Positions 1-64,000 of a stretch of DNA of 64,000 nucleotides are shown piece by piece (within the stretch, counting starts at the first letter, position 1; every line of letters begins with the position of its first letter). The notes under the pieces are model-generated. The model searched no databases and was not told the DNA's origin. It was given only the letters and a program-made list of their open reading frames with translations. Location: NCBI GenBank assembly GCA_963924565.1, contig OZ004607.1, forward strand, positions 6,944,001-7,008,000. Reading direction: 5' to 3'. The position numbers and the translations under genes were made by a program. Source of the DNA: Ascidiella aspersa (taxonomy: Eukaryota).

Positions 1-3000
1 GTGGATGGTAGCACGTGCGTCCAATCGTTTATTAACGCTTCGACCAAAGTAAACACAACAACTATGATCTGCGCTGGTTACGAATCGGGTGGCAAGGATG
101 CATGTCAGGGTGAGCATACTGGATTATTGATTTTCGACTTTTGATTTCGTTTTACGACAGACGTCAACTAGATCAGTGTTTCTTAATCAGGTGAATGGTT
201 CACCCCAGGATAAATAACATTTTTGCAGGGGTGAATACGGGTAAATGGATGGTAGCTTGCAAAACAACCGAGGTCATTTTGTGCTGTTATATATAGACGA
301 TATAGTTTTATCATATCATGAGACAAGGGGGCAATGACATCTGGAGATAGATGCTGGGGGTGAACAAAACTAAAAAAAATTTAAGAAGCACTGGACTAGA
401 ACAAGACACGGAGTGCTTTGTATAATGTTGTAAAACGAGCCACAATGGCTCAGTAGCCTTTGTCAGTATGAAATTTCTTGCACTTAAATTTAATCAAGGG
501 CGAAAACAACTTTGAATCTTTTTTGCTCGTAGTTTCGTCAAGCATGACTCAGGCTTGAGTCTCTCAACGGAATTTGTTGGATTTGTTGGATTGAGTTTAG
601 GCAAAAGGTTTTATGTCGTTTTGTCTACAGCATTACTATAGAATCTTTCCTCAAAATAGCGAAATATGTAACTTTATGTTTGAGGCTTGCAAATTTGATA
701 ACTTAGAATAAATTTAATATCCATATTTTGGCTTATACTTTGAAATACTTCAGACCTCGTGCCTTTCAAAATGTTCATTTGTTATAGCTAACTTTGTTCC
801 AACTCTCTCACGACCGAAGTGTACAGGTTAAACAGTCGACCAGCCGAGAACTGCCAGGTTTGCCTCAGGTGACGAAGACTTTATTTCGTATAGGCGACTC
901 GGGTGGTCCGCTGGTTTGCCAAAGATGCGAAAACTGTGACTGGTACGTGGCAGGAGTAATCTCGTTTGGCCAGGGCTGCGGCGTCGCCGGATATTACGGA
1001 GTCTACACCAATATTAACTATTTCGAGGACTGGATCAAGGATACGATTGCCAACCTAGCTCCGAAGAAATATGCCACCTGTACAAGAGCAAGTAAGTGTC
1101 AGCGACGTACAGTCGTTGTTGTCACGTCTATACGCTGACGTTATGCGAACCTAGCTTGTACTTACACTTGTTCTTGCAATTCGCAAGAAGTCGACTAATT
1201 TAGGAAAGGCTCAAAAGGCGCTTTATTTCTTTTTTTTAAGGTGCTACAATCAGAGTTTTACGAGTTTTTGGTTGGGTTTCACCTTTAACTCCAAAAAAAT
1301 ATTTCTATAATTTTGAACGAAATAGCACTAGTATAACCATCGTCTCACTTGTTTATTGGCAAATCGTTGCACTACCCTTGACTCTTAAAATTTGTATTAA
1401 GGCAAAGTTTCTCCAAAACAAAATGCACTAGTCAAGTTGTAAACCTGGTGTAGTATAGCTGGTCTTTCATTGCTTATTTTAAGCTCAGTTGGCACGGCAA
1501 ATGTTTTTCGCGTTTCATCCTTTTCACAAGATTAAATGAGTTTAAAAGCGTTTAGGATTCGGAAATTTAACCATACAGTTTTCACAAGTTCAGGTGCACC
1601 GTCGATGGTTACACCGCCCATTATATACATTTGATGGTTACATCGCCAAATATATAGAACTTGTTACATCACCAATATTATACATGTATCGTTTAATTCT
1701 TCTTTTGCTAAAATATAATAACAATTGGAAGAACACAGCAATTTACACCTTTAATCGCCCAAAGGAAGACTTGCCCATCTAAGTGTCCACTTTTCGTTGC
1801 AGGTTGGTCAGACTGGGGCGACTACACAGCCTGTTCAAAGACCTGCAACTCGGGTACCCAGTCGAGAGTTCGTCACTGCCAAGGAGGAATCGTCGGCAGT
1901 GTCGGGTGCATCGGCGCCGATTTGGAAACCCGGGAATGCAACGTCAACTCCTGTGACGCTAGTAAGTGTGACTTTCTATCATAGGGTATAATTGTTAACT
2001 CTGATCATATCCACTATTGTGCCCTATAAACGTTTAAATGTGTAAACTCGAACGATTAATTATGAGCAATAACTCAACGAAAAACAAAAACATATAGGCC
2101 GTAAGCAATTGTTAAATTTCTAAAAATTGTCGCAAATAACAACTTCATTACTAAATGTTTTATGAAGACAATGAAATTCAACCCAAGTTATTTGACTCTA
2201 TGACATTTCTCTACCTGCTTTAACTCGGAGGTGGTAAAGATTCCTGTTATTCAAGGATTTTTCTCATTTCTTATCTTGACATCTTTGATTCGAGGTAAAG
2301 CTACCTTGTTCATTACTCACGCAAACCGGTCATTCACAAATACCAAGTTAGTGTCAAGCAAGTCTTTTCTATCCAAGTCAATCTCCAGTCCAAGTTATTG
2401 CTATAGCAAGTCGATTTTAGTTCAATCATTTAAATCTTAGTTAAATGTTTAGTCTAAATAAATTGATGACCGTATGGCCTGAAGTATGGTTGTTTCTCGA
2501 CTCGTTCCCTTCTGAGCCTGCATAGCTCAGTTGGTAGAGCGACGGTCCCTGCTTGACCGGAGGTCGTGAGTTCGAACCTCACTGCAGGCTAGTTGTTTTT
2601 TCTATTCTGCCCTGCTTGCATCATTGATCGACAGATTCGGTGAGTCTGCAATGGCTTTCGGTATACCTTATGGCCTTTAACATTATTTCACAGAGCCACT
2701 ACAAAAACCAAAAAACTGCAAGCTATATTAAAAAAAAATAAAATCAATTGCACAAATTCGCAACATTTATAATGTGTTAAAACACTTAATTTTAATCCAA
2801 GTCGTTTGTCAGATTGACCCAAGTCAAGTCACATTATTTGTCTTACAGACGTAGGTCAAGTCAATTCGGTTTATCCAAAAGACGTAGGTCAAGTCAAGTC
2901 CTTTAAAAACAAAGACTTAATTACACAGCCATGATAACACTGCAAAGCTTTGTCAGCCTTGACAGCATCCAACAATAACATTTACACGACGTTAAGATGA

Positions 3001-6000
3001 AAGACAACAAAAGAAAGTCAACAATTGGTTAAAGGGTAATTGTTTTAATCCATGTATTTTGCAGCTTGGACTGAGTGGAGCAATTGGACGCAATGCTCGC
3101 AGACCTGCGGTGGAAGCAGTAGAAGTAGGAGCAGGTCGTGCCAGGGAGATGGAACTTGCGATGGCCTATCTTCGGAGAGCGCGGTATGTACTTGAAATCA
3201 CACTTAGCTCTGATTTTTGCTTTCTCATTGCGGTGCATAGTCCTTGATCGAGTGACAAATTAGGCCTAGTGTAAAGTACAAGGGCCTGCACTTGGTGATG
3301 ATAAGTGGATAGCTTTATGCTGTTGTCTCATACAGTTAACATAAAGATCATGCTTGTCTGCAGAAATAAACAACATTGACTTCACTAAAACCAAACGCTG
3401 TTTTGTCAATTGTCCGAAATTGAACGAGGTTCATTTAAAAAATGTATGACAAAGGATCGCAGACTACTTTGAAGTTCCATGCGCAATTTAGTTGTATTAA
3501 GAGATTTAAACAGTTTGGAAAAGTTGCGTCGCTTACTATGACTATATTAAAGCAAACTGGGTACAAAAGAGCAACAAACTAATCGACGGTATTGAAGGTT
3601 GACTTCGACTGGCATTCAATACACCTCAGTACACGCACGGATGTTAAACGTGCGGTTAAGGACCAATATATAGTAAAATTTAAGCGCAATTAAGTGATAC
3701 AGCGTGAAGTGTGCAGCTGACAATAACCACCATGGCGGCGCGAGTTTTTCTCGTGTGAAAATCGAAACCAAACCTCTGCTTTCGTTTGACGCCGTACAGA
3801 GCTGCGGACCGGAACGTTGTCCTTCCTGGACACTGTGGAATGCATGGAGCGCTTGCGCGGTCACCTGCGCTGGAAGCACAAGCAAGCGGTCCAGAACGTG
3901 CAAATACGGCAAGCCTGGCGACATTGGGTGCCACGTCGGCACATTCGAAGAAATCAAGCCTTGTAACACAAGTGAGTTTGGAGAAACTGGTTTGTTGGTA
4001 ATATCGCCCAGCTGCTGACTAAGAATTTCAAGACTGATTTAGACTTGCAAATTGTCACCCGCCTGTGGCGCTAACCAGCCGTATACGTGTTGTTGGTTTT
4101 GTTATGAAAGAGTGCAGACAAGCCTTTAAAATTTGTAGTTTATATCTAAACCGATTTTCTTATTATTAGGCCATACGATAGTGCAGTTTACACTAAAAAG
4201 ATTTTTCAACTCGTGTTTTCAATCGAAACAACAAGAAAGAAGAACCGTTTTTACTGTTTGTCAGTCAATGTAGTGTTAAACACTTTTCGTTGTGCCTCGA
4301 CTATCTTTCGACAATGGATGCATCGCCGATTAAACTAAAACAAATAACTTCTATTTGTGATTTTATACGTTTTCCATGCAAACAGCGTTGTTAACCAACT
4401 CCTTAAGATTCGCCTATACAGTAAAAAATGAGGTGGATCCGTGGTAACCGGCCCTCGTTGATAGCTGTTGGTAGTTGTTTTATGTGTTTTTTCAGTGACT
4501 ACGGCAGCGTTTCTCAACCGGTGCGCCGCAAGTAATAGTAAAAAAACATATCGAAATAAGTAAATTAATCGGAATAAGACTTTAATGGACAAAATAACGT
4601 TTTTAGTCTCAAAGGCTGGAAGTCCCTTTAAAGATATGCAACTATAAAACCCATGTAATAAAAAATGCAGGCAATTCAAGAGAAATATCGGTAAACCTCA
4701 AAAACTTCGCGCTCGCTTCGCTCGTAAGGTGCGCCGCCACGTTTTCATACGTCTCTAGGTGCGCCCCAAGTATAAAAGGTTAAGAAACACTGGACTTACG
4801 GTGACACGATTGTAAGGTTTTATTATTATTTTCAAGGGAGCCGTGTTCAGCCTGGCATCTTGGGGTACCATCTAGGGTTACATAGTACTGTTGTCTACAT
4901 TTTAAGTTTATAGACAATTTTTTTTATTGACCCAGTTTTGTCCGTTGGGGGGAGGGCAACTTGCTCCCCTCTGCAATTTTAAAATGCGATTGAGCTATTA
5001 TTATTGGTTTTACGTTTTAGTATTGTTATCAGTTTTAATAAGTTACTAATGGAATAGTATTCATATGTATATCCATTTCTACCGAAATAAAATCGTATAT
5101 ACGTATTCATATCACAGATACTAAAGTTAAGTTATGTGTATATATTCATATTGCCCCTACCCACTTGTTGTTATTTTGCATCTTGTAATCGTAATCTGTT
5201 CTTCTGCCTCCAGAACCCTGTCCAGTCTGGGGTCCTTGGTCCGATTGGACAAATTGCCCGGAAACATGCGGAAGCCCGGACCAGTTTTCATTGCGGACTT
5301 GCCAGCACGGAAACGTCGGACAGGTCGGCTGCCAGGGCCTGGTCAGTAGGAAGAGGAAGTGTGCCACAATCAGCTGCGTTGAAAGTAAGTCTACCTGCTG
5401 TGTGGTAACTTGCATGTCAGATTTTGTCATATACATAATAGCACTTTCTATAAATCAAGTTCGAATCTCTTATTTTTGGTCTCATCTACAATCGTTCAAA
5501 CAACGTCAGAGTTTCGCCTACTGCAAAAATACAGTTTCCTATTTTTTTATGTTTCATGATATATTAGTAATACTTTTTTTTTTCTGATTGAATGGTTTGA
5601 GGCGTAGGATGCATGGGCCTAAGACTTCCCTAATTGGCAGTTTGCGGTTCAACTGCTAGGCGACTTACCTACAAATATTTTAGAATGTTAATGTTACCAC
5701 TTAAAATAGCTAGAAATGTTGTCATTTGATATCAATTAGCGGTTAAGTTACAATTTTTCCTTAAATGGGTCAAATGTTTGGAAAACATAATTGCGATAAG
5801 GCTCGATCATTTGACAGCTTAAAAACTTAAAATCGGACTTTGGTAACCTGTGCTTTGTGTACTATGCTCGTATGATCGAGTTAACTAAGCTGCATGTCGT
5901 TGTGATTCAGATCAATGGTCAGAATGGAGCGTTTGCACCAAGACTTGCAACAGCGGGACGCGAACTAGGAGTAAAGATGGCGTTACTCAGACTCGGGTAA

Positions 6001-9000
6001 GATGATTTTTTTTTCTTTCGCATTTCTGGCGTGTCGATTTTTTAAGTTTTAAAAAAATAAAGCAAGCGATTTAAAAAATCTAAAGCACCAATCAGTTAAA
6101 TGCTGAAGCCAATCATCAAACTCAATTGCAAATAACTGTGTTTCTTTTAAGACTAAATGCGAAATGCAAGGTTTTATTAAAACTGTTGTGTTTTTTTTAA
6201 TTCGTTCTAAAACTTAAAAAAATATAAAAATTACTTCTAAAACTAAAAAAGTGAAAATGATGTTCCATTTGAAAGTATTGTCAATTTAACCCAAACAACT
6301 CTTAATCAGGGATTTTAAAACTGTGGTCTGTAGATACACACGGGGTCCATGCATAGGCGTAGCCAGGGGGGCCTGAGGGGCCATGGCCCACCCAAAATTT
6401 ACAAATATTTTACTCTTAATAATTTGTTGTGTAGCATTTATAAGCAGTACCACAAAAGTCGATCACAGGCATGCCACACCTTATTGTCATGCATTGTTAC
6501 GTCACAAACGATGTTGTAAATATAACGTTTGCTGTACAATAATGTAGTTTTACTACTTCATTCAGTTTTAGCTCTTTGAGTGGTCTTTGTGTATTACGTT
6601 AACTCTCAGTTAGTTTCTGCTCGAAACGTGTTGCTAGCATTGTTATTTGTGTTCGTTACGGCAGTTAATACAATGAAAAGCTAAACAAAAAATTCCAACT
6701 TTTTGGCCTCCCCCAAATTTTCGGCTGGCTACGCCACTGGGTCAATGGAATACTTTTAAGGGGTCCAAAAATCTTAGTGTGTTATACAAAGTGGAACATT
6801 TTGAAACCACTTTGCCGTGTTCTCCTTGAATGTTAGACTATTCTTTCATATTTGTTTGACAGAATACAGCAGGCTTCTTAGGTCTAGTTCTTTATGACGT
6901 CACATCTGAACAATTTCGTGTCGACCCTGGTCCGCGCGGACCAAATGTATTTTTTTAGGGGTTCGCGTCAAACAAAACTTTAAGAACTCTTGCCCTAAAC
7001 TTTTTTGGTCTGTGGCCAAAATGTCTATTTAATAGCGATTCGTAGCTCACGATGTGCTCTAAATTTGGACATAAACATTTTCTATGAAAATACAAGCCCA
7101 AAACACACAATGAAAAAAAACAGCCCAAAAGACACAATTAAAACAAAGCGCATAATTTCTACAATATAACAAAACAGTAGAATCTGTTCAAATGTCTCTG
7201 TGGCCTATTGAAAATGTCTTGTTTGAGAACCACTGCCCTAAATCAACAAACCAACCGCTCTTGTGCAGAATTGCAGAACCAAAGAGTGTCCGTACTGGGG
7301 CGACTACAGCGACTGGTCCGCTTGCTCGAAAAGTTGCGGGGGCGGCGAACAGAGCAGTAGCAGGAGCTGCATATCGGGAAATGTCGGCCAGGAAGGATGC
7401 CTTGGCAAAACTTCCAGGACTCGCGCATGCAACCTTGGTAGGTTTTCGGTATGATAAAAAATGCTCTCCAATTTATTAAACTGATTGAACGCGGGTTTTT
7501 ATTAATTACATCACTGATTGAGCGGGATGTCGTATCGCTTACGCAACAGTTGCTCATCAAAAATCACAAAACAAAAGCATACAGTACCAAAATACCTTGG
7601 AGAAATAAAAGTTTTTAAGCAGAAAAATCCTCATTAGAGAATCGTTAAAACTAAAATTCATTTGTTTATACGCGTTCTTTAGCTGAAATACCAATACACT
7701 AGGCTTCAAGGAGGCCTTGGGCCATAATACAACGTGTATGACCTTTACGCTTTAAAAGCAAATGTCTGTATGCTGAAAAAGTCGAATTAATTTAAAGACT
7801 TTATTGTAAACGGTTCGATCATTTCGTAGGCTTGTGTCCTGTCTGGCAATCGTGGGGATCATGGTCGAGCTGCTCCAAGACTTGCGGGGAAGGAACGCGC
7901 AGTCAGGAAAGGGGCTGTGATAACGGAAATGTTGGCCAGGATAGTTGCATCGGTCCTGTAAAGAAAACCGAGGACTGCAATTTAGGTGACGGCCTGAACA
8001 TTCTGTTGCCTCGGAGCGTCACCATACCGCAAAGTTTTGTTTAAAGGCCCGTTTACACTACAGCTGCACTGAGCTGTGCTGGGCGTGAAAATCGCTCCAA
8101 AACGTAACGTTTTTCTATAGCTGCACTGGGCTGCGTTTGGCAAAGCGTGAAACGCTCGCCACAATAGAATTTAAATGCAAATTACGCTTTGCTCAGCTCA
8201 GTGCAGCTGTAGTGTAAACGGGCCTTAAATCAGAAAACACAGATTTTACGTCTTGGATTTACCTTGGAATAACTTATGACTTAAACTTGAACATTGTTTA
8301 TTCGAAGTGACTCGACTTAGATTTCGGTCGTTTTCAAATTATTATCAATTTTTTGTATTTTTAAATTGCCTTGGTATTTCTAAATTGCCAAGTATTTTTA
8401 AATTGCCTTGTAAACAACACCGAAAAACAGTTGATGCACCGAACGTCTAAAACGGAAGGCAAGTATGTATTTTACTAAGTAATTACAAAAAGGCGGTTTT
8501 CAGATAGAGCTTGACCCGCCAACACAAGCAGAATAGAGACATAGATTTCACTAAGTTTGTTGAAAACCTTCCGTTGCTTCATTTCTAATGACATATGTGC
8601 GCAATCTTTTGTGCAGGAAAATGCCCGTCGTGGAAAAACTGGAGTGCCTGGGGCAGTTGTTCAGTGACTTGCGATGGCGGTAAGCAAATCTCGACGAGAA
8701 CGTGCCTAGACGGAACTGTGGGACAGAAGGGATGCCAGGGATCGACTTCGCGAGAACAAGTCTGCTCCACCGACGACTGTCCAGGTCAGCCGGCTTGCAT
8801 TTTGTTGTTTGCAGTTATTCTTCGTGTGTTTAAATCCTTGTATCACTGTAACTATAAGAGCGTATATTTTGTTATGACAGGGGGCACTGCATGGTACGTT
8901 CGTCGTTCGTAGTTACATTTCGGTACGCACATTGCTCCGTACAACTCGCAGATTTGCTTAAGTCATTGACAACCTCGACTCTATTGTTTCTTATACTAGA

Positions 9001-12000
9001 AGTTAACCATCTTTAGAATATAGGGGATAATTTTTTCAGAAATGTTTATGAATTTCAATAGAGTGAAAAAGTTGAATGTAGCCTGTAAAGATTATTACGT
9101 GTGTAAGTTTAACAATACAACTAACCGGGGGTATTGGTATGTAAGCAATAAAGACACCGCTAAAATGGATTTATAATATTTTTCTCTGAGCAGTACGATT
9201 GAATGTGAAAAAAGGAAATTGGATTCTTGCTGTGCGGCCACCTCTTAACTAGGAGACGTGTAGTTCATAAGTTGTACAAGGTCGCCCTAGGCCCATATCA
9301 TTTAAACTCAGTATCTCAGCATTTATTCGCGAGCAGAAATCGTAGAAACCTTAATCGCATAAAGAATAACTTTCTCTCTAGCGACAACTATAGCCACTGT
9401 GTTTTTTGATGTGCAAAAGTTTACTCCACTATAACAGATGAAATAAATTAAAATTTAATAAAAATACTAACAGCAATAAGCTAATTCTTGATCTTGAGTT
9501 TCCTTTCTTTGCTTTACTTTTTAGATTTATTAATTTGGCCATTGATTTTACAACATTTTCAAAGGGGGTCACGGTGTAAAATAAAGCTTGAGAACCCCTG
9601 TGCTAAAACGAAACAAATAAAGGCTTAATTGACATCATTTTTTACACTGACTTCTATATCGAACTGTTTGATAGCGAAACGCAGAACACAGCATCAGTCT
9701 CTAACACACCGACGTATATTCCTTGTTCAGTTTTCACTGCGTGGAGCGAATGGTCAGGCTGCAGCGTTACGTGCAGCAGCGGGACTCAAACAAGGACCAG
9801 GTCTTGTCCCCAGCCTGGGCTCTGTCCCGCCGACATCCACATACTTGTAACCTCGCAGCAGCAAGCGTGCAGCGCTGGATTTTGCCCTTGGGACAATTGG
9901 GGTGCCTATGGAGCGTGCTCCGTCACCTGTGGAACGGGAACCCAAACCAGGACAAGGTGAGGTTTGTTTTTGTTGCCTCTGTCGTATTCAGACGGGTGGT
10001 GTTGTTTATTTCGTTGCATCGAAAAAAAAAATATCAAAACCTTTCAGAGCCGTTACACTTAACAGCTGAATAAGCCTTAACAAGTGGTGCATTCACAGGG
10101 GCTTAGCCAGCTGTAGGGTTTATCCAGCTATTGAAATATATAGATATAACACCTACTATGTGAAATAGATATAACACCTACTATAGGGTATGGAGTACCG
10201 AAGACATCGTATAAGAGACAGTACCCTATGCTAACTGGTGGTATCGGCAGTGGTCCAATACTACAGATAAATCGACGCCCAGACCCTGCCAAAAATTTGT
10301 CGGTTTTGGAGGTCGCTTTTCAACGAATGCAGAGTTTTTGACTTTAAAATATCAATTTTTACAGTAGTAAACTAAACTTCCTAACGCAAATCGTATCAGT
10401 AGATTGAAATTGCTTTTCTGGTGTAAATGAAGTTACAAACCGACGTTTCGGCAGCAGGTACCAGCTGACCTGAACTTCGTTAACACCAGAAGAGCGATTT
10501 CTATATCTACTTATAAGTTGCCTCGTGGAACAAATTCTATTGTTTAGTACAGTGCTTTCCAACCGTTTTCATTTCGCAACCCACTTTTAATAGAATTACA
10601 ACCTACATCTTTACTACTGGCGTACCTCTACTGAAATAGTTAATGCGAAACAACACATCTAATTGTTACGTATTTGTGATATTGTTGCATAATTCTTACG
10701 GTAAGGGTAATGCAATAATTGCACGGTCTAATAGAAAACTGTACCATTGAAATATGCTCGGCGACCAACATGAAATAGCTCCGCCACCCACTGGTTGGGA
10801 AGCACTGGTTAAGTATGTCGCTAAATGGTATGCTCGGAACTCGAAAGGTCGTAAATTCTGTCAGCGCACGGTCGTGCTAAACTGGGTTGCAAGCCTCGAT
10901 GACGAGCAAGATGTTAATCCCTGTATTCTTAATCCTACAGAGTTTGCAGCGCTGGGGTAGGAAAGTGCGAGGGCAACAACGAAGAACAGCAAGATTGCAC
11001 GCAAGCTGCCTGTTCGCCCGGCGACTCTTGTGACAGTAAAGTCGACTCCGTTGGCGTTCCATGTGCAACCTACGTCCAAAGTGGTTACTGTACCACCACG
11101 TACCAGGCATACATGCAGACAAATTGCGCCAAAGCCTGCTGCTTGGGTCAAAGTACGTGCCGATATATTTCTACATATCATACGTTAGTCCGCGACATAC
11201 TTTTACATTAAAGAATCAATTAGTGGTTTCTGCTCCTCTTTTGTACGCCTAAGTCAGGGGTGTCCAACACGCGGCACGCGACCTAATAAAAAATAGCACG
11301 CAAACCCATATGTGTGTGTAAATTTTAACATTAAGTAAATTTACATCTTATTTCGATCGGTTTACAATAATCTTATTCCGACACTTTTAGGTATTTTCCC
11401 GCAGTATAGACCTTAATATGGATTATTATGTCATTGGTCGTAATACTGTTGATTTATAGATTTTATTTCTCCTTAGAGTTTAGCTATTGTTGATTTATAG
11501 GTAGTTTAGTGTGTTCCCTTTAAAACGGCGACCGCACGACTATTTATTTGTTCGCACAGCTTTTTTCACAATGTCAGGGATGGGCAATTATTTTTGACCT
11601 GTGCAAGGTAAAAATAGGATCTGAAATTCACGCAATGTGACGTCATACTATGACGCTATAACACCACTAAGCTAAATAACCTTATTACTTTGGAAGTTGT
11701 GCGCAAATGTACAACCGAAGTCGATTTGAAGAGGACAGGGCATCAGCGCGAAGCGCAAAAAAAATCGCACGGCGATTTCATTTAAAAAGTAAACCTTAAT
11801 TTAGATTTAGAGTGAGACGCGACGCATTTAGCACAGCTTATGTAGATTCGGAAATATGTACATTCCTTGATATGTTGGAATTAATTACGTGGCTAAGCGT
11901 TAAACAGCTTAAGGTTAAAATACGTGAAACAATCGTTGCGAGAAGCAACATATTGCCACTTTTTGCGTTTGCTCAGTTTAATATTCGTTAACTTTTTGAT

Positions 12001-12304
12001 TGACTAACATAATTCATTTGGTTAACCGATGTATCCATAGAAGGTTTAACCAATATCTAAGTTTACATAAAGGGAAAAAAATGGTTTGGCATCCCCTGTC
12101 TTTCATTCTAATTAAACTTACAAACAATTGAAGTTGTATAGCACAACGTTTGACAATTAACCGTCACTCCTGTGTTTTTATTTTGCAGCACAACCGCAAT
12201 GCACGGACTTTTGGCCGACAACCTACTGTGCATCTCCCTTTCTATGTGGCAACCCGAACCTGAAACAGTTTTGCAAAAAAACTTGTTCTTTATGTACTGA
12301 ATAA
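1..12304 (+). CDS. Modular trypsin-like serine protease (S1A) with 10 TSP1 repeats and 2 C-terminal ShK domains; 5'-partial (gene A, predicted active)
   Basis: Manually spliced GT-AG exons: 1-109, 894-1091, 1803-1961, 3065-3183, 3800-3971, 5214-5384, 5911-5996, 7269-7437, 7830-7985, 8617-8784, 9731-9956, 10941-11152, 12189-12304 (TAA). Total 2061 nt with all phases consistent. Motifs: MICAGYESGGKDACQ/GDSGGP (Asp189, Ser195), WxxWxxCSxTC TSP1 repeats, ShK ends CAKACC and CKKTCSLC. The His57 and Asp102 exons lie upstream of the window. Confidence 0.92.
174..393. mobile_element. hAT-type MITE
   Basis: TIR CAGTGTTTCTTAA / TTAAGAAGCACTG; imperfect TSD AACTAGAT/GACTAGAA. Confidence 0.65.
2463..2668 (+). 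mobile_element. tRNA-derived repeat (SINE-like head, short imperfect terminal inverted repeats), copy 1
   Basis: tRNA-like cloverleaf at 2516-2590 (GCCTGCA/TGCAGGC stem, A box TAGCTCAGTTGG, B box GTTCGAACC) plus an ~75-nt tail shared with the copy at 20351-20499. Confidence 0.75.
4505..4792. mobile_element. hAT-type MITE
   Basis: CAGCGTTTCTCAACC ... GGTTAAGAAACACTG; related to 55064-55295. Confidence 0.62.
6307..6992. mobile_element. hAT-type MITE (GGGGTCCATG family) with a nested MITE at 6352-6739
   Basis: Same family as 26270-26609 and 53949-54295. The nested element has TIRs GGCGTAGCCAG / CTGGCTACGCC and splits the host GGGGTCCATG motif. Confidence 0.6.
8045..8225. mobile_element. PIF/Harbinger-type MITE
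   Basis: Perfect 32-bp TIR AGGCCCGTTTACACTACAGCTGCACTGAGCTG; TAA on both flanks. Confidence 0.82.
10550..10807. mobile_element. hAT-type MITE
   Basis: CAGTGCTTTCCAACC / GGTTGGGAAGCACTG; TSD GTTTAGTA/GTTAAGTA. Confidence 0.72.
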
Positions 12305-12353
12305 TATCTGAGGGTAAGAGAATTGGAAGTTTAACGCACGTCCAGCTCGAATT

Positions 12354-12359
12354 AATAAA
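12354..12359 (+). terminator. Polyadenylation signal (AATAAA) of gene A
   Basis: AATAAA 50 nt after the stop codon at 12304. Confidence 0.55.
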
Positions 12360-14099
12360 TCTTATTTACGTTACATTATTTATGTAATTATAGCACGTAT
12401 TAGTAGTTTAGGCTGCAGTACAGTTTCTTCTTAAAAACCCTTTTCAAATTGAATGGTTTTCGTAGATATATTGTCGAACTAAATAATGTCAAGTCTTGTT
12501 GTACATATTTATCGAGCGAAATATGCTTTCTGTGTTCCATATACTCGTACAATATGTGTGTGTTTTTTGCAAATGAGCGTAAATAAATGCAACGAAACGG
12601 AGAATTTGCCAACCAAAATAGTAAGCGCGGTAAGGTGCTTTCCTGACATTCCTTGGAGCACTGGTTGTAAACTTATTGTACACGAACCCCATTGGAATTC
12701 GATGACATTTTATGCAGTACGTAGCACGCAGTTCGTAAGCAGCTTATAGTATTTAAGCGAATTTAGGAAAATTAACGGAAACACACAATAAGACCTACAA
12801 CGCAACAATATCTAAAGCAGAAAACACTATAAAACCATAGTATTAAGACCAGCAAGATAATAAAGCCAAATATGCAGTAACATCTACGACACAATGAAAA
12901 CTCATTTGTCTGAATAAGGCCTAAACCTTTCGGAATAAGTCCTAAATATAACGGAAGAAGACCTATAGACTAAATAACACCTAAATCTGTATATAGAAGA
13001 GCGTATGGGACGTTTGGGGAACTCCTGTCTGACATCGGTCGTTTTGTGTCGACGTTTACCATTAGGCGCTTTATTAGAACGGCGCCGCTGTTATGGATTT
13101 GTTTGCGCCTGTTTAGGGTTAGGGTTGAAATTATTACGCGATTCGTGATGAAGTTAGGAGTGTGGTTTGGCGTAATACACGTTATTTGGACTATTAGGTA
13201 TTAGTCTTGATTTGCTCCTATTTAGAACAGAGTTTTATTTCGACGTAGTCATTGTTCTAATTTCGTTTTTTTAGCCATTTGTTAACTTATATGTTTTTTG
13301 GGTTACAATAATTTGTCTTGTAGTATGCGGCCAGTGTAGGTTGAGTATCTGAGTATCTCTGGCTTGAAGCGAAACAATTTCCATTTTGCACATTTAATCG
13401 ATAATGATGTTTTAATGACACTACTTTCTGAGCAATGTTTATTACAAATGTCCGTGACAAAGCGGTTTAGCGGGAAAGATCGTGGCAAATTTCAATTACA
13501 CTACGAAGTAATTTGTTGCCGTATAAATGATACAAAAATAGAAATAGCACAGATTTCACAACTAGAAATTTCGGTTCATAGAGTTTGAAAAATTTTATTT
13601 CAAGCAATATTGAAACACCATTGCCCAGGTGAATGCTTGGCACTTTACAGGACTTTAATTTTTTCATCTGCTGGTATAGTTCCTAGAGACAACGTAAATG
13701 TACTACATTTAAAATAGTTTCTTACAGCTGGGTTGCTGGTATTACAAAAACGACCGTAAAACGGCCTTGTCATTCCGGGAAAAAAAAAACGTTTGTGCGT
13801 AATACACCCGCTAAAAAGACTTTGCCTGTCGATAAGCGAATAAATATGCTGTGTAGACGCTGGGGAAGTACAAAGCGAGTCTTGTCAGCTCATGCGTAAT
13901 CACATGGGCAGAAAATTTATTTTCGAGACATATCTTGTTTTTCCCGTTTTTCTTTTTTGGTTTACTATAGTTTACTATGATATATTTTAGATCGATTTTT
14001 GTACGAAGGTTTACAGAAAAAGTATATATCATAGACCTTTAATATTTTCAGACATGACGTAGAGTGAGTGGTAGAGGTTTCTGAGTCTGCACCCCTAGG

Positions 14100-14241
14100 C
14101 AGTATTACTTCTAAGAAAATTTTCCACTGCGCAAATCTTTTTTTCTAGTGAAAGATTTTTTAATGTTTAGTTTGATAACAATATAAGTGCGCAAAACGCA
14201 AATTTTGCGCAGTTGCGCACCTTGGCTTAGAGGGAACACTG
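14100..14241. mobile_element. hAT-type MITE
   Basis: CAGTATTACTTCTA / TAGAGGGAACACTG; perfect TSD CCCCTAGG. Confidence 0.75.
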
Positions 14242-15069
14242 CCCCTAGGGGGCTTTGATTTAAAATATTGTTACGTTATCGTTTTAGCTCTCTGTAGCTC
14301 TCGACTCATATCTAATTTGGCGTTGTTTCAACGGATTGGTTAATAGGTAGTTTTCAGCGTGACCGTGCATACCAGTAGTTCATATTTGTTTGTTTGTCCT
14401 TATTTGTAACGTTTCGGCTAACTATCTAGAAAGCCTTCATCAAGGAATGAAACCCATCTCGCCAAACATGCTAAGTTGGATAACACAAATAAGTCTGGTA
14501 GGAACAGGATATTAACAATAGATAGCTGCCCAGAAAATAGTGTATAATATGGATAGATGCGGGCACATCATATTTCATAACTTAATACCTGATAAAAAGT
14601 AATTAAGCCAGGTAAGGCACGCAGTGATTTGCGATTTTACTTTGCATTTAGTACGCCTCGTTATAAAACTTTAATTTAAACAAATAATAAAAATTGCCTC
14701 ATCGGCATTATTTTTTTTAAACCATCCGTGCTTTTGCATTAAGGTTTGCGAAAGCGTTTGACTTCGTTTGGCGTTTAAGGATTAGTATTATTATTTCGAA
14801 CTCGAACAGTTTTACTTTTTTTCGGGATTTATCCCCTTATCCAGGGGTGGGTAATTAGGGCCGGGTAAAAAAGGGAATCTTAAATATACATATTATAAGA
14901 TGTGATCTATAAAACAAAGCTTTAAATATCTTTGTTTTGGCAAGATGATGAAAGGAGAAATAGTTAAAGATGCCTTATAAATATAACATATTTAATTAAA
15001 TCGCAAAAAATAAAAAAAAATGTGTGGGGAACATTTTGTGCGCGCTGAACGACTTTGTCATTTATTATT

Positions 15070-15435
15070 ACGCTGAAACAACAAAATAGAAAGACTTGAT
15101 CATAAAAACAAACATAGAAATCGTCGGTAATGTCTTTGCATACTCACAACGGTATATAACGAAGCGCGCACATAACAGTAAGAATTTAACAAATCATTGT
15201 CAACACCAGTTCCAAACAGGAGAGTTACAGGATCGTTTTGCAAGGAAATTAAAAGTTTTGAGAAAATCAAGATGTTATTTCTTCCCAATGACTTTCAATA
15301 TGAAGACAATGATAAAATATGTGCGAAATAGTTTCAGGGGCATTTCGACAGAAAACACCTTAGTCGGAGTCAGTTTTACCAAAGGAGTGTAATGCTTCGT
15401 TTGTTACTATCGCACACAGGTGCAGAACGACTTTT
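15070..15435 (-). mobile_element. Older decayed Tx1/L1-clade LINE ORF2 fragment (zinc-knuckle region)
   Basis: IVTNEALHSFGKTDSD*GVFCRNAPETISHIFYHCLHIESHW ... LLFG ... FLLLCARFVIYRCEY, with stops and frameshifts. Confidence 0.68.
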
Positions 15436-15786
15436 TTTTTTTTTTTTTTTTTACAATAAAGCAAGTGCGAAAGAAAAAAAAGAGGCGAGATAAAACACAT
15501 GTCAGAAAGCGACGAATTAGCAGGAAGGCATTAAAATACAGTTGGGGATTCGGAGTAACATGAAGTGAGCGTTAAAATAGCCCTTGCCACTTGCAAAGAA
15601 AGTCGTTAATTTTATAATTACGAATGGCGATAAGAGATAAGATGTTCCGATTTCTGAACAGATTTAACCATATTTAGGAACATATTGAAATTCGGCACGG
15701 ATTCGGCGTACTTACAGCGGTAAATTACGAAACGCGCACACAACAACAAACAATTCAAAAGGGTTTCAGATTGATCTGTCACAATA
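15436..15786 (-). mobile_element. 5'-truncated Tx1/L1-clade LINE with poly(A) tail and TSD
   Basis: Encodes LLNCLLLCARFVIYRCKYAESVPNFNMFLNMVKSVQKSE, resembling the ORF2 C-terminus. T-run of about 21 nt at 15432-15452 is poly(A) on the minus strand. TSD TGCAGAACGACTTTT at 15421-15435 and 15787-15801. Confidence 0.75.
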
Positions 15787-16464
15787 TGCAGAACGACTTT
15801 TCGAATTACTTCGAGGATTTTCAGGTTGTTTAGCGCCACCTTACGATACACACTTTTTATGGACTAGGTTGCCCTCACACTGGTCGTTATGTTTTCTCTA
15901 CCTATAAATAGACCTCACCGAGACTTACAGTAGTATCTAACGGTATCTACTGCTCGGCTTAAAGGCAAGAGATTTTAACATGTACTGAAACCACCTCAAT
16001 TTTGCGGATTAGCTAAAAATTACGTTGTTAACGGCTAAAAATAACGTGGCTAAATATTCACCTAATAACAACATTTATGTTTTCTTCTATAAACAGGATT
16101 CAGAAATCGATTTATTTTTATTCAGACGAGGAAATGAGTGTTTTGCCCTTGTAATCTGTTTAGTTCCTAATGAAAGTTGCACGGTTTCAAAATCCGACAG
16201 ACTCCAAGTTGAGATCATCGTCAGTAAATTAAATCAAGCCGAAATAGAAGCGGGCTGGGAAAGTCGCGCTTTCTGTGACGTCAGACAATAAATTGTGCCT
16301 TAGGCGTGCGAGCGTTTGTGCCTCTATTTTGGGTTGCTTTTGATCGGGCTGTTTTACGGCACGAGCCAGCTTCGAGACTAATAATGCAAGTGCTGTTTTG
16401 ATCTCTCGCAGAAACGTAAAGCGTATAAAACTTTAAAACGAAACTGTGTAGGTTCGCTGAAAAG

Positions 16465-19400
16465 ATGGCCGCACTCTGTCGTCGAAAAGACAGAAAAACT
16501 TCAGCACCGAACTTTGCAGGGTAAGTCATTAATTAAAAACATTTGACTTGTGCTGTGCTGTGCTGATAAAACTTAACAAACCCGAGTTGCGCTTGTTAAA
16601 AATTATTTGTCTGTTGTTTAACCTGTAGTATCGACTTATGGACTATGTTTCAACATAAATATAAAAGTGAACGCATTAACGAACTTGTGCTGTTAACTTG
16701 GTTCGTTTTATCGCCTCTTTGCCGATAGGCTTGCGCCTTTAATATGCTTGTTTTTATTTTTTTATGACTTGATGAAGCACGGTGATAACAACACTTGTCT
16801 AAATGTAAATACAATATGTTAACAGATTGGCCTTTTACAGTGTCACAGAAACAGTTTGGGTTACTTTAATAATGCGTACGGTCGGCTCTTATCGCATTTT
16901 AAAGTGTTTACGATATAGAATTTTAACGATAGGTTCAGGCGAATCCAGACAAAGCTTAACTTTTGTTTTGACGCAGACTTCTCATAACGATCGGGTTGTT
17001 GTCCATCATCAGCTGTGTGGATGCAGTTTGTCCAGACGGTAAGCTGTTTTAATTTTATTCGGGCAAAGAAGCTGTTTACATCCATTAAACTATTTTCGCT
17101 GGTGGTTTTATGCGTGTGCAAATCCTTTTGAACATAAATTTTAAGCTATAATTCCTAATATAAATAGTTCTAATTGAAATCTTGCATATATTTGGACATC
17201 AGTAAGCTTCAGCTTGGTTTTTCCACTTTAGATCAATATTCCTCGTGGAATTATTTAGAGTAGAGTGTGGGGTGGTTTTACTCTTATTTTTATGTGATTT
17301 TACAGTTCACGATGAAGCTAAAAGTAAAAAGTCTCGTTCAAATTTGTGTTTAACTTAGGAGAAAAATACGGTGACAAAAGTTTTTGTACAGCTGAGGCAG
17401 GTCCTTGACATGGCTGACACAAAATTTATAATTTTTTTATGAACTTTGGGGGTTTATAGAAATGTCATGATGGGTATTTCCCGGGATGTTACCACGTGAT
17501 TTCCGGATTACCCAAAATGGAAAAAATCAAAGCTAAACAAACTCTAATTTTACTACTATATAGATATTTCCCCTAAAGCGCACTAATCATGTCACGACGT
17601 CCTCTATATGAGTGAAATATTCGTGCCATGATATCGTGCAGATCATTTTAATTTTTTTACTTTTAGATCAAGTTTTTATGCTGAATAATAGGTATTTTTA
17701 GTTAATCCGATTTTGAGCTGAATACGAATTAGGGCCTTTAGATTCACAGAACGTTAGATTTTTTTGAACTGTGCAGGTATACCCCTTAGTAAATGTGATT
17801 GTGACATCACAATTTATTCTTCAACCCTTGATTTTAAACAAAAACTCCTAATTTTAAACAAAAACAATATGCGATTAATGTAATTAACTAATGCAAATCG
17901 ACCTTATTCTCTATAACTGTAAGTTTTTATTGTTTTGTACAGCGTCGTATCGACGGGGAAAAGGATGGTTAATATTTTGCCAACTTTAGTTACCCGAATA
18001 CGTTAAATTGTTATACAACTTGCTCAAGCCTATCGCACCTTTTCGATAGAAATTTGAAAATAATAAAATAATATTTATATTCATCTTTGTGGTTCGTTTT
18101 TTAAATACTTTAACACGCGCCTGAAATAGCAAACATCCCGCCAACGCATCAGGCAAACGTAAGTGGGAGATAAATGTGTTATCAGAATTAGGTTTGCCCG
18201 TATACGACACAATAACGTCATGGTATAAGAGACTTTAAAAATTACTTTTCCCGACCAGACTTATGTGCAAATATTCAGGGAAATGGCGAGAGTGCCTTTG
18301 CGCAAAGGGAAAATTATTTAATTTAAGGAGGCGTAACGTTTGTTGACACGATCATTATTTATGCACTAATATTATGGCATTTAACAAGAAACCCAAGCTA
18401 ATACGCCCCTGTACGTATCAGCTGTTTTTATATTGAGAGATATAAATCTAAAAATATATATGGTCCACGAATAAGTTACATCGCATCCATGTCACTACCA
18501 CTGACATTTCATTTAAATCCAACAACTTTAATACTGACAATAGCGAGATTTGGTGAGGACCGTCATGGCGTTTTGGTCTATGTATAAGCCAATACTTGCG
18601 GTTATTAGTTCTAAGAATTCTTAAACGTCACATTGTTTTCGCCTTAATGTAAACATTAAGGTCCTAACACAGCTTTATCGTTTTCGAAACAAAAGTACTC
18701 GTCACTAAACGATTTCGAAGCAAATTTGTGTCAGAAAATCCATACCGAGTATCGCCCGCTTGTTAATCGCAAAAATTACTTTTCGGTAAATCAATGTTTT
18801 GGGCCTGTATAGTGTGCAGGTGGGTGATTGGACGCGGCGTGATCAGGGATTTTTTATACTGCGCATCTCTATACCGGTATATGCATAATTTTGGGCAGAA
18901 GTACGACTGATACCAAAATGACGTTTTTACGTTGCGAAAAAATTAATATCAATAACATTGAAACGTGAAAATGTTATGGGTTCAGGATACTAATTCAAAT
19001 TTTCTATAGCGCTATGAAACTTAGTTTCCTTCCATACTTCCTGAAACGTTTTCTTTTTAAGGTGTAGAAAAAGCTTTTGTGTCTCAAACAAATCAAAATC
19101 GCAACGTTTTGTCTCGAACCATAGATCAAATTCATTATTTCGTATAAGTTTGGCACTAATCAAGTATAGTTTTGAAAGAGGACCGTTTGCTCCGACTTGG
19201 CTTCGGGATTGGTTATAAACCGATATTATCGAACATACCTTTGTATGAGTTCATTAAGAAAGGCACGCAATACTATGCATGCAAAAAACTATATTTGTCA
19301 CTTGAAAAATTCAAATTGCCATCAAACAAAATATTTTGCTTAGTGCAAATGTTAAAGATAACCCCTAGATCTGGTTCTATAGCAAATTGGCGTGGTAAAA

Positions 19401-22400
19401 GCAACCCCATACATGGGGTTAACACTGGTTGTTTAATATATAACTTGTTTTCAGCGAATGATCCTTGCGACGATTGCGCTCCCTGGTGTAAGCAGTACAA
19501 GGATCTATGCAACGCCGAACCCCTAATCAGCACTTGCAGGAAAACCTGCGGTTTATGCCCGTCATCTCAAGGTAATCATTGCACTAGAGTTCGTCGATCA
19601 GGCAGCTGATTTCGCCATGCAGAATCAGGCTTTAACTATATTGTAAAATAGATCGTAAGATTGTAATAGTACTTAAGCGACAATTTCGTTAAGATATGTT
19701 TCCATATAACATCGGAGGGTGCAAATGTTCTAATTTAACATCAAACCTTTTTCCAAAACCAATTCCTTCGGCTGATCATAAGTTTTATGCTACACATCAG
19801 TTATATACAAAACTGATGTTGTTTTTTTGTGTGTGCTAATGGCTTTTTTGGGTAACTTTCGTAACGAGACTTATCTGGTGGCAGACAGATGCTGTCCCAG
19901 TCAATCTGCCTTTTGTACTTTCGGAGTGTTAAAGAGTCATCAACCTGACTATAAAAAACCGAACAACTTTGTGATAAAAAAGTGCTCTGACAATAGGCAG
20001 AAGTGTTCCTACAGAAAAGTCTCGTTTCTAGATTATTGCATTTACCTAGTTTAATTTTTACGGGTTGCATGATTAAAGTGAAGACAAAAAAGTGCAATTT
20101 TAAAGCTAATTGACCCAACTTGTCTACTCGTGTTTCCCGTAGTGTGCAAGGAAAAGAGATGCAGTCAGGAGTGTGTAGAACAGGACAACGGAACAACAGC
20201 CGTGTGCGCTTGTTGGGTCGGATATGAGTTGGGTCCTGATGGTGTCACTTGCAACGGTAATGAAAGACACACGCATACCGGTATATGTGTTTAATAGCAA
20301 CTGTAATCATGCCCCTCGGAAGCTGCTTTTTGACCAACGATTCCTGTATCATAATAGTACACCGAAAGGCCATACCTGATATGACCGGAGGTCGTGAGTT
20401 CGAACCTCACTGCAGTCTAGTTGTTTTTCTATCCTGCCCTTCTTGCATCATTGATCGACAGATTCGGCGAGTCTGCGATGGCTTTCGGTGTGCTATTGTA
20501 AGTTTGTAACAATAAGTTGTAGTCGTAAAATCCCAAACATCCGCAATCCTTACTACAAAGTTTTAAAAATAATTTACTAAAAACTTTATTGCATTTTCAA
20601 TTATTTTTATTCAGTTAATTTAAAACAAAACGTTTGTTCACTGTAACGAGTGCAATAGCCCACTTAGATGAATTAAATGACACATGTAGCCTATACTTGA
20701 GCCCAATTTGCAAAAAATAACCTGACTCATATTTAAGTCTTTGGGGCAAGTGGATCACAGCTGACTTAAATCATTTAAATAACCACTAAACTTTTATTAA
20801 AATCGATTGATCGAATTGATTAGAATGTTTTTAAAGCATATCTAAACTTTTTTCAAGCAACAACAAACATCATTAAAAGTTTAACAAATAATGAATAGAA
20901 ATATCTAAGTACGGTATATATACTCTTTTTTGCTCCTATTAGATGTGAACGAGTGTTTTTTGGGTGTGGACTGTGGCGACAGAATCTGTCACAATATAAA
21001 AGGAGATCACCTCTGTACAGTATGCACAGTTGCTAATCAGCAATTCAGAAACTACTACAATTCGAGTAATTGCTGTATCCCCAACCTATCAGGTTAGTAT
21101 CCCTAAGGCATTCAGCAAATTTTTGTTTCTTTAAATTAAATTGGCAGAACGTATGCCATTAATTTCGCTTTGTCAATGTGATCCAATTATCCAGCTAACG
21201 GTATTGTATTCCGAGGAAATGTGTTGCATGTTATTGCGTATAGTAGAAATCTTTTAAACTAATTATATCTAAATAAATGTGTTGTGATACACTTCGTCAC
21301 TTGCGTTATTCTTCACAGAGCAATGTGGCAAAAGTGTGCCAAGTGGCCGGATTATCGAAAAGAATCTATACTCGAGAAATTGGCCGTGGACGGTAAGCGT
21401 TGAAAATGTGTTGGTTTAAAGATTTTTGCCGGTAAATGTTTTTGTTTCGTGTTTTTGTACCGGTAATGTTTTATGCTTAACTATTGTATTACAAATTTGA
21501 ACTTAAAATTTGTCATGTTTCAAACTTAAACTCGCTTGGAATATCCCATTGTTAAATGTTGTATGATACTGACCATTAACGAGGTTAAACCAAAGTCGAA
21601 AATGTTATAGTTTCTAGCAACCTAACATACAGTAAGAATATTGTTAAATACAGGCGCTTTAGGCTATTTTAAATATTACCAAATGTTAAAACATCTACAC
21701 CAAAGGCAAAGGTAGAAAACAATTCTTACCGAAATTCATGAAAATTTCAGCGGTGACGTCATAAAGTTTAGTCTTAAAAGAAGATCTAAAACAAGTAACC
21801 TTAGGAAACCTGAGGTTGTCGTTCGATGTTGTGTACAGCTGAAAACTTAGTTTACGGAGATGGATGGATAGTCTGCTGTAAAAAGGTCATAACCTTGTAA
21901 AAAAGAACAAAATTAGATCTACTAATACGGCGTATCTGCGCCGTTCCACCATCAGTTATTTAATCGAAAAGCATTGCTTTAACATTTGATCTACGCCATG
22001 TTGGAGTTATCACAATTAACCGACAAATTGATGCTTTATCTTATTCTGCCTATTTGACACAGAAAAACGATACTATGGAAGAAAGTTATTTCATAAACCG
22101 CATAAGTATAGCTTCAATTCAGTAATATTTGTAATAACCGTACCGGTATTTATTAAATTCAAAAATGGAAGTCTGGAAGCAATATTGAATGTGTTGAACG
22201 GCAAATTGTTATATAATGATTGCAAGCCCTTGTACAATTGTTCGCGATGCGATTGATCAAATATTAAGGTTACCCTTTTTCCAGGCTCACATTAGCAACG
22301 GGAGTTTGACGTGCTCAGGAGTTCTCATATCACGCAACTGGGTCGCTTCTTCAGCACACTGTTTTCAGTAAGTTATATAGTATCCTATATAAAGGCAACA

Positions 22401-25400
22401 TTGGTGCTAAACAGATCTACAACTAAAGTAGAAGTAGCTGAAGCGTATTCGCTATTATTATCACATCAGTGCATGAAATGTTTTCGGAAAATGGCATTCA
22501 AAATAAGTCGAGTTGGACAAAAAATAATAAACTGGATATGCTGATGCTGTCAGGCACTGTATCAATTGTAAAGTTGTTCTTTCGGCAGTTAATAATAATC
22601 TGTATAAAAGAGCAACAAAAATATTTTTGAAAACATTTTGAAAACACGAAGACTCCAAATAAGACATAGACTTTAATAAGCAACTAATTTTAGTAAAAAA
22701 ATTGACGTGTAAAGATTTCTTTGACAATATCTTTAGTGATAAGCAAACCTTGACATGTACATATTTCTTTAATTTATTTGCAATACACTTAAAAATGATT
22801 TTGTAATAAAAAATTATTATGTTTTTCGAATATCAGTAATAAACATTTTTTTACTATTTGCATTCCAATTTGAAAAAAATGTTATTAACAGGGAGACGTT
22901 TAAGATGGCTCTCCTATTTTTGACATGTAAAATGTTGTCGGATGCCATTTAAATAAAAATTCGATCATAGAACGACAAAAAATAGAAGAATATGGTAAAC
23001 GATTTTGCGCATTTTGGAAACGATTTTGATTATTAATTTTGACGGCTTGTGACATGACATGGAAATTTTACATAATTTCGATTTGTTTTTGCCAATCAAA
23101 ACATGTTCGTCTTAGTAATCATTAATCACGTGTACATTGGGTGAATGAAGTCATTACCCGTCGGCAGAACATAATTAGGTATTTTGTACCGATATATTGT
23201 TTTTTTGCGTAGATCGATGATCAAAGACTTGAAACAAGTCACAGTTCGTATTGGAATTTCTGACCCGAGCATTGGATTTGTTCACGGGCAAATATTCTCC
23301 GTGGAAGAGGTACACATAATCACGCGTTCGCATATTGATACCTTTATAAATTTTAGTTCATAGTTACGGGAGTAGGCCTTTATGTTTAACAAAAATATTA
23401 ACCACGGGATATTTATTGACAATAATAAAGTCTTTACAACAACAAAAAATAGAAATCTTTACAAGAAACATACGAGAAATTTTGCCAAGTCAGCCGATTC
23501 TCTGTATTTTTTTACTTCGGGCATTTTTGCACTCTTGGCAAACTCTATAGCAGTGGTTCGCAACCTTTTTCTTCTCACGACCCCCAGAGAAAAGACAAAC
23601 GACCCACCCGGGGGTCGCGACCCCCAGGTTGAAAACCACTGCTCTATAGCCTAGAACTTTTTAGTTTTTTACTTTTTAGAAATAGTAGCTTTCCACCTAC
23701 CACTCGGTATGCTCGTGAAACCAAAATCTTTACAAGAAAAAAACTAGAAATGTTGCCAAGTCAGCTTCTTGACTGACACTCTGTATTTTGCTTTCTTCGG
23801 GCATTTTTGCATTGTTGGCAAACCCTATAGCCTAGAACTTTTTAGCTAGACAAATTATTCCTATCGGTAAAACAGTAAAGATTTTTAAACAAATATGAAA
23901 AATTTTTAAATGGCAGTACGTGAGGAATCCGAATTGGACAGGGGTGGCGGCTTTCAACGACGTCGTCCTGCTGCGTCTCTCAAAAGCAGCAATTTACTCC
24001 GATTACGTACGCGCAATTTGTCTCCCCGGCGGGGAAACACCGGTCACAGGAGAGAGATGCGTTGCGACAGGATTCGATATGAGTAAGTGACCAACGTATC
24101 TACTTCAGGGTAATGTGGGGCAGGAGTTTAATGTTTAGTTGAAGTTTCTGACTCTCGCTTTAAGGTTGCTTGAAGGTTGCGTGCGTATAACTCGTTAGCC
24201 AACCACAAGACGTATAGTTTATTAGAATTGTATTATCTGATAAGCGAACAACCAGTTAAACTATAGAAGGCGGACAAGTTAGCATATAGGAGATGCTACT
24301 TGCAATATCAAAGTTGCGAACAGCAAGACGATAACTGAGAAGAAGTCTTTCTTTTACAAGCGGAAGGCGGTCTTAAGTACACAAATCCCTGAGCTGACAG
24401 CACAGAGATAATGCAAGCCAGTAACTACTTTGCACTTTGGAGCGAGTAGGCAATAAATCTGTGGCATAAGCAAATACATCACAAAAGTTACTGTAAACAC
24501 AATCTCTTAGTCGGTAAATTATAGTCGTGCGCTACAGTAACCCTATTTGACTTTATACTTTATTGGTATTGCAACTGGCATTTGTGAATTTTGTCCAAGC
24601 CGTACATTTTAGCCTAATACTTTGTTGCCATAGGACCGGGTTGAATGATTTATGACCCGACATATAGGACACATTTAAGTCACTCTTTTCAAATTACTTG
24701 ACCTCACTGAAGTATATACGACCAACAACTCGACTCTTTTTCTGAATAAATACAATAAGTATTCTATTACCCCAACTGTGTCTAAGTTTCCAGCTTTTTT
24801 TCAGTTTTCGACATTTGCTAAGCTAACTAGTTTTTTTGGAAATAGGGTAATATCGTTTATTACAACAATCTAAAATTTATTTTGTAATACAAATGACATG
24901 TGCTTGACTTACAATGGCAATGTCTTCTACTGGGGCTGGACTTGCACTGGTATTATAGGTACTTCGCAAATTATTTGCCTTATATTTAGTCATTTTAAAG
25001 CGTACATTCAGGCTATTTCTGTTCTAAGGCAATTCAAATCAATTTGTCAGCCGTTAACATTAGGTTTCCTATTAGTATATTTCAGCAATACCATTTCGTA
25101 AAAGTGGCTTGTTTTGTCCCCCTTCGGCCCTAGATCTATGGTTGCAAATGTTTAAACATTTATTGTGGAAATAGGTCAGTTTGTAAACAAGCTACAATGA
25201 CAAATGGTAGTTTTTCAATCGGAACAAGCTTGGAATTTTGACGAATAATGGTTGAAGGCTGTAGTAATACGTAATAAGAATATCAAAGGCATATAGAAGT
25301 AGGAAACATTTTGAACGTTTCGAAGAACTCTTTATACGTTTTCAACATCGCATGAAAGTGTTTTGGTAAAACCTGTAAGAGGCAGCTACTTTTTAAATTA

Positions 25401-28400
25401 TGCTCCTTAGTACAACAATACACTGTTGCCTGTCAATGTCAGTGACTTTTTTCCGCAGAGTTTAACCCACTCCAGGCATCGTTTCCGATCGTGGAATCGT
25501 CGACGTGCAGCTACGGCCGGGCCGATCAGGGTTCTAAGATTTGCGGCGGGCTTCAAAACAGGACTGGAGATGACACATGCCAAAGTAAGAATAAGCTGCC
25601 ACCAGCTTTGCTTCAGGCGCACAATTTTCACACAAAAACGAACTTGCCGCGAAATGTTGGGAAGCGTGAAAGCACTTAGCTAAGATGCTTTTGTCGTTTT
25701 CTGACAGGCGATCCGTGAATCATCGGTAATGTTTTTAAATTGGATACATTTTGCTTGCGTTTCAGAATAAGGTTTTGTGGGCAAAGCTAAACAAATTCCA
25801 GAACTTTTCCTGGTATACGTTGCACGAATCTGTAATATAGCTTAATATTGAACTTTAAAGCCAACAAATCGAGTAAATCGACATCATATTGATAAAACGT
25901 GTATCATCGCAGTTAATTCCTCAAAAGCTTTACAATTATTTTCTTCAAAGCTTTCTTAATATTAAACCTCTGAATAGACAAAGTACCAAAAAATGATGTA
26001 TTAACGTTGCATAAGGACAGGCTAATGACCTGATCAGAGATTATATTACAACGAAAATATCCCTGCGTGTACGCCACAAGGACATTGCTGATAATAATAC
26101 TAATGTTTCACCTCAAACAATAAGTGGCCAGCACTAAAAACGCTACACAGGGCAAAAACGAAACACAGCATTTAAGCCTGATTTCCACATATAACCAAAA
26201 CTTTTTATGCTTAGGCGTTTCAGGTCCCATAGAGTTTAACTCCTTATAGCAAGATCTTATTGCTATGGCCAGGGATTCTTAACAGGGTCCGTGAAAATCT
26301 TGGGTTTATCTGCACTAGTTTTAAGGGGTCCATGAAGGCTAAATTGAAATCTGGGTGTAACTTGAAAAATAAAATTAATTTTTTTAAATAAAAAAAAAAA
26401 AAGTAATTTGCTGTCTTCTCCTAAATATACTTATACTTCACTTTAGCTTTACATTTGTTAGACCAAAAACAGCAGGTTTCGTAAGTCTACCTGTTTTATG
26501 ACGTCATGTTCTGACGCCATCTATAGTAATTCCACGCCTACCCTTTTTTACGTGAAAAGAAAAAAAAGTGTTTAAGAAGCCCGCATTAAAAAAAGTTGAA
26601 GAACCTCTGCTTTAGGCTTAAATCGATATATAAATAAATTTGATGCTCTTCGCAGTCGCGCCAGGCGGTCCTCTAGTCTGTCAGCGCTGTTCTAACTGCG
26701 ACTGGTACCTTGCTGGCGTATCCTCGTTCGGCAGAGCCTGCGGTTCCAGCAGCGATCACCAAGCCTACTCAAGCGCCGAGCAAATGGAAAAGTGGATCAA
26801 CGGGGTTATCAGCGTTCCGGGGACCACCAAGTACGCCAGCTGCCAACGGGGAGGTACGAAATAATGGCCATATACAGCAATTTGACTTGTACAACCGCCT
26901 GATTTGTGTCCTCATTTTTCAGTTGTTAACGAGATTCTTTATGAAAACTTTAAGATCTGTAAATGGAGTTTAGCTCACAATTTATAAAGCCATTAGTAAT
27001 CTGGTGATAGTTGAGTTTGAGTAGTTACTTTGGAACTATAGTATTAGTTTATAGAAATAAGGATTGGTTTTGTAAACATGCGCAGAAAAAAAATTGCGCC
27101 TAAATGGTAAGGCCTTTCTACCCCAATAGTTATGTCAGACTTACAGGCGTCATTCCAACATGTTTCTTATATTTTTTGCCGTTAACTTCTTTCAATTGAA
27201 AATGAACTCCAACTTCCAAATTCGTCATTTTGCCACCTTTCAATCCTCACTATACCAACTGTGTGCGTGGCTGCGAATTTCTAACGTCAAGTTTCACTTT
27301 TTCGCGCAGCGTGGACGCCCTGGACCGAATGGAGCGAGTGCTCCGGGCGATGTATCAACGACACCGTGGCGCAGAGCGGCTCGCAGACCCGTCAGCGCGA
27401 ATGCGTTGGTGCTGCTGTGGGCAGCGTTGGCTGCGTGGGATTAGATCGCAATCTGCGGCCCTGCAACTCGTCTTGTCAGAGTAAGTGGCGTTGGGAATGC
27501 AAACCAAACATCGGTTTGCCTCGATGCTTAAGTCGACCGACTTGTTCCTCCTAAAGGCATCACAAAAAATGTTTGTGTTATTTTCTTAACGCAAAGAAGT
27601 GAAGTCGGATTCGTTTCTAGACTGCTAGTTTGCCTATCTCTCATAACTGGGTTCTGCAGCATCTCATTGTTTTTTCAGTGATCACCAACTAACAGTTAGA
27701 CCTACAGGCAAATTACATGCTATGTCCATTGGTAAATGAGACTTTATTGTGGCAAATAAATCATTAAAATGAAACGTATTATAAAATACTTTATTGGGCA
27801 TACAACTCATGCTTTTTAATGTTCACGGGAATACGAATTTACTGATTTTTAAAACAGATTATTTTCATAACCCAAGGAACTGTAGTCGGATTTGTTTTTG
27901 GCTGCTATAGTTGACCAATAGCTCTTCAACTCATAACTGCGTTCTGCAGCTTTACCAGCGGAACGTTTTTTTAGCAATGTGTACGAGCTACGGGCTGGTG
28001 AAAATAGCGAGATAAATACAGCATCTTAATTTTGGTTGTCTTGAGGTTAAGCGCGACTGACACAAACCCTAACTAATTGATACATGTATATTGTCCCAAA
28101 AGTTTTTTGCAAAATACTTAATAATTTAGGCGAATTCTAAGTCATTTAGGCTTCTGGCTTAACGTGGTCTTTCAATTATTTTTTTGTAAAACTGGGTACT
28201 TACCACAATTACTTTTTATTTTACCATTCAATTTCGAGAACTTGACTTGGAATTAACTTGCTACAGCAATGACCTGAATTCGGACTTGACTTAGCAATAG
28301 TTGAAAATGACTTTGATTTAATAATATGTCAAATGACTTGCTTACAACACTAACGCAGGATAGACAGCGTGTAATCTCCATTTTTATTCCTAAACTTTCA

Positions 28401-31400
28401 CAATATAATGCAATATAATATTGGTGTTAGGCCGTTTAAAAAATAGATTAAAAAATAGGTTTACCATCCTGAGTTCAAGTGCCGTAATTTTAGTGTGACC
28501 TTTAGATTTCACAGCTTGGACTCCGTGGGGCGCCTGTAGCGTTCAGTGTGGCGACGGGGTAAGGAACAGAACCCGGGACTGCCCGGGGCCGTGGGCTTGT
28601 GCGGCCGACGACCACGGCACCGAGACCGCCCAACAGGTACCCTGCCGCCTGGGGGACTGTCCCTGGAGCAACTGGGGCGACTTCGAACCTTGCACGGTTA
28701 CTTGTGGAACTGGAACGTCAACTCGAAGGAGGTGAGCGTAAAAGCGTGGTGCGTCGTTTATTTAGTGTAGGCCAGGGGTTTCCAACACGCGACAAATGTG
28801 GCCCGCGACTTTATAAAAAAATGTCACGCAAGCCCCCCCAATTAGTTAATTTGTTATTCAGCCAATTACCAAAAAATGCTAAATTGTTATACAGCCAAGT
28901 ACCATTGTTTATCCAAGTGCCATTTGTATGTTGATTTTTCACTCCACCCTATTGCATAGGCCTAGATTTATAGTTCCGAATTTTTCGTTTTAAAAAATGT
29001 AGGTCTGGATTTTTAAAATGTAGGCCTGCTGGATTTACAATTTACAACTTTGCCTGACTTTCAAAATAATAAATCGTTACCGCAGGTTTTCAGGTCGCAG
29101 TGTTTCTCAACCCATGGGTCGCCAACCCGTTTGATTCGGTTGCTTCTATAAGCAAGATATTTTGGGGCTCTTTTTTGTTTTGCTATTTAGAAAGTAACGC
29201 AAAAAACAAAATAAAAATCTACAAATCCCGCACTCCGCAGCGCATATTATTTGGGTGAAGGTTCGGGTTTGAGTTTGGGTGGGTCAAGCATTTTTATTAA
29301 CAATAAGTATAATAATACTTGACCCACCCAGTCCCAAACTCGAACCCGCTCCTTAACCCAAACAATATGATATGTGTTGCGATATGCGGTATTTATAGAT
29401 TTTTATTTTTCTGCGTTACCTTCTACATATTAAACCGCAATTGAGCCCCAATGTTTTACATATTGGGAAACTTCCAAGCTATGCAAAGAAAGTGGCTCAT
29501 ACTTGAATTTATTGGTCGCTCAAACAGTTCAATGAAGTAGATTGAGTTAGCAATGCCTCGTTTTATTACTTTTAGCAGACAGCAAAAAGGTTGAGAAACA
29601 CCGCTCTTTAGGGTGAGCTTGTCAAATCGTATTTTTCAATAGAAAACTTGACAAAAAAAATACATTTTCAACCTAAAGACCGTATATAGGTAACTGAGCT
29701 TTTCCAAAGATCAAAATTTTTATTTTGGTTGGTATGTTGTGAACATATTATGTTATGTTCGTTATTTTGCCATACCACACAAGTTTAGAGGTTATTTAGG
29801 CTATTATCATACTAATCAACTTATAGTATTATTTATAGCTTTTTATGTGTTTTATTTACTTGATGTTTGGCTTGTTCTGGCATTTTATCAAAATCTTAAT
29901 CTGGCAACCCTGGATAGCATTCACATAATTATATAACTTGGTTGGTGTGAAGAAACAACAAGCAAAAGTCAACTCACCGACTAATACTTAGATGCAGTAA
30001 TGTGCAGTTTCTAAACTTTGGAACGGGAAGAAGTTATGAGATAAAAATTGGCACTTCGGCATGTTGAGTGGGACCCCCTGTTGCAGGCCCATCACTGCTG
30101 CTGTAATGAAGTTAGAACAGGAAACTACGTCCCGCCAGATCTGGCTCGCAGACCTAATTTTTTATCGTCCCTCAAATTTTATTTAAAAAGATAAGGTACA
30201 GTCAAACAGTTGTCGGATACTTAAAATCCCAAACTGAATTTTGAATGAATTATAAACTAAGCGACATTTTATTAAAGCTAACTTCAACAATAATGAAGTT
30301 AATAAATGTTGACACCAATTTTCTATCAGGCCCGCGATCCTTGATTTTTAGAGTTATCCGGCCCGCAAAAGTCAAGCCTTACAGCCATCAATCCCTTTAT
30401 GAAAATAAAAACTTTAGTGACCCCTGTGTTAGGCTTACGGAAACTACAGCAGCGCAACTATAAGCGGTAGTTGATTTATTGACGACTTAAAATGTATTTT
30501 TGTAAGCCTGAGGTAGCCTCCCGTATTTTTGGCACTTTTTGTGCTGTGTTGTAGTGGTGGTCATTTATTTGCAAAGAGCGGATAAAAGCGGTCATGTGAT
30601 TAAACTAACTATCAAAGGTTATCTATTGATATCCTCTGTAAGGCGAAGCAAGATGAACAAACATTTTTCTTAATAGCAGTTTATAGCGTTTGTGCTCTGA
30701 AGTATAGTCTGCAACACGCATAAGCCGGGTGTTCATACGGAACCCATTTACAGTACTATAGGATTCGCTTAATCCCAGGATGCACAACTTGCGGCCGTTG
30801 ATTACTGTATAACTTTTGCAGCCGTGCCCTTTCAGTTGCAGTTTTGCGCACGAGTTCGTAAGAGAACAGCAGGTGTTTTTAAGTTTAATTGTCTTATGGC
30901 GTCAGGTTACGATGCAACTCTAAGACGTATAGTCTCTAAAAAATTCTACTGGCGGCCGTGAAAAAATAAAGACTGTTATTGTGACGACCAATAGCTATTG
31001 AAGTCCTTTTAACCCGGGCAACTCTATTCGCAGGACTTGTAACGCGGGCGTGGGCCAGTGCGTGGGCGTCGACCACTACTCACGGCCGTGCAAAAGGCCT
31101 AGTTGCGGCCCTTGTGGTGGGAAGGTAGACAATGGTGGTACCTGTAAGGACTACGCTAATCTCGGATTTTGTGCCTCTGAACAGGGTGAAGTTGAGGGCC
31201 TTTGCGCCCTGACTTGCTGCGAAAGGACAAGTAAGTTACCTGGCGCAAATGTTTGTTTTGTACTGCCTTTGTAGAATTTAAAAACATCACACAAGTTTTG
31301 GTTAAGGTGTGATTAATCGCAGCCGACGTGATACGCTTAGGCCAGATGGTAACTTGGGGACAATTATGAAAATTGTTTTCGGTTGTTTTAATCATGAGTT

Positions 31401-34400
31401 GATACAGCATTCTTAATCGCAAATGCTTGACGTAGGAATTATGGGCGCAGAACAAAATAACCAGCAACTCTAAGTGGAAGGAGTTCCCTATATAGTTCTC
31501 ACTGACCCATGTTTATAGTTATACCCTAAATTTGTTCTGGCGTGACAAAAAATACAAGTTACTTGTAGTAAAGGTCAAAAAAAAAAATATTAGTCGTAAT
31601 CATTTTTATAATCCCCAAATTATTAGCTTACCCTTATTTACAGTATGCGAACCTACTGAAGTAACTTGTGTCGGGGTTGTCAGCGATGGTCTATTTAAAA
31701 GTTTAAAGCGGCAATATGTACCATATTGTTCCCTCTTTTTCTTCAACGTTTGGCCGAAATATTCATGAAGGGCAAGTACGTTCGACTGAGAATTATAGAT
31801 TCCGATGGACAGTATACGATTTCAACTAAAAGCATTATTAGTGATGTCTTAACTCATCAATAAGTCATTTTTACACAGCAGACTTGGACAATTCAAAAAA
31901 TCATGGGCCAGGCGCTTTTAAACTCTTTCGTCGATGTAAGTAGATTCAAAGTTAAAAAACAAAGGCACAGTGCGCGTTTTAAGGCAAACTAGATGCTGTG
32001 ATAATTACAAGGGCGCAGCTAAACTGTTCGAGAAATAGCCTGTCGCCTGAGTGATAAGCACATCTAACCGTTTTAAAAAAGCACTTATATCACGATGAAT
32101 ACTAAAGTTCAACCCTGATAACCCTAACATAATAAAGTTCAACCTTGTTTTACAGTATTCAGCCAGAAGTATATCCTCTTTTTTTTAAATGAAATAAAAA
32201 AACAGACCTTTTCATTATATTGCCTTTTCGCTTTCGTACGTTCTTTGATAGGTTCATTAACTAACATACTACGAAGAAAACATCACTTTTTACCGTACAC
32301 TGCGCGTGTTTTCTTTCAGTATTCAGCTCGTGGGGCGGTTGGAGCGCATGCGACACAACGTGCGGTCCTGGAAAGCGTTCCCGAAGTAGGTCGTGCCCAG
32401 CGGCGCCGCGCGTACCTTGCCAAGCCGACAGCGGCGGCAGTTCAAGCCTACAAACAGAGCCGTGCAACCTGGAAGCATGCCCTGTCGTTTTCAGCTCTTG
32501 GTCCTCGTGGAGCGACTGTAGTGTGACTTGCGGCGAAGGGGTTAGTAGCAGAACCAGGGTCTGCCCGGAGCCGGGAAGCTGCCAGGCCGACGGACACGGC
32601 GTCGAGACCGCCCAGGAACGGCCCTGCAAACTTAGCTACTGTCCCTGGCGACCGTGGGGCGCTTTTGGCCCCTGCTCTGTCACGTGCGGCAGTGGAAGGA
32701 AAATCAGGAAGAGGTAACGTGTCGTTGGCGTTAAGCAGGATTTTTATCGAGCTGTGTGTCGCGACAAACTAGTGTACTTTCGTAAGACTGTCAACCGTGC
32801 CGCGAAACTTTTTGTAATTTAAAAAAATAGGGTTTTGGATGGATAGTCATTAGTCATGCACGAAGGGAGGTACGGCGCGTAGAACACTATTCATTTGACG
32901 ATTAATAATTTATTAAGACACCTACATCTTGCTTCGTGTACACACTGTACATAAAGGGCGTTTGTAAGTTAGATATTGTTGTTTTGTACAGGAATGTGCC
33001 GCGAATGTTTGGCCTGTTAAGGACACGCGTACATACGTTTATACGATATTCGTGATATTTAGAATATAGTGTTCATTCAGTTCACATTATGTACAATCAA
33101 GTTGTTACATATTGTATGATAACTTTGCCAGCTTGAAATAGACGATTGTTTTGTTATGTATGTGGTTTGGTGTGATTCTTAAGTTTGCCATTCTACTGCA
33201 TTTGCTTTATTGGGAATGCGTGATTGCACTTTTGGTAAAACATGGGTCTGATACACAACATAAAATTAACTTTGAAACAAAAACCAAGAAAATGAACGAT
33301 TTTACATAAAACGATAAACTTTCGGAATTTTTTTAAGGTTTTCAGTGCATTAAGTTTACCAGCATTAGCTGGGTGCGAAGACATTTTGCTTTGCATAATG
33401 CACTTAGTTTGTGCACAAAATGCCATTTGGGAAGATAACGAGCATTATCGTTAAGCGCGTTTAAAAAAAAATTAAACCTAGGAAAACATGGCACAGTTAG
33501 ACAAACACAGATTTACCCGAATGTCAAAGTGTTTTCCTCTTAATGTGGTGTTATTGATGAGCGGTTGTAGACCCTCTTCTTCACCAAAAAAGGAAAGGGT
33601 CTACGTTGTTTTCACATAGTAACAGCATTGGATCAATTACATTAATTCAGTTGAATTACAATTACAATTACTCGCTTAAATGTTTCAATTACAATCACAT
33701 TAAAAAACTATAATTAATTACATTAATTACAATTTTCGGCATTAAAACTTAAATTTTCTCAATATCAATGTATTGAGCTAAAAATTTAGTCAACAATTAG
33801 AATTACACAGAATGAAAATGCTTCAATTACATTACAATTAAATTAAAACCTGTAATTAATTACATCAATTAAAATATTCGGCGTTGAAACTCTTTTTTTT
33901 TTCAATAATCAATGTATCAGCCAAAATTTTAGCAAATTACAATTACACAGAATGAAGATGCCTCAATTACATTGCAATTACGGTACATTGAAACCTGTAA
34001 TGTGAATTAGATCAATTACAAATGTTCCAACTCTGCATAGTAGGCTAAGACAGTTTTGTTTTTGTAAAGGGTGTGCAGTTCCGTAGAGGGAAGTTGTTAC
34101 GGCGATGAAACAAGTGCCGAGCCTTGTTACCACGATTCTAGCTGTTTATGCGCCGGCACACGCGAAGATATCTACACCGAGTACTGTCCGATGTACGCTA
34201 AGTTCGGCTACTGCTGGATTTACAAGTCGTTCATGACCGCCAAGTGCAATCGCACCTGCTGCCTGTATGAAAACAGTAAGTAGGATTTACAAGATTTCGT
34301 AAATTGCGTGAGCTTTTGGTGTTTGTTTGTACTTCGCTGACTCATATGCATAGCACAAAATTCGTGATACCTTGAATTTACGGCTACATTTGTAATTCTC

Positions 34401-35049
34401 GTATAAATTGGTTCAGCATTTGTACGCCTTGTGCGCCTAAGGCTAAGCGATCATCAGTGTTATAATATCTTCGACTTCAACGTGATCTGGGAACATTACC
34501 CATCGTCACTCACTTAATGTTCCTAATTTGAGTTAAATTGCTCGTACAAGACAAATAAAATTGTGTCTTTTCGTACAAAGTGGTGTATTTGCGTACCTGG
34601 GCCTGCAAAAGGATAATGTTCAACAAAAAAAATATGTTTTTTGTCCAAAAACGTTCTAATTGGTCAAATTATCTAGTTAAAACATGTGTTTGCCTGATTT
34701 TACCAATTGGCAATTGAAACAAAACGGCCAAAAGTCAAAATAACACCTATTGCACTAAAGCAATGCGGCTTACGACGGCGACGGCGGCAAAACAACTCAG
34801 CTATTCTCGAGTTCAATTGACTGTTAGGAAAAGCAAAACTAAAAATGAGTTGTGCTAGTCGGTAGCCCGACGCCAAAGTTTAGTAGTTTCAGCATTTTAA
34901 ATTCGTTTTTTCTAGACCTGGACTTTGCCCGGTCAAGTACCTGTGTCGACGAGTGGCCGGAGATTATGTGTGCCTACTTTTCGGTCGACTATTGCAACAC
35001 AGAAAACATGCGGATGTACTGCAAGAATACGTGCAACCATTGCGCTTGA
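16465..35049 (+). CDS. Secreted catalytically inactive serine protease homolog: SP-ShK-EGF-cbEGF-trypsin(dead)-3xTSP1-ShK-3xTSP1-ShK-ShK, 856 aa (gene B)
   Basis: 17 exons: 16465-16520, 16977-17038, 19455-19571, 20143-20256, 20943-21092, 21319-21392, 22285-22367, 23213-23309, 23917-24082, 25459-25584, 26656-26853, 27310-27480, 28506-28731, 31034-31230, 32320-32713, 34070-34275, 34916-35049 (TGA). 2571 nt, open frame. Signal peptide ...LLITIGLLSIISCVDA; CRKTCGLC ShK; DVNEC cbEGF; R-IIEK activation site; SAHC and NDVVLLRL retained; DTCQ-IAPGGP replaces DACQ-GDSGGP. Confidence 0.92.
20351..20499 (+). mobile_element. tRNA-derived repeat, copy 2 (internally deleted, ~22-bp TIRs)
   Basis: TGACCGGAGGTCGTGAGTTCGAACCTCACTGCAG and the tail match 2554-2663. 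Flanked by ATAATAGTACACCGAAAGGCCAT / ATGGCTTTCGGTGTGCTATTGT. Confidence 0.75.
23551..23641. mobile_element. 91-bp hAT-type MITE
   Basis: CAGTGGTTCGCAACC / GGTTGAAAACCACTG; perfect TSD CTCTATAG; the empty site is visible in the adjacent duplicate near 23823. Confidence 0.85.
26270..26609. mobile_element. hAT-type MITE (GGGGTCCATG family)
   Basis: CAGGGATTCTTAA ... TTGAAGAACCTCTG; internal similarity to 53949-54295 in reverse orientation. Confidence 0.6.
28773..30080. mobile_element. Nested MITE stack (outer hAT MITE; inner 29098-29603; innermost foldback 29164-29449)
   Basis: Outer CAGGGGTTTCC / GGGACCCCCTG with TSD GTGTAGGC/TTGCAGGC. Inner CAGTGTTTCTCAACC / GGTTGAGAAACACCG. Innermost long palindrome GGGGCTC...GAGCCCC. 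Confidence 0.62.
33623..34035. mobile_element. MITE with internal (C)AATTAC arrays
   Basis: TSD CATAGTAA/CATAGTAG; ends CAGCATTGGA / TTCCAACTCTG; internal AATTAC repeats with a duplicated unit. Confidence 0.62.
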
Positions 35050-36849
35050 AAGGATAGGTGGGGCGGCGCTCCCAAGGCAGATTTGGGCAACTAGATAATC
35101 TGCTTGTCTTGTTTGGTCGAACTACGGCTATGTGTTGCTCATACCAATTGTACTTTAATGTTTTGAAGTTTTTTGATGTTCATATTTTAATTCCAATTTA
35201 ATTTCCAATTTTATCGAAATTCCTACTTTGTCAGCCCCTTGGCTAGAACAGTTTTTTTAGCAATGCAGGTGAACGTAAAAGCCTGAAAAGTAACATTTGG
35301 TGGTGTACGATTATTTATCACGCACATTCTTATTAAACAAATAATACGATTTTATTTAAATTTATTGTGGACCAATTAAAGTTAATTCTAGTTGAAGTTT
35401 CACTTCAATTTTCAGTTTCCACAGGTTCTACTTCTAATCTAATAATTTGGAAAAGCTACAAAATTCTAGTTGTCCAAGTCTGCCCCAAGAAACTTGCATA
35501 TATCTCGGCTGACGCTTCATTATTTTTTCTGTGTATGTTTTGTGTTTTCGTAATACCGCCAAACGCTTTCCGCACTTTTGCTGAACAAAGATTTGAAAAA
35601 TTACAAATGTGAGTGGATTTAAGTCGATACTCAGAGGTTAGTATCGGAATTTCGGAACTACTATGATTTAACAGTGGTATCGGTTGTTTTAAGATCTTCG
35701 TCGATTTGATCTTACTAACAAAGTAGTGCAAGTTATAACCACATGTGGTTATCGGAAACAAATATCATAGAATGCTATAACGAAATGGGGGTATTCATAG
35801 TTGTGGTACCTTTTAAAAACAATTAGGTCTGTCGTTAATTGAATAAAAAACCTTATCATAACAAAGTAAAGTTTTTACGGTTAAAGACCGCTCGTAAATA
35901 TATTATTCTGAAACTGTTAAAAGCTATTGTTGTAATAAATAACTTGAAATGTTCGATTTCACCAACAAAAATCAGTAATTCTTGGCCTGCAAGCAGTATA
36001 TCGATCGTTTAGAACAAATACCTTGCAGTATTTTCAAATCACGGCCACCACTATTTAAAAAAAGAGATGGATTACAGCTGCCTGCTGCATCCTGATTCTT
36101 GTTGGACATCTAATGGCATCTTTAAGTTAGGAATCACGTTAACTATAGGTACACATGTCTAAATTTACCCATACACCCCAGGTATCTCTACAAGGTTTAA
36201 ATATCCTTTTGGGAGAGTCTGATTTACTAGAAAAAATCTCGAAGCGAAAACGAAAAACGGTATAAAACCACCACTCAATAAGTGCAACTAGGAAACTTAC
36301 AACATGGCGATTGCATACAGTGGGGAAGAAAATGAACTAACAATGTTTCAAGGTTATAAAACTAGCGCTTTGAAAACTTGACGCAATCTTCGAACAACTA
36401 TAGGTCTCGGGTAAAACTTCCGTGGGAATATATAGGAAATATATAATATAAGAAATTATTTCAGGATTCAAAGTGCTAGTTGATGGAGCAGTAATTAATG
36501 GGGACACTAATCAATTGAATCGTCAACAAATATATCAGCTCTATAAAAAAGTATGGCATGATTGATGACTTCGCGGTTCTATCGTCAAGGTCTGTTCAAG
36601 CAAATCGCGATTAGGAAAACTAGTAGTAAAATAGGACATTTAGTTCTGAAGGTTGGCAATGTTCCGTGTTACGCGCTTGGCGTTTTTTTTTTCTCGGCAA
36701 GTTTAGAGAAAGGTAAAAACACTTGCGACAATAAAGTGTTAAATAGACATGGAATTTTGAAAAAAAATGTCGTTAGTTCAGATAGAAAAACATACTTAAA
36801 TGTCATTATAGTGATAGCACGATTGAAGACTGTTTTCGTGGTTCTCAAA

Positions 36850-37046
36850 CAGGGATGCGGAGTCGGAGTACGTTTAGTTCACCGGGGTATTGAGTAAAAC
36901 CACGTATAGCTTAGAGCCTCGAGTCCGACGTGTCCGCCACGTTTTGGGTAGGTATATGGGTCAAAAACAGGCTGCATAGTCGGCGCCGGACTAGGGACTC
37001 GGTGGATTCCTTAAATTTGGGTGATTTTTTTAACTCCGCAGCCTTG
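36850..37046. mobile_element. GGAGTCGG-family MITE
   Basis: CAGGGATGCGGAGT / ACTCCGCAGCCTTG; same family as the copies at 49550, 61831 and 63438. Confidence 0.62.
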
Positions 37047-37776
37047 GTAACAAACACTGGAACATTTGTTGCGAGATTTGAAAAATACTTATGACAGGAA
37101 CGTTTTGAATCACCTATAATTTTAAAATAAATTGGCATTACGGTAAAAGCAGGACTTTAAGACCAACTTTTTTGTGTGTATCAAATACTGGAACTGTATG
37201 CTGCGAACAATATGGTGAGAAAGTTTTGAATCGACATTGAATTTTAAAAAAAATGTCATTCGTTGTAAGTAACCAACATGATAGAACCGCAACGGGCAGT
37301 AAGACCGACAACATTAGGCGATGGTTGGAGAAAGGGCATTTCCGTAGTTGGATTGTCTATCCACTTTCATCCTCCTGTGTCTAATGCAGAAAGGTTGTTG
37401 GTTAGGTTGAGACATTGAAGAATACAATTACTGAGTAATCAGGGTTGCCGCATATTATTATAAAAATGTTTAAAAACGACATTCTCGGACTTTTCAAAAA
37501 AAAATTGACCTAAAATGAGGTCACTCGACATGTTTTTAATAAAGTACGAAAAGTTCAATAACGACACTCTTAAAACACATTACTTTGAATGAACGTTAAA
37601 TCAATCAAGAGATTGTTAAAAAATATAGCGTTTTCATGGTGCAAGAATTTAATAGGCAAATCAATTTAAAGAAATTCAAAATTCTAGTCTTGTGGGACCT
37701 TGGTAGTCTATTATTTATTAAAGCAATATAAGGGCTTAGTTGATGTTGTTCAGTTTAACAAGGGTTTCTGACTTAC

Positions 37777-40700
37777 AATAAAATACTGAACAAAATTTGA
37801 CATTTTAAAAGTTCCCTGAAGGTTTAGGTCGTCTATATAGGAAATTGAGTACGCGGCTAGAACACCATGTGAATATTGAGCTTTGCTTGTACTAAGCAAC
37901 TTCATATACAAAACTTACCTTCACTTTCGTTGAAAACCCAACCAAGGTTTTCCTGCAAAAAAAAGGATACAATATTGTTTGTCGTCTTTTTGGTTAAACT
38001 TTTTATGGTCTTTTTTATTATTTTATTGGTTTAAAACAATTAGTTTTTTCTCACTGATACCAGCGAATAATAAACTAACTACCAAGTAGTCACCAAACAG
38101 TCAAAAAAACAACAACTGTAGAACAAAAAATGCTGTTGGGCACCCAAATTTTGGAAGATTTACGACTTTAATCGCCCGAGGGCCCCAAGGCCTTTCGGGG
38201 GACCAATAATATTTTCTAGAGCTTTGGATGTGATGAATTGTTCACTTTGCTAGACCACACTAAACAGGGTCAAATTTTTTTTTTTGCAAATAAGCCCGTA
38301 CTACAATGCTGTTGTTAATTTTTCGTTTAGCATGTGTGGACCAGTGATGAAAATAAGTCATTTTGCAATGACTTAAGTCCCAGTACAAGTATTTATTAGA
38401 GCAAGTCAACTACAAGTTAAGTTATAGATGTAAATAGTAAACTAAAAAAATTTTTTTTTTTCAAAAACCGAATTCGGAAACAAATTTGAAAAAAATTGCA
38501 GAAGTTGTCCAAATGACTTAAGTCAAGTCACGTTATTTAACCAAAACTTTAGTCAAGTCAATTTGTTTTTTGAAAATATGTGACTTAAGTGCATTTAGGT
38601 CAAGTCATTAACTTAAGTCATTACAAGACTGCCCGAGGCACTGTACAATATTTTCAGTCATGTCAATGCAATAGAAATGCTGTAACTTACGCTTTCTAAA
38701 AGTAGGTTTAGTTCAGCGATGTGGTTTATCGAGTTTTTGCTTGGGTCGCTTCCCGGCGCGTCATCATCACCTAAGCAAGTAAAATCGAAACATAACGTTT
38801 TTAGAATGAAGTGACGAACACTGATCGTCAAGACTTACCCAGAATAGACGAGTGCTCTTCGATCAAGCGAGCTAGTTCCGCCATATCATCACAGCTCCTT
38901 AAAAGTACAAATATACAGTTAAATCAGGTTGAAACATTTCGGATGGGGTGAATAAGCGTAAAAAGGTGATAGATGTACACGTACGTTGAAACGGGTGCTC
39001 GCGGTGTGGATTAACTAATTTTAACTATGGTTTGTAATATAACTAAGCGTTTTTAACTCTTTAGCTAAAAGTTTTTTTATGGCATATCACCAACAAATGG
39101 GCTAATTTCCCAAAATATCCGGTATCGAAAAAAATGGTGACAGTGTTCAAAAATAACCTACAGTAGTAGAAAAAAGTATTGTAATGACCAACCGCATGCA
39201 AAACCTACTCGTCGCAAGAAGGAGATTCCTGGTCGTCGCTGGACTCGCTCTCGCAAGAAATCGGCACCGATATGCTTCTAGGTTCGTCCGACGAGGCTTG
39301 AACTTCCAACCTTTCCTCTGCGCTAGTTTGTGTACAACTAACTTCGACCTCTGCGTTTAAAGGCGCACAGACGCTTTCGACAATCTCAGGCGTTGGATCT
39401 CGCGGAACACCAGGCCTACAGGAACAGAAATAGGTTTTAAATCGTAAACGAAACAAGAAATACGATTTAAATCACGAATGAGACCAGAATTTGTTAAAAA
39501 ATATTACATAATCATAACCAACGACACCCATATGGCGCAAAATACCTTCAAATCTTACGAATTTATTAATTTTGCAAATTGGACTGTTGTATAAGCGTAT
39601 AAAGTCATTTTTTATCCGATCGGAAAACAGTACTTTACTTTCAAAACATCGGTTATCGATATTTAAATAAAATGCAAAAGTTTTAGAAATCGCTTAGCGA
39701 GATGCGGTTGGGAAAAAATGCAATTGAGCAATCTTACCCTTCCTCGGCGAATGTGCTGCGGTTTGAGATAGGTGAGGCATCGTGTGGAAGAGGTAGCGAC
39801 TTACTTCGAGGTTCAAGGTCCGGTGAACTGCAAGGTGCGAAGTTTATTTGATAGGAGTTTAACTCGCGCAAAATCGACATTAACGGTTAAAGGCGCGCCG
39901 CCGGATTTTTCGTAGGAGCCTTTCGACAAAGAAAAATACATAATAAGTCAAAAATAGAAAGCAGGTCCGGCGTTTCATTTGTTTTTTGTTTTACTAGTTT
40001 AAAATTTAGAGGACCAAACATTTATCCAGGCATAGAAAGCAAAGCGCAGCTGCCTCAAAAATGTTTAGTGTCTGCAATATTCGTTTGAAGGATGCTTGGA
40101 GAAGGTTTTCAAAGGTTTATTTTCTAAGGTTCAGCTTTTACTTGAACACCTTAAAACTACAGGTTCGATATGAAGGTCTACAAGGGTGGATAATTTTTTC
40201 AAAACACAATGGCTTAACTAAGTGGAAACACGTTTAAAGTTAAATTTAAAAGGAACGTCATAGGCATAAAAGACCCTTGAACTCACGCCATAGAACACTC
40301 ATACAAATAACTTAATTCCAAACTCAAAAAATGCGTCAACGAGCCACTTACGGATTACTCTGGGACTGGTACTTTCTCGAAAGCAGCTGAAGGCTGCTGG
40401 TAGAAAGCATTAGCAGCTCCTCGATCGGTTTCCGAACATCAACGGGAGCAAAACAACTGCGTAGAATGGAGGAAGTGATCGACTGCAACCAACCTGGAAA
40501 CTCCTGAAGCAGCTCTTCGGGCCTGGAATGATTTGCGACAGCAGAGGTTAAACACTGGGCAGAATAGGTTATCTGTTTGTTCGACGCTACCAACACTTTG
40601 GTGGGAAAAAGTGGAATGTTTTTTTTGTTGCTTTTATGGCGGTAGTTATATAAGGCAGTTCAAGGATTTCATGCTTCAGTGAAATGCTGTGTCTGCGAGC

Positions 40701-43700
40701 TTATCTCCTGGATGTGTTTTCGAGTGGGTAGTAAGGGAATTTGCGGGATGAGATTTAAAAAAAAGTTTCTATTAGTGTTATTAAATAGAAACGACAACTT
40801 TTTTTAAACTTTTTTCCTGAGACGCGTTTAAAAAGGTTATTTGAACTTTCAAACACCAAGCGTTTGTAAATCCAGTATTTTTTATTATTTATTTTTTATC
40901 AACTTTTTAGAATGAACAATTGAACATGTCAGAAGATAATATCGATTTTTTTTTTGATTTTTAATATATTTGAAAGAATTTTATTTGAGATTCGAAACAC
41001 AATCATTGTATGTATCCCTTGAAAAATTACAAAACCTATTAACCACTTTGCTGTAGTGGGTATGCAAATTTAGCTTTAAATTGTAAAGCCTATTTATTTA
41101 AATCAAACGCCTTTTGAGGCTTTATTAAGTTTAATTTGTCAGCTTTTTGCATTTCGGTGAAAAAAGTCTAACACAATTTGTTCACATGAAAAACATGTTC
41201 TTTTACAAAACACAGCCTAAAAATCACAGTAAAGCAACGGACTGGTGACAAGATGTAATATTTTAACTAATTCTCTTTAAACTAAAATAGGTTTTGTTTA
41301 AAAATGAAAACATCATAAAAATGTACCGACTATAAGTAAAACAACTATGTTACATATAGTAAGCCCGTTGGCATTAAATGGTTTACTGATACGTACTTTG
41401 AGCCGATTACAAAGTAGTACGTGCCAACATTGGGATACGTAATTGACCAAGGCAATCTTCCCGTAAGCATGTTTAGTAGAGAGCAACCGGCCGACCACAC
41501 GTCACTGCCATAGTAAAACTTTTCATCGCGAATTACTTCGGGGCTCATAAACTGTTGTGTTCCTGAAAAAAAAAAACGCTACATTAACATAATTTAGTTG
41601 AAAAATTGCAAGGACTGCAAATAAATTTTAAGTTAAATGCTGCTCAGTAAAATGTTTCTTAGTAATTTCTGAAAGAATAAATACCAAAGTATAAATACGA
41701 CTAAACATCGGTAATCACAACGACCGTAAAAGCACTACAAGCATTATGTATTTAACTTCTTGTTATTTTCTATAAATCAGGTCTGGCCACATTTTTGTGC
41801 TTGTTGGGTTCATGTATTGGCGTACCGATAGGGCCGTCAAAAAGGCGAATGTAGTCAAATCCAGTTGGAACAAATTGAGCTTCGCCGAAATCAGTGAGAA
41901 AACATCTATTCAAATCTGTTGACAGAACAATGTTTCTTGGCTTCACATCGCAGTGGACAATGTGACGACCTTTTAAGTATTGCAGGGCCTTCAAGACCTA
42001 AAATAAAGTTGGGTACACTATTTAGGAATTTGTAATGTAGCTTGATAATAATAAATTGCAAACCACAAAAAGGTCGAATAGATCGACATCCTCTTGATTA
42101 ACACGTTTTGATACGGGCTTGTATCAATATCAGCTTCAGTTAATGTGTATCTAAACATCCTAATCAAGATGATGTCAATCTACTCGGGCTTTTTGGCTTT
42201 GCAATTCATCATCAACATGAAATAAAATTGGTTTAATAAAATTAGAAATTCAGCATTATGTGCTGTGGTTTATTGCCTTACAGAGAACCTCCAGTAATCA
42301 GAAACACGGTTCTTTAAATAATTCCTGAACAAACAGCTTATTAATACTGGTTGAGCTTTGTTGTAAATTAAATTGATTCAAAAGACGGAAGTTGTAAATC
42401 AAGAGACCAGGGCAATAACGAGCTAAATAACTTATTTTTTTTGGTTTGATCTGATAAGCTAAAATTTTAGAAACACGTTTGCATGCATGATGATCTATAG
42501 ACGAGATAGTTCAAACTAGATAATATAAACAGAATTTGAAGAAATCAAAAGTTTTACACTAACTTTTTCTATGACATGGCCAGCTGTTTTGACATATCAA
42601 GGCATTTAGAGAGATAATTAATTATTACTCGGCATCCTTGAGTGTTAAAACAGCAGTCAAGCACCCGGTTAGGAACTACTGGTATAGTTATACTAACGTC
42701 AGTTTAACAAAAAAAAAAAAAAATTGTATTTTTGTCACTTTAAAAATTAAAATTCATATTCGTTGTCGGCAGGATTCGAACCTACGCGGGCAGAGCCCAA
42801 CAGATTTCTGAAAAAAGTAAAATAAGTAAACCAGCTGTTTTGACATATCAAGGCATTTAGAGAGATATACACTTTGGACGAAACCTGGTTAAATTATGTA
42901 AATCAGTGGTCTCCAACCTATGGGTCGCGACCCTGAGTGGGGGCTGCCTACAATTTTTCTGGGGCTGCTATAACTTATCATATTCCTACTGATTTACTAT
43001 TTATGTATTTTGTTTACATTACGATGACGTCACACTAATTAACGTGAGTGAGTACATCGTTGAGACAAGTTTTTGTTTCTTTTACGTAAAACTGCTGTTT
43101 TTAAGAGCCGCCAAATCAATGTGATGCAATCAATGTACCCTACTCTGTCTAATTATGTTATTGAAATACTCATTCCGTTTTCAACCACATGGCTTTGTGA
43201 AGCTGGATTCAGCGCAATGAGCATAATATTAAAAGCGAAAAATCGTAATCGTGTGGAAGTTGGGTATAAAATGTGGTTATCCTGATGAAAAGTGGAGCCA
43301 CGTTTGCAAAAACTAGTTGATACTGTTCAGGTGCAACCATCGAACTAAATGCAATTTACAGTTAAAACAAATTAAATTCTGTGTTGGTTTGTTTGTTAAA
43401 TTCAAAATTATATCTTAATGTGTACAGTTCTCTGGAATTGTGTGTAATTTACGCATATTTGCTAATGTTACTTTATTTTTACACAAAATCCGGGCGCAAA
43501 GTTAATTCTGATTTCATTTTATTCAAATGGTGGTCGCTTGTTAAAAAGGTTGAAAACCACTGATATAAATCTAGTTGCCAATATATGAAATTTAATTTAT
43601 TGGCAAAATTACACACAGTGCTAATACCTGAGTGAAATAAACCATTCCCCAATATTCGGTGAAAAGTTGGGAAGACGTTTCGCTCCTGGCAAAGCCCCGG

Positions 43701-44450
43701 CCCTTTGTGATGAGTTTGTCCAGGTTTCCACCAGCTGCCAGTTGCATGAAAATGTGAATGCCAAAATTTGTTCTTGTAGCGCCGTAAACTTTGATCTGTT
43801 GCATACAAAAATGTAAGCATTAAAATTGTGGATGATACAACTGGGAGGTTGTACATACAATGTTTTCATGGGACACAAAACAGAGGATTTTGATTTCATT
43901 TTGCTTGAACTTTTCCGTGGTAATCAACTTTTCTGCAAACCTGGAAAACCAGAAAAACAAGTTTAACAAAGTAGTTCAGCATTGAAGCGGAACTAAAAGT
44001 AAAAAATCTTTTTTTTTTTTTTTTTTTAGTATTTCATCAAATATTATCAATAAACAGGTCAAAATTTTTGGCGGTAAAGAATAATTCAGTAAATTTGAGT
44101 TTTTTTATCACTAATGACAGTGTAATTAGAGTGGGGTTAAATTTTCTACCAAACAGGATCTCTTCTTGACAAGCTTGCATTATCAACAGCATGAAAAACA
44201 GAACCAAATTGGCCAATGCTAGCCTTGTTCTCTTCAGTCCATGATGCTAAGAATGTAATGCAATTTAGGTTAATTAAACACAAAACACATTTGTATATTT
44301 CAATGCACCATACGTGAAAAGCTGGGATCCATGCATGTTCTCATTCGTCGATAATGGTTTGGATGAAAATAACACTCATCAAGATCGAGAAATAAGGACC
44401 TGTCAACAATAACACCTTCTGCTTCAACCGCCATTGCAGAAGAGCAATTT
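37777..44450 (-). CDS. Ser/Thr kinase of the MAP3K8 (TPL2/COT) / MAP3K14 (NIK) type
   Basis: Exons (minus strand): 44450-44314, 44246-44150, 43940-43859, 43795-43628, 41997-41826, 41562-41397, 40522-40352, 39827-39738, 39415-39209, 38897-38839, 38770-38691, 37952-37919, 37856-37777, all phase-consistent. Motifs: EGVIV N-extension, SIGQFGSV G-loop, FAEK, HENI, HCDVKPRN, DFG, GTQQFMSPE, DVWSAG, followed by an acidic Ser-rich tail. Candidate ATG at 44434. The start and the last exon (possibly 37707-37684) are uncertain. Confidence 0.88.
38342..38631. mobile_element. AAGTCAAGTC-family MITE
   Basis: CAGTGATGAAAAT ... ATTACAAGACTG with repeated GACTTAAGTC/AAGTCAAGTC; related decayed copies near 2340-2942, 28240-28352 and 44532-44950. 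Confidence 0.55.
42761..42809 (-). pseudogene. 3' half of a tRNA-Ser(AGA) gene
   Basis: The minus strand reads AGAAATCTGTTGGGCTCTGCCCGCGTAGGTTCGAATCCTGCCGACAACG: anticodon AGA, long variable arm, T-loop and acceptor 3' strand. I did not find the 5' half in the window; there is no CCA. Confidence 0.75.
42904..43562 (+). mobile_element. Internally deleted hAT (Buster/Charlie-type) transposon with a transposase C-terminal remnant
   Basis: TIRs CAGTGGTCTCCAACC / GGTTGAAAACCACTG, TSD ATGTAAAT/ATATAAAT. ORF 43073-43285 contains YPTLS...LIPFSTTWLCEAGFSAM...KNRNR, the hAT dimerisation motif. Confidence 0.85.
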
Positions 44451-45521
44451 CTGAAACACAACATAATACCACCCTTAATAATGCATTGATAATGTTACAC
44501 ACAACAAACTGTTTGATATAGCTAAAAACATCAGTGTTGTAAACAAGTCATTCTGAAAGGACTTAATTCCAAGTCAAGTCTTTTTTAACAAATATAAAAA
44601 GACAAGTCCCAGTGGGAGTGATCAGTTATCCAAGTAAATTCATTGACATAAAAAATCAGTGAAACTATTAAAATTGGTGAAACTATTTGTGCAACAACTC
44701 ACCTAAAAAATACAAAAAATGCAAATCATAGTGATTAAATTTTATGCATGCAAGAATTAAATAAATACCTAATTATCTAAAAAACACCAAAAGTTACTCA
44801 ACTCAACAACTTAAGTCAAACCAAAGTTATTTGACTCAATGACTTGAATCAAAGTCAAGACATTTATTCAAAAGACTAAAGTCAAGTAAATTTGCCACAC
44901 ACAACCTAAGTCAAGTCAAGCCATTTAAAAGTGACTTAAGTCATTAAAACCATAAAAAAACACATTATATAAAATTTAGTATATAATATACAGAGATACC
45001 ACTTAGTTTTGCCTAAAATTTCAGCTGAGTGGGTATTTGACGAATGTCAAATATCATATCATTCAATCTTGCAAGTTTTTATAAACTACATATCTTTTTA
45101 CCTCTTTAAATAAAGCATTGGTCGGCAAACTGTGGGTCATTTTTAGTGAGCCGCAAGTTACTGTTGAATAGTTTAGTGCAGGGGTCGGCAACCCCTGACA
45201 TGCGTGCCACTTGTGGCATGCAAGATGATTTTGGAAGGCACGACAAATGATTTAGCGAGCACGTCATATCACTTTAAGAAAGTGCAACTATTACATTACT
45301 ACCACACCATTAACATTACTATTACATCAACAACACTAGCGCTAATTAAATGGTTGCACACACTGCCAGTGCGTGTCATAATAAAGTGTCTTAACTGTGT
45401 TGTACTTGACATTATTTTTTGTGGGCGTTATACTTGTTGTTTAAGACTAACCGTTCGTATTACGTCACAATGTCCCAAATTTGGCGTAACGTTTACTACG
45501 TTAAAACAGGGCATTTTACAT

Positions 45522-45659
45522 CGGTGGTTCTCAAACGCCGGTCCGCATCAACTTTTCTGCCGGCCCGGCAAATATAGTACAAATTTATATGTCAATTGCA
45601 AAAATCAAGATGTTGAAGGCGGCTTGTCCATCAAATTTAGAACTTTTGAGAAACCACTG
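45522..45659. mobile_element. hAT-type MITE nested in an older MITE starting near 45179
   Basis: CGGTGGTTCTCAAA / TTTGAGAAACCACTG; TSD TTTTACAT/TTCTACAT. Confidence 0.68.
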
Positions 45660-45860
45660 TTCTACATTAAAAGTAAGCACGTGTGTTTTTGTGTGACTGA
45701 GAAGCCAACAAAAAGCGAAACTGATAGTTAACACTTCTAGGTATCGGATTAAAAAGCATCAAAGTATATTTAAAAAAAGATACGCAAATTAGATATCAGA
45801 TGACAGCAGGGCTGCGATCTGACGTGTGCGGCATGCGCTCTATCAAATTACGAAACTCAT

Positions 45861-47836
45861 TTAGGCAGCAAACTGTAAATTGTTAAGGTGGAATAGCATA
45901 TGCTCGTGGCCTATTTTCCATGACCCTATGAGTGGATTGCGGAATATCCACCTTAATTTAGTTACGTAAATTGGTGAAATAGTGAGGCCTTGTGATAGCC
46001 GTATAAAGTCTGTTGGAGGAAGTTTAGAGTGGATATATTGCCACTCATTTATCACTTGTCTATTTATGTCACAGCAAAACAGTGGGGTTTCTGGATCAAA
46101 AGGGGTACAATACATAGCAAAAACATTATAAGTTTGTGTCTGAAATCAAAAACTTCACGTCTTAGGGTTTAGGCTTATCAAAGTCTCTCTGTTATAAAGT
46201 TAAAATCAGTCAAAAAATCCATTGGGCTTGCTAATTTAACATTTAGATAACTTTACTTTGTTCTTGGATTCGGCTGGTATTTGTTGTCTTCTGCTTGCAT
46301 TCCCCAATAACCAGCAAATTCGTGAAGGAGATTGGTGTCACCGTATACAACTCGACCAAGATATTCTGCTAGTTGCCTCTTGCTTACTTGTGATTTGGGT
46401 CGAAGCAGGTTGGCCCGGTAAAACACGTCTTGTTCACAAGCATTTGCAACTACACCAGGAACCTTGAAAAAAAACAGTAACCATAAATAAGTTTTACTTT
46501 TATAATAAGACCCAAATTTAGCATTATTAGGACTAATGTGTTTTGGTTTGTTATCTTGATTTAACAAAGAAGTAAATTTGACTTTACTTGGGTCAACAAT
46601 TAGTGCTTCTTTTTATTATGATACTTGTTTATCATAGTTTGCAGCAAACAATTGGGTTTGGATGATACTGCAGATAGAATGCATCATCCAGTCTGAATTT
46701 CATGGCACTTTCTGCAGAGCTTGGGTGTGCAGTGCGTACTTTTGACATGTGCAGACGTCAGACTGCATACCACAATTTGAAATTCTGCCTAATTTTGTCA
46801 AAATTTTGCATTTTTTCTCAACAGACCAAACCTGCAGCCCATAAAACTGAATATGCACCCGATTTTTTCATAATTGTAGTAACGGGTTGGAGTTTTGAAC
46901 ATAGTTGCACTAGGTCACCCTGATCTACCATACTTTCAACCTGCGCAAACTTGGCGCGCTGGAATAGGTTTTAGGCAATATCTCCAAAAGTTGTGACGAT
47001 ACAGAGTTGAAATTTTTACACAGTCCTTTTATTGGTAACATCTTTCCAGCAGTCACACTTTTAACAAAAAATATTGAAAAAAATTAATATTCAAAAATAT
47101 GAATATTAATATTCAGCGATATTAACCCTTAACTGTTGAGCCAACAAGTTCAAATTTTAACGATATAAACTAGGAGGCACCACCTTCAAAATGAGACATA
47201 AATCATGTTTAAATTCATTCGGACTGGGTGTTTACTGTTTCTTTGAAAATTCATAACTGCCCAAATTCGAAAAAACGCCTTTCGTAATTAATGTTCGCAT
47301 AAAGCAATTAATAAGGCGAGGAATGCAACCGAGCAGTTGTCCAATCATGGTTTCTTGCTCACAGGAGGCTCTCAATCCTAACATACAACTATTTAAGAAT
47401 TTGGGCACTGGTTTAAAATCCTACCACACAACTAATTGTTCAATGCACAATTTTAGGGAACTAAGGGTGAGGCTAGAGTGTGCAGAAAAAATATATATCA
47501 AATGCAGACTGGGCCATCGGCAAGTTTTTTTAAACAAACCAAGCGTGCACCCCGATTTTCCATATGTTACAGCAGGTTTATTGTCAGAATATTTGCCGCT
47601 GGTCTAGAATCCTACCACAGTGTTAAAGCAATTATTAAAGCAAGGCACAATATTTGAGTTAGGGTGCGGGTTAGCATACATTTAGGAGCTGGTCTAGAAT
47701 CCTACCACAATTATTGTAAAACTGATATAATCCAAGCACAAAAACAACAGCTTACCACCAGAGTTTGTTTGTTAGTTGATCGTTTGGGCTTTTTCATGAA
47801 AAAATCCGGGTCATTTTCATCATCTGTCAAAGGCAT
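45861..47836 (-). CDS. Candidate exons of an unknown small gene, or an N-terminal extension of the kinase
   Basis: One phase-consistent path: 47836-47756 (MPLTDDENDPDFFMKKPKRSTNKQTLV/gtaagc), 46831-46740, 46667-46625, 46462-46388, 46139-45861 (TAA), giving about 189 aa. No domain recognised, and other splice paths are possible. Confidence 0.33.
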
Positions 47837-49549
47837 GTTGCCTCAGAAGTTTCGTAACTTTGTTAGGGATAATTATAAAGTACAGTAAATGTTAAGCACA
47901 TTTTAGGTCTGAGGAACTTCCTTCTTCAAACCTACAGCTAGTTAGTTAAAGTTGCAGAAAAATGATGTTGTTAGTAACAATTGTAAAAAACTGTAAAATA
48001 TTTTTTACCGAATACCATAACGCTGAATAATAATGCTGTAGTTTTTGTTTTGCAACGTTGCGAAGAAAAACGAACTGCACGAAACGCGAAAAAATTATAA
48101 TCTCCTCTAGGGTTGTCCGATAATAACGGTCGGAGCCTATACCTGATATCAAGTGGTAGTATCAGTACTTATCCGATATTGAAAGGTGGTTATCGGTATT
48201 CGGTGCCGATCAGATAACAAATTGATATAGCGATTTCAGTCATGGTTTTTAATATAAAGGCTGGTTCACACTAGACGCGTCTAGCGTTAACCAACGACAT
48301 AGAAACAATTTTATATCTTTATACGTCGTTGCGTTAACGTAAAGCGTTTTCAAAAAACGCTTTCGGTTGTGGAAAAGTTAAAATATAGAAAAATTACAGA
48401 AACAAACTTGTGGTATGCAGAGTATTATTATTTAAAACAAACGTAGCAAATATAAATGAGAAAAATGTATTGGTAAAAGTTTCATAGAGATCAGTGATAA
48501 AATACAGTTCCATCTCTTATCATAAATAGCATAGTTTGTCAGCCGGTCGGTCGCCGGCAAAGAGATTATAACCATGAGGACAAACTGTGACGTAGCCCAT
48601 TGTTCTACTTTCGACAGCGTTCCGCTCTAGTGCATAATAGTAAAACGTAAACAACTGGGCTTGACTTGTATGTTGGTGAGCTAAAATTTTGGAGCAATCG
48701 GCTTATATTTATTAAGGTTCGACATTTCTGACAGGTTAAAAGTTATGTTTGAATTAGGTGTCAAACTTTCATTGCCGAGTTTCGTGTAAACACACTTACA
48801 AATGTCCGTAGGGCATACAATATCAGTTAACCATAAGTACTATATAATATGGTTAACACACTCGTCGGCGCGCCAACGTCGTCCAGTTAATGACTGCGGA
48901 AGCGTACAACGCGTTTCTGTAGAGTAGACCAGTGGTTCCAAACCGGGGTGCCGGAGAGGAATTTACATTTTTTATTATTACTAGTAAGCCTTTTGGTACA
49001 ACTTTTTGTGTTTGCTTTTATAGTACAATAAACAAAATATTACAATATTGCTTAAAGTTATTTTTATTGCCCCAGTTTCGTTTATTTTAGCATTACAGTA
49101 AAAAACTTAAAGAAAATTAGAGTAGGGATCTTGTAATATATTCAATTATTCTTTGTTTTTGTTGTTAAGGAATACTAACATTACACATTTTGGTACTGGA
49201 TAGGGTTCGGTGAACACAAACTTAGTGTGTAATATTGTTCATTGAAAAAGGAAAGCACCAGATTATGCAGCTTTGTAATCTGTTGAAATTAAATGTAATA
49301 ATAACCTTTATTCTTTTACTACCAGTTATCCAATCAAGTTTAAACTGAAAAAAGATATATATTTAAGCTGTTTCAAGATGTCACCTATTTTTATACATGG
49401 GCTTTGATCTTCATTCAACTACATCCTCCAGCAGTTAAGCTCCAAATTTTGTTATCAGCTATTAGGGAGAAAAGAGATCAGAAGCACTCAAGGTAAAAAA
49501 TACTTTTCACAAACTTACATTGAAAATGACAAAAAATATCTATTTCAAA

Positions 49550-49890
49550 CAGGGCTGCGGAGTCGGTTAAAAATAACCCGGGTCCGACTCCGGTTAAATG
49601 TGGCATTTCATTGAGTCCTGAGTCTCGCCCTGACTAAACAGCCTGTTTAAAAATGGATATTCAGCTATACACTTATAGGGGTGTCATATAATTCATTCAC
49701 TCATAATACATGGTTGGAAAATATTCCACCACATGCTATATTCCACCTTTACAATTTTCAGTTGGCGATCATATTAGTTTACTGCGCATGTCAGACTTGG
49801 GAGTTGGGTAGTTTTACATGGTCTTACTCGAGTCCCGAGCCTGACTCCAGCAAAACAAACCGACTCTTCGAGGCAGACTCCACAGTCCTG
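49550..49890. mobile_element. GGAGTCGG-family MITE inside the P-like element
   Basis: CAGGGCTGCGGAGTC / GACTCCACAGTCCTG; perfect TSD ATTTCAAA. Confidence 0.82.
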
Positions 49891-51372
49891 ATTTCAAACC
49901 TGTACAATATGCTACCTAGTTCTGTGTGGAATTTTTTATTTACTCTAAATTAAGTCACTATATTTTTACAGTCTATAATTTATTCAGAATAAGTAATAAC
50001 TCAACAACTCTTTTGACGAAAAAGTAAAAATTTATAAATATTTTATTCATATAAAACAAAACGTTTACTATGTAATACACACTTGGAAGTATAAATATAA
50101 TAAATCAGTGCAAAGAGAGATAATTTAATAAAATTATAAAAAACATTTGTAATATATTGGTTGATAAATTGTGTTCTAACAGACGCTGTTGACCAGGTAC
50201 TACACAAAAGAGTACAATACTGAAATGGCCTCTGGAATCTGGTGTCAATCAAGAACTTTATTCATTTCTTAAATTGACTGATTCCTGCCATGTTTAACCA
50301 AATAAATTTTAAATAAACATTATTTTGTTTTGCCTGCCTGAGTTTGCATATTACCAAAGAAGTAGGAAAATAATGACACTTTTAACAAGAATTGATTACT
50401 TAAGACAGGGTGGTCCAAAACCCAGGCCCAACATCATTGTTTGTGGCCTGCGATGCACTGTTAAATTATCGTAATGCGTACAGGGTTTATTTTAAAGAAA
50501 TATAAGTGACCAACAATCAGTAAGCATACTGCAATGGTTTGGTTAGGGTTACATTTTTGCGATTACACTATTAAATAAACCAGTTCACTATAACTTGGCA
50601 AAAAAAGCCTAATTTTTTGTATGTGTCAGACAGGTTTGAAAGTCGCAGTGCGTCCTATATGGAACTTTCTAAAATGGCTGTTTTGCAATGCAAGTTATAT
50701 TTGTGTTCACTTATAAATGCAGTCTTTTTTGAAATTAAGTGTTGTCAAATATGCAATTTTGCGTGTTTGGAGCGCACCATTCTGCCAGTCTGATTAGTAT
50801 CGCTCGATTTTATTTGTGCACAATTTGGTGATAGCAGAAAGTTTGTGCAGTTTATATATCTTTCGACAGTTACTTTTTGACAATGCTTTGTGCCGTCATC
50901 TGTAAACCCCTTCATGCTCCGACCTAACGAAAATCGTTTATCCGCTCCTGGCCTGCATGTAGCCTGCTTTGTGGCCCGTAAAGAATATGTAAGAAATATT
51001 GTGCAACCTTGGACCACCCCAAAATCAAAAGCCCAAAACAATTGCCAGTAGGAATTTGTGTAAAGCAGTGTCATATGTTATCCACAAGAGAATAAAGTTT
51101 CACATTAATTAATAGGCTTCTTGCAGCACAACAAATGGTAAAAGGGTAGAAAATTTGAAGGAATTTATTGTGTTTTACTCTTTAATCTGCTCAGTCTGTG
51201 ACCAGAACTTTTTAAGTGGAGGTTCCCGATCAGTTTTCCAACCTGTATAATAGAAAAATAGTGTAACATACTAAAATAGAAAAAGATTTTAAATAAATAA
51301 ATACTTAAAATATGCCAGTAAGTCACAAACAAAACATTGGTAAAAGTACTCGGAAGTTTTGTATAACTAGAC

Positions 51373-51613
51373 CAGGGCTTTCCAAACTGGGGGTTGCTCA
51401 TGGAGTTAAATTTTATACAAAGTGCTAAATTTATAAAATTGTTATTTTTTTTGTTCGGTATGTTAATGGCAAATTATGTAATGCACATTACTTCAATAAA
51501 TACATGCCAAAGCAGACATCGAGAAATGTTATGTTTTAAAATGTTAAACCTAGTGGGTCAAAAATTTTAATACAATAAAAGCAGTCACAGACTGAAAAGT
51601 TTGGGTAGCCCTA
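51373..51613. mobile_element. hAT-type MITE inside the P-like element
   Basis: CAGGGCTTTCCAAACT / AGTTTGGGTAGCCCTA; TSD AACTAGAC/AACTAGAT. Confidence 0.62.
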
Positions 51614-53399
51614 AACTAGATAGGCCTAAACTTTACCCATGGACAGATGGCAGTTTAAAGTTTTGTTTATAAGTAAAATAAATACTCTATAATGGTTTGC
51701 ATTACACTATGATCTCATTGTCACAATAATCTTACCAGAGATTTGTTGTATCTTTGAGGAATAGACTGACTATTTTTTTATTTTGCCAGTGTACTGTTGA
51801 TATGTCTTTAAGCAATGTCCAACATAATCCCAGAATGGCTAAATCACAGTTATAGACGAATATGTGTTCTTATTATAGTTTAACTAGTAAATACGAGCAA
51901 GTTCTATAAAAATAAACCAAGTGGAGAAGTTTAACATTAAAATAACATACTCCAATACTGAGCAATCAAATATATTCCAACTGCTGCAAGTTTGGCCTAA
52001 AATAATTTTATAGCAAAATTATTTTTCACATGACGTGTTTGTTACAATAAAGTTAAAAAAACATATATTTTTGTGGCTTTGAAAAGGTATCCTCAGTCCA
52101 TGTACTTAATTTAGAGTCAAACCGGTGACTACAACTTAGCATAAATAATAGTAATGTGCTATTGTTTTTTTTTACCCCGACATTGTTTTTTTTTGTACCT
52201 TTATCAGGGTAAAAAAAAACAATGGATTTTGTCAAATATTTTATTTATTTCAAACTAAAATCAAAAATCCCTTACATAGTTAGAAAGGTAGTCCCATCAG
52301 CACAATTAGAAAGAAAAACTAGACTTCTGTCACTAAAAATAAAAGTTTAGCACCAAAGTCAGCTAAAATTGTTTTTTTTACCCCACTTGACTATAATATA
52401 ATTTGCAAAATTATTAACTGAATTCAGTGACATTTGGTAACTACTGATTTCAAATGTAACTACCTTTTTTAAATGTAACTACAAATGCTAATTGCTTTCT
52501 TCACTCGCACAAACAGCACACCACCAATAATATTTGCTAGTTAAATATTACACACAGCAAACTGAGGTGCAAAAATTTTTTTGTTTGAACGATGTTTTCA
52601 AAGAATTTGGTATTAATTTTCAGTTTATGGTATCAATTTCAATGTGCCTTAATTTGTAACACTGGAACAAGTATATAGAAGACTATTTAGAGCAGCAGTA
52701 CAGCATAAATTTATTTTGCGCACTGAACACTGGCATACTAAAGAAAAATTACTGTATGGAAAGTATTCTTTAGGATAAGGATATGTTTGCGTAAAGAACA
52801 TTTCCTAAATGAACAACGGCTGTTACCATTTACCAAGCAGAGCAAATTTTTTTATTTAAATTAAATTGGTATACAACCAAATATTACTCCAACTTACTTT
52901 ATGTAAGAAAAGCTGGAATTACCACCAAGGGGCAGACAAAATTTGCACTTCAAAAAATTGTTCGCAAGCTGCATAGCACTACTGCGCCCCACCGCTAAAT
53001 TTGGGATCTTAAACAGTAGTATAGAAATAGATACATTTGTATTTATTCCAATAGTAATGTAAGGCAGTGGTTCGCAAACTTTTTTTGCGACGCCCTCAAA
53101 AAAGAATTTTGATTTGCGGCGCACTTATCAAATTTGGAATTCTACAATTTTTACTAAAATTTATACACTAAAGCCAATTCATTTATGGGTTTGGTTTACC
53201 AAAAGTTTCTTTTTCTGTAATAGGCTCTGTAGTGTACAGTGTACAACGCAAAATACCTATATCATTTACATTAAACATTAAGAAGCTAACAATTAACACC
53301 GCCATACAGTTAAGTTTAATGAGTTCGGCACCTTGAGGTTAACAACAAACTAAGTGATATTAATTTAATTTATACGCCAACTCCTCACACAAATCTTAA

Positions 53400-53583
53400 C
53401 GTAGAAAGTAACGCAAAAAAACGGTCAACAAATACCGCATACGGCAACAGGTTACGGTGCGGGTTTGAGTTTGGGTTGGTAGAGCATTATTATTATTAAT
53501 AAAATAATGATGTGCGTTGCGTTATGCGGCATTTGTAGACCGTTTTTTGCGTTACTTTCTACGTACCAAATGGAAAGAGCCCC
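53400..53583. repeat. Foldback (palindromic) repeat of the same family as 29164-29449
   Basis: TAGAAAGTAACGCAAAAAAACGGTC ... GACCGTTTTTTGCGTTACTTTCTA arms. Confidence 0.65.
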
Positions 53584-53948
53584 GAAATCAACGACATAGC
53601 TCAATCGCCTACATTTTAAGAGTAACACGCCTTCCAAAAAAGTACAGTAGGCTCCTAAGAAAGTGTCACGCAACTTGTGATAACCTTGCCTGTCCTACCA
53701 AGTCAATTTTGTAAACAGAAAACGGTTTAAATTAGGACTAGGGGTCATTAAACAACAAATTACGCCAAAAGCGTACATTTTTATAACAGGCTTAAATGGG
53801 AAAGATGATGTTTTTCTTATTGTGAATCAGACCGTAACGGCTGTCGAAAGTAGAATGCATTGCTTAAAGGCAAAAGAAAAAAGGCAAAAGTGAGAGTTTG
53901 TCCTCATGGTTATAATCTCTTTGGTCGCCGGCATGTATTTCCTTAGAG

Positions 53949-54586
53949 CAGGGGTTCTTAAACTTTTTTTTACCGCGGACCCCTGAAATATATTTTTTGC
54001 TTTGCATGGACTCCGGTAGGCAAAAAATGCTCAAAAATGAAGCCATAAATTGACGTCATAATACAAATAGACTTCATAAATTTGTTTATTTCGGTCGCAA
54101 AAATGTGAAAGTTAAATGGAGTCTAACTATACATTCAGAGCAAACCCGTTTCATTTTAATTAAAAACACTGTTTTCTTTTTAATTAAATTAATTAATTCT
54201 GTGTACACTAGTCTTTTACATAGGCCTTCATGGACTCCCTAAAACTAGTTCACGGAACCATAAGGAGTCCATGGACCCCAGTTTAAGAGCCCCTGCTTCA
54301 GAGCAGGGGTGTTGACAGCGGGCCGTATGCGTAACAGAAAATATTTCGGCGGTCCGTGAAAAAAGAGGATCTAAAGTAGCCCACACATTATACAACGTAC
54401 GATTCCTGTCAAAACCTTTTTTTGTAAGCTGGTAAAAGTAGGAAGGTGAGGATGCCTTACAAAAGTAATGTTACTAATTATACCAAGAAAACATTTTAAA
54501 GCTCATTTTTGCTTAACTAAGTTTTCTCGAAAATGACCCGTGGGAAGGATGATATTACTTTGCGGGCCGGGATTTGCCCAGTTCTG
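53949..54586. mobile_element. Two adjacent hAT MITEs (53949-54295, 54304-54586) sharing one target site
   Basis: CCTTAGAG [MITE1] CTTCAGAG [MITE2] CCTTAGAG. Confidence 0.72.
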
Positions 54587-55063
54587 CCTTAGAGAGACAC
54601 ACAGAGCAACGTTCCCCACACTTCCCTCTCTTAAGCGAAAAGCCAGGCGATAGGGTAAAATAAAAAGAAAGTTATGTGCCCCCAGACAGAATAAATTAGT
54701 CTCTATCTATGAATGAGAGCGGAGCAAGTTGGATGAATTAGCGCGCATCCCAAGAGAGCGAAAATTTTCATCATGTCATTACAAAAACAACACACAAGCT
54801 GCACTTTTGATCATGTTACAATTTTAACATCACAACATTTTTAAAACCATCGGGCGGCTTCAGAACACTTTTATACCACTTCGGTTGAAAAAGCTTTAGT
54901 TTACCCTTTCAGACACAATCAGCGGTCAACAGTCAAGAGACGACCATGGCCTTTGCTTTTTTACAATGTAGGTTGTACGTTCTCCGATCACAAAGAAATG
55001 AAAAACATACATCACATGTCATATAATTTAGATTTACCGAAAGTGTAGCACTACCGGTATAGG

Positions 55064-55295
55064 CAGTGTTTTTTTAAGGTGTTTTGGGGGACCGAAACGG
55101 CCTAATTTTTGTGTACGATAAAAGTTCCAAAAATTGAAAAAAATTTTCAACCTTGTTGCTCAGGTATTGTGCTGTTTCTATTTCGTTTATTGTAACGCTA
55201 CAGTTAACCACTTAACAAACATACGAGCAAGGGTGCCGCAATCTATTTATAATTTCTGTTGGGTGCCGCAAGCCAAAAAAGGTTGAGAACCACTG
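55064..55295. mobile_element. hAT-type MITE
   Basis: CAGTGTTTTTTTAA ... GGGTGCCGCAAGCCAAAAAAGGTTGAGAACCACTG. Confidence 0.55.
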
Positions 55296-55577
55296 ACTTA
55301 GACAATAAGACAGATAATTATTAAAAAGAACTTTCAAAAAATTTAGAAACACCTTTTCAAGCCAACAGAAAGCTAACCATACATATCAGTTCTTATTTTC
55401 CTTGTTATGGTAAACACCATTAAAGCAATGGTTCACCTTTGGTTTTCTAATGTTTCAAAAAAAATGGTACAAAACTTTGGGGGCAATGTTTGTTTTGTAA
55501 TGAGATATTCTATGTGTGGCTTGTTGATCCATTGTTAGGCTTAATGAAGTCCAATAAACGCTTTTATTGACCCCTAA

Positions 55578-55584
55578 TATAAAA
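55578..55584 (+). promoter_or_regulatory. TATA box of GPCR copy 1
   Basis: TATAAAA about 90 nt upstream of the ATG; the same CTAATATAAAAA context is conserved upstream of copy 2. Confidence 0.55.
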
Positions 55585-55665
55585 AGGAGTTTAGAAAAGA
55601 ATACACCAATACTGTTGGGCGACAATTTGCAAGCCGTGGTACCACTCTACAAAGCACATCAGTCA

Positions 55666-58600
55666 ATGATGAGTGACTCCTGGTTAGTGAGTTGTTTTAT
55701 GTTAAAAGGGAGTTATTAAGTTATAACATTAAACCTACCTAAAGTTAGTCCAAGTTTTTGTTTCGTTAAAAACTCATGCACCCGTATATTACGCCGCTTT
55801 GTAACCTTTTTAGGTATCCAGATGAATCTTACCTTAAAACGGTGGAAGGTGTCCTGATTTCTTTGGGCGTTTTTGGTGGATTGGCCAACATCTTAACTTT
55901 AACTGTCTTGTGTATAAACTCCAAGCTACGGTACGATGCAGTTGTTTTTGTATAATCTGGCTCCATATTCTACTGAACGTTGGTTCATGCTATATGGATG
56001 CTCATATTGTTAAATAAATGTAATTTCGGTGGTTTCCTTAATTTTTTTAATTTTTTTAAAATACATTAATTGTGTCACTTATATTTGACTAAAAAAATGT
56101 ATGTCTTAGAACACCTTTCAATCTCCTCATCTTAAGTTTGTGTGTATCGGATATCTTATCGTCTGCCGGGAGTATTGCATATGGAACTTTCTTTCGACAA
56201 GGAAGCGAGTACTTTAACGTAAGTTGGTTGCATACTGCAAAACTGTTTAAATAAAAAATGTTTAAATTATTAATGTGCCTTATACAGCCAATTAGGTTAC
56301 CCTATGTTAGGCTATTTTATTTTTTTAATTTTCTATGAAAGGGACTCTAAAACTTTTTAAACAGGTAGAACCCCTTTCGTTTTTTGAAGGTACAAAAGAT
56401 CCCGTCTACACTTTGTTTTTAAATTATGGCACAATTGTAAGTCTACCTTCGAAATTATAACTTTTACAATTACTTTCAGTACACAGGCCGTCATTTGATT
56501 TATTGTATGTAGAACTTAATTAAAGGATGCTCCTGCCAATAGAACGCGCCCCCAGTTAAAGAACCCCTACCCTTTAGCTACGCCTTTATGCGTTTGCGGA
56601 GAAAAGCCCATATAGGTTTGCCAGCAAATAACAAGTCATATTTTTTCGCAGTATGTCATACAACTATCACACGCTACTTGCTTTGTGACGTCACTGCACA
56701 TATGCTCGTTTTCAGCCATACGATGTCTGGTCTACGTGTTTCCTTCCTGGTCGTTTAACAAGAAAATGGCAAAGGTGACTGGACGCACAGTGGCGCGTAG
56801 ATATTGCCCCTATAAATGTTAAATCTTTTCAGGGCGGATTTGAAGGACGAACTTTAGTCTATTGTTTACTATGTTTTTGTTCGTTTTATGCAATTAAATC
56901 TGCCTATGGGCTATATCCATACTATGGCAATGGCATGTTGCGCCGTGTAGCTCATAAACTCTACAAAGAACAGTTTCTGTTAAATTCAACTATTATGGCT
57001 GTTATTTCAAGGAATAAGCGAATTTATTTTATGTGACTGAGGCACAAAGTTTGCTGGTAATCAAAATTGTTGCCAATTTTAACAAATTAAAGGCATTTTT
57101 TTGCACTTCGCTCGACAAGACTGGATTTCAGCTGTATTTACACACGGATTAGCTTTACAACTATACACGTTTTTTTTCAAGTATTTTAGTGTTTTGACGT
57201 CACGTTATGACGTAACTTTATGCAAACAAAACCCGCAAACAAAAATCCGCCACTGAATCCTACCTCACCTTCAAAGCCTAGTTTGGCAGTTTTAATTTTC
57301 AGATTTTGGTGAGCTTAATTTGGTGTCTCGTGGTGGTTTTGCTGGTTGTATTCTTCGCACTTTGGTTTACGCTTGGTTCCCGCATTCAGTAAGTTATCTC
57401 CTAAACAAAATTAGTTTTATGATAACTCTATTTGGGAAAATATGATCACAAGTATTTTGAAACCCATTTTGCAACAAACTAATATTTTTTCTGGTAAACT
57501 TGGATTGATTGGTTAGTGGAAAAAACTATTGTTACTTAAAAATATAGCATATCGTATAAATATGAATAACTGCTGTTTATCAATTTACGTTATTTAATCG
57601 TTCGAGTTTATTGCGTTACCAACAATTCAATTCCTTAATACAGGTCTCATTATTTTATATGCAAACTTTAATTTGTTCGAAGTTATAAATATTAGTATAA
57701 TTTACAGGACTAAACTTGTTTTAAAAGTCGATAAAAACCGTTTTTCTAGTTAACTGTTATCAATAATTTAAATTTTAAATAAGCACACTTTACCAAGTAT
57801 GTTCGTAACTATTAGTGGGGCTATTATTTCGATCAAGTAAACGTCGATCAAGTAAACATTTATACTTAATGTAATTGATCCAACTCCGTTCACGAGTACT
57901 GGTTATATTATAGAAATCCATTCATTCTTGGACTACAGATCGTTCAAATAACGTTGCTGGTGCTGGTGACAATGTTTACACTCATACTAGTAGTTGCAAT
58001 TTTAAAGCAATTGAGAAGGAGATATTCAACTGGAGCTGGAAATGGTAAGTTTAATGCGTGGAAAGCGCAATTTTAATTTCTAATTCAAACAAGAATAATG
58101 ATCTATCATATTATATATTAAACGGTCTATCAAGTATTACACAATATTTTCAAGGTGGTTAGACTGAAATATTGGAGACACGAAAATAACATTTTTGGAT
58201 ATTTCGGCACATGTTTAGCGTCTTTCTGCTGTGAATAAGGCCATTCGTTGTTTGCAGACAGCCACAGCGAAATGGAGAAGTTTATCATTATTCAGTTGCT
58301 TTTGATAGTCGGGTCTTACTACATCGGATACATCCCTAGAGTTGGTGAGTTAAATATTTGCTTAATTTAAACTTAAAATGTTGCACAGGGCTAAACAGTA
58401 CGAATTTGATTCGTTACAAGCATCACAAAACAAAGTTTCGGTTACGAAAACCTTACGACTATTTTAGAGGTCATTAGACATTGCTGGTTAAGCAGCGTCC
58501 GAAACGTAAAATCTGCCTATGGGCTATATCCATACTTAAATCTGCCTATGGGCTATATCCATACTATGGCAATGGCGAAACGTTTTGTCAAACAAATTGT

Positions 58601-59363
58601 ATTTAAACTACAAAATACGAATTGCCGGTTGTAAACATTCTGATGCACATATGACCGATATAATCGTTTGTTTCAAAATAAGACAAAAAAAATTAAAAAG
58701 AAACGACTCATCCCAACTATCTATATAATGGTTTAACTTTGCTTGTTTCAGTATTTTATCAGTGTTATCGATTAATGGAATCATTTACCAAGCCGGCATG
58801 CGGTTATACACCGTTGGAAATTAACGACAAACTGCGCATAATTGCAATGATCCTTCTCAGGGTGAGCGAATGCCTGAATCCCCTGTTCTACAACATTGCC
58901 AGCAAGTAAGTAAAGTAAATAGTGTTGAAACTATTTAATTTTTTCGTGGCTATGTTCTAATATAAAGGCCTTTGGTGGTCTATCCACATCCAAAGTTGAC
59001 TGCGGGCATTTTCATTGATAAATCAGCGCAGTTCCTGTGTATAGCTACCGTCGATACAAATTGAACTAGATTTCTAACGTTTTCGTTAAGTTATGTTTTA
59101 ATACCATAAATATTGGTGCTTTCGGTCCACACCCAAAGTTGACTATTGGCATTTTTATTCAAACAATCTATGCAGCGCTTGAGAACAACCTATAACTAGC
59201 GTACTTTTTTGTCAGAAAATTGCGCCAAGCCACATTCAAGCTTTTACGACAGATGTTTTGTTTCTGTTGTGACGACGAGGAGCACAGTCGGACCTCTACA
59301 ACTGGCACAGGCAACACGGTTCCTAACATTAGACTGACAACTCTAAAAATAAACAGTTCATGA
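55666..59363 (+). CDS. Orphan rhodopsin-like (class A) 7TM GPCR, 323 aa
   Basis: Exons 55666-55682, 55814-55930, 56110-56218, 56652-56774, 57303-57388, 57914-58044, 58258-58344, 58752-58905, 59216-59363 (TGA); 972 nt. TM1 GLAN, TM2 SLCVSD, TM3 SAIRC (DRY position), TM4 W, TM6 YIGYIP, TM7 ECLNPLFY, helix 8 followed by CFCC. Confidence 0.88.
56830..57255. mobile_element. MITE with GGCGGATTT/AAATCCGCC termini in GPCR intron 4
   Basis: CAGGGCGGATTT ... AAATCCGCCACTG. Confidence 0.5.
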
Positions 59364-61830
59364 CGAATCTCGTTTAACCTTCATATTTTGTATTTGTAGG
59401 CGACAGTTACTCATACAGAAACAATTTAGCGTTATGAATGTGTATAGGTAGTTAGTGAAAAAAGTTATTTCGCAATCACCATCATTTTCGCATGTCAAAT
59501 TTTATTTATAAAATGCTAAGAAAATGCTTTTTTATCAGACAAACCGCAGTCGAGTCTAGCTAAGTTATGATTTCTGTGTGGGACTGTTTGTTTGTAAACT
59601 CTTTTTTTATTATGAACTTTTGTGATTGTCACACAATTATTTCGAGGAAGCATAATATCGTTCTGGTTCAATTGTTCAACAAGAGAAATGCGTTTTTTAT
59701 TTTGTCAAATTCCATTTTTAGATGGTATCTTCACCAATTTTCAAAAACAGTAAAGCAATAAAACAACGGCCATTCCTTATAGCACCGACAGCAGAAAGAA
59801 AATAATCTTTATAACTTACGCGATTGTTCTAGAACTGGGAAAAGAGTCCCTGTCCCGCATAGGCCCTCTCACCCTGGTAGATGGAGTCTTGCGCAAACGA
59901 CAATGACATCAAATTGAAGCAAATCTTTATAACAAAATTATTGACTTCGATTAAGGTTTGAAGAAATGGACTCTTTTGCAATTGGTTATGTATGGTAAGC
60001 TCTGGATAAAACCGTGACCAAACAAGTCCAAGTCACGTCTTGGACCAAACAAGTCCAAGTCACAACAGAATTACCAGCTGTGTATATACTAGAAACCCGC
60101 ACTCATTTAAATATGAACTTGTCAGTCTAGGTATAGAAAAAGTTACCCAAATCTGGCCAAACTATGCAAGGTTTGCTTAATGCACAATGGACATGATGCA
60201 GTAGCAAAGTGAACCAACGCGACATTGGGCTATTTTTCTAATTCAGCTTCGTGAATCGTGCTGCACATATCCGTGACTGCTTAAAGCGCTCTGATTTTGA
60301 AACAGCACAGCAAAAGTCGTTTCCTGTAAATCGTTATCATGGCGTAATCATCTATTTTACGTTATGATATTCATCGCCGACGAAATTACACGACTCTTCG
60401 ACCACATTTCAAGACAGATATTGTAGGTACAACTAGAGCAGACCTGGGCAACATTCGGCCCGCGGGCCGGATCCGCCAAGCAGTTTAATCAGGCCCGCGA
60501 CTTATTTTCCTTAAAATACATACGTTAAGCGAAAACAAAGACGAGTTTCTACATGTTTGGTTGTGTCGTAAAAACTCTATCCAGGGACGCAGATCTAGTC
60601 ATGGCCACGCCAAATTCGATTTTTAGCATGTATTAATTACCAAAACGAAAATTGTTTTCGCGCTTCGCGCGAATTTTGACTGTCTTTCTCGTATGTTTCA
60701 CGCGATTTTTTGGCAACTTTGCAGACAAATAGCGTCCTCTGCATTGTGGCACTCTCTCCAACGAAAGTTGAACAAACTTAGCCTAATACTTATATATTTT
60801 TAGCGCATCGAAAGTATTCCGTCTTTAAAATATAAGCGAAATACCGACTGTATTCTAAACTCTGAAATATACCGATTTACATTTTGTTAACCTAATTTAG
60901 TTAATACCATTGTGTGTTTCTCCCGACTTATCCGCAAGTAACACATCGGCAATTCAAAGCTTTATAAAGCCAAAAAAACATTGTAAGTGTTTTGAATGAA
61001 TTTTTTTGTATTTTAATCTGAACTTTTGGGTCATCGCACCCCACAACTTGATAAACTCCAATATATCAACCAATGTACTACTTTTGTCTGTTCTTAATGC
61101 TTCACGTTCCCTTCTTAATACTAAAAGTGGCTTTAAGCATGGAATAGTGCGAAATACGTAGGCCAGATGCACAGACAACAATTCCTTGGTAGTATTCAAA
61201 GACACCCTTGGATGTTAAGGAAAAGACCCGACAACAGTAGGCTTTTAAAATAGTGGTAAACTTTCCGCTTACTTCTAAAAAAGGAAACTATCCCCTAAAT
61301 CAGGACATACTAGCAAAAGACGACAAAAACCGGTATCTATTTGTTTAATGAATATATTTGAAAGGTTGTTCCAATTTTTTGCCGTAAGATGCATGTAATT
61401 CACAGCATATTGTACTACCTGTTAAGTGTTTGCAGAGGGTTTAATTTAATCTCCTTTTAAGGTAGATAAACAAGGCCTATGTCCAGACGCTCTTCGTGAA
61501 AAGTTCACTTAAGAGCTTCCTGGCTACTAACGACATGTCGAACGACAATGCCCAAAACCTATTTTATGTCAGCATGAAACAAGGTCTGAAAAACAAATCT
61601 GATGAACATTTGCTATAACATGCGAACTTCCAACTGGCAAAATTTATTGTGAAACATTTTTAAAGTAGACTGAAGTAGTTTATTTGTTAAGAAGATTTTA
61701 AAAAGCGTACAGCTTATCGCCCCAAACGTTGTGCAAATACCCACAATATTAAGTATGGTGTACCTATACTTTAAGAAAATATTAAAAAATGCGAATTACA
61801 CAAAACTTTCGGGGGTTAGTTTCTTTCTAA

Positions 61831-62052
61831 CAGGGTTTCGGAGTCAGTTAAAAATAACCCAAGTCCGAGTCCCGAGTCCGACTCTCGCCAAATGTGCGAT
61901 TTCGTCTGACTCTACAGCCTGTATTTAGCCTTTGCGTAAACTAAAATAAGGTGGATGTTAAGCAATCCACTCATAAGGGTGTAAGACATCGAGTCCACAG
62001 TCCGAGTCCAGCAAAACAAACTGACTCCATCGAGTCCGACTCCGCAGTCCTG
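61831..62052. mobile_element. GGAGTCGG-family MITE upstream of GPCR copy 2
   Basis: CAGGGTTTCGGAGTC / GACTCCGCAGTCCTG; TSD CTTTCTAA/CTTTTCAA. Confidence 0.7.
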
Positions 62053-62155
62053 CTTTTCAATATAACATCGTAACATCGTAAGGTTATTTATATAATACTT
62101 TATAGGTTTAATCGGGCACAGACTAAGAAACAATTTTACAGACTTATATGGCTAA

Positions 62156-62162
62156 TATAAAA
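62156..62162 (+). promoter_or_regulatory. TATA box of GPCR copy 2
   Basis: TATAAAA at the homologous position upstream of the ATG at 62250. Confidence 0.5.
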
Positions 62163-62249
62163 ATTGGTTTAAAGCGAAAAAACACAAATCTTATTAAAGA
62201 GAGTGGCCAAAGCATAAATCAGCTGACACAGGAATACAAAACGCAGCTA

Positions 62250-63362
62250 ATGATGAACGATCAGTGGTAAGTAAATACATTCATACGTAAAGCGATGAGT
62301 CACAGAAGGCCTTTTATTTTTTTCTTCTTGAACTTAGTTTTAAATATGTCGCTTTCTGATCTTTTTAGGTATATCCAGATGAATCTTACGTCAGAGCGGT
62401 CGAAGGTGTCCTAATCTCCACGGGCGTTTTTGGTGGACTGGCCAACATCTTAACATTAACTGTCTTGTGTATTAACTCCAAGCTACGGTACGATGCAGTT
62501 GTTTTTGTATAATCAGGCTTTATATTCTGTTGAATGTTGGTTGATATTATATCGATACTTAATATTGTTGTTCTAATAAATATAGTTTCGCTTTTTCCTT
62601 AATTGTTTTCGAGTATCAAAGTTATGTTAAACAGGTGGCTGAAATTTGACAATAAATATTAATGTTTTAGAGCACCTTTCAATCTCCTCATTTTAAGTTT
62701 GTGTTTATCGGACATTTTATCGTCTGTCGGAAATATTGCATATGGAATTATCTTTCGAAAAGGAAACATGTTGTTGGAATTTAATGTTAGTTGGTGTTAT
62801 ACTTCATAAAAAATGTTTTCATATCGGAGGGATTATGCTCTAGCCACTTAAGATATATATATACATATATATACTATAGGCTACTATATTTTTTTCTTCT
62901 AACGACTGCAATTTCTCATAGCAATTTTTGCAACAATTTTTTTAAAAATGGCGAAACCCCTTTGCTATTTAGAAATACTGAAGAAACTCGACTAATTTTT
63001 TTCAATTATGGTAAATTAATAACTCCAAATGTGAGACCCTAACACTTTTTCCTAAACTCCTTAACAAAGTGCGCGGACCCTCAATCATACCTCTTGCCTA
63101 AAGCTACGCCTTTATGGCAGAAACGAAAAAAAAAAAAAACATTATTTTTCGAAACGGCGTGGCTGCTAAAAACAACTTTTAGCAAAACGCCGTTCCGGAT
63201 TGTTCCCACTTGTCTGCAAATCACAAATATATTTTTTGCAGATTGCCGTACAACTGTCGCACGCCACTTGCTTTGTGACGTCACTGCACATGCTCGTTTT
63301 CAGCCATACGATGCCTGGTCTACGTGTTTCCTTCCTGGTCGTTTACCAAGAAAATGGCTAAG
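62250..63362 (+). pseudogene. Tandem paralog of the class A GPCR with two frameshifts; 3'-partial
   Basis: Exons 62250-62266, 62369-62487 (119 nt vs 117; +2, GTATATCC vs GTATCC, premature TAA at 62412-62414), 62671-62785, 63242-63362 (121 nt vs 123; -2, CACATGC vs CACATATGC). High nucleotide similarity to copy 1. Confidence 0.78.
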
Positions 63363-63437
63363 GTGACTGGACGCACTGTGGCACGTAAAATTTACACCTA
63401 GCTATACAAATATGAACTTTTACCATGACTTTAAAGC

Positions 63438-63715
63438 AGGGCTGCGGATTCGGGTAAAAATAAACCCGAGTCCGATTCCCGAGTGCCGAGTCCGACTCCG
63501 GTCACATGTGCGATTTCGACAACTCCCGAGTCCGACCCTGACTCTACAGCCCGTATTCCACCAACTTACGTAACTAAAAAAACGTAGATATTAACTAATC
63601 CACTTATAGGGGTGTCCTGTAATTCATTTTCTGACAATACATGGCTGGAAAATATTCCAGCACATGCTATTCCACTTTAAGTTGTGTCCGTTGCATACTT
63701 AGCACATGGTCTTAT
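63438..63715. mobile_element. GGAGTCGG-family MITE, right end missing
   Basis: Colinear with 49550-49830 (CAGGGCTGCGGA..., CACTTATAGGGGTGTC..., GGAAAATATTCCA); similarity stops near 63715. Confidence 0.62.
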
Positions 63716-64000
63716 AGAGTATGCTTAAAGAGCATAATTTTGCGTTAATCATCATTACTTAAAAATAGTGACTTTGAAACGCGCACGACAGTCACCATTA
63801 TATCTCCTTTTAAGAATCTGCTTCAGTTGAACAAATGTCGGTGTTACACCAACATCGGATATTAGCGCAGAGACCGAACAGCGAGGAACATACTGCGTAT
63901 AACTCGGAACATACTGCGTATAACGACGTTTTTTAGCGAGAAAAAAAGAAAGAAGGTTTGACTTAGCGTTGTCAATTGTCGAATACACACTTGCTGATCA

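Follow-up and report, generated by a model that had tools for sequence, protein, structure and literature searches.

Serine protease homologues (SPHs), which are S1-like sequences that lack one or more residues of the catalytic triad, are described in PMC1761132 as established constituents of protease cascades. Tunicates are also known to attach TSP1 repeats to enzymes, as outlined for the secreted or surface Tast astacins (PMC11673157) and for the Tuphoxin phenol oxidases, whose TSP1 repeats are supposed to bind matrix (PMC9395347). ShK modules, according to the account in PMC6409789, are common in non-toxin multidomain enzymes beside EGF, TSP and trypsin domains, and when embedded can still modulate channels, as in MMP23. 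The locus studied here combines these elements in two neighbouring genes.

The window, a stretch of 64,000 nucleotides of the Ascidiella aspersa genome (contig OZ004607.1), carries genes A and B on the plus strand, both modelled from genomic sequence alone. Gene A (1..12304, +) is truncated on its 5′ side by the window edge, and its start, together with the N-terminal part (His57, Asp102, activation site), lies upstream of base 1, outside the window. The visible part encodes 686 aa in 13 exons: exons 1-7 at 1-109, 894-1091, 1803-1961, 3065-3183, 3800-3971, 5214-5384 and 5911-5996, and exons 8-13 at 7269-7437, 7830-7985, 8617-8784, 9731-9956, 10941-11152 and 12189-12304 (all +). All 12 introns of this model, built from window coordinates, are GT-AG and its frame contains no internal stop. 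Pfam and our own profiles give a visible layout of the C-terminal part of a trypsin-like domain, ten TSP1 repeats and two ShK-like domains. The TSP1 array and the first ShK-like domain span 1803..11152 (+), with ten repeats by our own profile, one of them a shortened repeat encoded by the 86-nt exon 5911-5996. The last exon (12189..12304, +) encodes the terminal ShK-like domain, found by our own profile but without a Pfam match, and the stop, beyond which an AATAAA stands at 12354.

The 198-nt catalytic exon of gene A (894..1091, +) encodes Asp194 (896-898), Ser195 (899-901) and a CQRCxxCxW loop, and is also intact for Ser214, Gly216 and Gly226. Ser195 lies in GDSGGP with Gly193 and Asp194, as is characteristic of S1A trypsin-like enzymes, and Asp189, which sits in exon 1, is present with Gly216 and Gly226, a combination that predicts Arg/Lys specificity. 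As every one of the 27 database members of the family with Ser195 also has His57 and Asp102, gene A, whose visible part holds Asp189, Gly193, Asp194 and Ser195, can be regarded by inference from these relatives as encoding an active protease.

Gene B (16465..35049, +) is complete and encodes 856 aa in 17 exons: exons 1-6 at 16465-16520, 16977-17038, 19455-19571, 20143-20256, 20943-21092 and 21319-21392, exons 7-12 at 22285-22367, 23213-23309, 23917-24082, 25459-25584, 26656-26853 and 27310-27480, and exons 13-17 at 28506-28731, 31034-31230, 32320-32713, 34070-34275 and 34916-35049 (all +). Its layout is signal-ShK-EGFx2-trypsin-TSP1x3-ShK-TSP1x3-ShKx2. Exons 1-2 (16465..17038, +) encode a basic N-region followed by a hydrophobic stretch from residue 19, a probable cleavable signal peptide, with a signal anchor as the alternative; they are the least secure part of the model, being placed by splice signals, frame and hydrophobicity, with homology support absent. 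The N-terminal ShK-like domain and two EGF-like domains (19455..21092, +) were recognised by Pfam and our own profiles, and the same searches of the N-terminal exons gave ShK or EGF-type matches or none, with no match to a clip domain. In the tail (27310..35049, +) a module of the 226-nt double-TSP exon and a ShK exon is internally duplicated, and the order is rearranged relative to the gene A tail. Over both genes, 22 exon pieces scanned with Pfam gave Trypsin (5), TSP_1 (7), ShK (3), EGF-type (1) or no match (6), and five further gene A exons all matched TSP_1. A tblastn search of the window with 25 family proteins placed all its 1785 HSPs in the modelled exons, and no further exon or paralogue of the family was found.

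The protease-like domain of gene B (21319..26853, +; Pfam Trypsin on exons 7, 9 and 11) retains much of the catalytic apparatus and has lost its decisive part. With chymotrypsin numbering that we assigned from motif position, and codon coordinates counted from in-frame exon starts, it keeps the Arg15-Ile16 site (21348-21353), His57 (22357-22359), Asp102 (23959-23961), Asp189 and Gly216. It has lost IVGG (replaced by IIEK) and carries G193I, D194A (26658-26660), S195P (26661-26663) and G226Q (26760-26762). The catalytic motif reads DACQ-GDSGGP in gene A and DTCQ-IAPGGP in gene B, with a phase-1 intron splitting the first residue in both. The Ala-Pro codons of gene B (26658-26663, GCG CCA) lie entirely within the exon, so Ser195 is lost whichever splice site is chosen, which bears out an initial, sequence-only reading of this stretch that A keeps GDSGGP while B is intact over 17 exons with IAPGGP. 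The 140s loop of gene B is about seven residues shorter, and intron 9 yielded no candidate for a skipped micro-exon behind it (9-63 nt, pyrimidine tract, consensus donor). Lacking a triad residue (S195P), the gene B product falls under the definition of an SPH. Judged from these residues it is catalytically dead through several separate changes, which affect the nucleophile, the Asp194 switch, the glycine of the oxyanion hole and the open floor of the S1 pocket; G226Q and G193I should, we presume, close the S1 pocket and abolish the oxyanion hole.

A dead domain could belong to a decaying pseudogene, or gene B could be a gene-model artefact. Its long branch in the concatenated tree (1.17 vs 0.41 for gene A) and the transcript-free model would fit, but the 16 of 16 GT-AG introns over 17 exons and the 856 codons with no stop within them speak against it. 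Of the near-invariant family columns gene B also keeps 51 of 67, and of the invariant cysteines all 13, with 22% identity elsewhere. Estimates of dN/dS, obtained with a simple script of our own, near saturation and between paralogues rather than orthologues, gave a bootstrap upper limit of 0.32 for gene A against gene B (320 codons, dS saturated, dN 0.56) and 0.39 (0.16-0.63) for the internal duplicate of gene B (138 codons). GC at the four-fold sites of gene B is of the coding type (219/388 vs 35% in introns), and when neutral drift was simulated, 3 of 300 runs at 0.05 substitutions/site and 0 of 300 at 0.1 retained a frame free of stops. We consider the pseudogene or artefact reading highly improbable. 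As indicated by the 13 conserved cysteines and the dN/dS of about 0.4 or lower, gene B is under purifying selection and is a retained pseudoenzyme rather than a pseudogene, in keeping with the initial expectation that it does not evolve neutrally and is a genuine non-catalytic homologue.

The two genes share exon structure as well as domains. A 894-1091 and B 26656-26853 are both 198 nt with phase 1-1, A 9731-9956 and B 28506-28731 are both 226 nt with phase 1-2, and in a concatenated tree of 626 columns A and B are sisters with support 100/97, which confirms the initial description of adjacent same-strand paralogs with matching exon sizes and phases. Of the 25 database proteins with TSP domains, this tree contained 22, leaving out P0161, P0221 and P0274. 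In a tblastn comparison the best match of gene B exons 11, 12, 14 and 17 was a gene A exon, and exon 13 and the 3′ part of exon 15 had each other and gene A exon 11 as their top two matches; exon 16 was matched better by database proteins than by gene A. The grouping of A with B comes mainly from the C-terminal region, while the N-terminal/protease region alone leaves both unplaced, and a protease-only tree (259 columns, with 12 of 36 rows left out as TSP-less members, outgroups or near-duplicates; another tree dataset left out 3 of 36) puts gene B weakly (87/83) beside Ciona LOC100175024. Gene conversion between the neighbours could therefore inflate the sister signal. The concatenated tree spoke against orthology of gene B to LOC100175024, the best BLAST match of its protease domain (41%), and this reading was rejected (p-AU 0.004). 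A and B are probably sister copies that arose by local tandem duplication within a tunicate family of secreted modular S1A proteases, and as such their adjacency needs no functional link.

This family can be followed in sequence databases. The CQRCxxCxW loop after the catalytic motif occurs in A, B and 30 of 362 retrieved proteins, and the trypsin-TSP1 layout in 25 of the 362, all named ones being ascidian. Each of the five named ascidian species among the retrieved proteins (Ciona intestinalis, C. savignyi, Phallusia, Clavelina and Styela) has members, often in multiple copies; these include C. savignyi H2ZIH0, H2ZII5 and H2ZII6, Ciona XP_018669341, LOC100175024 and LOC100185217, Phallusia A0A6F9DUA4, Clavelina LOC143446070 and LOC143461331, and Styela 'hemicentin-1-like' and 'adt-1-like' proteins. 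Ciona intestinalis Q8T3A0 (UniRef; P0168), deposited as 'Putative coagulation serine protease', has the layout ShK-EGF2-trypsin-TSP11-ShK2 and shares the domain order and the loop with the A/B family. The family order, ShK-EGF-EGF-trypsin-TSP1n-ShK, is complete in gene B and is matched by gene A from the protease domain onward; gene A is 37-39% identical to P0168 and P0159 over ~770 aligned positions. Q8T3A0 and the listed relatives are catalytically intact, unlike B, and have 5 to 20 TSP1 repeats. The initial reading had found this architecture unrecognised: our literature searches found neither a functional study of the family nor a characterised protein with the same architecture, but at the sequence level this architecture marks a family found across tunicates in databases, with Q8T3A0 among its members. 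A profile search of 1.84 billion sequences was dominated by multi-domain trypsins, because a whole Styela protein had shaped the profile, and the family loop was present in 8 of 150 hits; sequence searches of the PDB returned generic S1 relatives only.

The relatives' database names derive from domain resemblance. ADAMTS proteins are defined by an M12B metalloprotease domain, SCO-spondin by vWD/LDLa arrays and hemicentin by Ig arrays. The Pfam scans of A and B exons showed none of these, and an identity as ADAMTS, SCO-spondin or hemicentin was rejected for P0108, P0134 and P0150, on which Pfam found only trypsin, TSP1 and EGF types. Vertebrate coagulation proteases are defined by Gla and/or kringle domains and by orthology to clotting factors; Pfam found neither domain in B or the scanned relatives, and on domain content this identity too was rejected. 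Ciona is described as having no genuine coagulation orthologues (PMC2527998). The names in use (SCO-spondin-like, hemicentin-like, adt-1-like, coagulation protease) are misleading and obscure the family, and defining it would correct such annotations. It would also supply candidates for proteolysis in tunic, mucus or wounds among the invertebrates closest to vertebrates.

Three other dead members were found, Clavelina LOC143446071 (P0220), Styela 'SCO-spondin-like' (P0207) and the Logan protein P0219. Like B they have lost Ser195 and Asp194 and kept the 13 invariant cysteines and the TSP1 tail; their substitutions are GEI, VNT and GER vs IAP in gene B, and gene B largely keeps what they have lost, namely the activation motif and either Asp189 or His57/Asp102. 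All three are placed elsewhere than B in the concatenated tree. A single origin of the four is probably rejected (p-AU 0.021 on 626 columns, but 0.094 on the 259 columns of the protease domain), and dead members seem to have originated repeatedly, on at least three occasions. Such repeated loss of catalysis with the fold kept offers a usable case for the origin of pseudoenzymes from tandem duplicates. The predicted fold of P0220, which describes this stand-in and not B, had a mean pLDDT of 69.9 with low confidence at 163-177 and 298-303, and Foldseek matched it to trypsin-fold proteases (best 1ekb, E 1e-17).

These observations bear on whether B could be a true cofactor or scaffold, such that Arg-Ile-cleaved B binds enzyme or substrate and is needed for efficient proteolysis by A or another active member. 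B's retained Arg15-Ile16 site and domain cysteines, when the other dead members lost the activation motif, and the apparent multiple origins would suit such a role, as would the consecutive gene ids of the Clavelina active LOC143446070 and dead LOC143446071, for which the longest contig is also of equal length. However, the Clavelina adjacency is taken from ids and not from DNA, LOC143446071 is not the sister of LOC143446070 in trees, one origin survives on the protease domain, duplication accounts for the A-B adjacency, and the 4.2 kb between the gene A stop and the gene B start, with a TATA-like box at 15903, fit separate promoters. A complex prediction with the Clavelina stand-ins P0176 (active, 60-422) and P0220 (dead, 58-414) scored 0.00 twice, with no alignments and with unfolded controls, and counts neither way. 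We regard a cofactor role as rather unlikely. Its extension to an ascidian extracellular proteolytic system, in which TSP1-anchored trypsin-like enzymes would work with repeatedly and independently recruited dead tandem duplicates as cofactors, convergent with arthropod clip-SP/SPH and serving tunic remodelling, wound sealing or allorejection without a true clotting cascade, is unlikely. Alternatively, B could be a competitive brake or decoy whose shared TSP1/ShK tail occupies the docking sites of A, whose Arg-Ile site soaks up A's activator, or which binds inhibitors. B's tail exons are closest to those of A, and the cleavable site, His57, Asp102, Asp189 and Gly216 persist; yet the tail is rearranged, and from established knowledge of S1 proteases G226Q and G193I argue against trapping of substrate or canonical inhibitors, which makes this quite unlikely. 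The suggestion in the sequence-only reading that B serves A as cofactor, scaffold or decoy found no result in its support.

The explanation we favour, with modest confidence, is a tandem-duplicate family pair, in which A is an anchored protease and B a binding protein with a most likely independent role. The gene A product would be made as a zymogen that an upstream enzyme of the trypsin type would cut at an Arg-Ile site. The TSP1 array of A would tether it to extracellular matrix or to a cell surface, where it would cleave local substrates; matrix binding by the TSP1 arrays of A and B is inferred by analogy. B would be non-catalytic and would bind surfaces of that kind, with a protease-like domain that stays zymogen-like even if the retained Arg-Ile site is cut. 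It would act through its outer surfaces and TSP1/ShK tail, rather than by trapping substrate in the cleft, and would most likely have an adhesion or matrix-organising role of its own, affecting A at most through shared docking sites. The ShK-like domains of both proteins are present as first described, but calling them channel-toxin-like adds little, given how common such modules are in non-toxin enzymes. They are embedded modules of large proteins, whereas ShK toxins are free small channel-blocking peptides, although embedded ShK domains such as that of MMP23 can still modulate channels.

Among known systems, the arthropod clip-domain cSP/cSPH resemble A/B in that active enzymes and homologues with a deficient triad belong to a single family, whose genes sometimes lie in clusters, as set out in PMC1761132. 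They have a clip domain, whereas B has none and carries a C-terminal TSP1/ShK tail. Cofactor action has been shown for some clip-SPHs, and if dead members of the ascidian family proved to be cofactors, chordates would possess a convergent protease cascade. In vertebrates, azurocidin is a non-catalytic S1 homologue that, like B, reuses the trypsin fold for binding after loss of catalysis, with unrelated accessory domains. Haptoglobin, HGF and protein Z are further examples; HGF keeps an Asp194-type switch by which cleavage turns on binding, unlike B, which lost Asp194. The Tast astacins and Tuphoxin are likewise tunicate enzymes fused to TSP1 repeats, with Tast genes in tandem clusters and Tuphoxin also having two EGF domains, as in the A/B family; their catalytic domains differ, being an M12A metalloprotease and a tyrosinase, respectively, and each Tast carries 2-3 TSP1 repeats and is described as a type II membrane protein (PMC11673157, PMC9395347). 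Neighbouring protease and homologue genes are a common genomic pattern. We view the A/B pair as a lineage-specific variant of the familiar pairing of a protease with a non-catalytic homologue.

The exons of the two trypsin-TSP1-ShK genes were placed by splice signals and reading frame within a window of AT-rich animal DNA (37% GC). Gene A, on the forward strand, begins upstream of base 1 and ends at 12304; its 13 visible exons encode 686 aa and are free of internal stops. Its paralogue, gene B, occupies 16465-35049 on the same strand (17 exons, 856 aa). B proved stop-free across its 17 exons, as the sequence-only reading had claimed in calling it intact, and all 28 introns modelled in A and B are GT-AG. 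The exon sizes and phases said to be common to both genes were recovered as well, a 198-nt phase 1-1 exon and a 226-nt phase 1-2 exon being found in each. Our own profiles gave the domain order trypsin(part)-TSP10-ShK2 for A and ShK-EGF2-trypsin-TSP3-ShK-TSP3-ShK2 for B, and Pfam searches with single exons matched trypsin, TSP1, EGF-type and ShK domains. When 25 relatives were compared with the window by tblastn, 1785 HSPs fell inside the modelled exons and none outside.

Several exons show details of their own, all on the forward strand. B exon 15 (32320-32713, 394 nt) consists of the 226-nt exon type plus one additional TSP1 repeat, which by eye is like the first repeat of that exon and suggests an intra-exon duplication; the additional 168 nt are the same size as A exon 10, perhaps by coincidence. 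A exon 7 (5911-5996) encodes a shortened TSP1 repeat without the middle cysteine pair, and a similar short repeat was seen by eye in the database protein P0108. The hydrophobic stretch encoded by B exons 1-2 (16465-17038) follows a basic region and does not begin until residue 19, against residues 3-8 in 11 of 11 relatives checked; B could be membrane-anchored instead of secreted. Upstream of B lie a TATA-like box (15903) and, 53 nt before the ATG, a good splice acceptor (16411/16412), which may belong to a 5′ UTR intron or be a trans-splice site; trans-splicing occurs in ascidians.

Within the introns, a tRNA-Ala(TGC)-like sequence (2515-2591, forward strand) lies in A intron 3, and the stretch 2548-2662 of the same intron recurs at 93% identity as a 116-bp copy in B intron 4 (20375-20489); these copies probably represent a tRNA-derived short repeat element. 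B intron 15 holds a tandem repeat of about 141 bp in 2.3 copies (33688-34027). Converging on B from the reverse strand is a protein kinase gene (about 38700-46450; Pfam Pkinase on exons 41827-41997 and 41411-41560), which may resemble MAP3K14/MAP3K8-type kinases. Hydrophobic forward-strand exons at 55795-58905 and 62350-62765, the first with an 81% identical duplicate, look like pieces of a seven-transmembrane receptor; searched singly against Pfam, none of four matched.

The GDSGGP motif previously read in A holds at Gly193-Asp194-Ser195 (chymotrypsin numbering), and A is also intact at Asp189, Ser214, Gly216 and Gly226. Its own His57 and Asp102 lie beyond the window; since both residues are present in all 27 relatives having Ser195 among the matches listed, A is likely to be proteolytically active. 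B was correctly called catalytically dead, Gly193, Asp194 and Ser195 all being replaced (G193I, D194A, S195P). It further carries G226Q, a protease start altered to IIEK and a 140s loop about 7 residues short, and is intact at the Arg15-Ile16 site, His57, Asp102, Asp189 and Gly216. By S1 protease chemistry these changes leave B without nucleophile, oxyanion hole or Ile16-Asp194 switch and with a crowded S1 pocket. A single sequencing error is ruled out as their cause by the several separate changes, and no candidate micro-exon restoring the loop passed our filters (9-63 nt, pyrimidine tract, consensus donor).

The losses of B are concentrated at activation and catalytic positions. Of 67 near-invariant columns, defined on 20 active relatives, it keeps 51, and with them 13 of 13 invariant cysteines; identity at the remaining columns is 22%. 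Neutral evolution of B was checked on paralogues with a simple script: in the A-B comparison, which spans 320 codons from six exon pairs, synonymous change has reached saturation (pS 0.76; pN 0.40) and the bootstrap upper limit for dN/dS is 0.32, and an internal duplicate of B (138 codons) gave 0.39 (0.16-0.63). GC at four-fold sites is 56% in B (219/388) and 54% in A (165/305), with introns at 35-37%. When neutral drift was simulated in 300 runs per level, the frame of B was still free of stops in 31 runs at 0.02 substitutions per site, in 3 at 0.05 and in 0 at 0.1. It is highly improbable that B is a pseudogene; judged by its sequence, B is kept by selection and is a real pseudoenzyme.

A search with the 65-residue catalytic exon of B gave 28 candidates, among which a single Styela clava protein was picked out. 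Wider searches, of which the best 120-150 matches were listed, gave 362 proteins, so that family counts are lower bounds; they include isoforms or near-duplicates (P0273/P0274, P0193/P0210, P0105/P0161). In at least 30 of the 362 the catalytic motif is followed by a CQRCxxCxW-type loop, and at least 25 of these 30 have TSP1 repeats C-terminal to the protease domain. At least nine of the 25 show the order ShK-EGF-trypsin-TSP-ShK and at least four the full order ShK-EGF2-trypsin-TSPn-ShK2 (P0108, P0154, P0159 and P0168, the last being Ciona intestinalis Q8T3A0). All species-named members among the matches listed are ascidian (Ciona intestinalis, C. savignyi, Phallusia mammillata, Clavelina lepadiformis, Styela clava), so the window itself is most likely of ascidian origin. 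Q8T3A0 is named 'Putative coagulation serine protease'; other members carry automatic names (SCO-spondin-like, hemicentin-like or adt-1-like) and by Pfam lack the defining domains of those families. The architecture, in which the sequence-only reading recognised no characterised protein, is thus already in databases as an ascidian family, and is apparently unstudied: a literature search that included members' accessions located no study, supplements and most subscription journals being outside its scope, where a description could exist. Four loop-bearing proteins without the TSP1 tail (P0001, P0026, P0037, P0137) make up a separate clade (99/96); among them, P0001 (Styela LOC120334119) bears a long stalk rich in Thr, and P0137 matches trefoil weakly. 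The sister genes Ciona LOC100175024 and LOC100185217 (P0210 and P0273/P0274) have an internal ShK domain within the TSP1 array, like that of B, which suggests a parallel tail rearrangement.

In a tree of 24 proteins (626 columns) A and B are sisters (100/97), the B branch being about three times as long as that of A. It is mostly the C-terminal region that gives this support; because the protease-side region leaves both unplaced and protease-only trees are unresolved, gene conversion between the neighbours is possible. Ser195 is absent from three of 30 relatives among the matches listed, with differing catalytic-site substitutions: Clavelina LOC143446071 and the Logan protein P0219 group together (100/100), and the Styela protein P0207 joins active Styela-type 'adt-1-like' proteins (99/99). 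A single clade of these three and B was rejected on 626 columns (p-AU 0.021), whereas the protease domain by itself did not reject it (p-AU 0.094); given these values and placements, three independent inactivations are probable, not proven. Active Clavelina LOC143446070 and dead LOC143446071 carry consecutive identifiers, which suggests that they too are an active and a dead gene side by side. The new results are the definition of the family and the finding that catalysis was probably lost in it more than once.

We lean towards a reading in which A is an enzyme and B a binding protein largely independent of it. A would be a secreted trypsin-like zymogen, activated by cleavage at Arg-Ile and held on matrix or surfaces by its TSP1 repeats, by analogy with two kinds of TSP1-bearing enzyme in tunicates, the Tast astacins and the Tuphoxin phenol oxidases (PMC11673157, PMC9265791, PMC9395347). 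B would be non-catalytic and zymogen-like, in the same compartment, acting via its outer surfaces and tail. That B is a real cofactor of A, as the sequence-only reading proposed, is possible but seems rather unlikely, and a competitive decoy less likely still.

Compared with known systems, a Nematostella protein has TSP1 joined to trypsin as in the family, but in reverse order and without the family loop. ShK domains are reported to accompany EGF, thrombospondin and trypsin domains in enzymes of multidomain build (PMC6409789). A Botryllus allorejection EST is reported to match best a Ciona 'coagulation serine protease' (E 1e-10; PMC2527998), which may or may not be Q8T3A0; this is the one link to immunity that was found, and a weak one. 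That tandem duplication of S1 proteases leaves an active and a dead paralogue side by side, as with A and B, is nothing out of the ordinary; the honey bee is described as having 13 serine protease homologues, a class defined in the same source, beside 44 active enzymes, some of them clustered (PMC1761132).

Follow-up and report, generated by a model that had tools for sequence, protein, structure and literature searches.

A putative secreted S1A pseudoprotease in a tandem cluster of sp4-like genes of Ascidiella aspersa

Results

Gene model and domain layout

The window analyzed here, a 64,000-nucleotide stretch of Ascidiella aspersa DNA, contains gene B, which stands third in a tandem cluster in which the other two genes, Z and A, retain the catalytic triad (Table 1). 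The N-terminal exons of A are located upstream of the window (locus L026), and intron phases are identical in Z, A and B. Gene B was modeled as 17 exons encoding 847 amino acids, with all 16 introns being GT-AG and with no internal stop. The product comprises a predicted signal peptide (hydrophobic residues 19-37 being the sole segment with a mean hydropathy above 2), an ShK-like module, two EGF modules, a trypsin-fold domain, six TSP1 repeats and three ShK-like modules. The Pfam scan, which covered 13 of the 17 exons, returned only ShK, EGF, Trypsin and TSP1, with no clip or kringle domain. The second EGF-like exon has no Pfam match and aligns with the EGF of relatives, while copy 1 of the TSP1-TSP1-ShK-like module shares 56% identity over 75 amino acids with the module that closes A. 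PF00089 was above the cut-off in two exons and slightly under it in a third, and the trypsin domain is 33-42% identical to those of A, Z and P0001. By this match and by its disulfide framework, gene B is assigned on sequence to peptidase family S1A.

Table 1. Features of the locus, in window positions.
Feature	Position	Strand	Evidence or remark
Gene A, final two protease exons (1-109, with its start upstream of position 1; 894-1091)	1..1091	+	Asp189, GDSGG, Gly216, Gly226 intact
Gene B, whole model	16465..35049	+	3 junctions with contig support, remaining junctions predicted; secreted pseudoprotease predicted
Start codon and predicted signal peptide (exons 16465-16520, 16977-17038)	16465..17038	+	Gene model; beyond the region covered by reads
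N-terminal ShK-like module	19455..19571	+	Pfam ShK E=0.0011, slightly under cut-off
EGF-like exons (20143-20256, 20943-21065)	20143..21065	+	First: Pfam FXa_inhibition above cut-off
Cys1 linker and activation site SGR/IIEK; Arg15 (21348-50) and Ile16 (21351-53) retained	21319..21392	+	Sequence alignment
His57 exon (SAHC; His57 22357-59)	22285..22367	+	Pfam Trypsin above cut-off
Protease exon 3	23213..23309	+	Gene model; intron phases as in A and Z
Asp102 exon (Asp102 23959-61), terminating in Gly140-Phe-Asp142 (GFD; Asp142 24076-78)	23917..24082	+	Pfam Trypsin above cut-off; loose end of X3 contig
Asp189 exon (Asp189 25572-74), 11 codons less than A/Z; final base opens Ile193	25459..25584	+	Contig and alignment
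Pseudo-active-site exon: Ile193 (split 25584/26656-57), Ala194 (26658-60), Pro195 (26661-63), Ser214-Phe-Gly216, His225-Gln226 (26757-62)	26656..26853	+	Spliced contig and alignments
First TSP1 repeat	27310..27480	+	Pfam TSP_1 above cut-off; 26853/27310 junction in X3 contig
TSP1-TSP1-ShK-like module, copy 1 (exons 28506-28731, 31034-31230)	28506..31230	+	Model and Pfam
TSP1, module copy 2, last ShK-like module, stop (exons 32320-32713, 34070-34275, 34916-35049)	32320..35049	+	Model and Pfam

Transcript evidence

In run X3, one spliced contig connects 25584 with 26656 (GT..AG, depth 27.9, 126 letters on the shorter side), and positions 193-195 therefore read Ile-Ala-Pro. Both the junction and the replacement of Gly193-Asp194-Ser195, which an earlier note on this DNA had proposed from the genomic letters, are thus confirmed. 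The same contig carries the 26853/27310 junction, its loose end agrees with the exon whose last base is 24082 (24082/25459), and over the two exons it differs from the assembly only at 25551, where Leu becomes Phe, and at 26666, a silent change. A further X3 contig piece covers 32320-32711, with about 30 loose letters at either side. Contigs of X1 and X2 also span codons 193-195 with no listed change there, and these codons are identical across divergent haplotypes. A private allele is ruled out by the same codons appearing in contigs of X1, X2 and X3, three runs of a single study among which the source sample may itself be present. In raw RNA run X4, a few first-mate-minus reads fall on gene B exons, and no junction reads of the gene were found in the approximately 6% of the run that was read.

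The earlier note had also pointed to an alternative GDSGG exon inside intron 25585-26655 as what could overturn its reading. The three forward frames of this intron contain neither an AG-NN-Asp-Ser-Gly acceptor nor GDS, DSG or SGGP, and the reading of gene B stands; a mis-spliced active protease is ruled out by the observed junction together with the GDSGG-free intron. In-frame AG acceptors are present at 26665 and 26677, and use of the former would place a Ser right before Gly-Pro-Leu-Val-Cys. Activity by way of such a splice form is, however, very improbable, as the junction observed is at 26656 and as use of 26665 would delete three residues between Cys191 and Pro198, with Asp194 still absent and the Ser misplaced.

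Active-site residues

All residues listed by the earlier note were found where it had placed them. Pro195 leaves the catalytic triad incomplete, and with Ile193 and Ala194 it leaves neither the Ile16-Asp194 switch nor the Gly193/Ser195 oxyanion hole; given Ile-Ala-Pro at 193-195, gene B is predicted to be catalytically dead. His57, Asp102, Asp189 and the Cys framework are retained, as had been claimed. In the S1 pocket, Asp189 and Gly216 (within Ser214-Phe-Gly216) are kept and Gly226 has become Gln, so the full Asp189/Gly216/Gly226 set is lacking; the His-Gln assignment at 225-226 holds in a register without gaps against solved enzymes. Occlusion of the pocket by Gln226 is predicted, with Gly216 still present, and the retained pocket residues may have a structural reason. 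A and Z possess Asp189, Gly216 and Gly226, and Arg/Lys specificity is thus predicted for both.

Two of the proposed lesions need to be qualified. The R-IIEK start is present as described, but non-GG starts are found in intact members as well, Gly18 being absent from 6 of the 41 other alignment rows, gene A (RILKG) included. Likewise, GFD does stand in place of GWG, but Phe141 is not a change; most family members have Tyr or Phe there, and the true change is therefore Gly142Asp. An additional lesion had been overlooked: exon 25459-25584 has 126 nt, whereas its counterparts in A and Z have 159 nt, and the codons that it lacks belong to the 140s autolysis loop and to the 170s loop.

Selection and age

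Between gene B and A, pS is 0.747 (saturated) and pN is 0.403, and it should be considered that dN/dS for this pair averages over both branches and over the time preceding catalytic loss. The residues kept between the two are enriched in Cys and Trp, with all 13 Cys and all 5 Trp of A retained in B. When A's domain was randomly substituted to the 42% identity that B has with it, as a neutral-decay control, 1 of 5000 replicates was stop-free and none of the 5000 kept all Cys. As these Cys and Trp are kept despite saturated synonymous sites, we infer that the ORF is under selection, and its preservation, claimed earlier, is borne out by the 17 stop-free exons and by this control. The low read depth in X4 and the lack of an ortholog in the protein collections searched might suggest an artefact of assembly or a pseudogene that is transcribed; either is scarcely credible in the face of a 17-exon open frame, the 1/5000 outcome of the control, divergent haplotypes carrying the same codons and the existence of a spliced contig. 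The B branch is approximately 2 to 4 times as long as that of A (1.09 vs 0.49 in one tree, 2.43 vs 0.55 in another), which is consistent with relaxed constraint. The 8 within-species exonic changes, of which 4 are silent, are too sparse for a selection test.

The description of the loss as long fixed was not borne out. The A-B split is old (pS 0.75), but no ortholog was found that would date the catalytic loss. Exon 26658-26852 gave 1 match in the 90% protein collection, to an active Styela protein; exon 23917-24081 yielded no ortholog among 18 candidates; a HMMER scan of representatives gave no match above 61% identity; and one search of metagenome contigs returned nothing. A 10-residue metagenome match was rejected as chance, since the contig bearing it is GC-rich and has no other protease exons. 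P0147 (Pro195) and P0127 (Gly195, with A as its best match) were weighed as possible orthologs, and B lies outside their five best matches.

Origin and family

Gene B is probably, on sequence, a tandem duplicate of its neighbor A or of A's ancestor. For five of its six non-protease parts, A is the best match among four own-genome loci; for the EGF pair, L007 is slightly ahead of A (38.5 vs 36.6 bits). The terminal module common to A and B has one TSP1 fewer than in Ciona and Clavelina relatives. The protease-domain tree alone does not settle the origin: B groups with A at 80 (FastTree) and with older dead members at 86 (IQ-TREE), AU tests reject neither placement (p 0.64 and 0.73), and the trees used were quick and FastTree trees for which 14 rows had been taken out and 14 others brought in.

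Gene B falls in a 13-row clade with A and Ciona sp4 (support 89-90), and by its CQRxxxCxW insert, its architecture and its clade it is placed in a tunicate sp4-like EGF-trypsin-TSP1-ShK family, delimited here from database names, as a formal definition was not found. Ciona intestinalis sp4 (Q8T3A0, NP_001027687; P0089), named 'putative coagulation serine protease', has the architecture of B (signal, ShK-like, EGF, trypsin, TSP1 repeats, ShK-like), and the two have in common a CQRCxxCxWY insert, with 35% identity across 755 aligned residues. Whereas sp4 has IVGG, GDSGG and Gly226, B, whose loops are shorter, lacks Gly193, Asp194, Ser195, Gly142 and Gly226. Further members are C. savignyi H2ZIH0, Clavelina LOC143446070 and Styela 'hemicentin-1-like' and 'adt-1-like' proteins. 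Literature searches brought up no functional study of the family, and the sections available of the Botryllus coagulation paper (PMC2527998) and the Oikopleura house paper (PMC3390340) do not describe it.

Dead members are common, Ser195 being absent from 14 of 78 sp4-family matches, and the Ascidiella aspersa genome has further dead members; a profile search, which favours GDS members, was left out of this count. Dead members include Clavelina LOC143446071 (P0139, GEI) and P0167 (GDG), Styela XP_039258341 (P0182, VNT), P0147 (GNP) and, in the own genome, loci L003 (GES) and L007 (GDG, His57 to Asn). Like B, these belong to one family and fold and have lost catalytic or switch residues with frames kept open, although the substitutions differ. 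By locus number, P0139 comes after the active LOC143446070, as B comes after A. L003 and P0139, however, form a separate clade (99) that has lost Arg15-Ile16, which B keeps, and none of the named dead members is an established ortholog of B. As dead members recur in the family, gene B is less singular than the earlier note implied.

Discussion

Gene B is very probably a pseudoenzyme: with a triad residue replaced and an intact spliced ORF, it qualifies by sequence as an expressed, selected S1A non-peptidase homologue, and the earlier claim stands in this form. As its protease part lacks the catalytic serine, the product is likely not an enzyme but a secreted protein with a binding role. The proposed zymogen-like state is judged sound, as Ala194 leaves the activation switch without its acidic anchor, and loss of acidic residue 194 is described in the available part of PMC13194640 as disabling that switch.

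The mechanism that we tentatively put forward, with a little less than an even chance of being right as a whole, is as follows. Tandem duplication from an ancestor of A would have given rise to B, the domain of which, lacking Asp194, would stay zymogen-like with Arg15-Ile16 either cut or intact, the Cys1-Cys122 bond keeping the chains joined. The EGF, TSP1 and ShK-like modules would tether B in the extracellular matrix or mucus that also contains its active siblings; there, the dead domain would bind a protein partner (a substrate, an inhibitor or a sibling protease) and so modulate or scaffold proteolysis as a secreted binding or decoy protein. Such roles have precedent, as S1 pseudoproteases serve as ligands, cofactors, decoys or scaffolds (PMC13194640, in part).

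Alternatively, the dead domain could be a mere folded spacer, in which case B would be a structural protein of tunic or mucus, or an adhesive one, and its EGF, TSP1 and ShK-like modules would be what selection maintains. This would agree with the alteration of activation switch, autolysis loop and S1 wall alike, with the long branch, with the duplicated C-terminal module and with the Cys- and Trp-rich set of kept residues. We nonetheless regard it as unlikely, since His57, Asp189 and Arg15-Ile16, which are surface positions, are retained, and since module number varies freely in relatives, so that a useless 250-residue, six-exon domain could have been lost.

B might instead be a cofactor switched by cleavage, in the manner of arthropod clip-domain homologs or HGF, with a sibling protease (A, Z or another) cutting SGR/IIE and the cut form binding and activating a partner. 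The earlier note had suggested A as the cleaver; on sequence, Z and about 10 other own-genome loci with GDS at 193-195 are equally candidates. Arg15-Ile16 and the Cys1-Cys122 pair are indeed kept, a basic residue precedes position 16, A and Z are predicted to cut after such residues, and B has Arg-Ile while the four other Asp194-less alignment members (L003, P0139, P0162, P0182) all lack Arg-Ile/Val. Yet the usual switch cannot follow cleavage with Asp194 absent, and the three other degenerate members with Arg-Ile/Val (L007, P0167, P0201) keep Asp194. Cleavage-activated S1 homologs usually keep Asp194. Moreover, two adjacent residues kept at 42% identity are unremarkable and co-expression of A and B is putative, which together make this reading improbable, even though clip-domain homologs do require cleavage (PMC6901238, in part). 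More speculative still, and a long shot, is that enzyme-pseudoenzyme pairs repeatedly born by tandem duplication (A-B; LOC143446070-LOC143446071 in Clavelina) form a tunicate extracellular protease cascade, in which B would be a cleavage-gated partner of A with a switch independent of Asp194, a chordate counterpart of arthropod clip-protease/homolog modules.

As S1 pseudoproteases are common, B alone changes little; judged by sequence, it is an expressed S1A pseudoprotease that adds to a known pseudoenzyme class recurrent in its family. Automatic annotation would wrongly label it a trypsin-like protease, and a family named 'putative coagulation serine protease' often loses catalysis, via many different substitutions (14/78). 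With saturated synonymous sites between neighbors, A and B offer a clean test case of a pseudoenzyme gaining a role beside its parent.

Several known systems resemble B in part. The vertebrate S1 pseudoproteases PRSS23 and PRSS35 likewise have Ala at the Asp194 position, a dismantled switch and secretion (PMC13194640, in part); their accessory domains differ, PRSS23 keeps the triad and lacks Ile16 whereas B keeps Ile16 and lacks Ser195, and its likeness to B is known at the fold level only. HrTTSP-1, an ascidian sperm type II transmembrane protease, is described in the available part of PMC9265791 as a 337 kDa protein with an N-terminal membrane anchor, ricin-B domains and a C-terminal protease domain; identity with B is ruled out, B having 847 amino acids, a central protease domain and no ricin-B match in the 13 exons scanned. 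The cnidarian trypsin-ShK and trypsin-TSP1-ShK proteins present the domain pairing of B, and Nematostella trypsins keep the triad in 61 of 72 cases and lack it in the remainder; as trypsin-ShK pairing is argued to have arisen repeatedly (PMC6767649, in part), this likeness is probably convergent. Finally, arthropod clip-domain serine protease homologs, HGF/MSP, protein Z and haptoglobin, like B, are modular secreted proteins whose S1 domain is non-catalytic, and act as cofactor, ligand or scaffold (PMC13194640 and PMC6901238, each in part), although clip, kringle and Gla domains are absent from the exons of B that were scanned.

Pseudo-active site of gene B

The protease-like domain of gene B, a predicted secreted protein, is encoded by six exons, with intron phases (0, 2, 0, 1, 1 and 1) that are the same in its upstream tandem neighbours, A and Z. 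Residues follow chymotrypsin numbering, with motifs aligned via the Styela protein P0001, itself alignable to solved prostasin, and also by direct alignment of exon 26658-26852 with solved enzymes. A phase-1 intron interrupts codon 193, which encodes Ile; the next two residues are Ala194 and Pro195. This reading, proposed in the earlier note, was borne out by a contig from sequencing run X3 (1175 letters, depth 27.9) that matches the window in three pieces (25459-25584, 26656-26851 and 27308 onwards), joined at 25584/26656 (GT..AG) and 26853/27310; its loose end is the end of the fourth protease exon. The X3 library type is not on record, and we took it as RNA because the contig skips introns exactly. 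Within the fifth and sixth exons it differs from the window only at 25551 and 26666, and thus represents a different haplotype that carries the same residues at 193-195. Contigs from X1 and X2, which belong to the same study as X3, also span codons 193-195 with no listed change, the X2 haplotype carrying many intron differences. A private allele, one way in which the observation could have failed, is therefore not what these haplotypes show. Neither was an alternative catalytic exon with GDSGG found on the + strand of intron 25585-26655. In RNA run X4, from another study, the approximately 6% that was read gave no junction rows and few reads on B exons. Further in-frame AG acceptors lie at 26665 and 26677, just within the pseudo-active-site exon, and were unseen in the contigs. 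The observation of a disabled domain is confirmed, while its interpretation is partly supported.

Protease exons of gene B, repeats in its introns and other degenerate loci
Feature	Position	Strand	Remark
Protease exon 1	21319-21392	+	
Protease exon 2	22285-22367	+	
Protease exon 3	23213-23309	+	
Protease exon 4	23917-24082	+	
Protease exon 5	25459-25584	+	
Protease exon 6	26656-26853	+	
Repeat	~20380-20490		resembles tRNA-derived SINE; also at ~2518-2660
Repeat	~23550-23645		inverted ends, MITE-like
Repeat	~24150-24520		
Repeat	~25245-25340		
Repeat	~29600-30065		
L003	G000:C1:23259867-23262233		
L007	G000:C1 ~219200-222000	-	

The fifth exon is also 33 nt shorter than its counterpart in A and Z, leaving the autolysis loop much reduced and the 170s loop partly deleted. 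Among 42 aligned domains (39 rows picked from 120 proteins, plus three of our own models, from a GDS-biased search), B alone lacks Gly142, Asp194, Ser195 and Gly226 together. The earlier note had also counted GFD for GWG and IIEK for IVGG as lesions. These residues are changed and Gly142 is gone, but close relatives have Tyr or Phe at position 141, and of the 41 other rows 6 have no Gly18, which makes GWG and IVGG unsuitable as baselines.

Gene structure and origin

Gene B is modelled as 17 exons spanning 16465-35049, with GT-AG borders at every intron and a stop-free frame of 847 residues; read alignments spanned all but its two 5' exons. A hydrophobic stretch (residues 19-37) is followed by a ShK-like domain, two EGF-like domains, the trypsin-fold domain, TSP1, TSP1-TSP1-ShK-like, TSP1, TSP1-TSP1-ShK-like and a last ShK-like domain. 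Pfam, with 13 of the 17 exons scanned, gave six TSP1 stretches, two ShK matches slightly below the cut-off and no match for the two internal ShK-like exons. The X3 contig extends from the first TSP1 exon into the intron (27481-27869), where read-through would extend the frame by 24 codons before reaching a stop; AATAAA lies at 27755 and ATTAAA at 27763. The extension may represent a short isoform containing a single TSP1, or an intron left unspliced. The high-copy repeats in the table have very high depth.

The + strand carries Z (IVGG, GDSGG), A (ILKG, SAGHC, GDSGG) and B in head-to-tail order, with identities of 42% (B-A), 35% (B-Z) and 48% (A-Z). When B's six parts outside the protease domain were compared with four loci of the same genome, A was the best match for five, and L007 was slightly better for the EGF pair. 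In A and B the terminal module is the same and, compared with that of C. savignyi H2ZIH0, Ciona sp4 and two Clavelina proteins, one TSP1 shorter; B carries it twice. These matches and the shortened module favour B being a lineage-specific tandem duplicate from A's ancestor. Protease-domain trees, in which B has a long branch, conflict: one joins B to A (support 80), the other joins B to older dead members (86), and AU tests do not decide between them (p 0.64 and 0.73). Upstream of the window (L026 ~6700-6980), A seems to lack B's second EGF and to have a Ser/Thr-rich exon preceding its protease domain.

Over 240 codons, B and A differ with a saturated pS of 0.747 and a pN of 0.403, and 11 of 45 fourfold sites are identical. 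Every one of A's 13 Cys and 5 Trp, and 15 of its 24 Gly, is conserved in B. When A's domain was mutated at random until identity fell to 42%, the frame stayed open in 1 of 5000 simulations, and none of the 5000 preserved the full set of Cys. The frame of B, and probably its fold, are therefore maintained, a result that does not date the loss of catalysis.

Degenerate members of the family

The window (G000:C1:6944001-7008000) is part of a 309-Mb genome, and the named close protein relatives are all tunicate (Ciona, Styela, Clavelina), which points to an ascidian as the source. There were 243 representative matches at an E value of 0.001 or less, and 150 of them were listed. Of those 150, 91 bear the signature of the sp4-like EGF-trypsin-TSP1-ShK family and 78 cover positions 193-195. 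Ser195 is absent from 14 of these 78 listed matches (two being the same Clavelina exon, and many single-exon fragments), replaced by Gly, Ile, Ala, Pro, Thr, Lys or Glu; one further listed member keeps Ser but has lost Asp194. Two unnamed ENA fragments from other genomes, P0147 (Pro195) and P0127 (Gly195), are possibly independent losses or B orthologues. In the same genome, at least two of the best 14 loci, B and L007, lack Ser195, with L011 unassigned. L007 has Asn57 and Gly195, keeps Asp194 and Arg-Ile, and falls in a group with the likewise dead Clavelina P0167 and the active Ciona LOC100178279. L003, in the same set, keeps His57, Asp102 and Ser195 but carries Glu194, reads SFE in place of GWG and is missing the Arg-Ile site; TSP1 repeats follow. 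It pairs with Clavelina LOC143446071 (support 99), which means that one or more of the degenerate lineages are old; L003 probably represents a long-standing zymogen-locked lineage and could arguably serve comparison better than B. At G000:C1:38.02-38.08 Mb, another member with Gly215 is present in three near-identical tandem copies (L010, L012, L014). B is one of several dead members of the family.

Possible roles of gene B

In S1 proteases, loss of Ser195 removes the nucleophile, and Pro195 with Ile193 removes the oxyanion hole. Ala194 takes away the anchor of the activation switch, so that the domain is predicted to stay zymogen-like. The zymogen-like part of the earlier idea of a long-fixed pseudoenzyme is supported as a prediction. 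PMC13194640 describes this switch and sorts S1 pseudoproteases by role: ligands, cofactors or decoys, and scaffolds.

We rank first, at slightly below an even chance, binding or a decoy function beside the active siblings. That the domain is a mere spacer within a matrix protein seems rather unlikely, and a cleavage-gated cofactor somewhat more so. For the cofactor speaks that, among eight degenerate members with an aligned N-terminus, only B combines lost Asp194 with kept Arg15-Ile16; three with Asp194 retain Arg-Ile/Val16, and the four others lack both. Clip-domain homologs, according to PMC6901238, require cleavage. Nothing singles out A, the suggested cutter, over Z or another paralogue.

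Relation to known systems

The named member of the family is Ciona sp4 (P0089), a "putative coagulation serine protease". In the main texts of mostly open-access literature, we found no published study of the sp4 family or its dead members; this tunicate family is poorly studied, and catalysis is often lost in it. By its sequence, gene B encodes a true S1A serine protease homolog and adds one case to a kind already known: PMC9265791 notes for the ascidian HrOvochymase a protease domain lacking the triad, PMC6767649 reports trypsin-TSP1-ShK proteins and non-catalytic trypsins in anemones, and PMC13194640 reports Ala194 in PRSS23, as in B.
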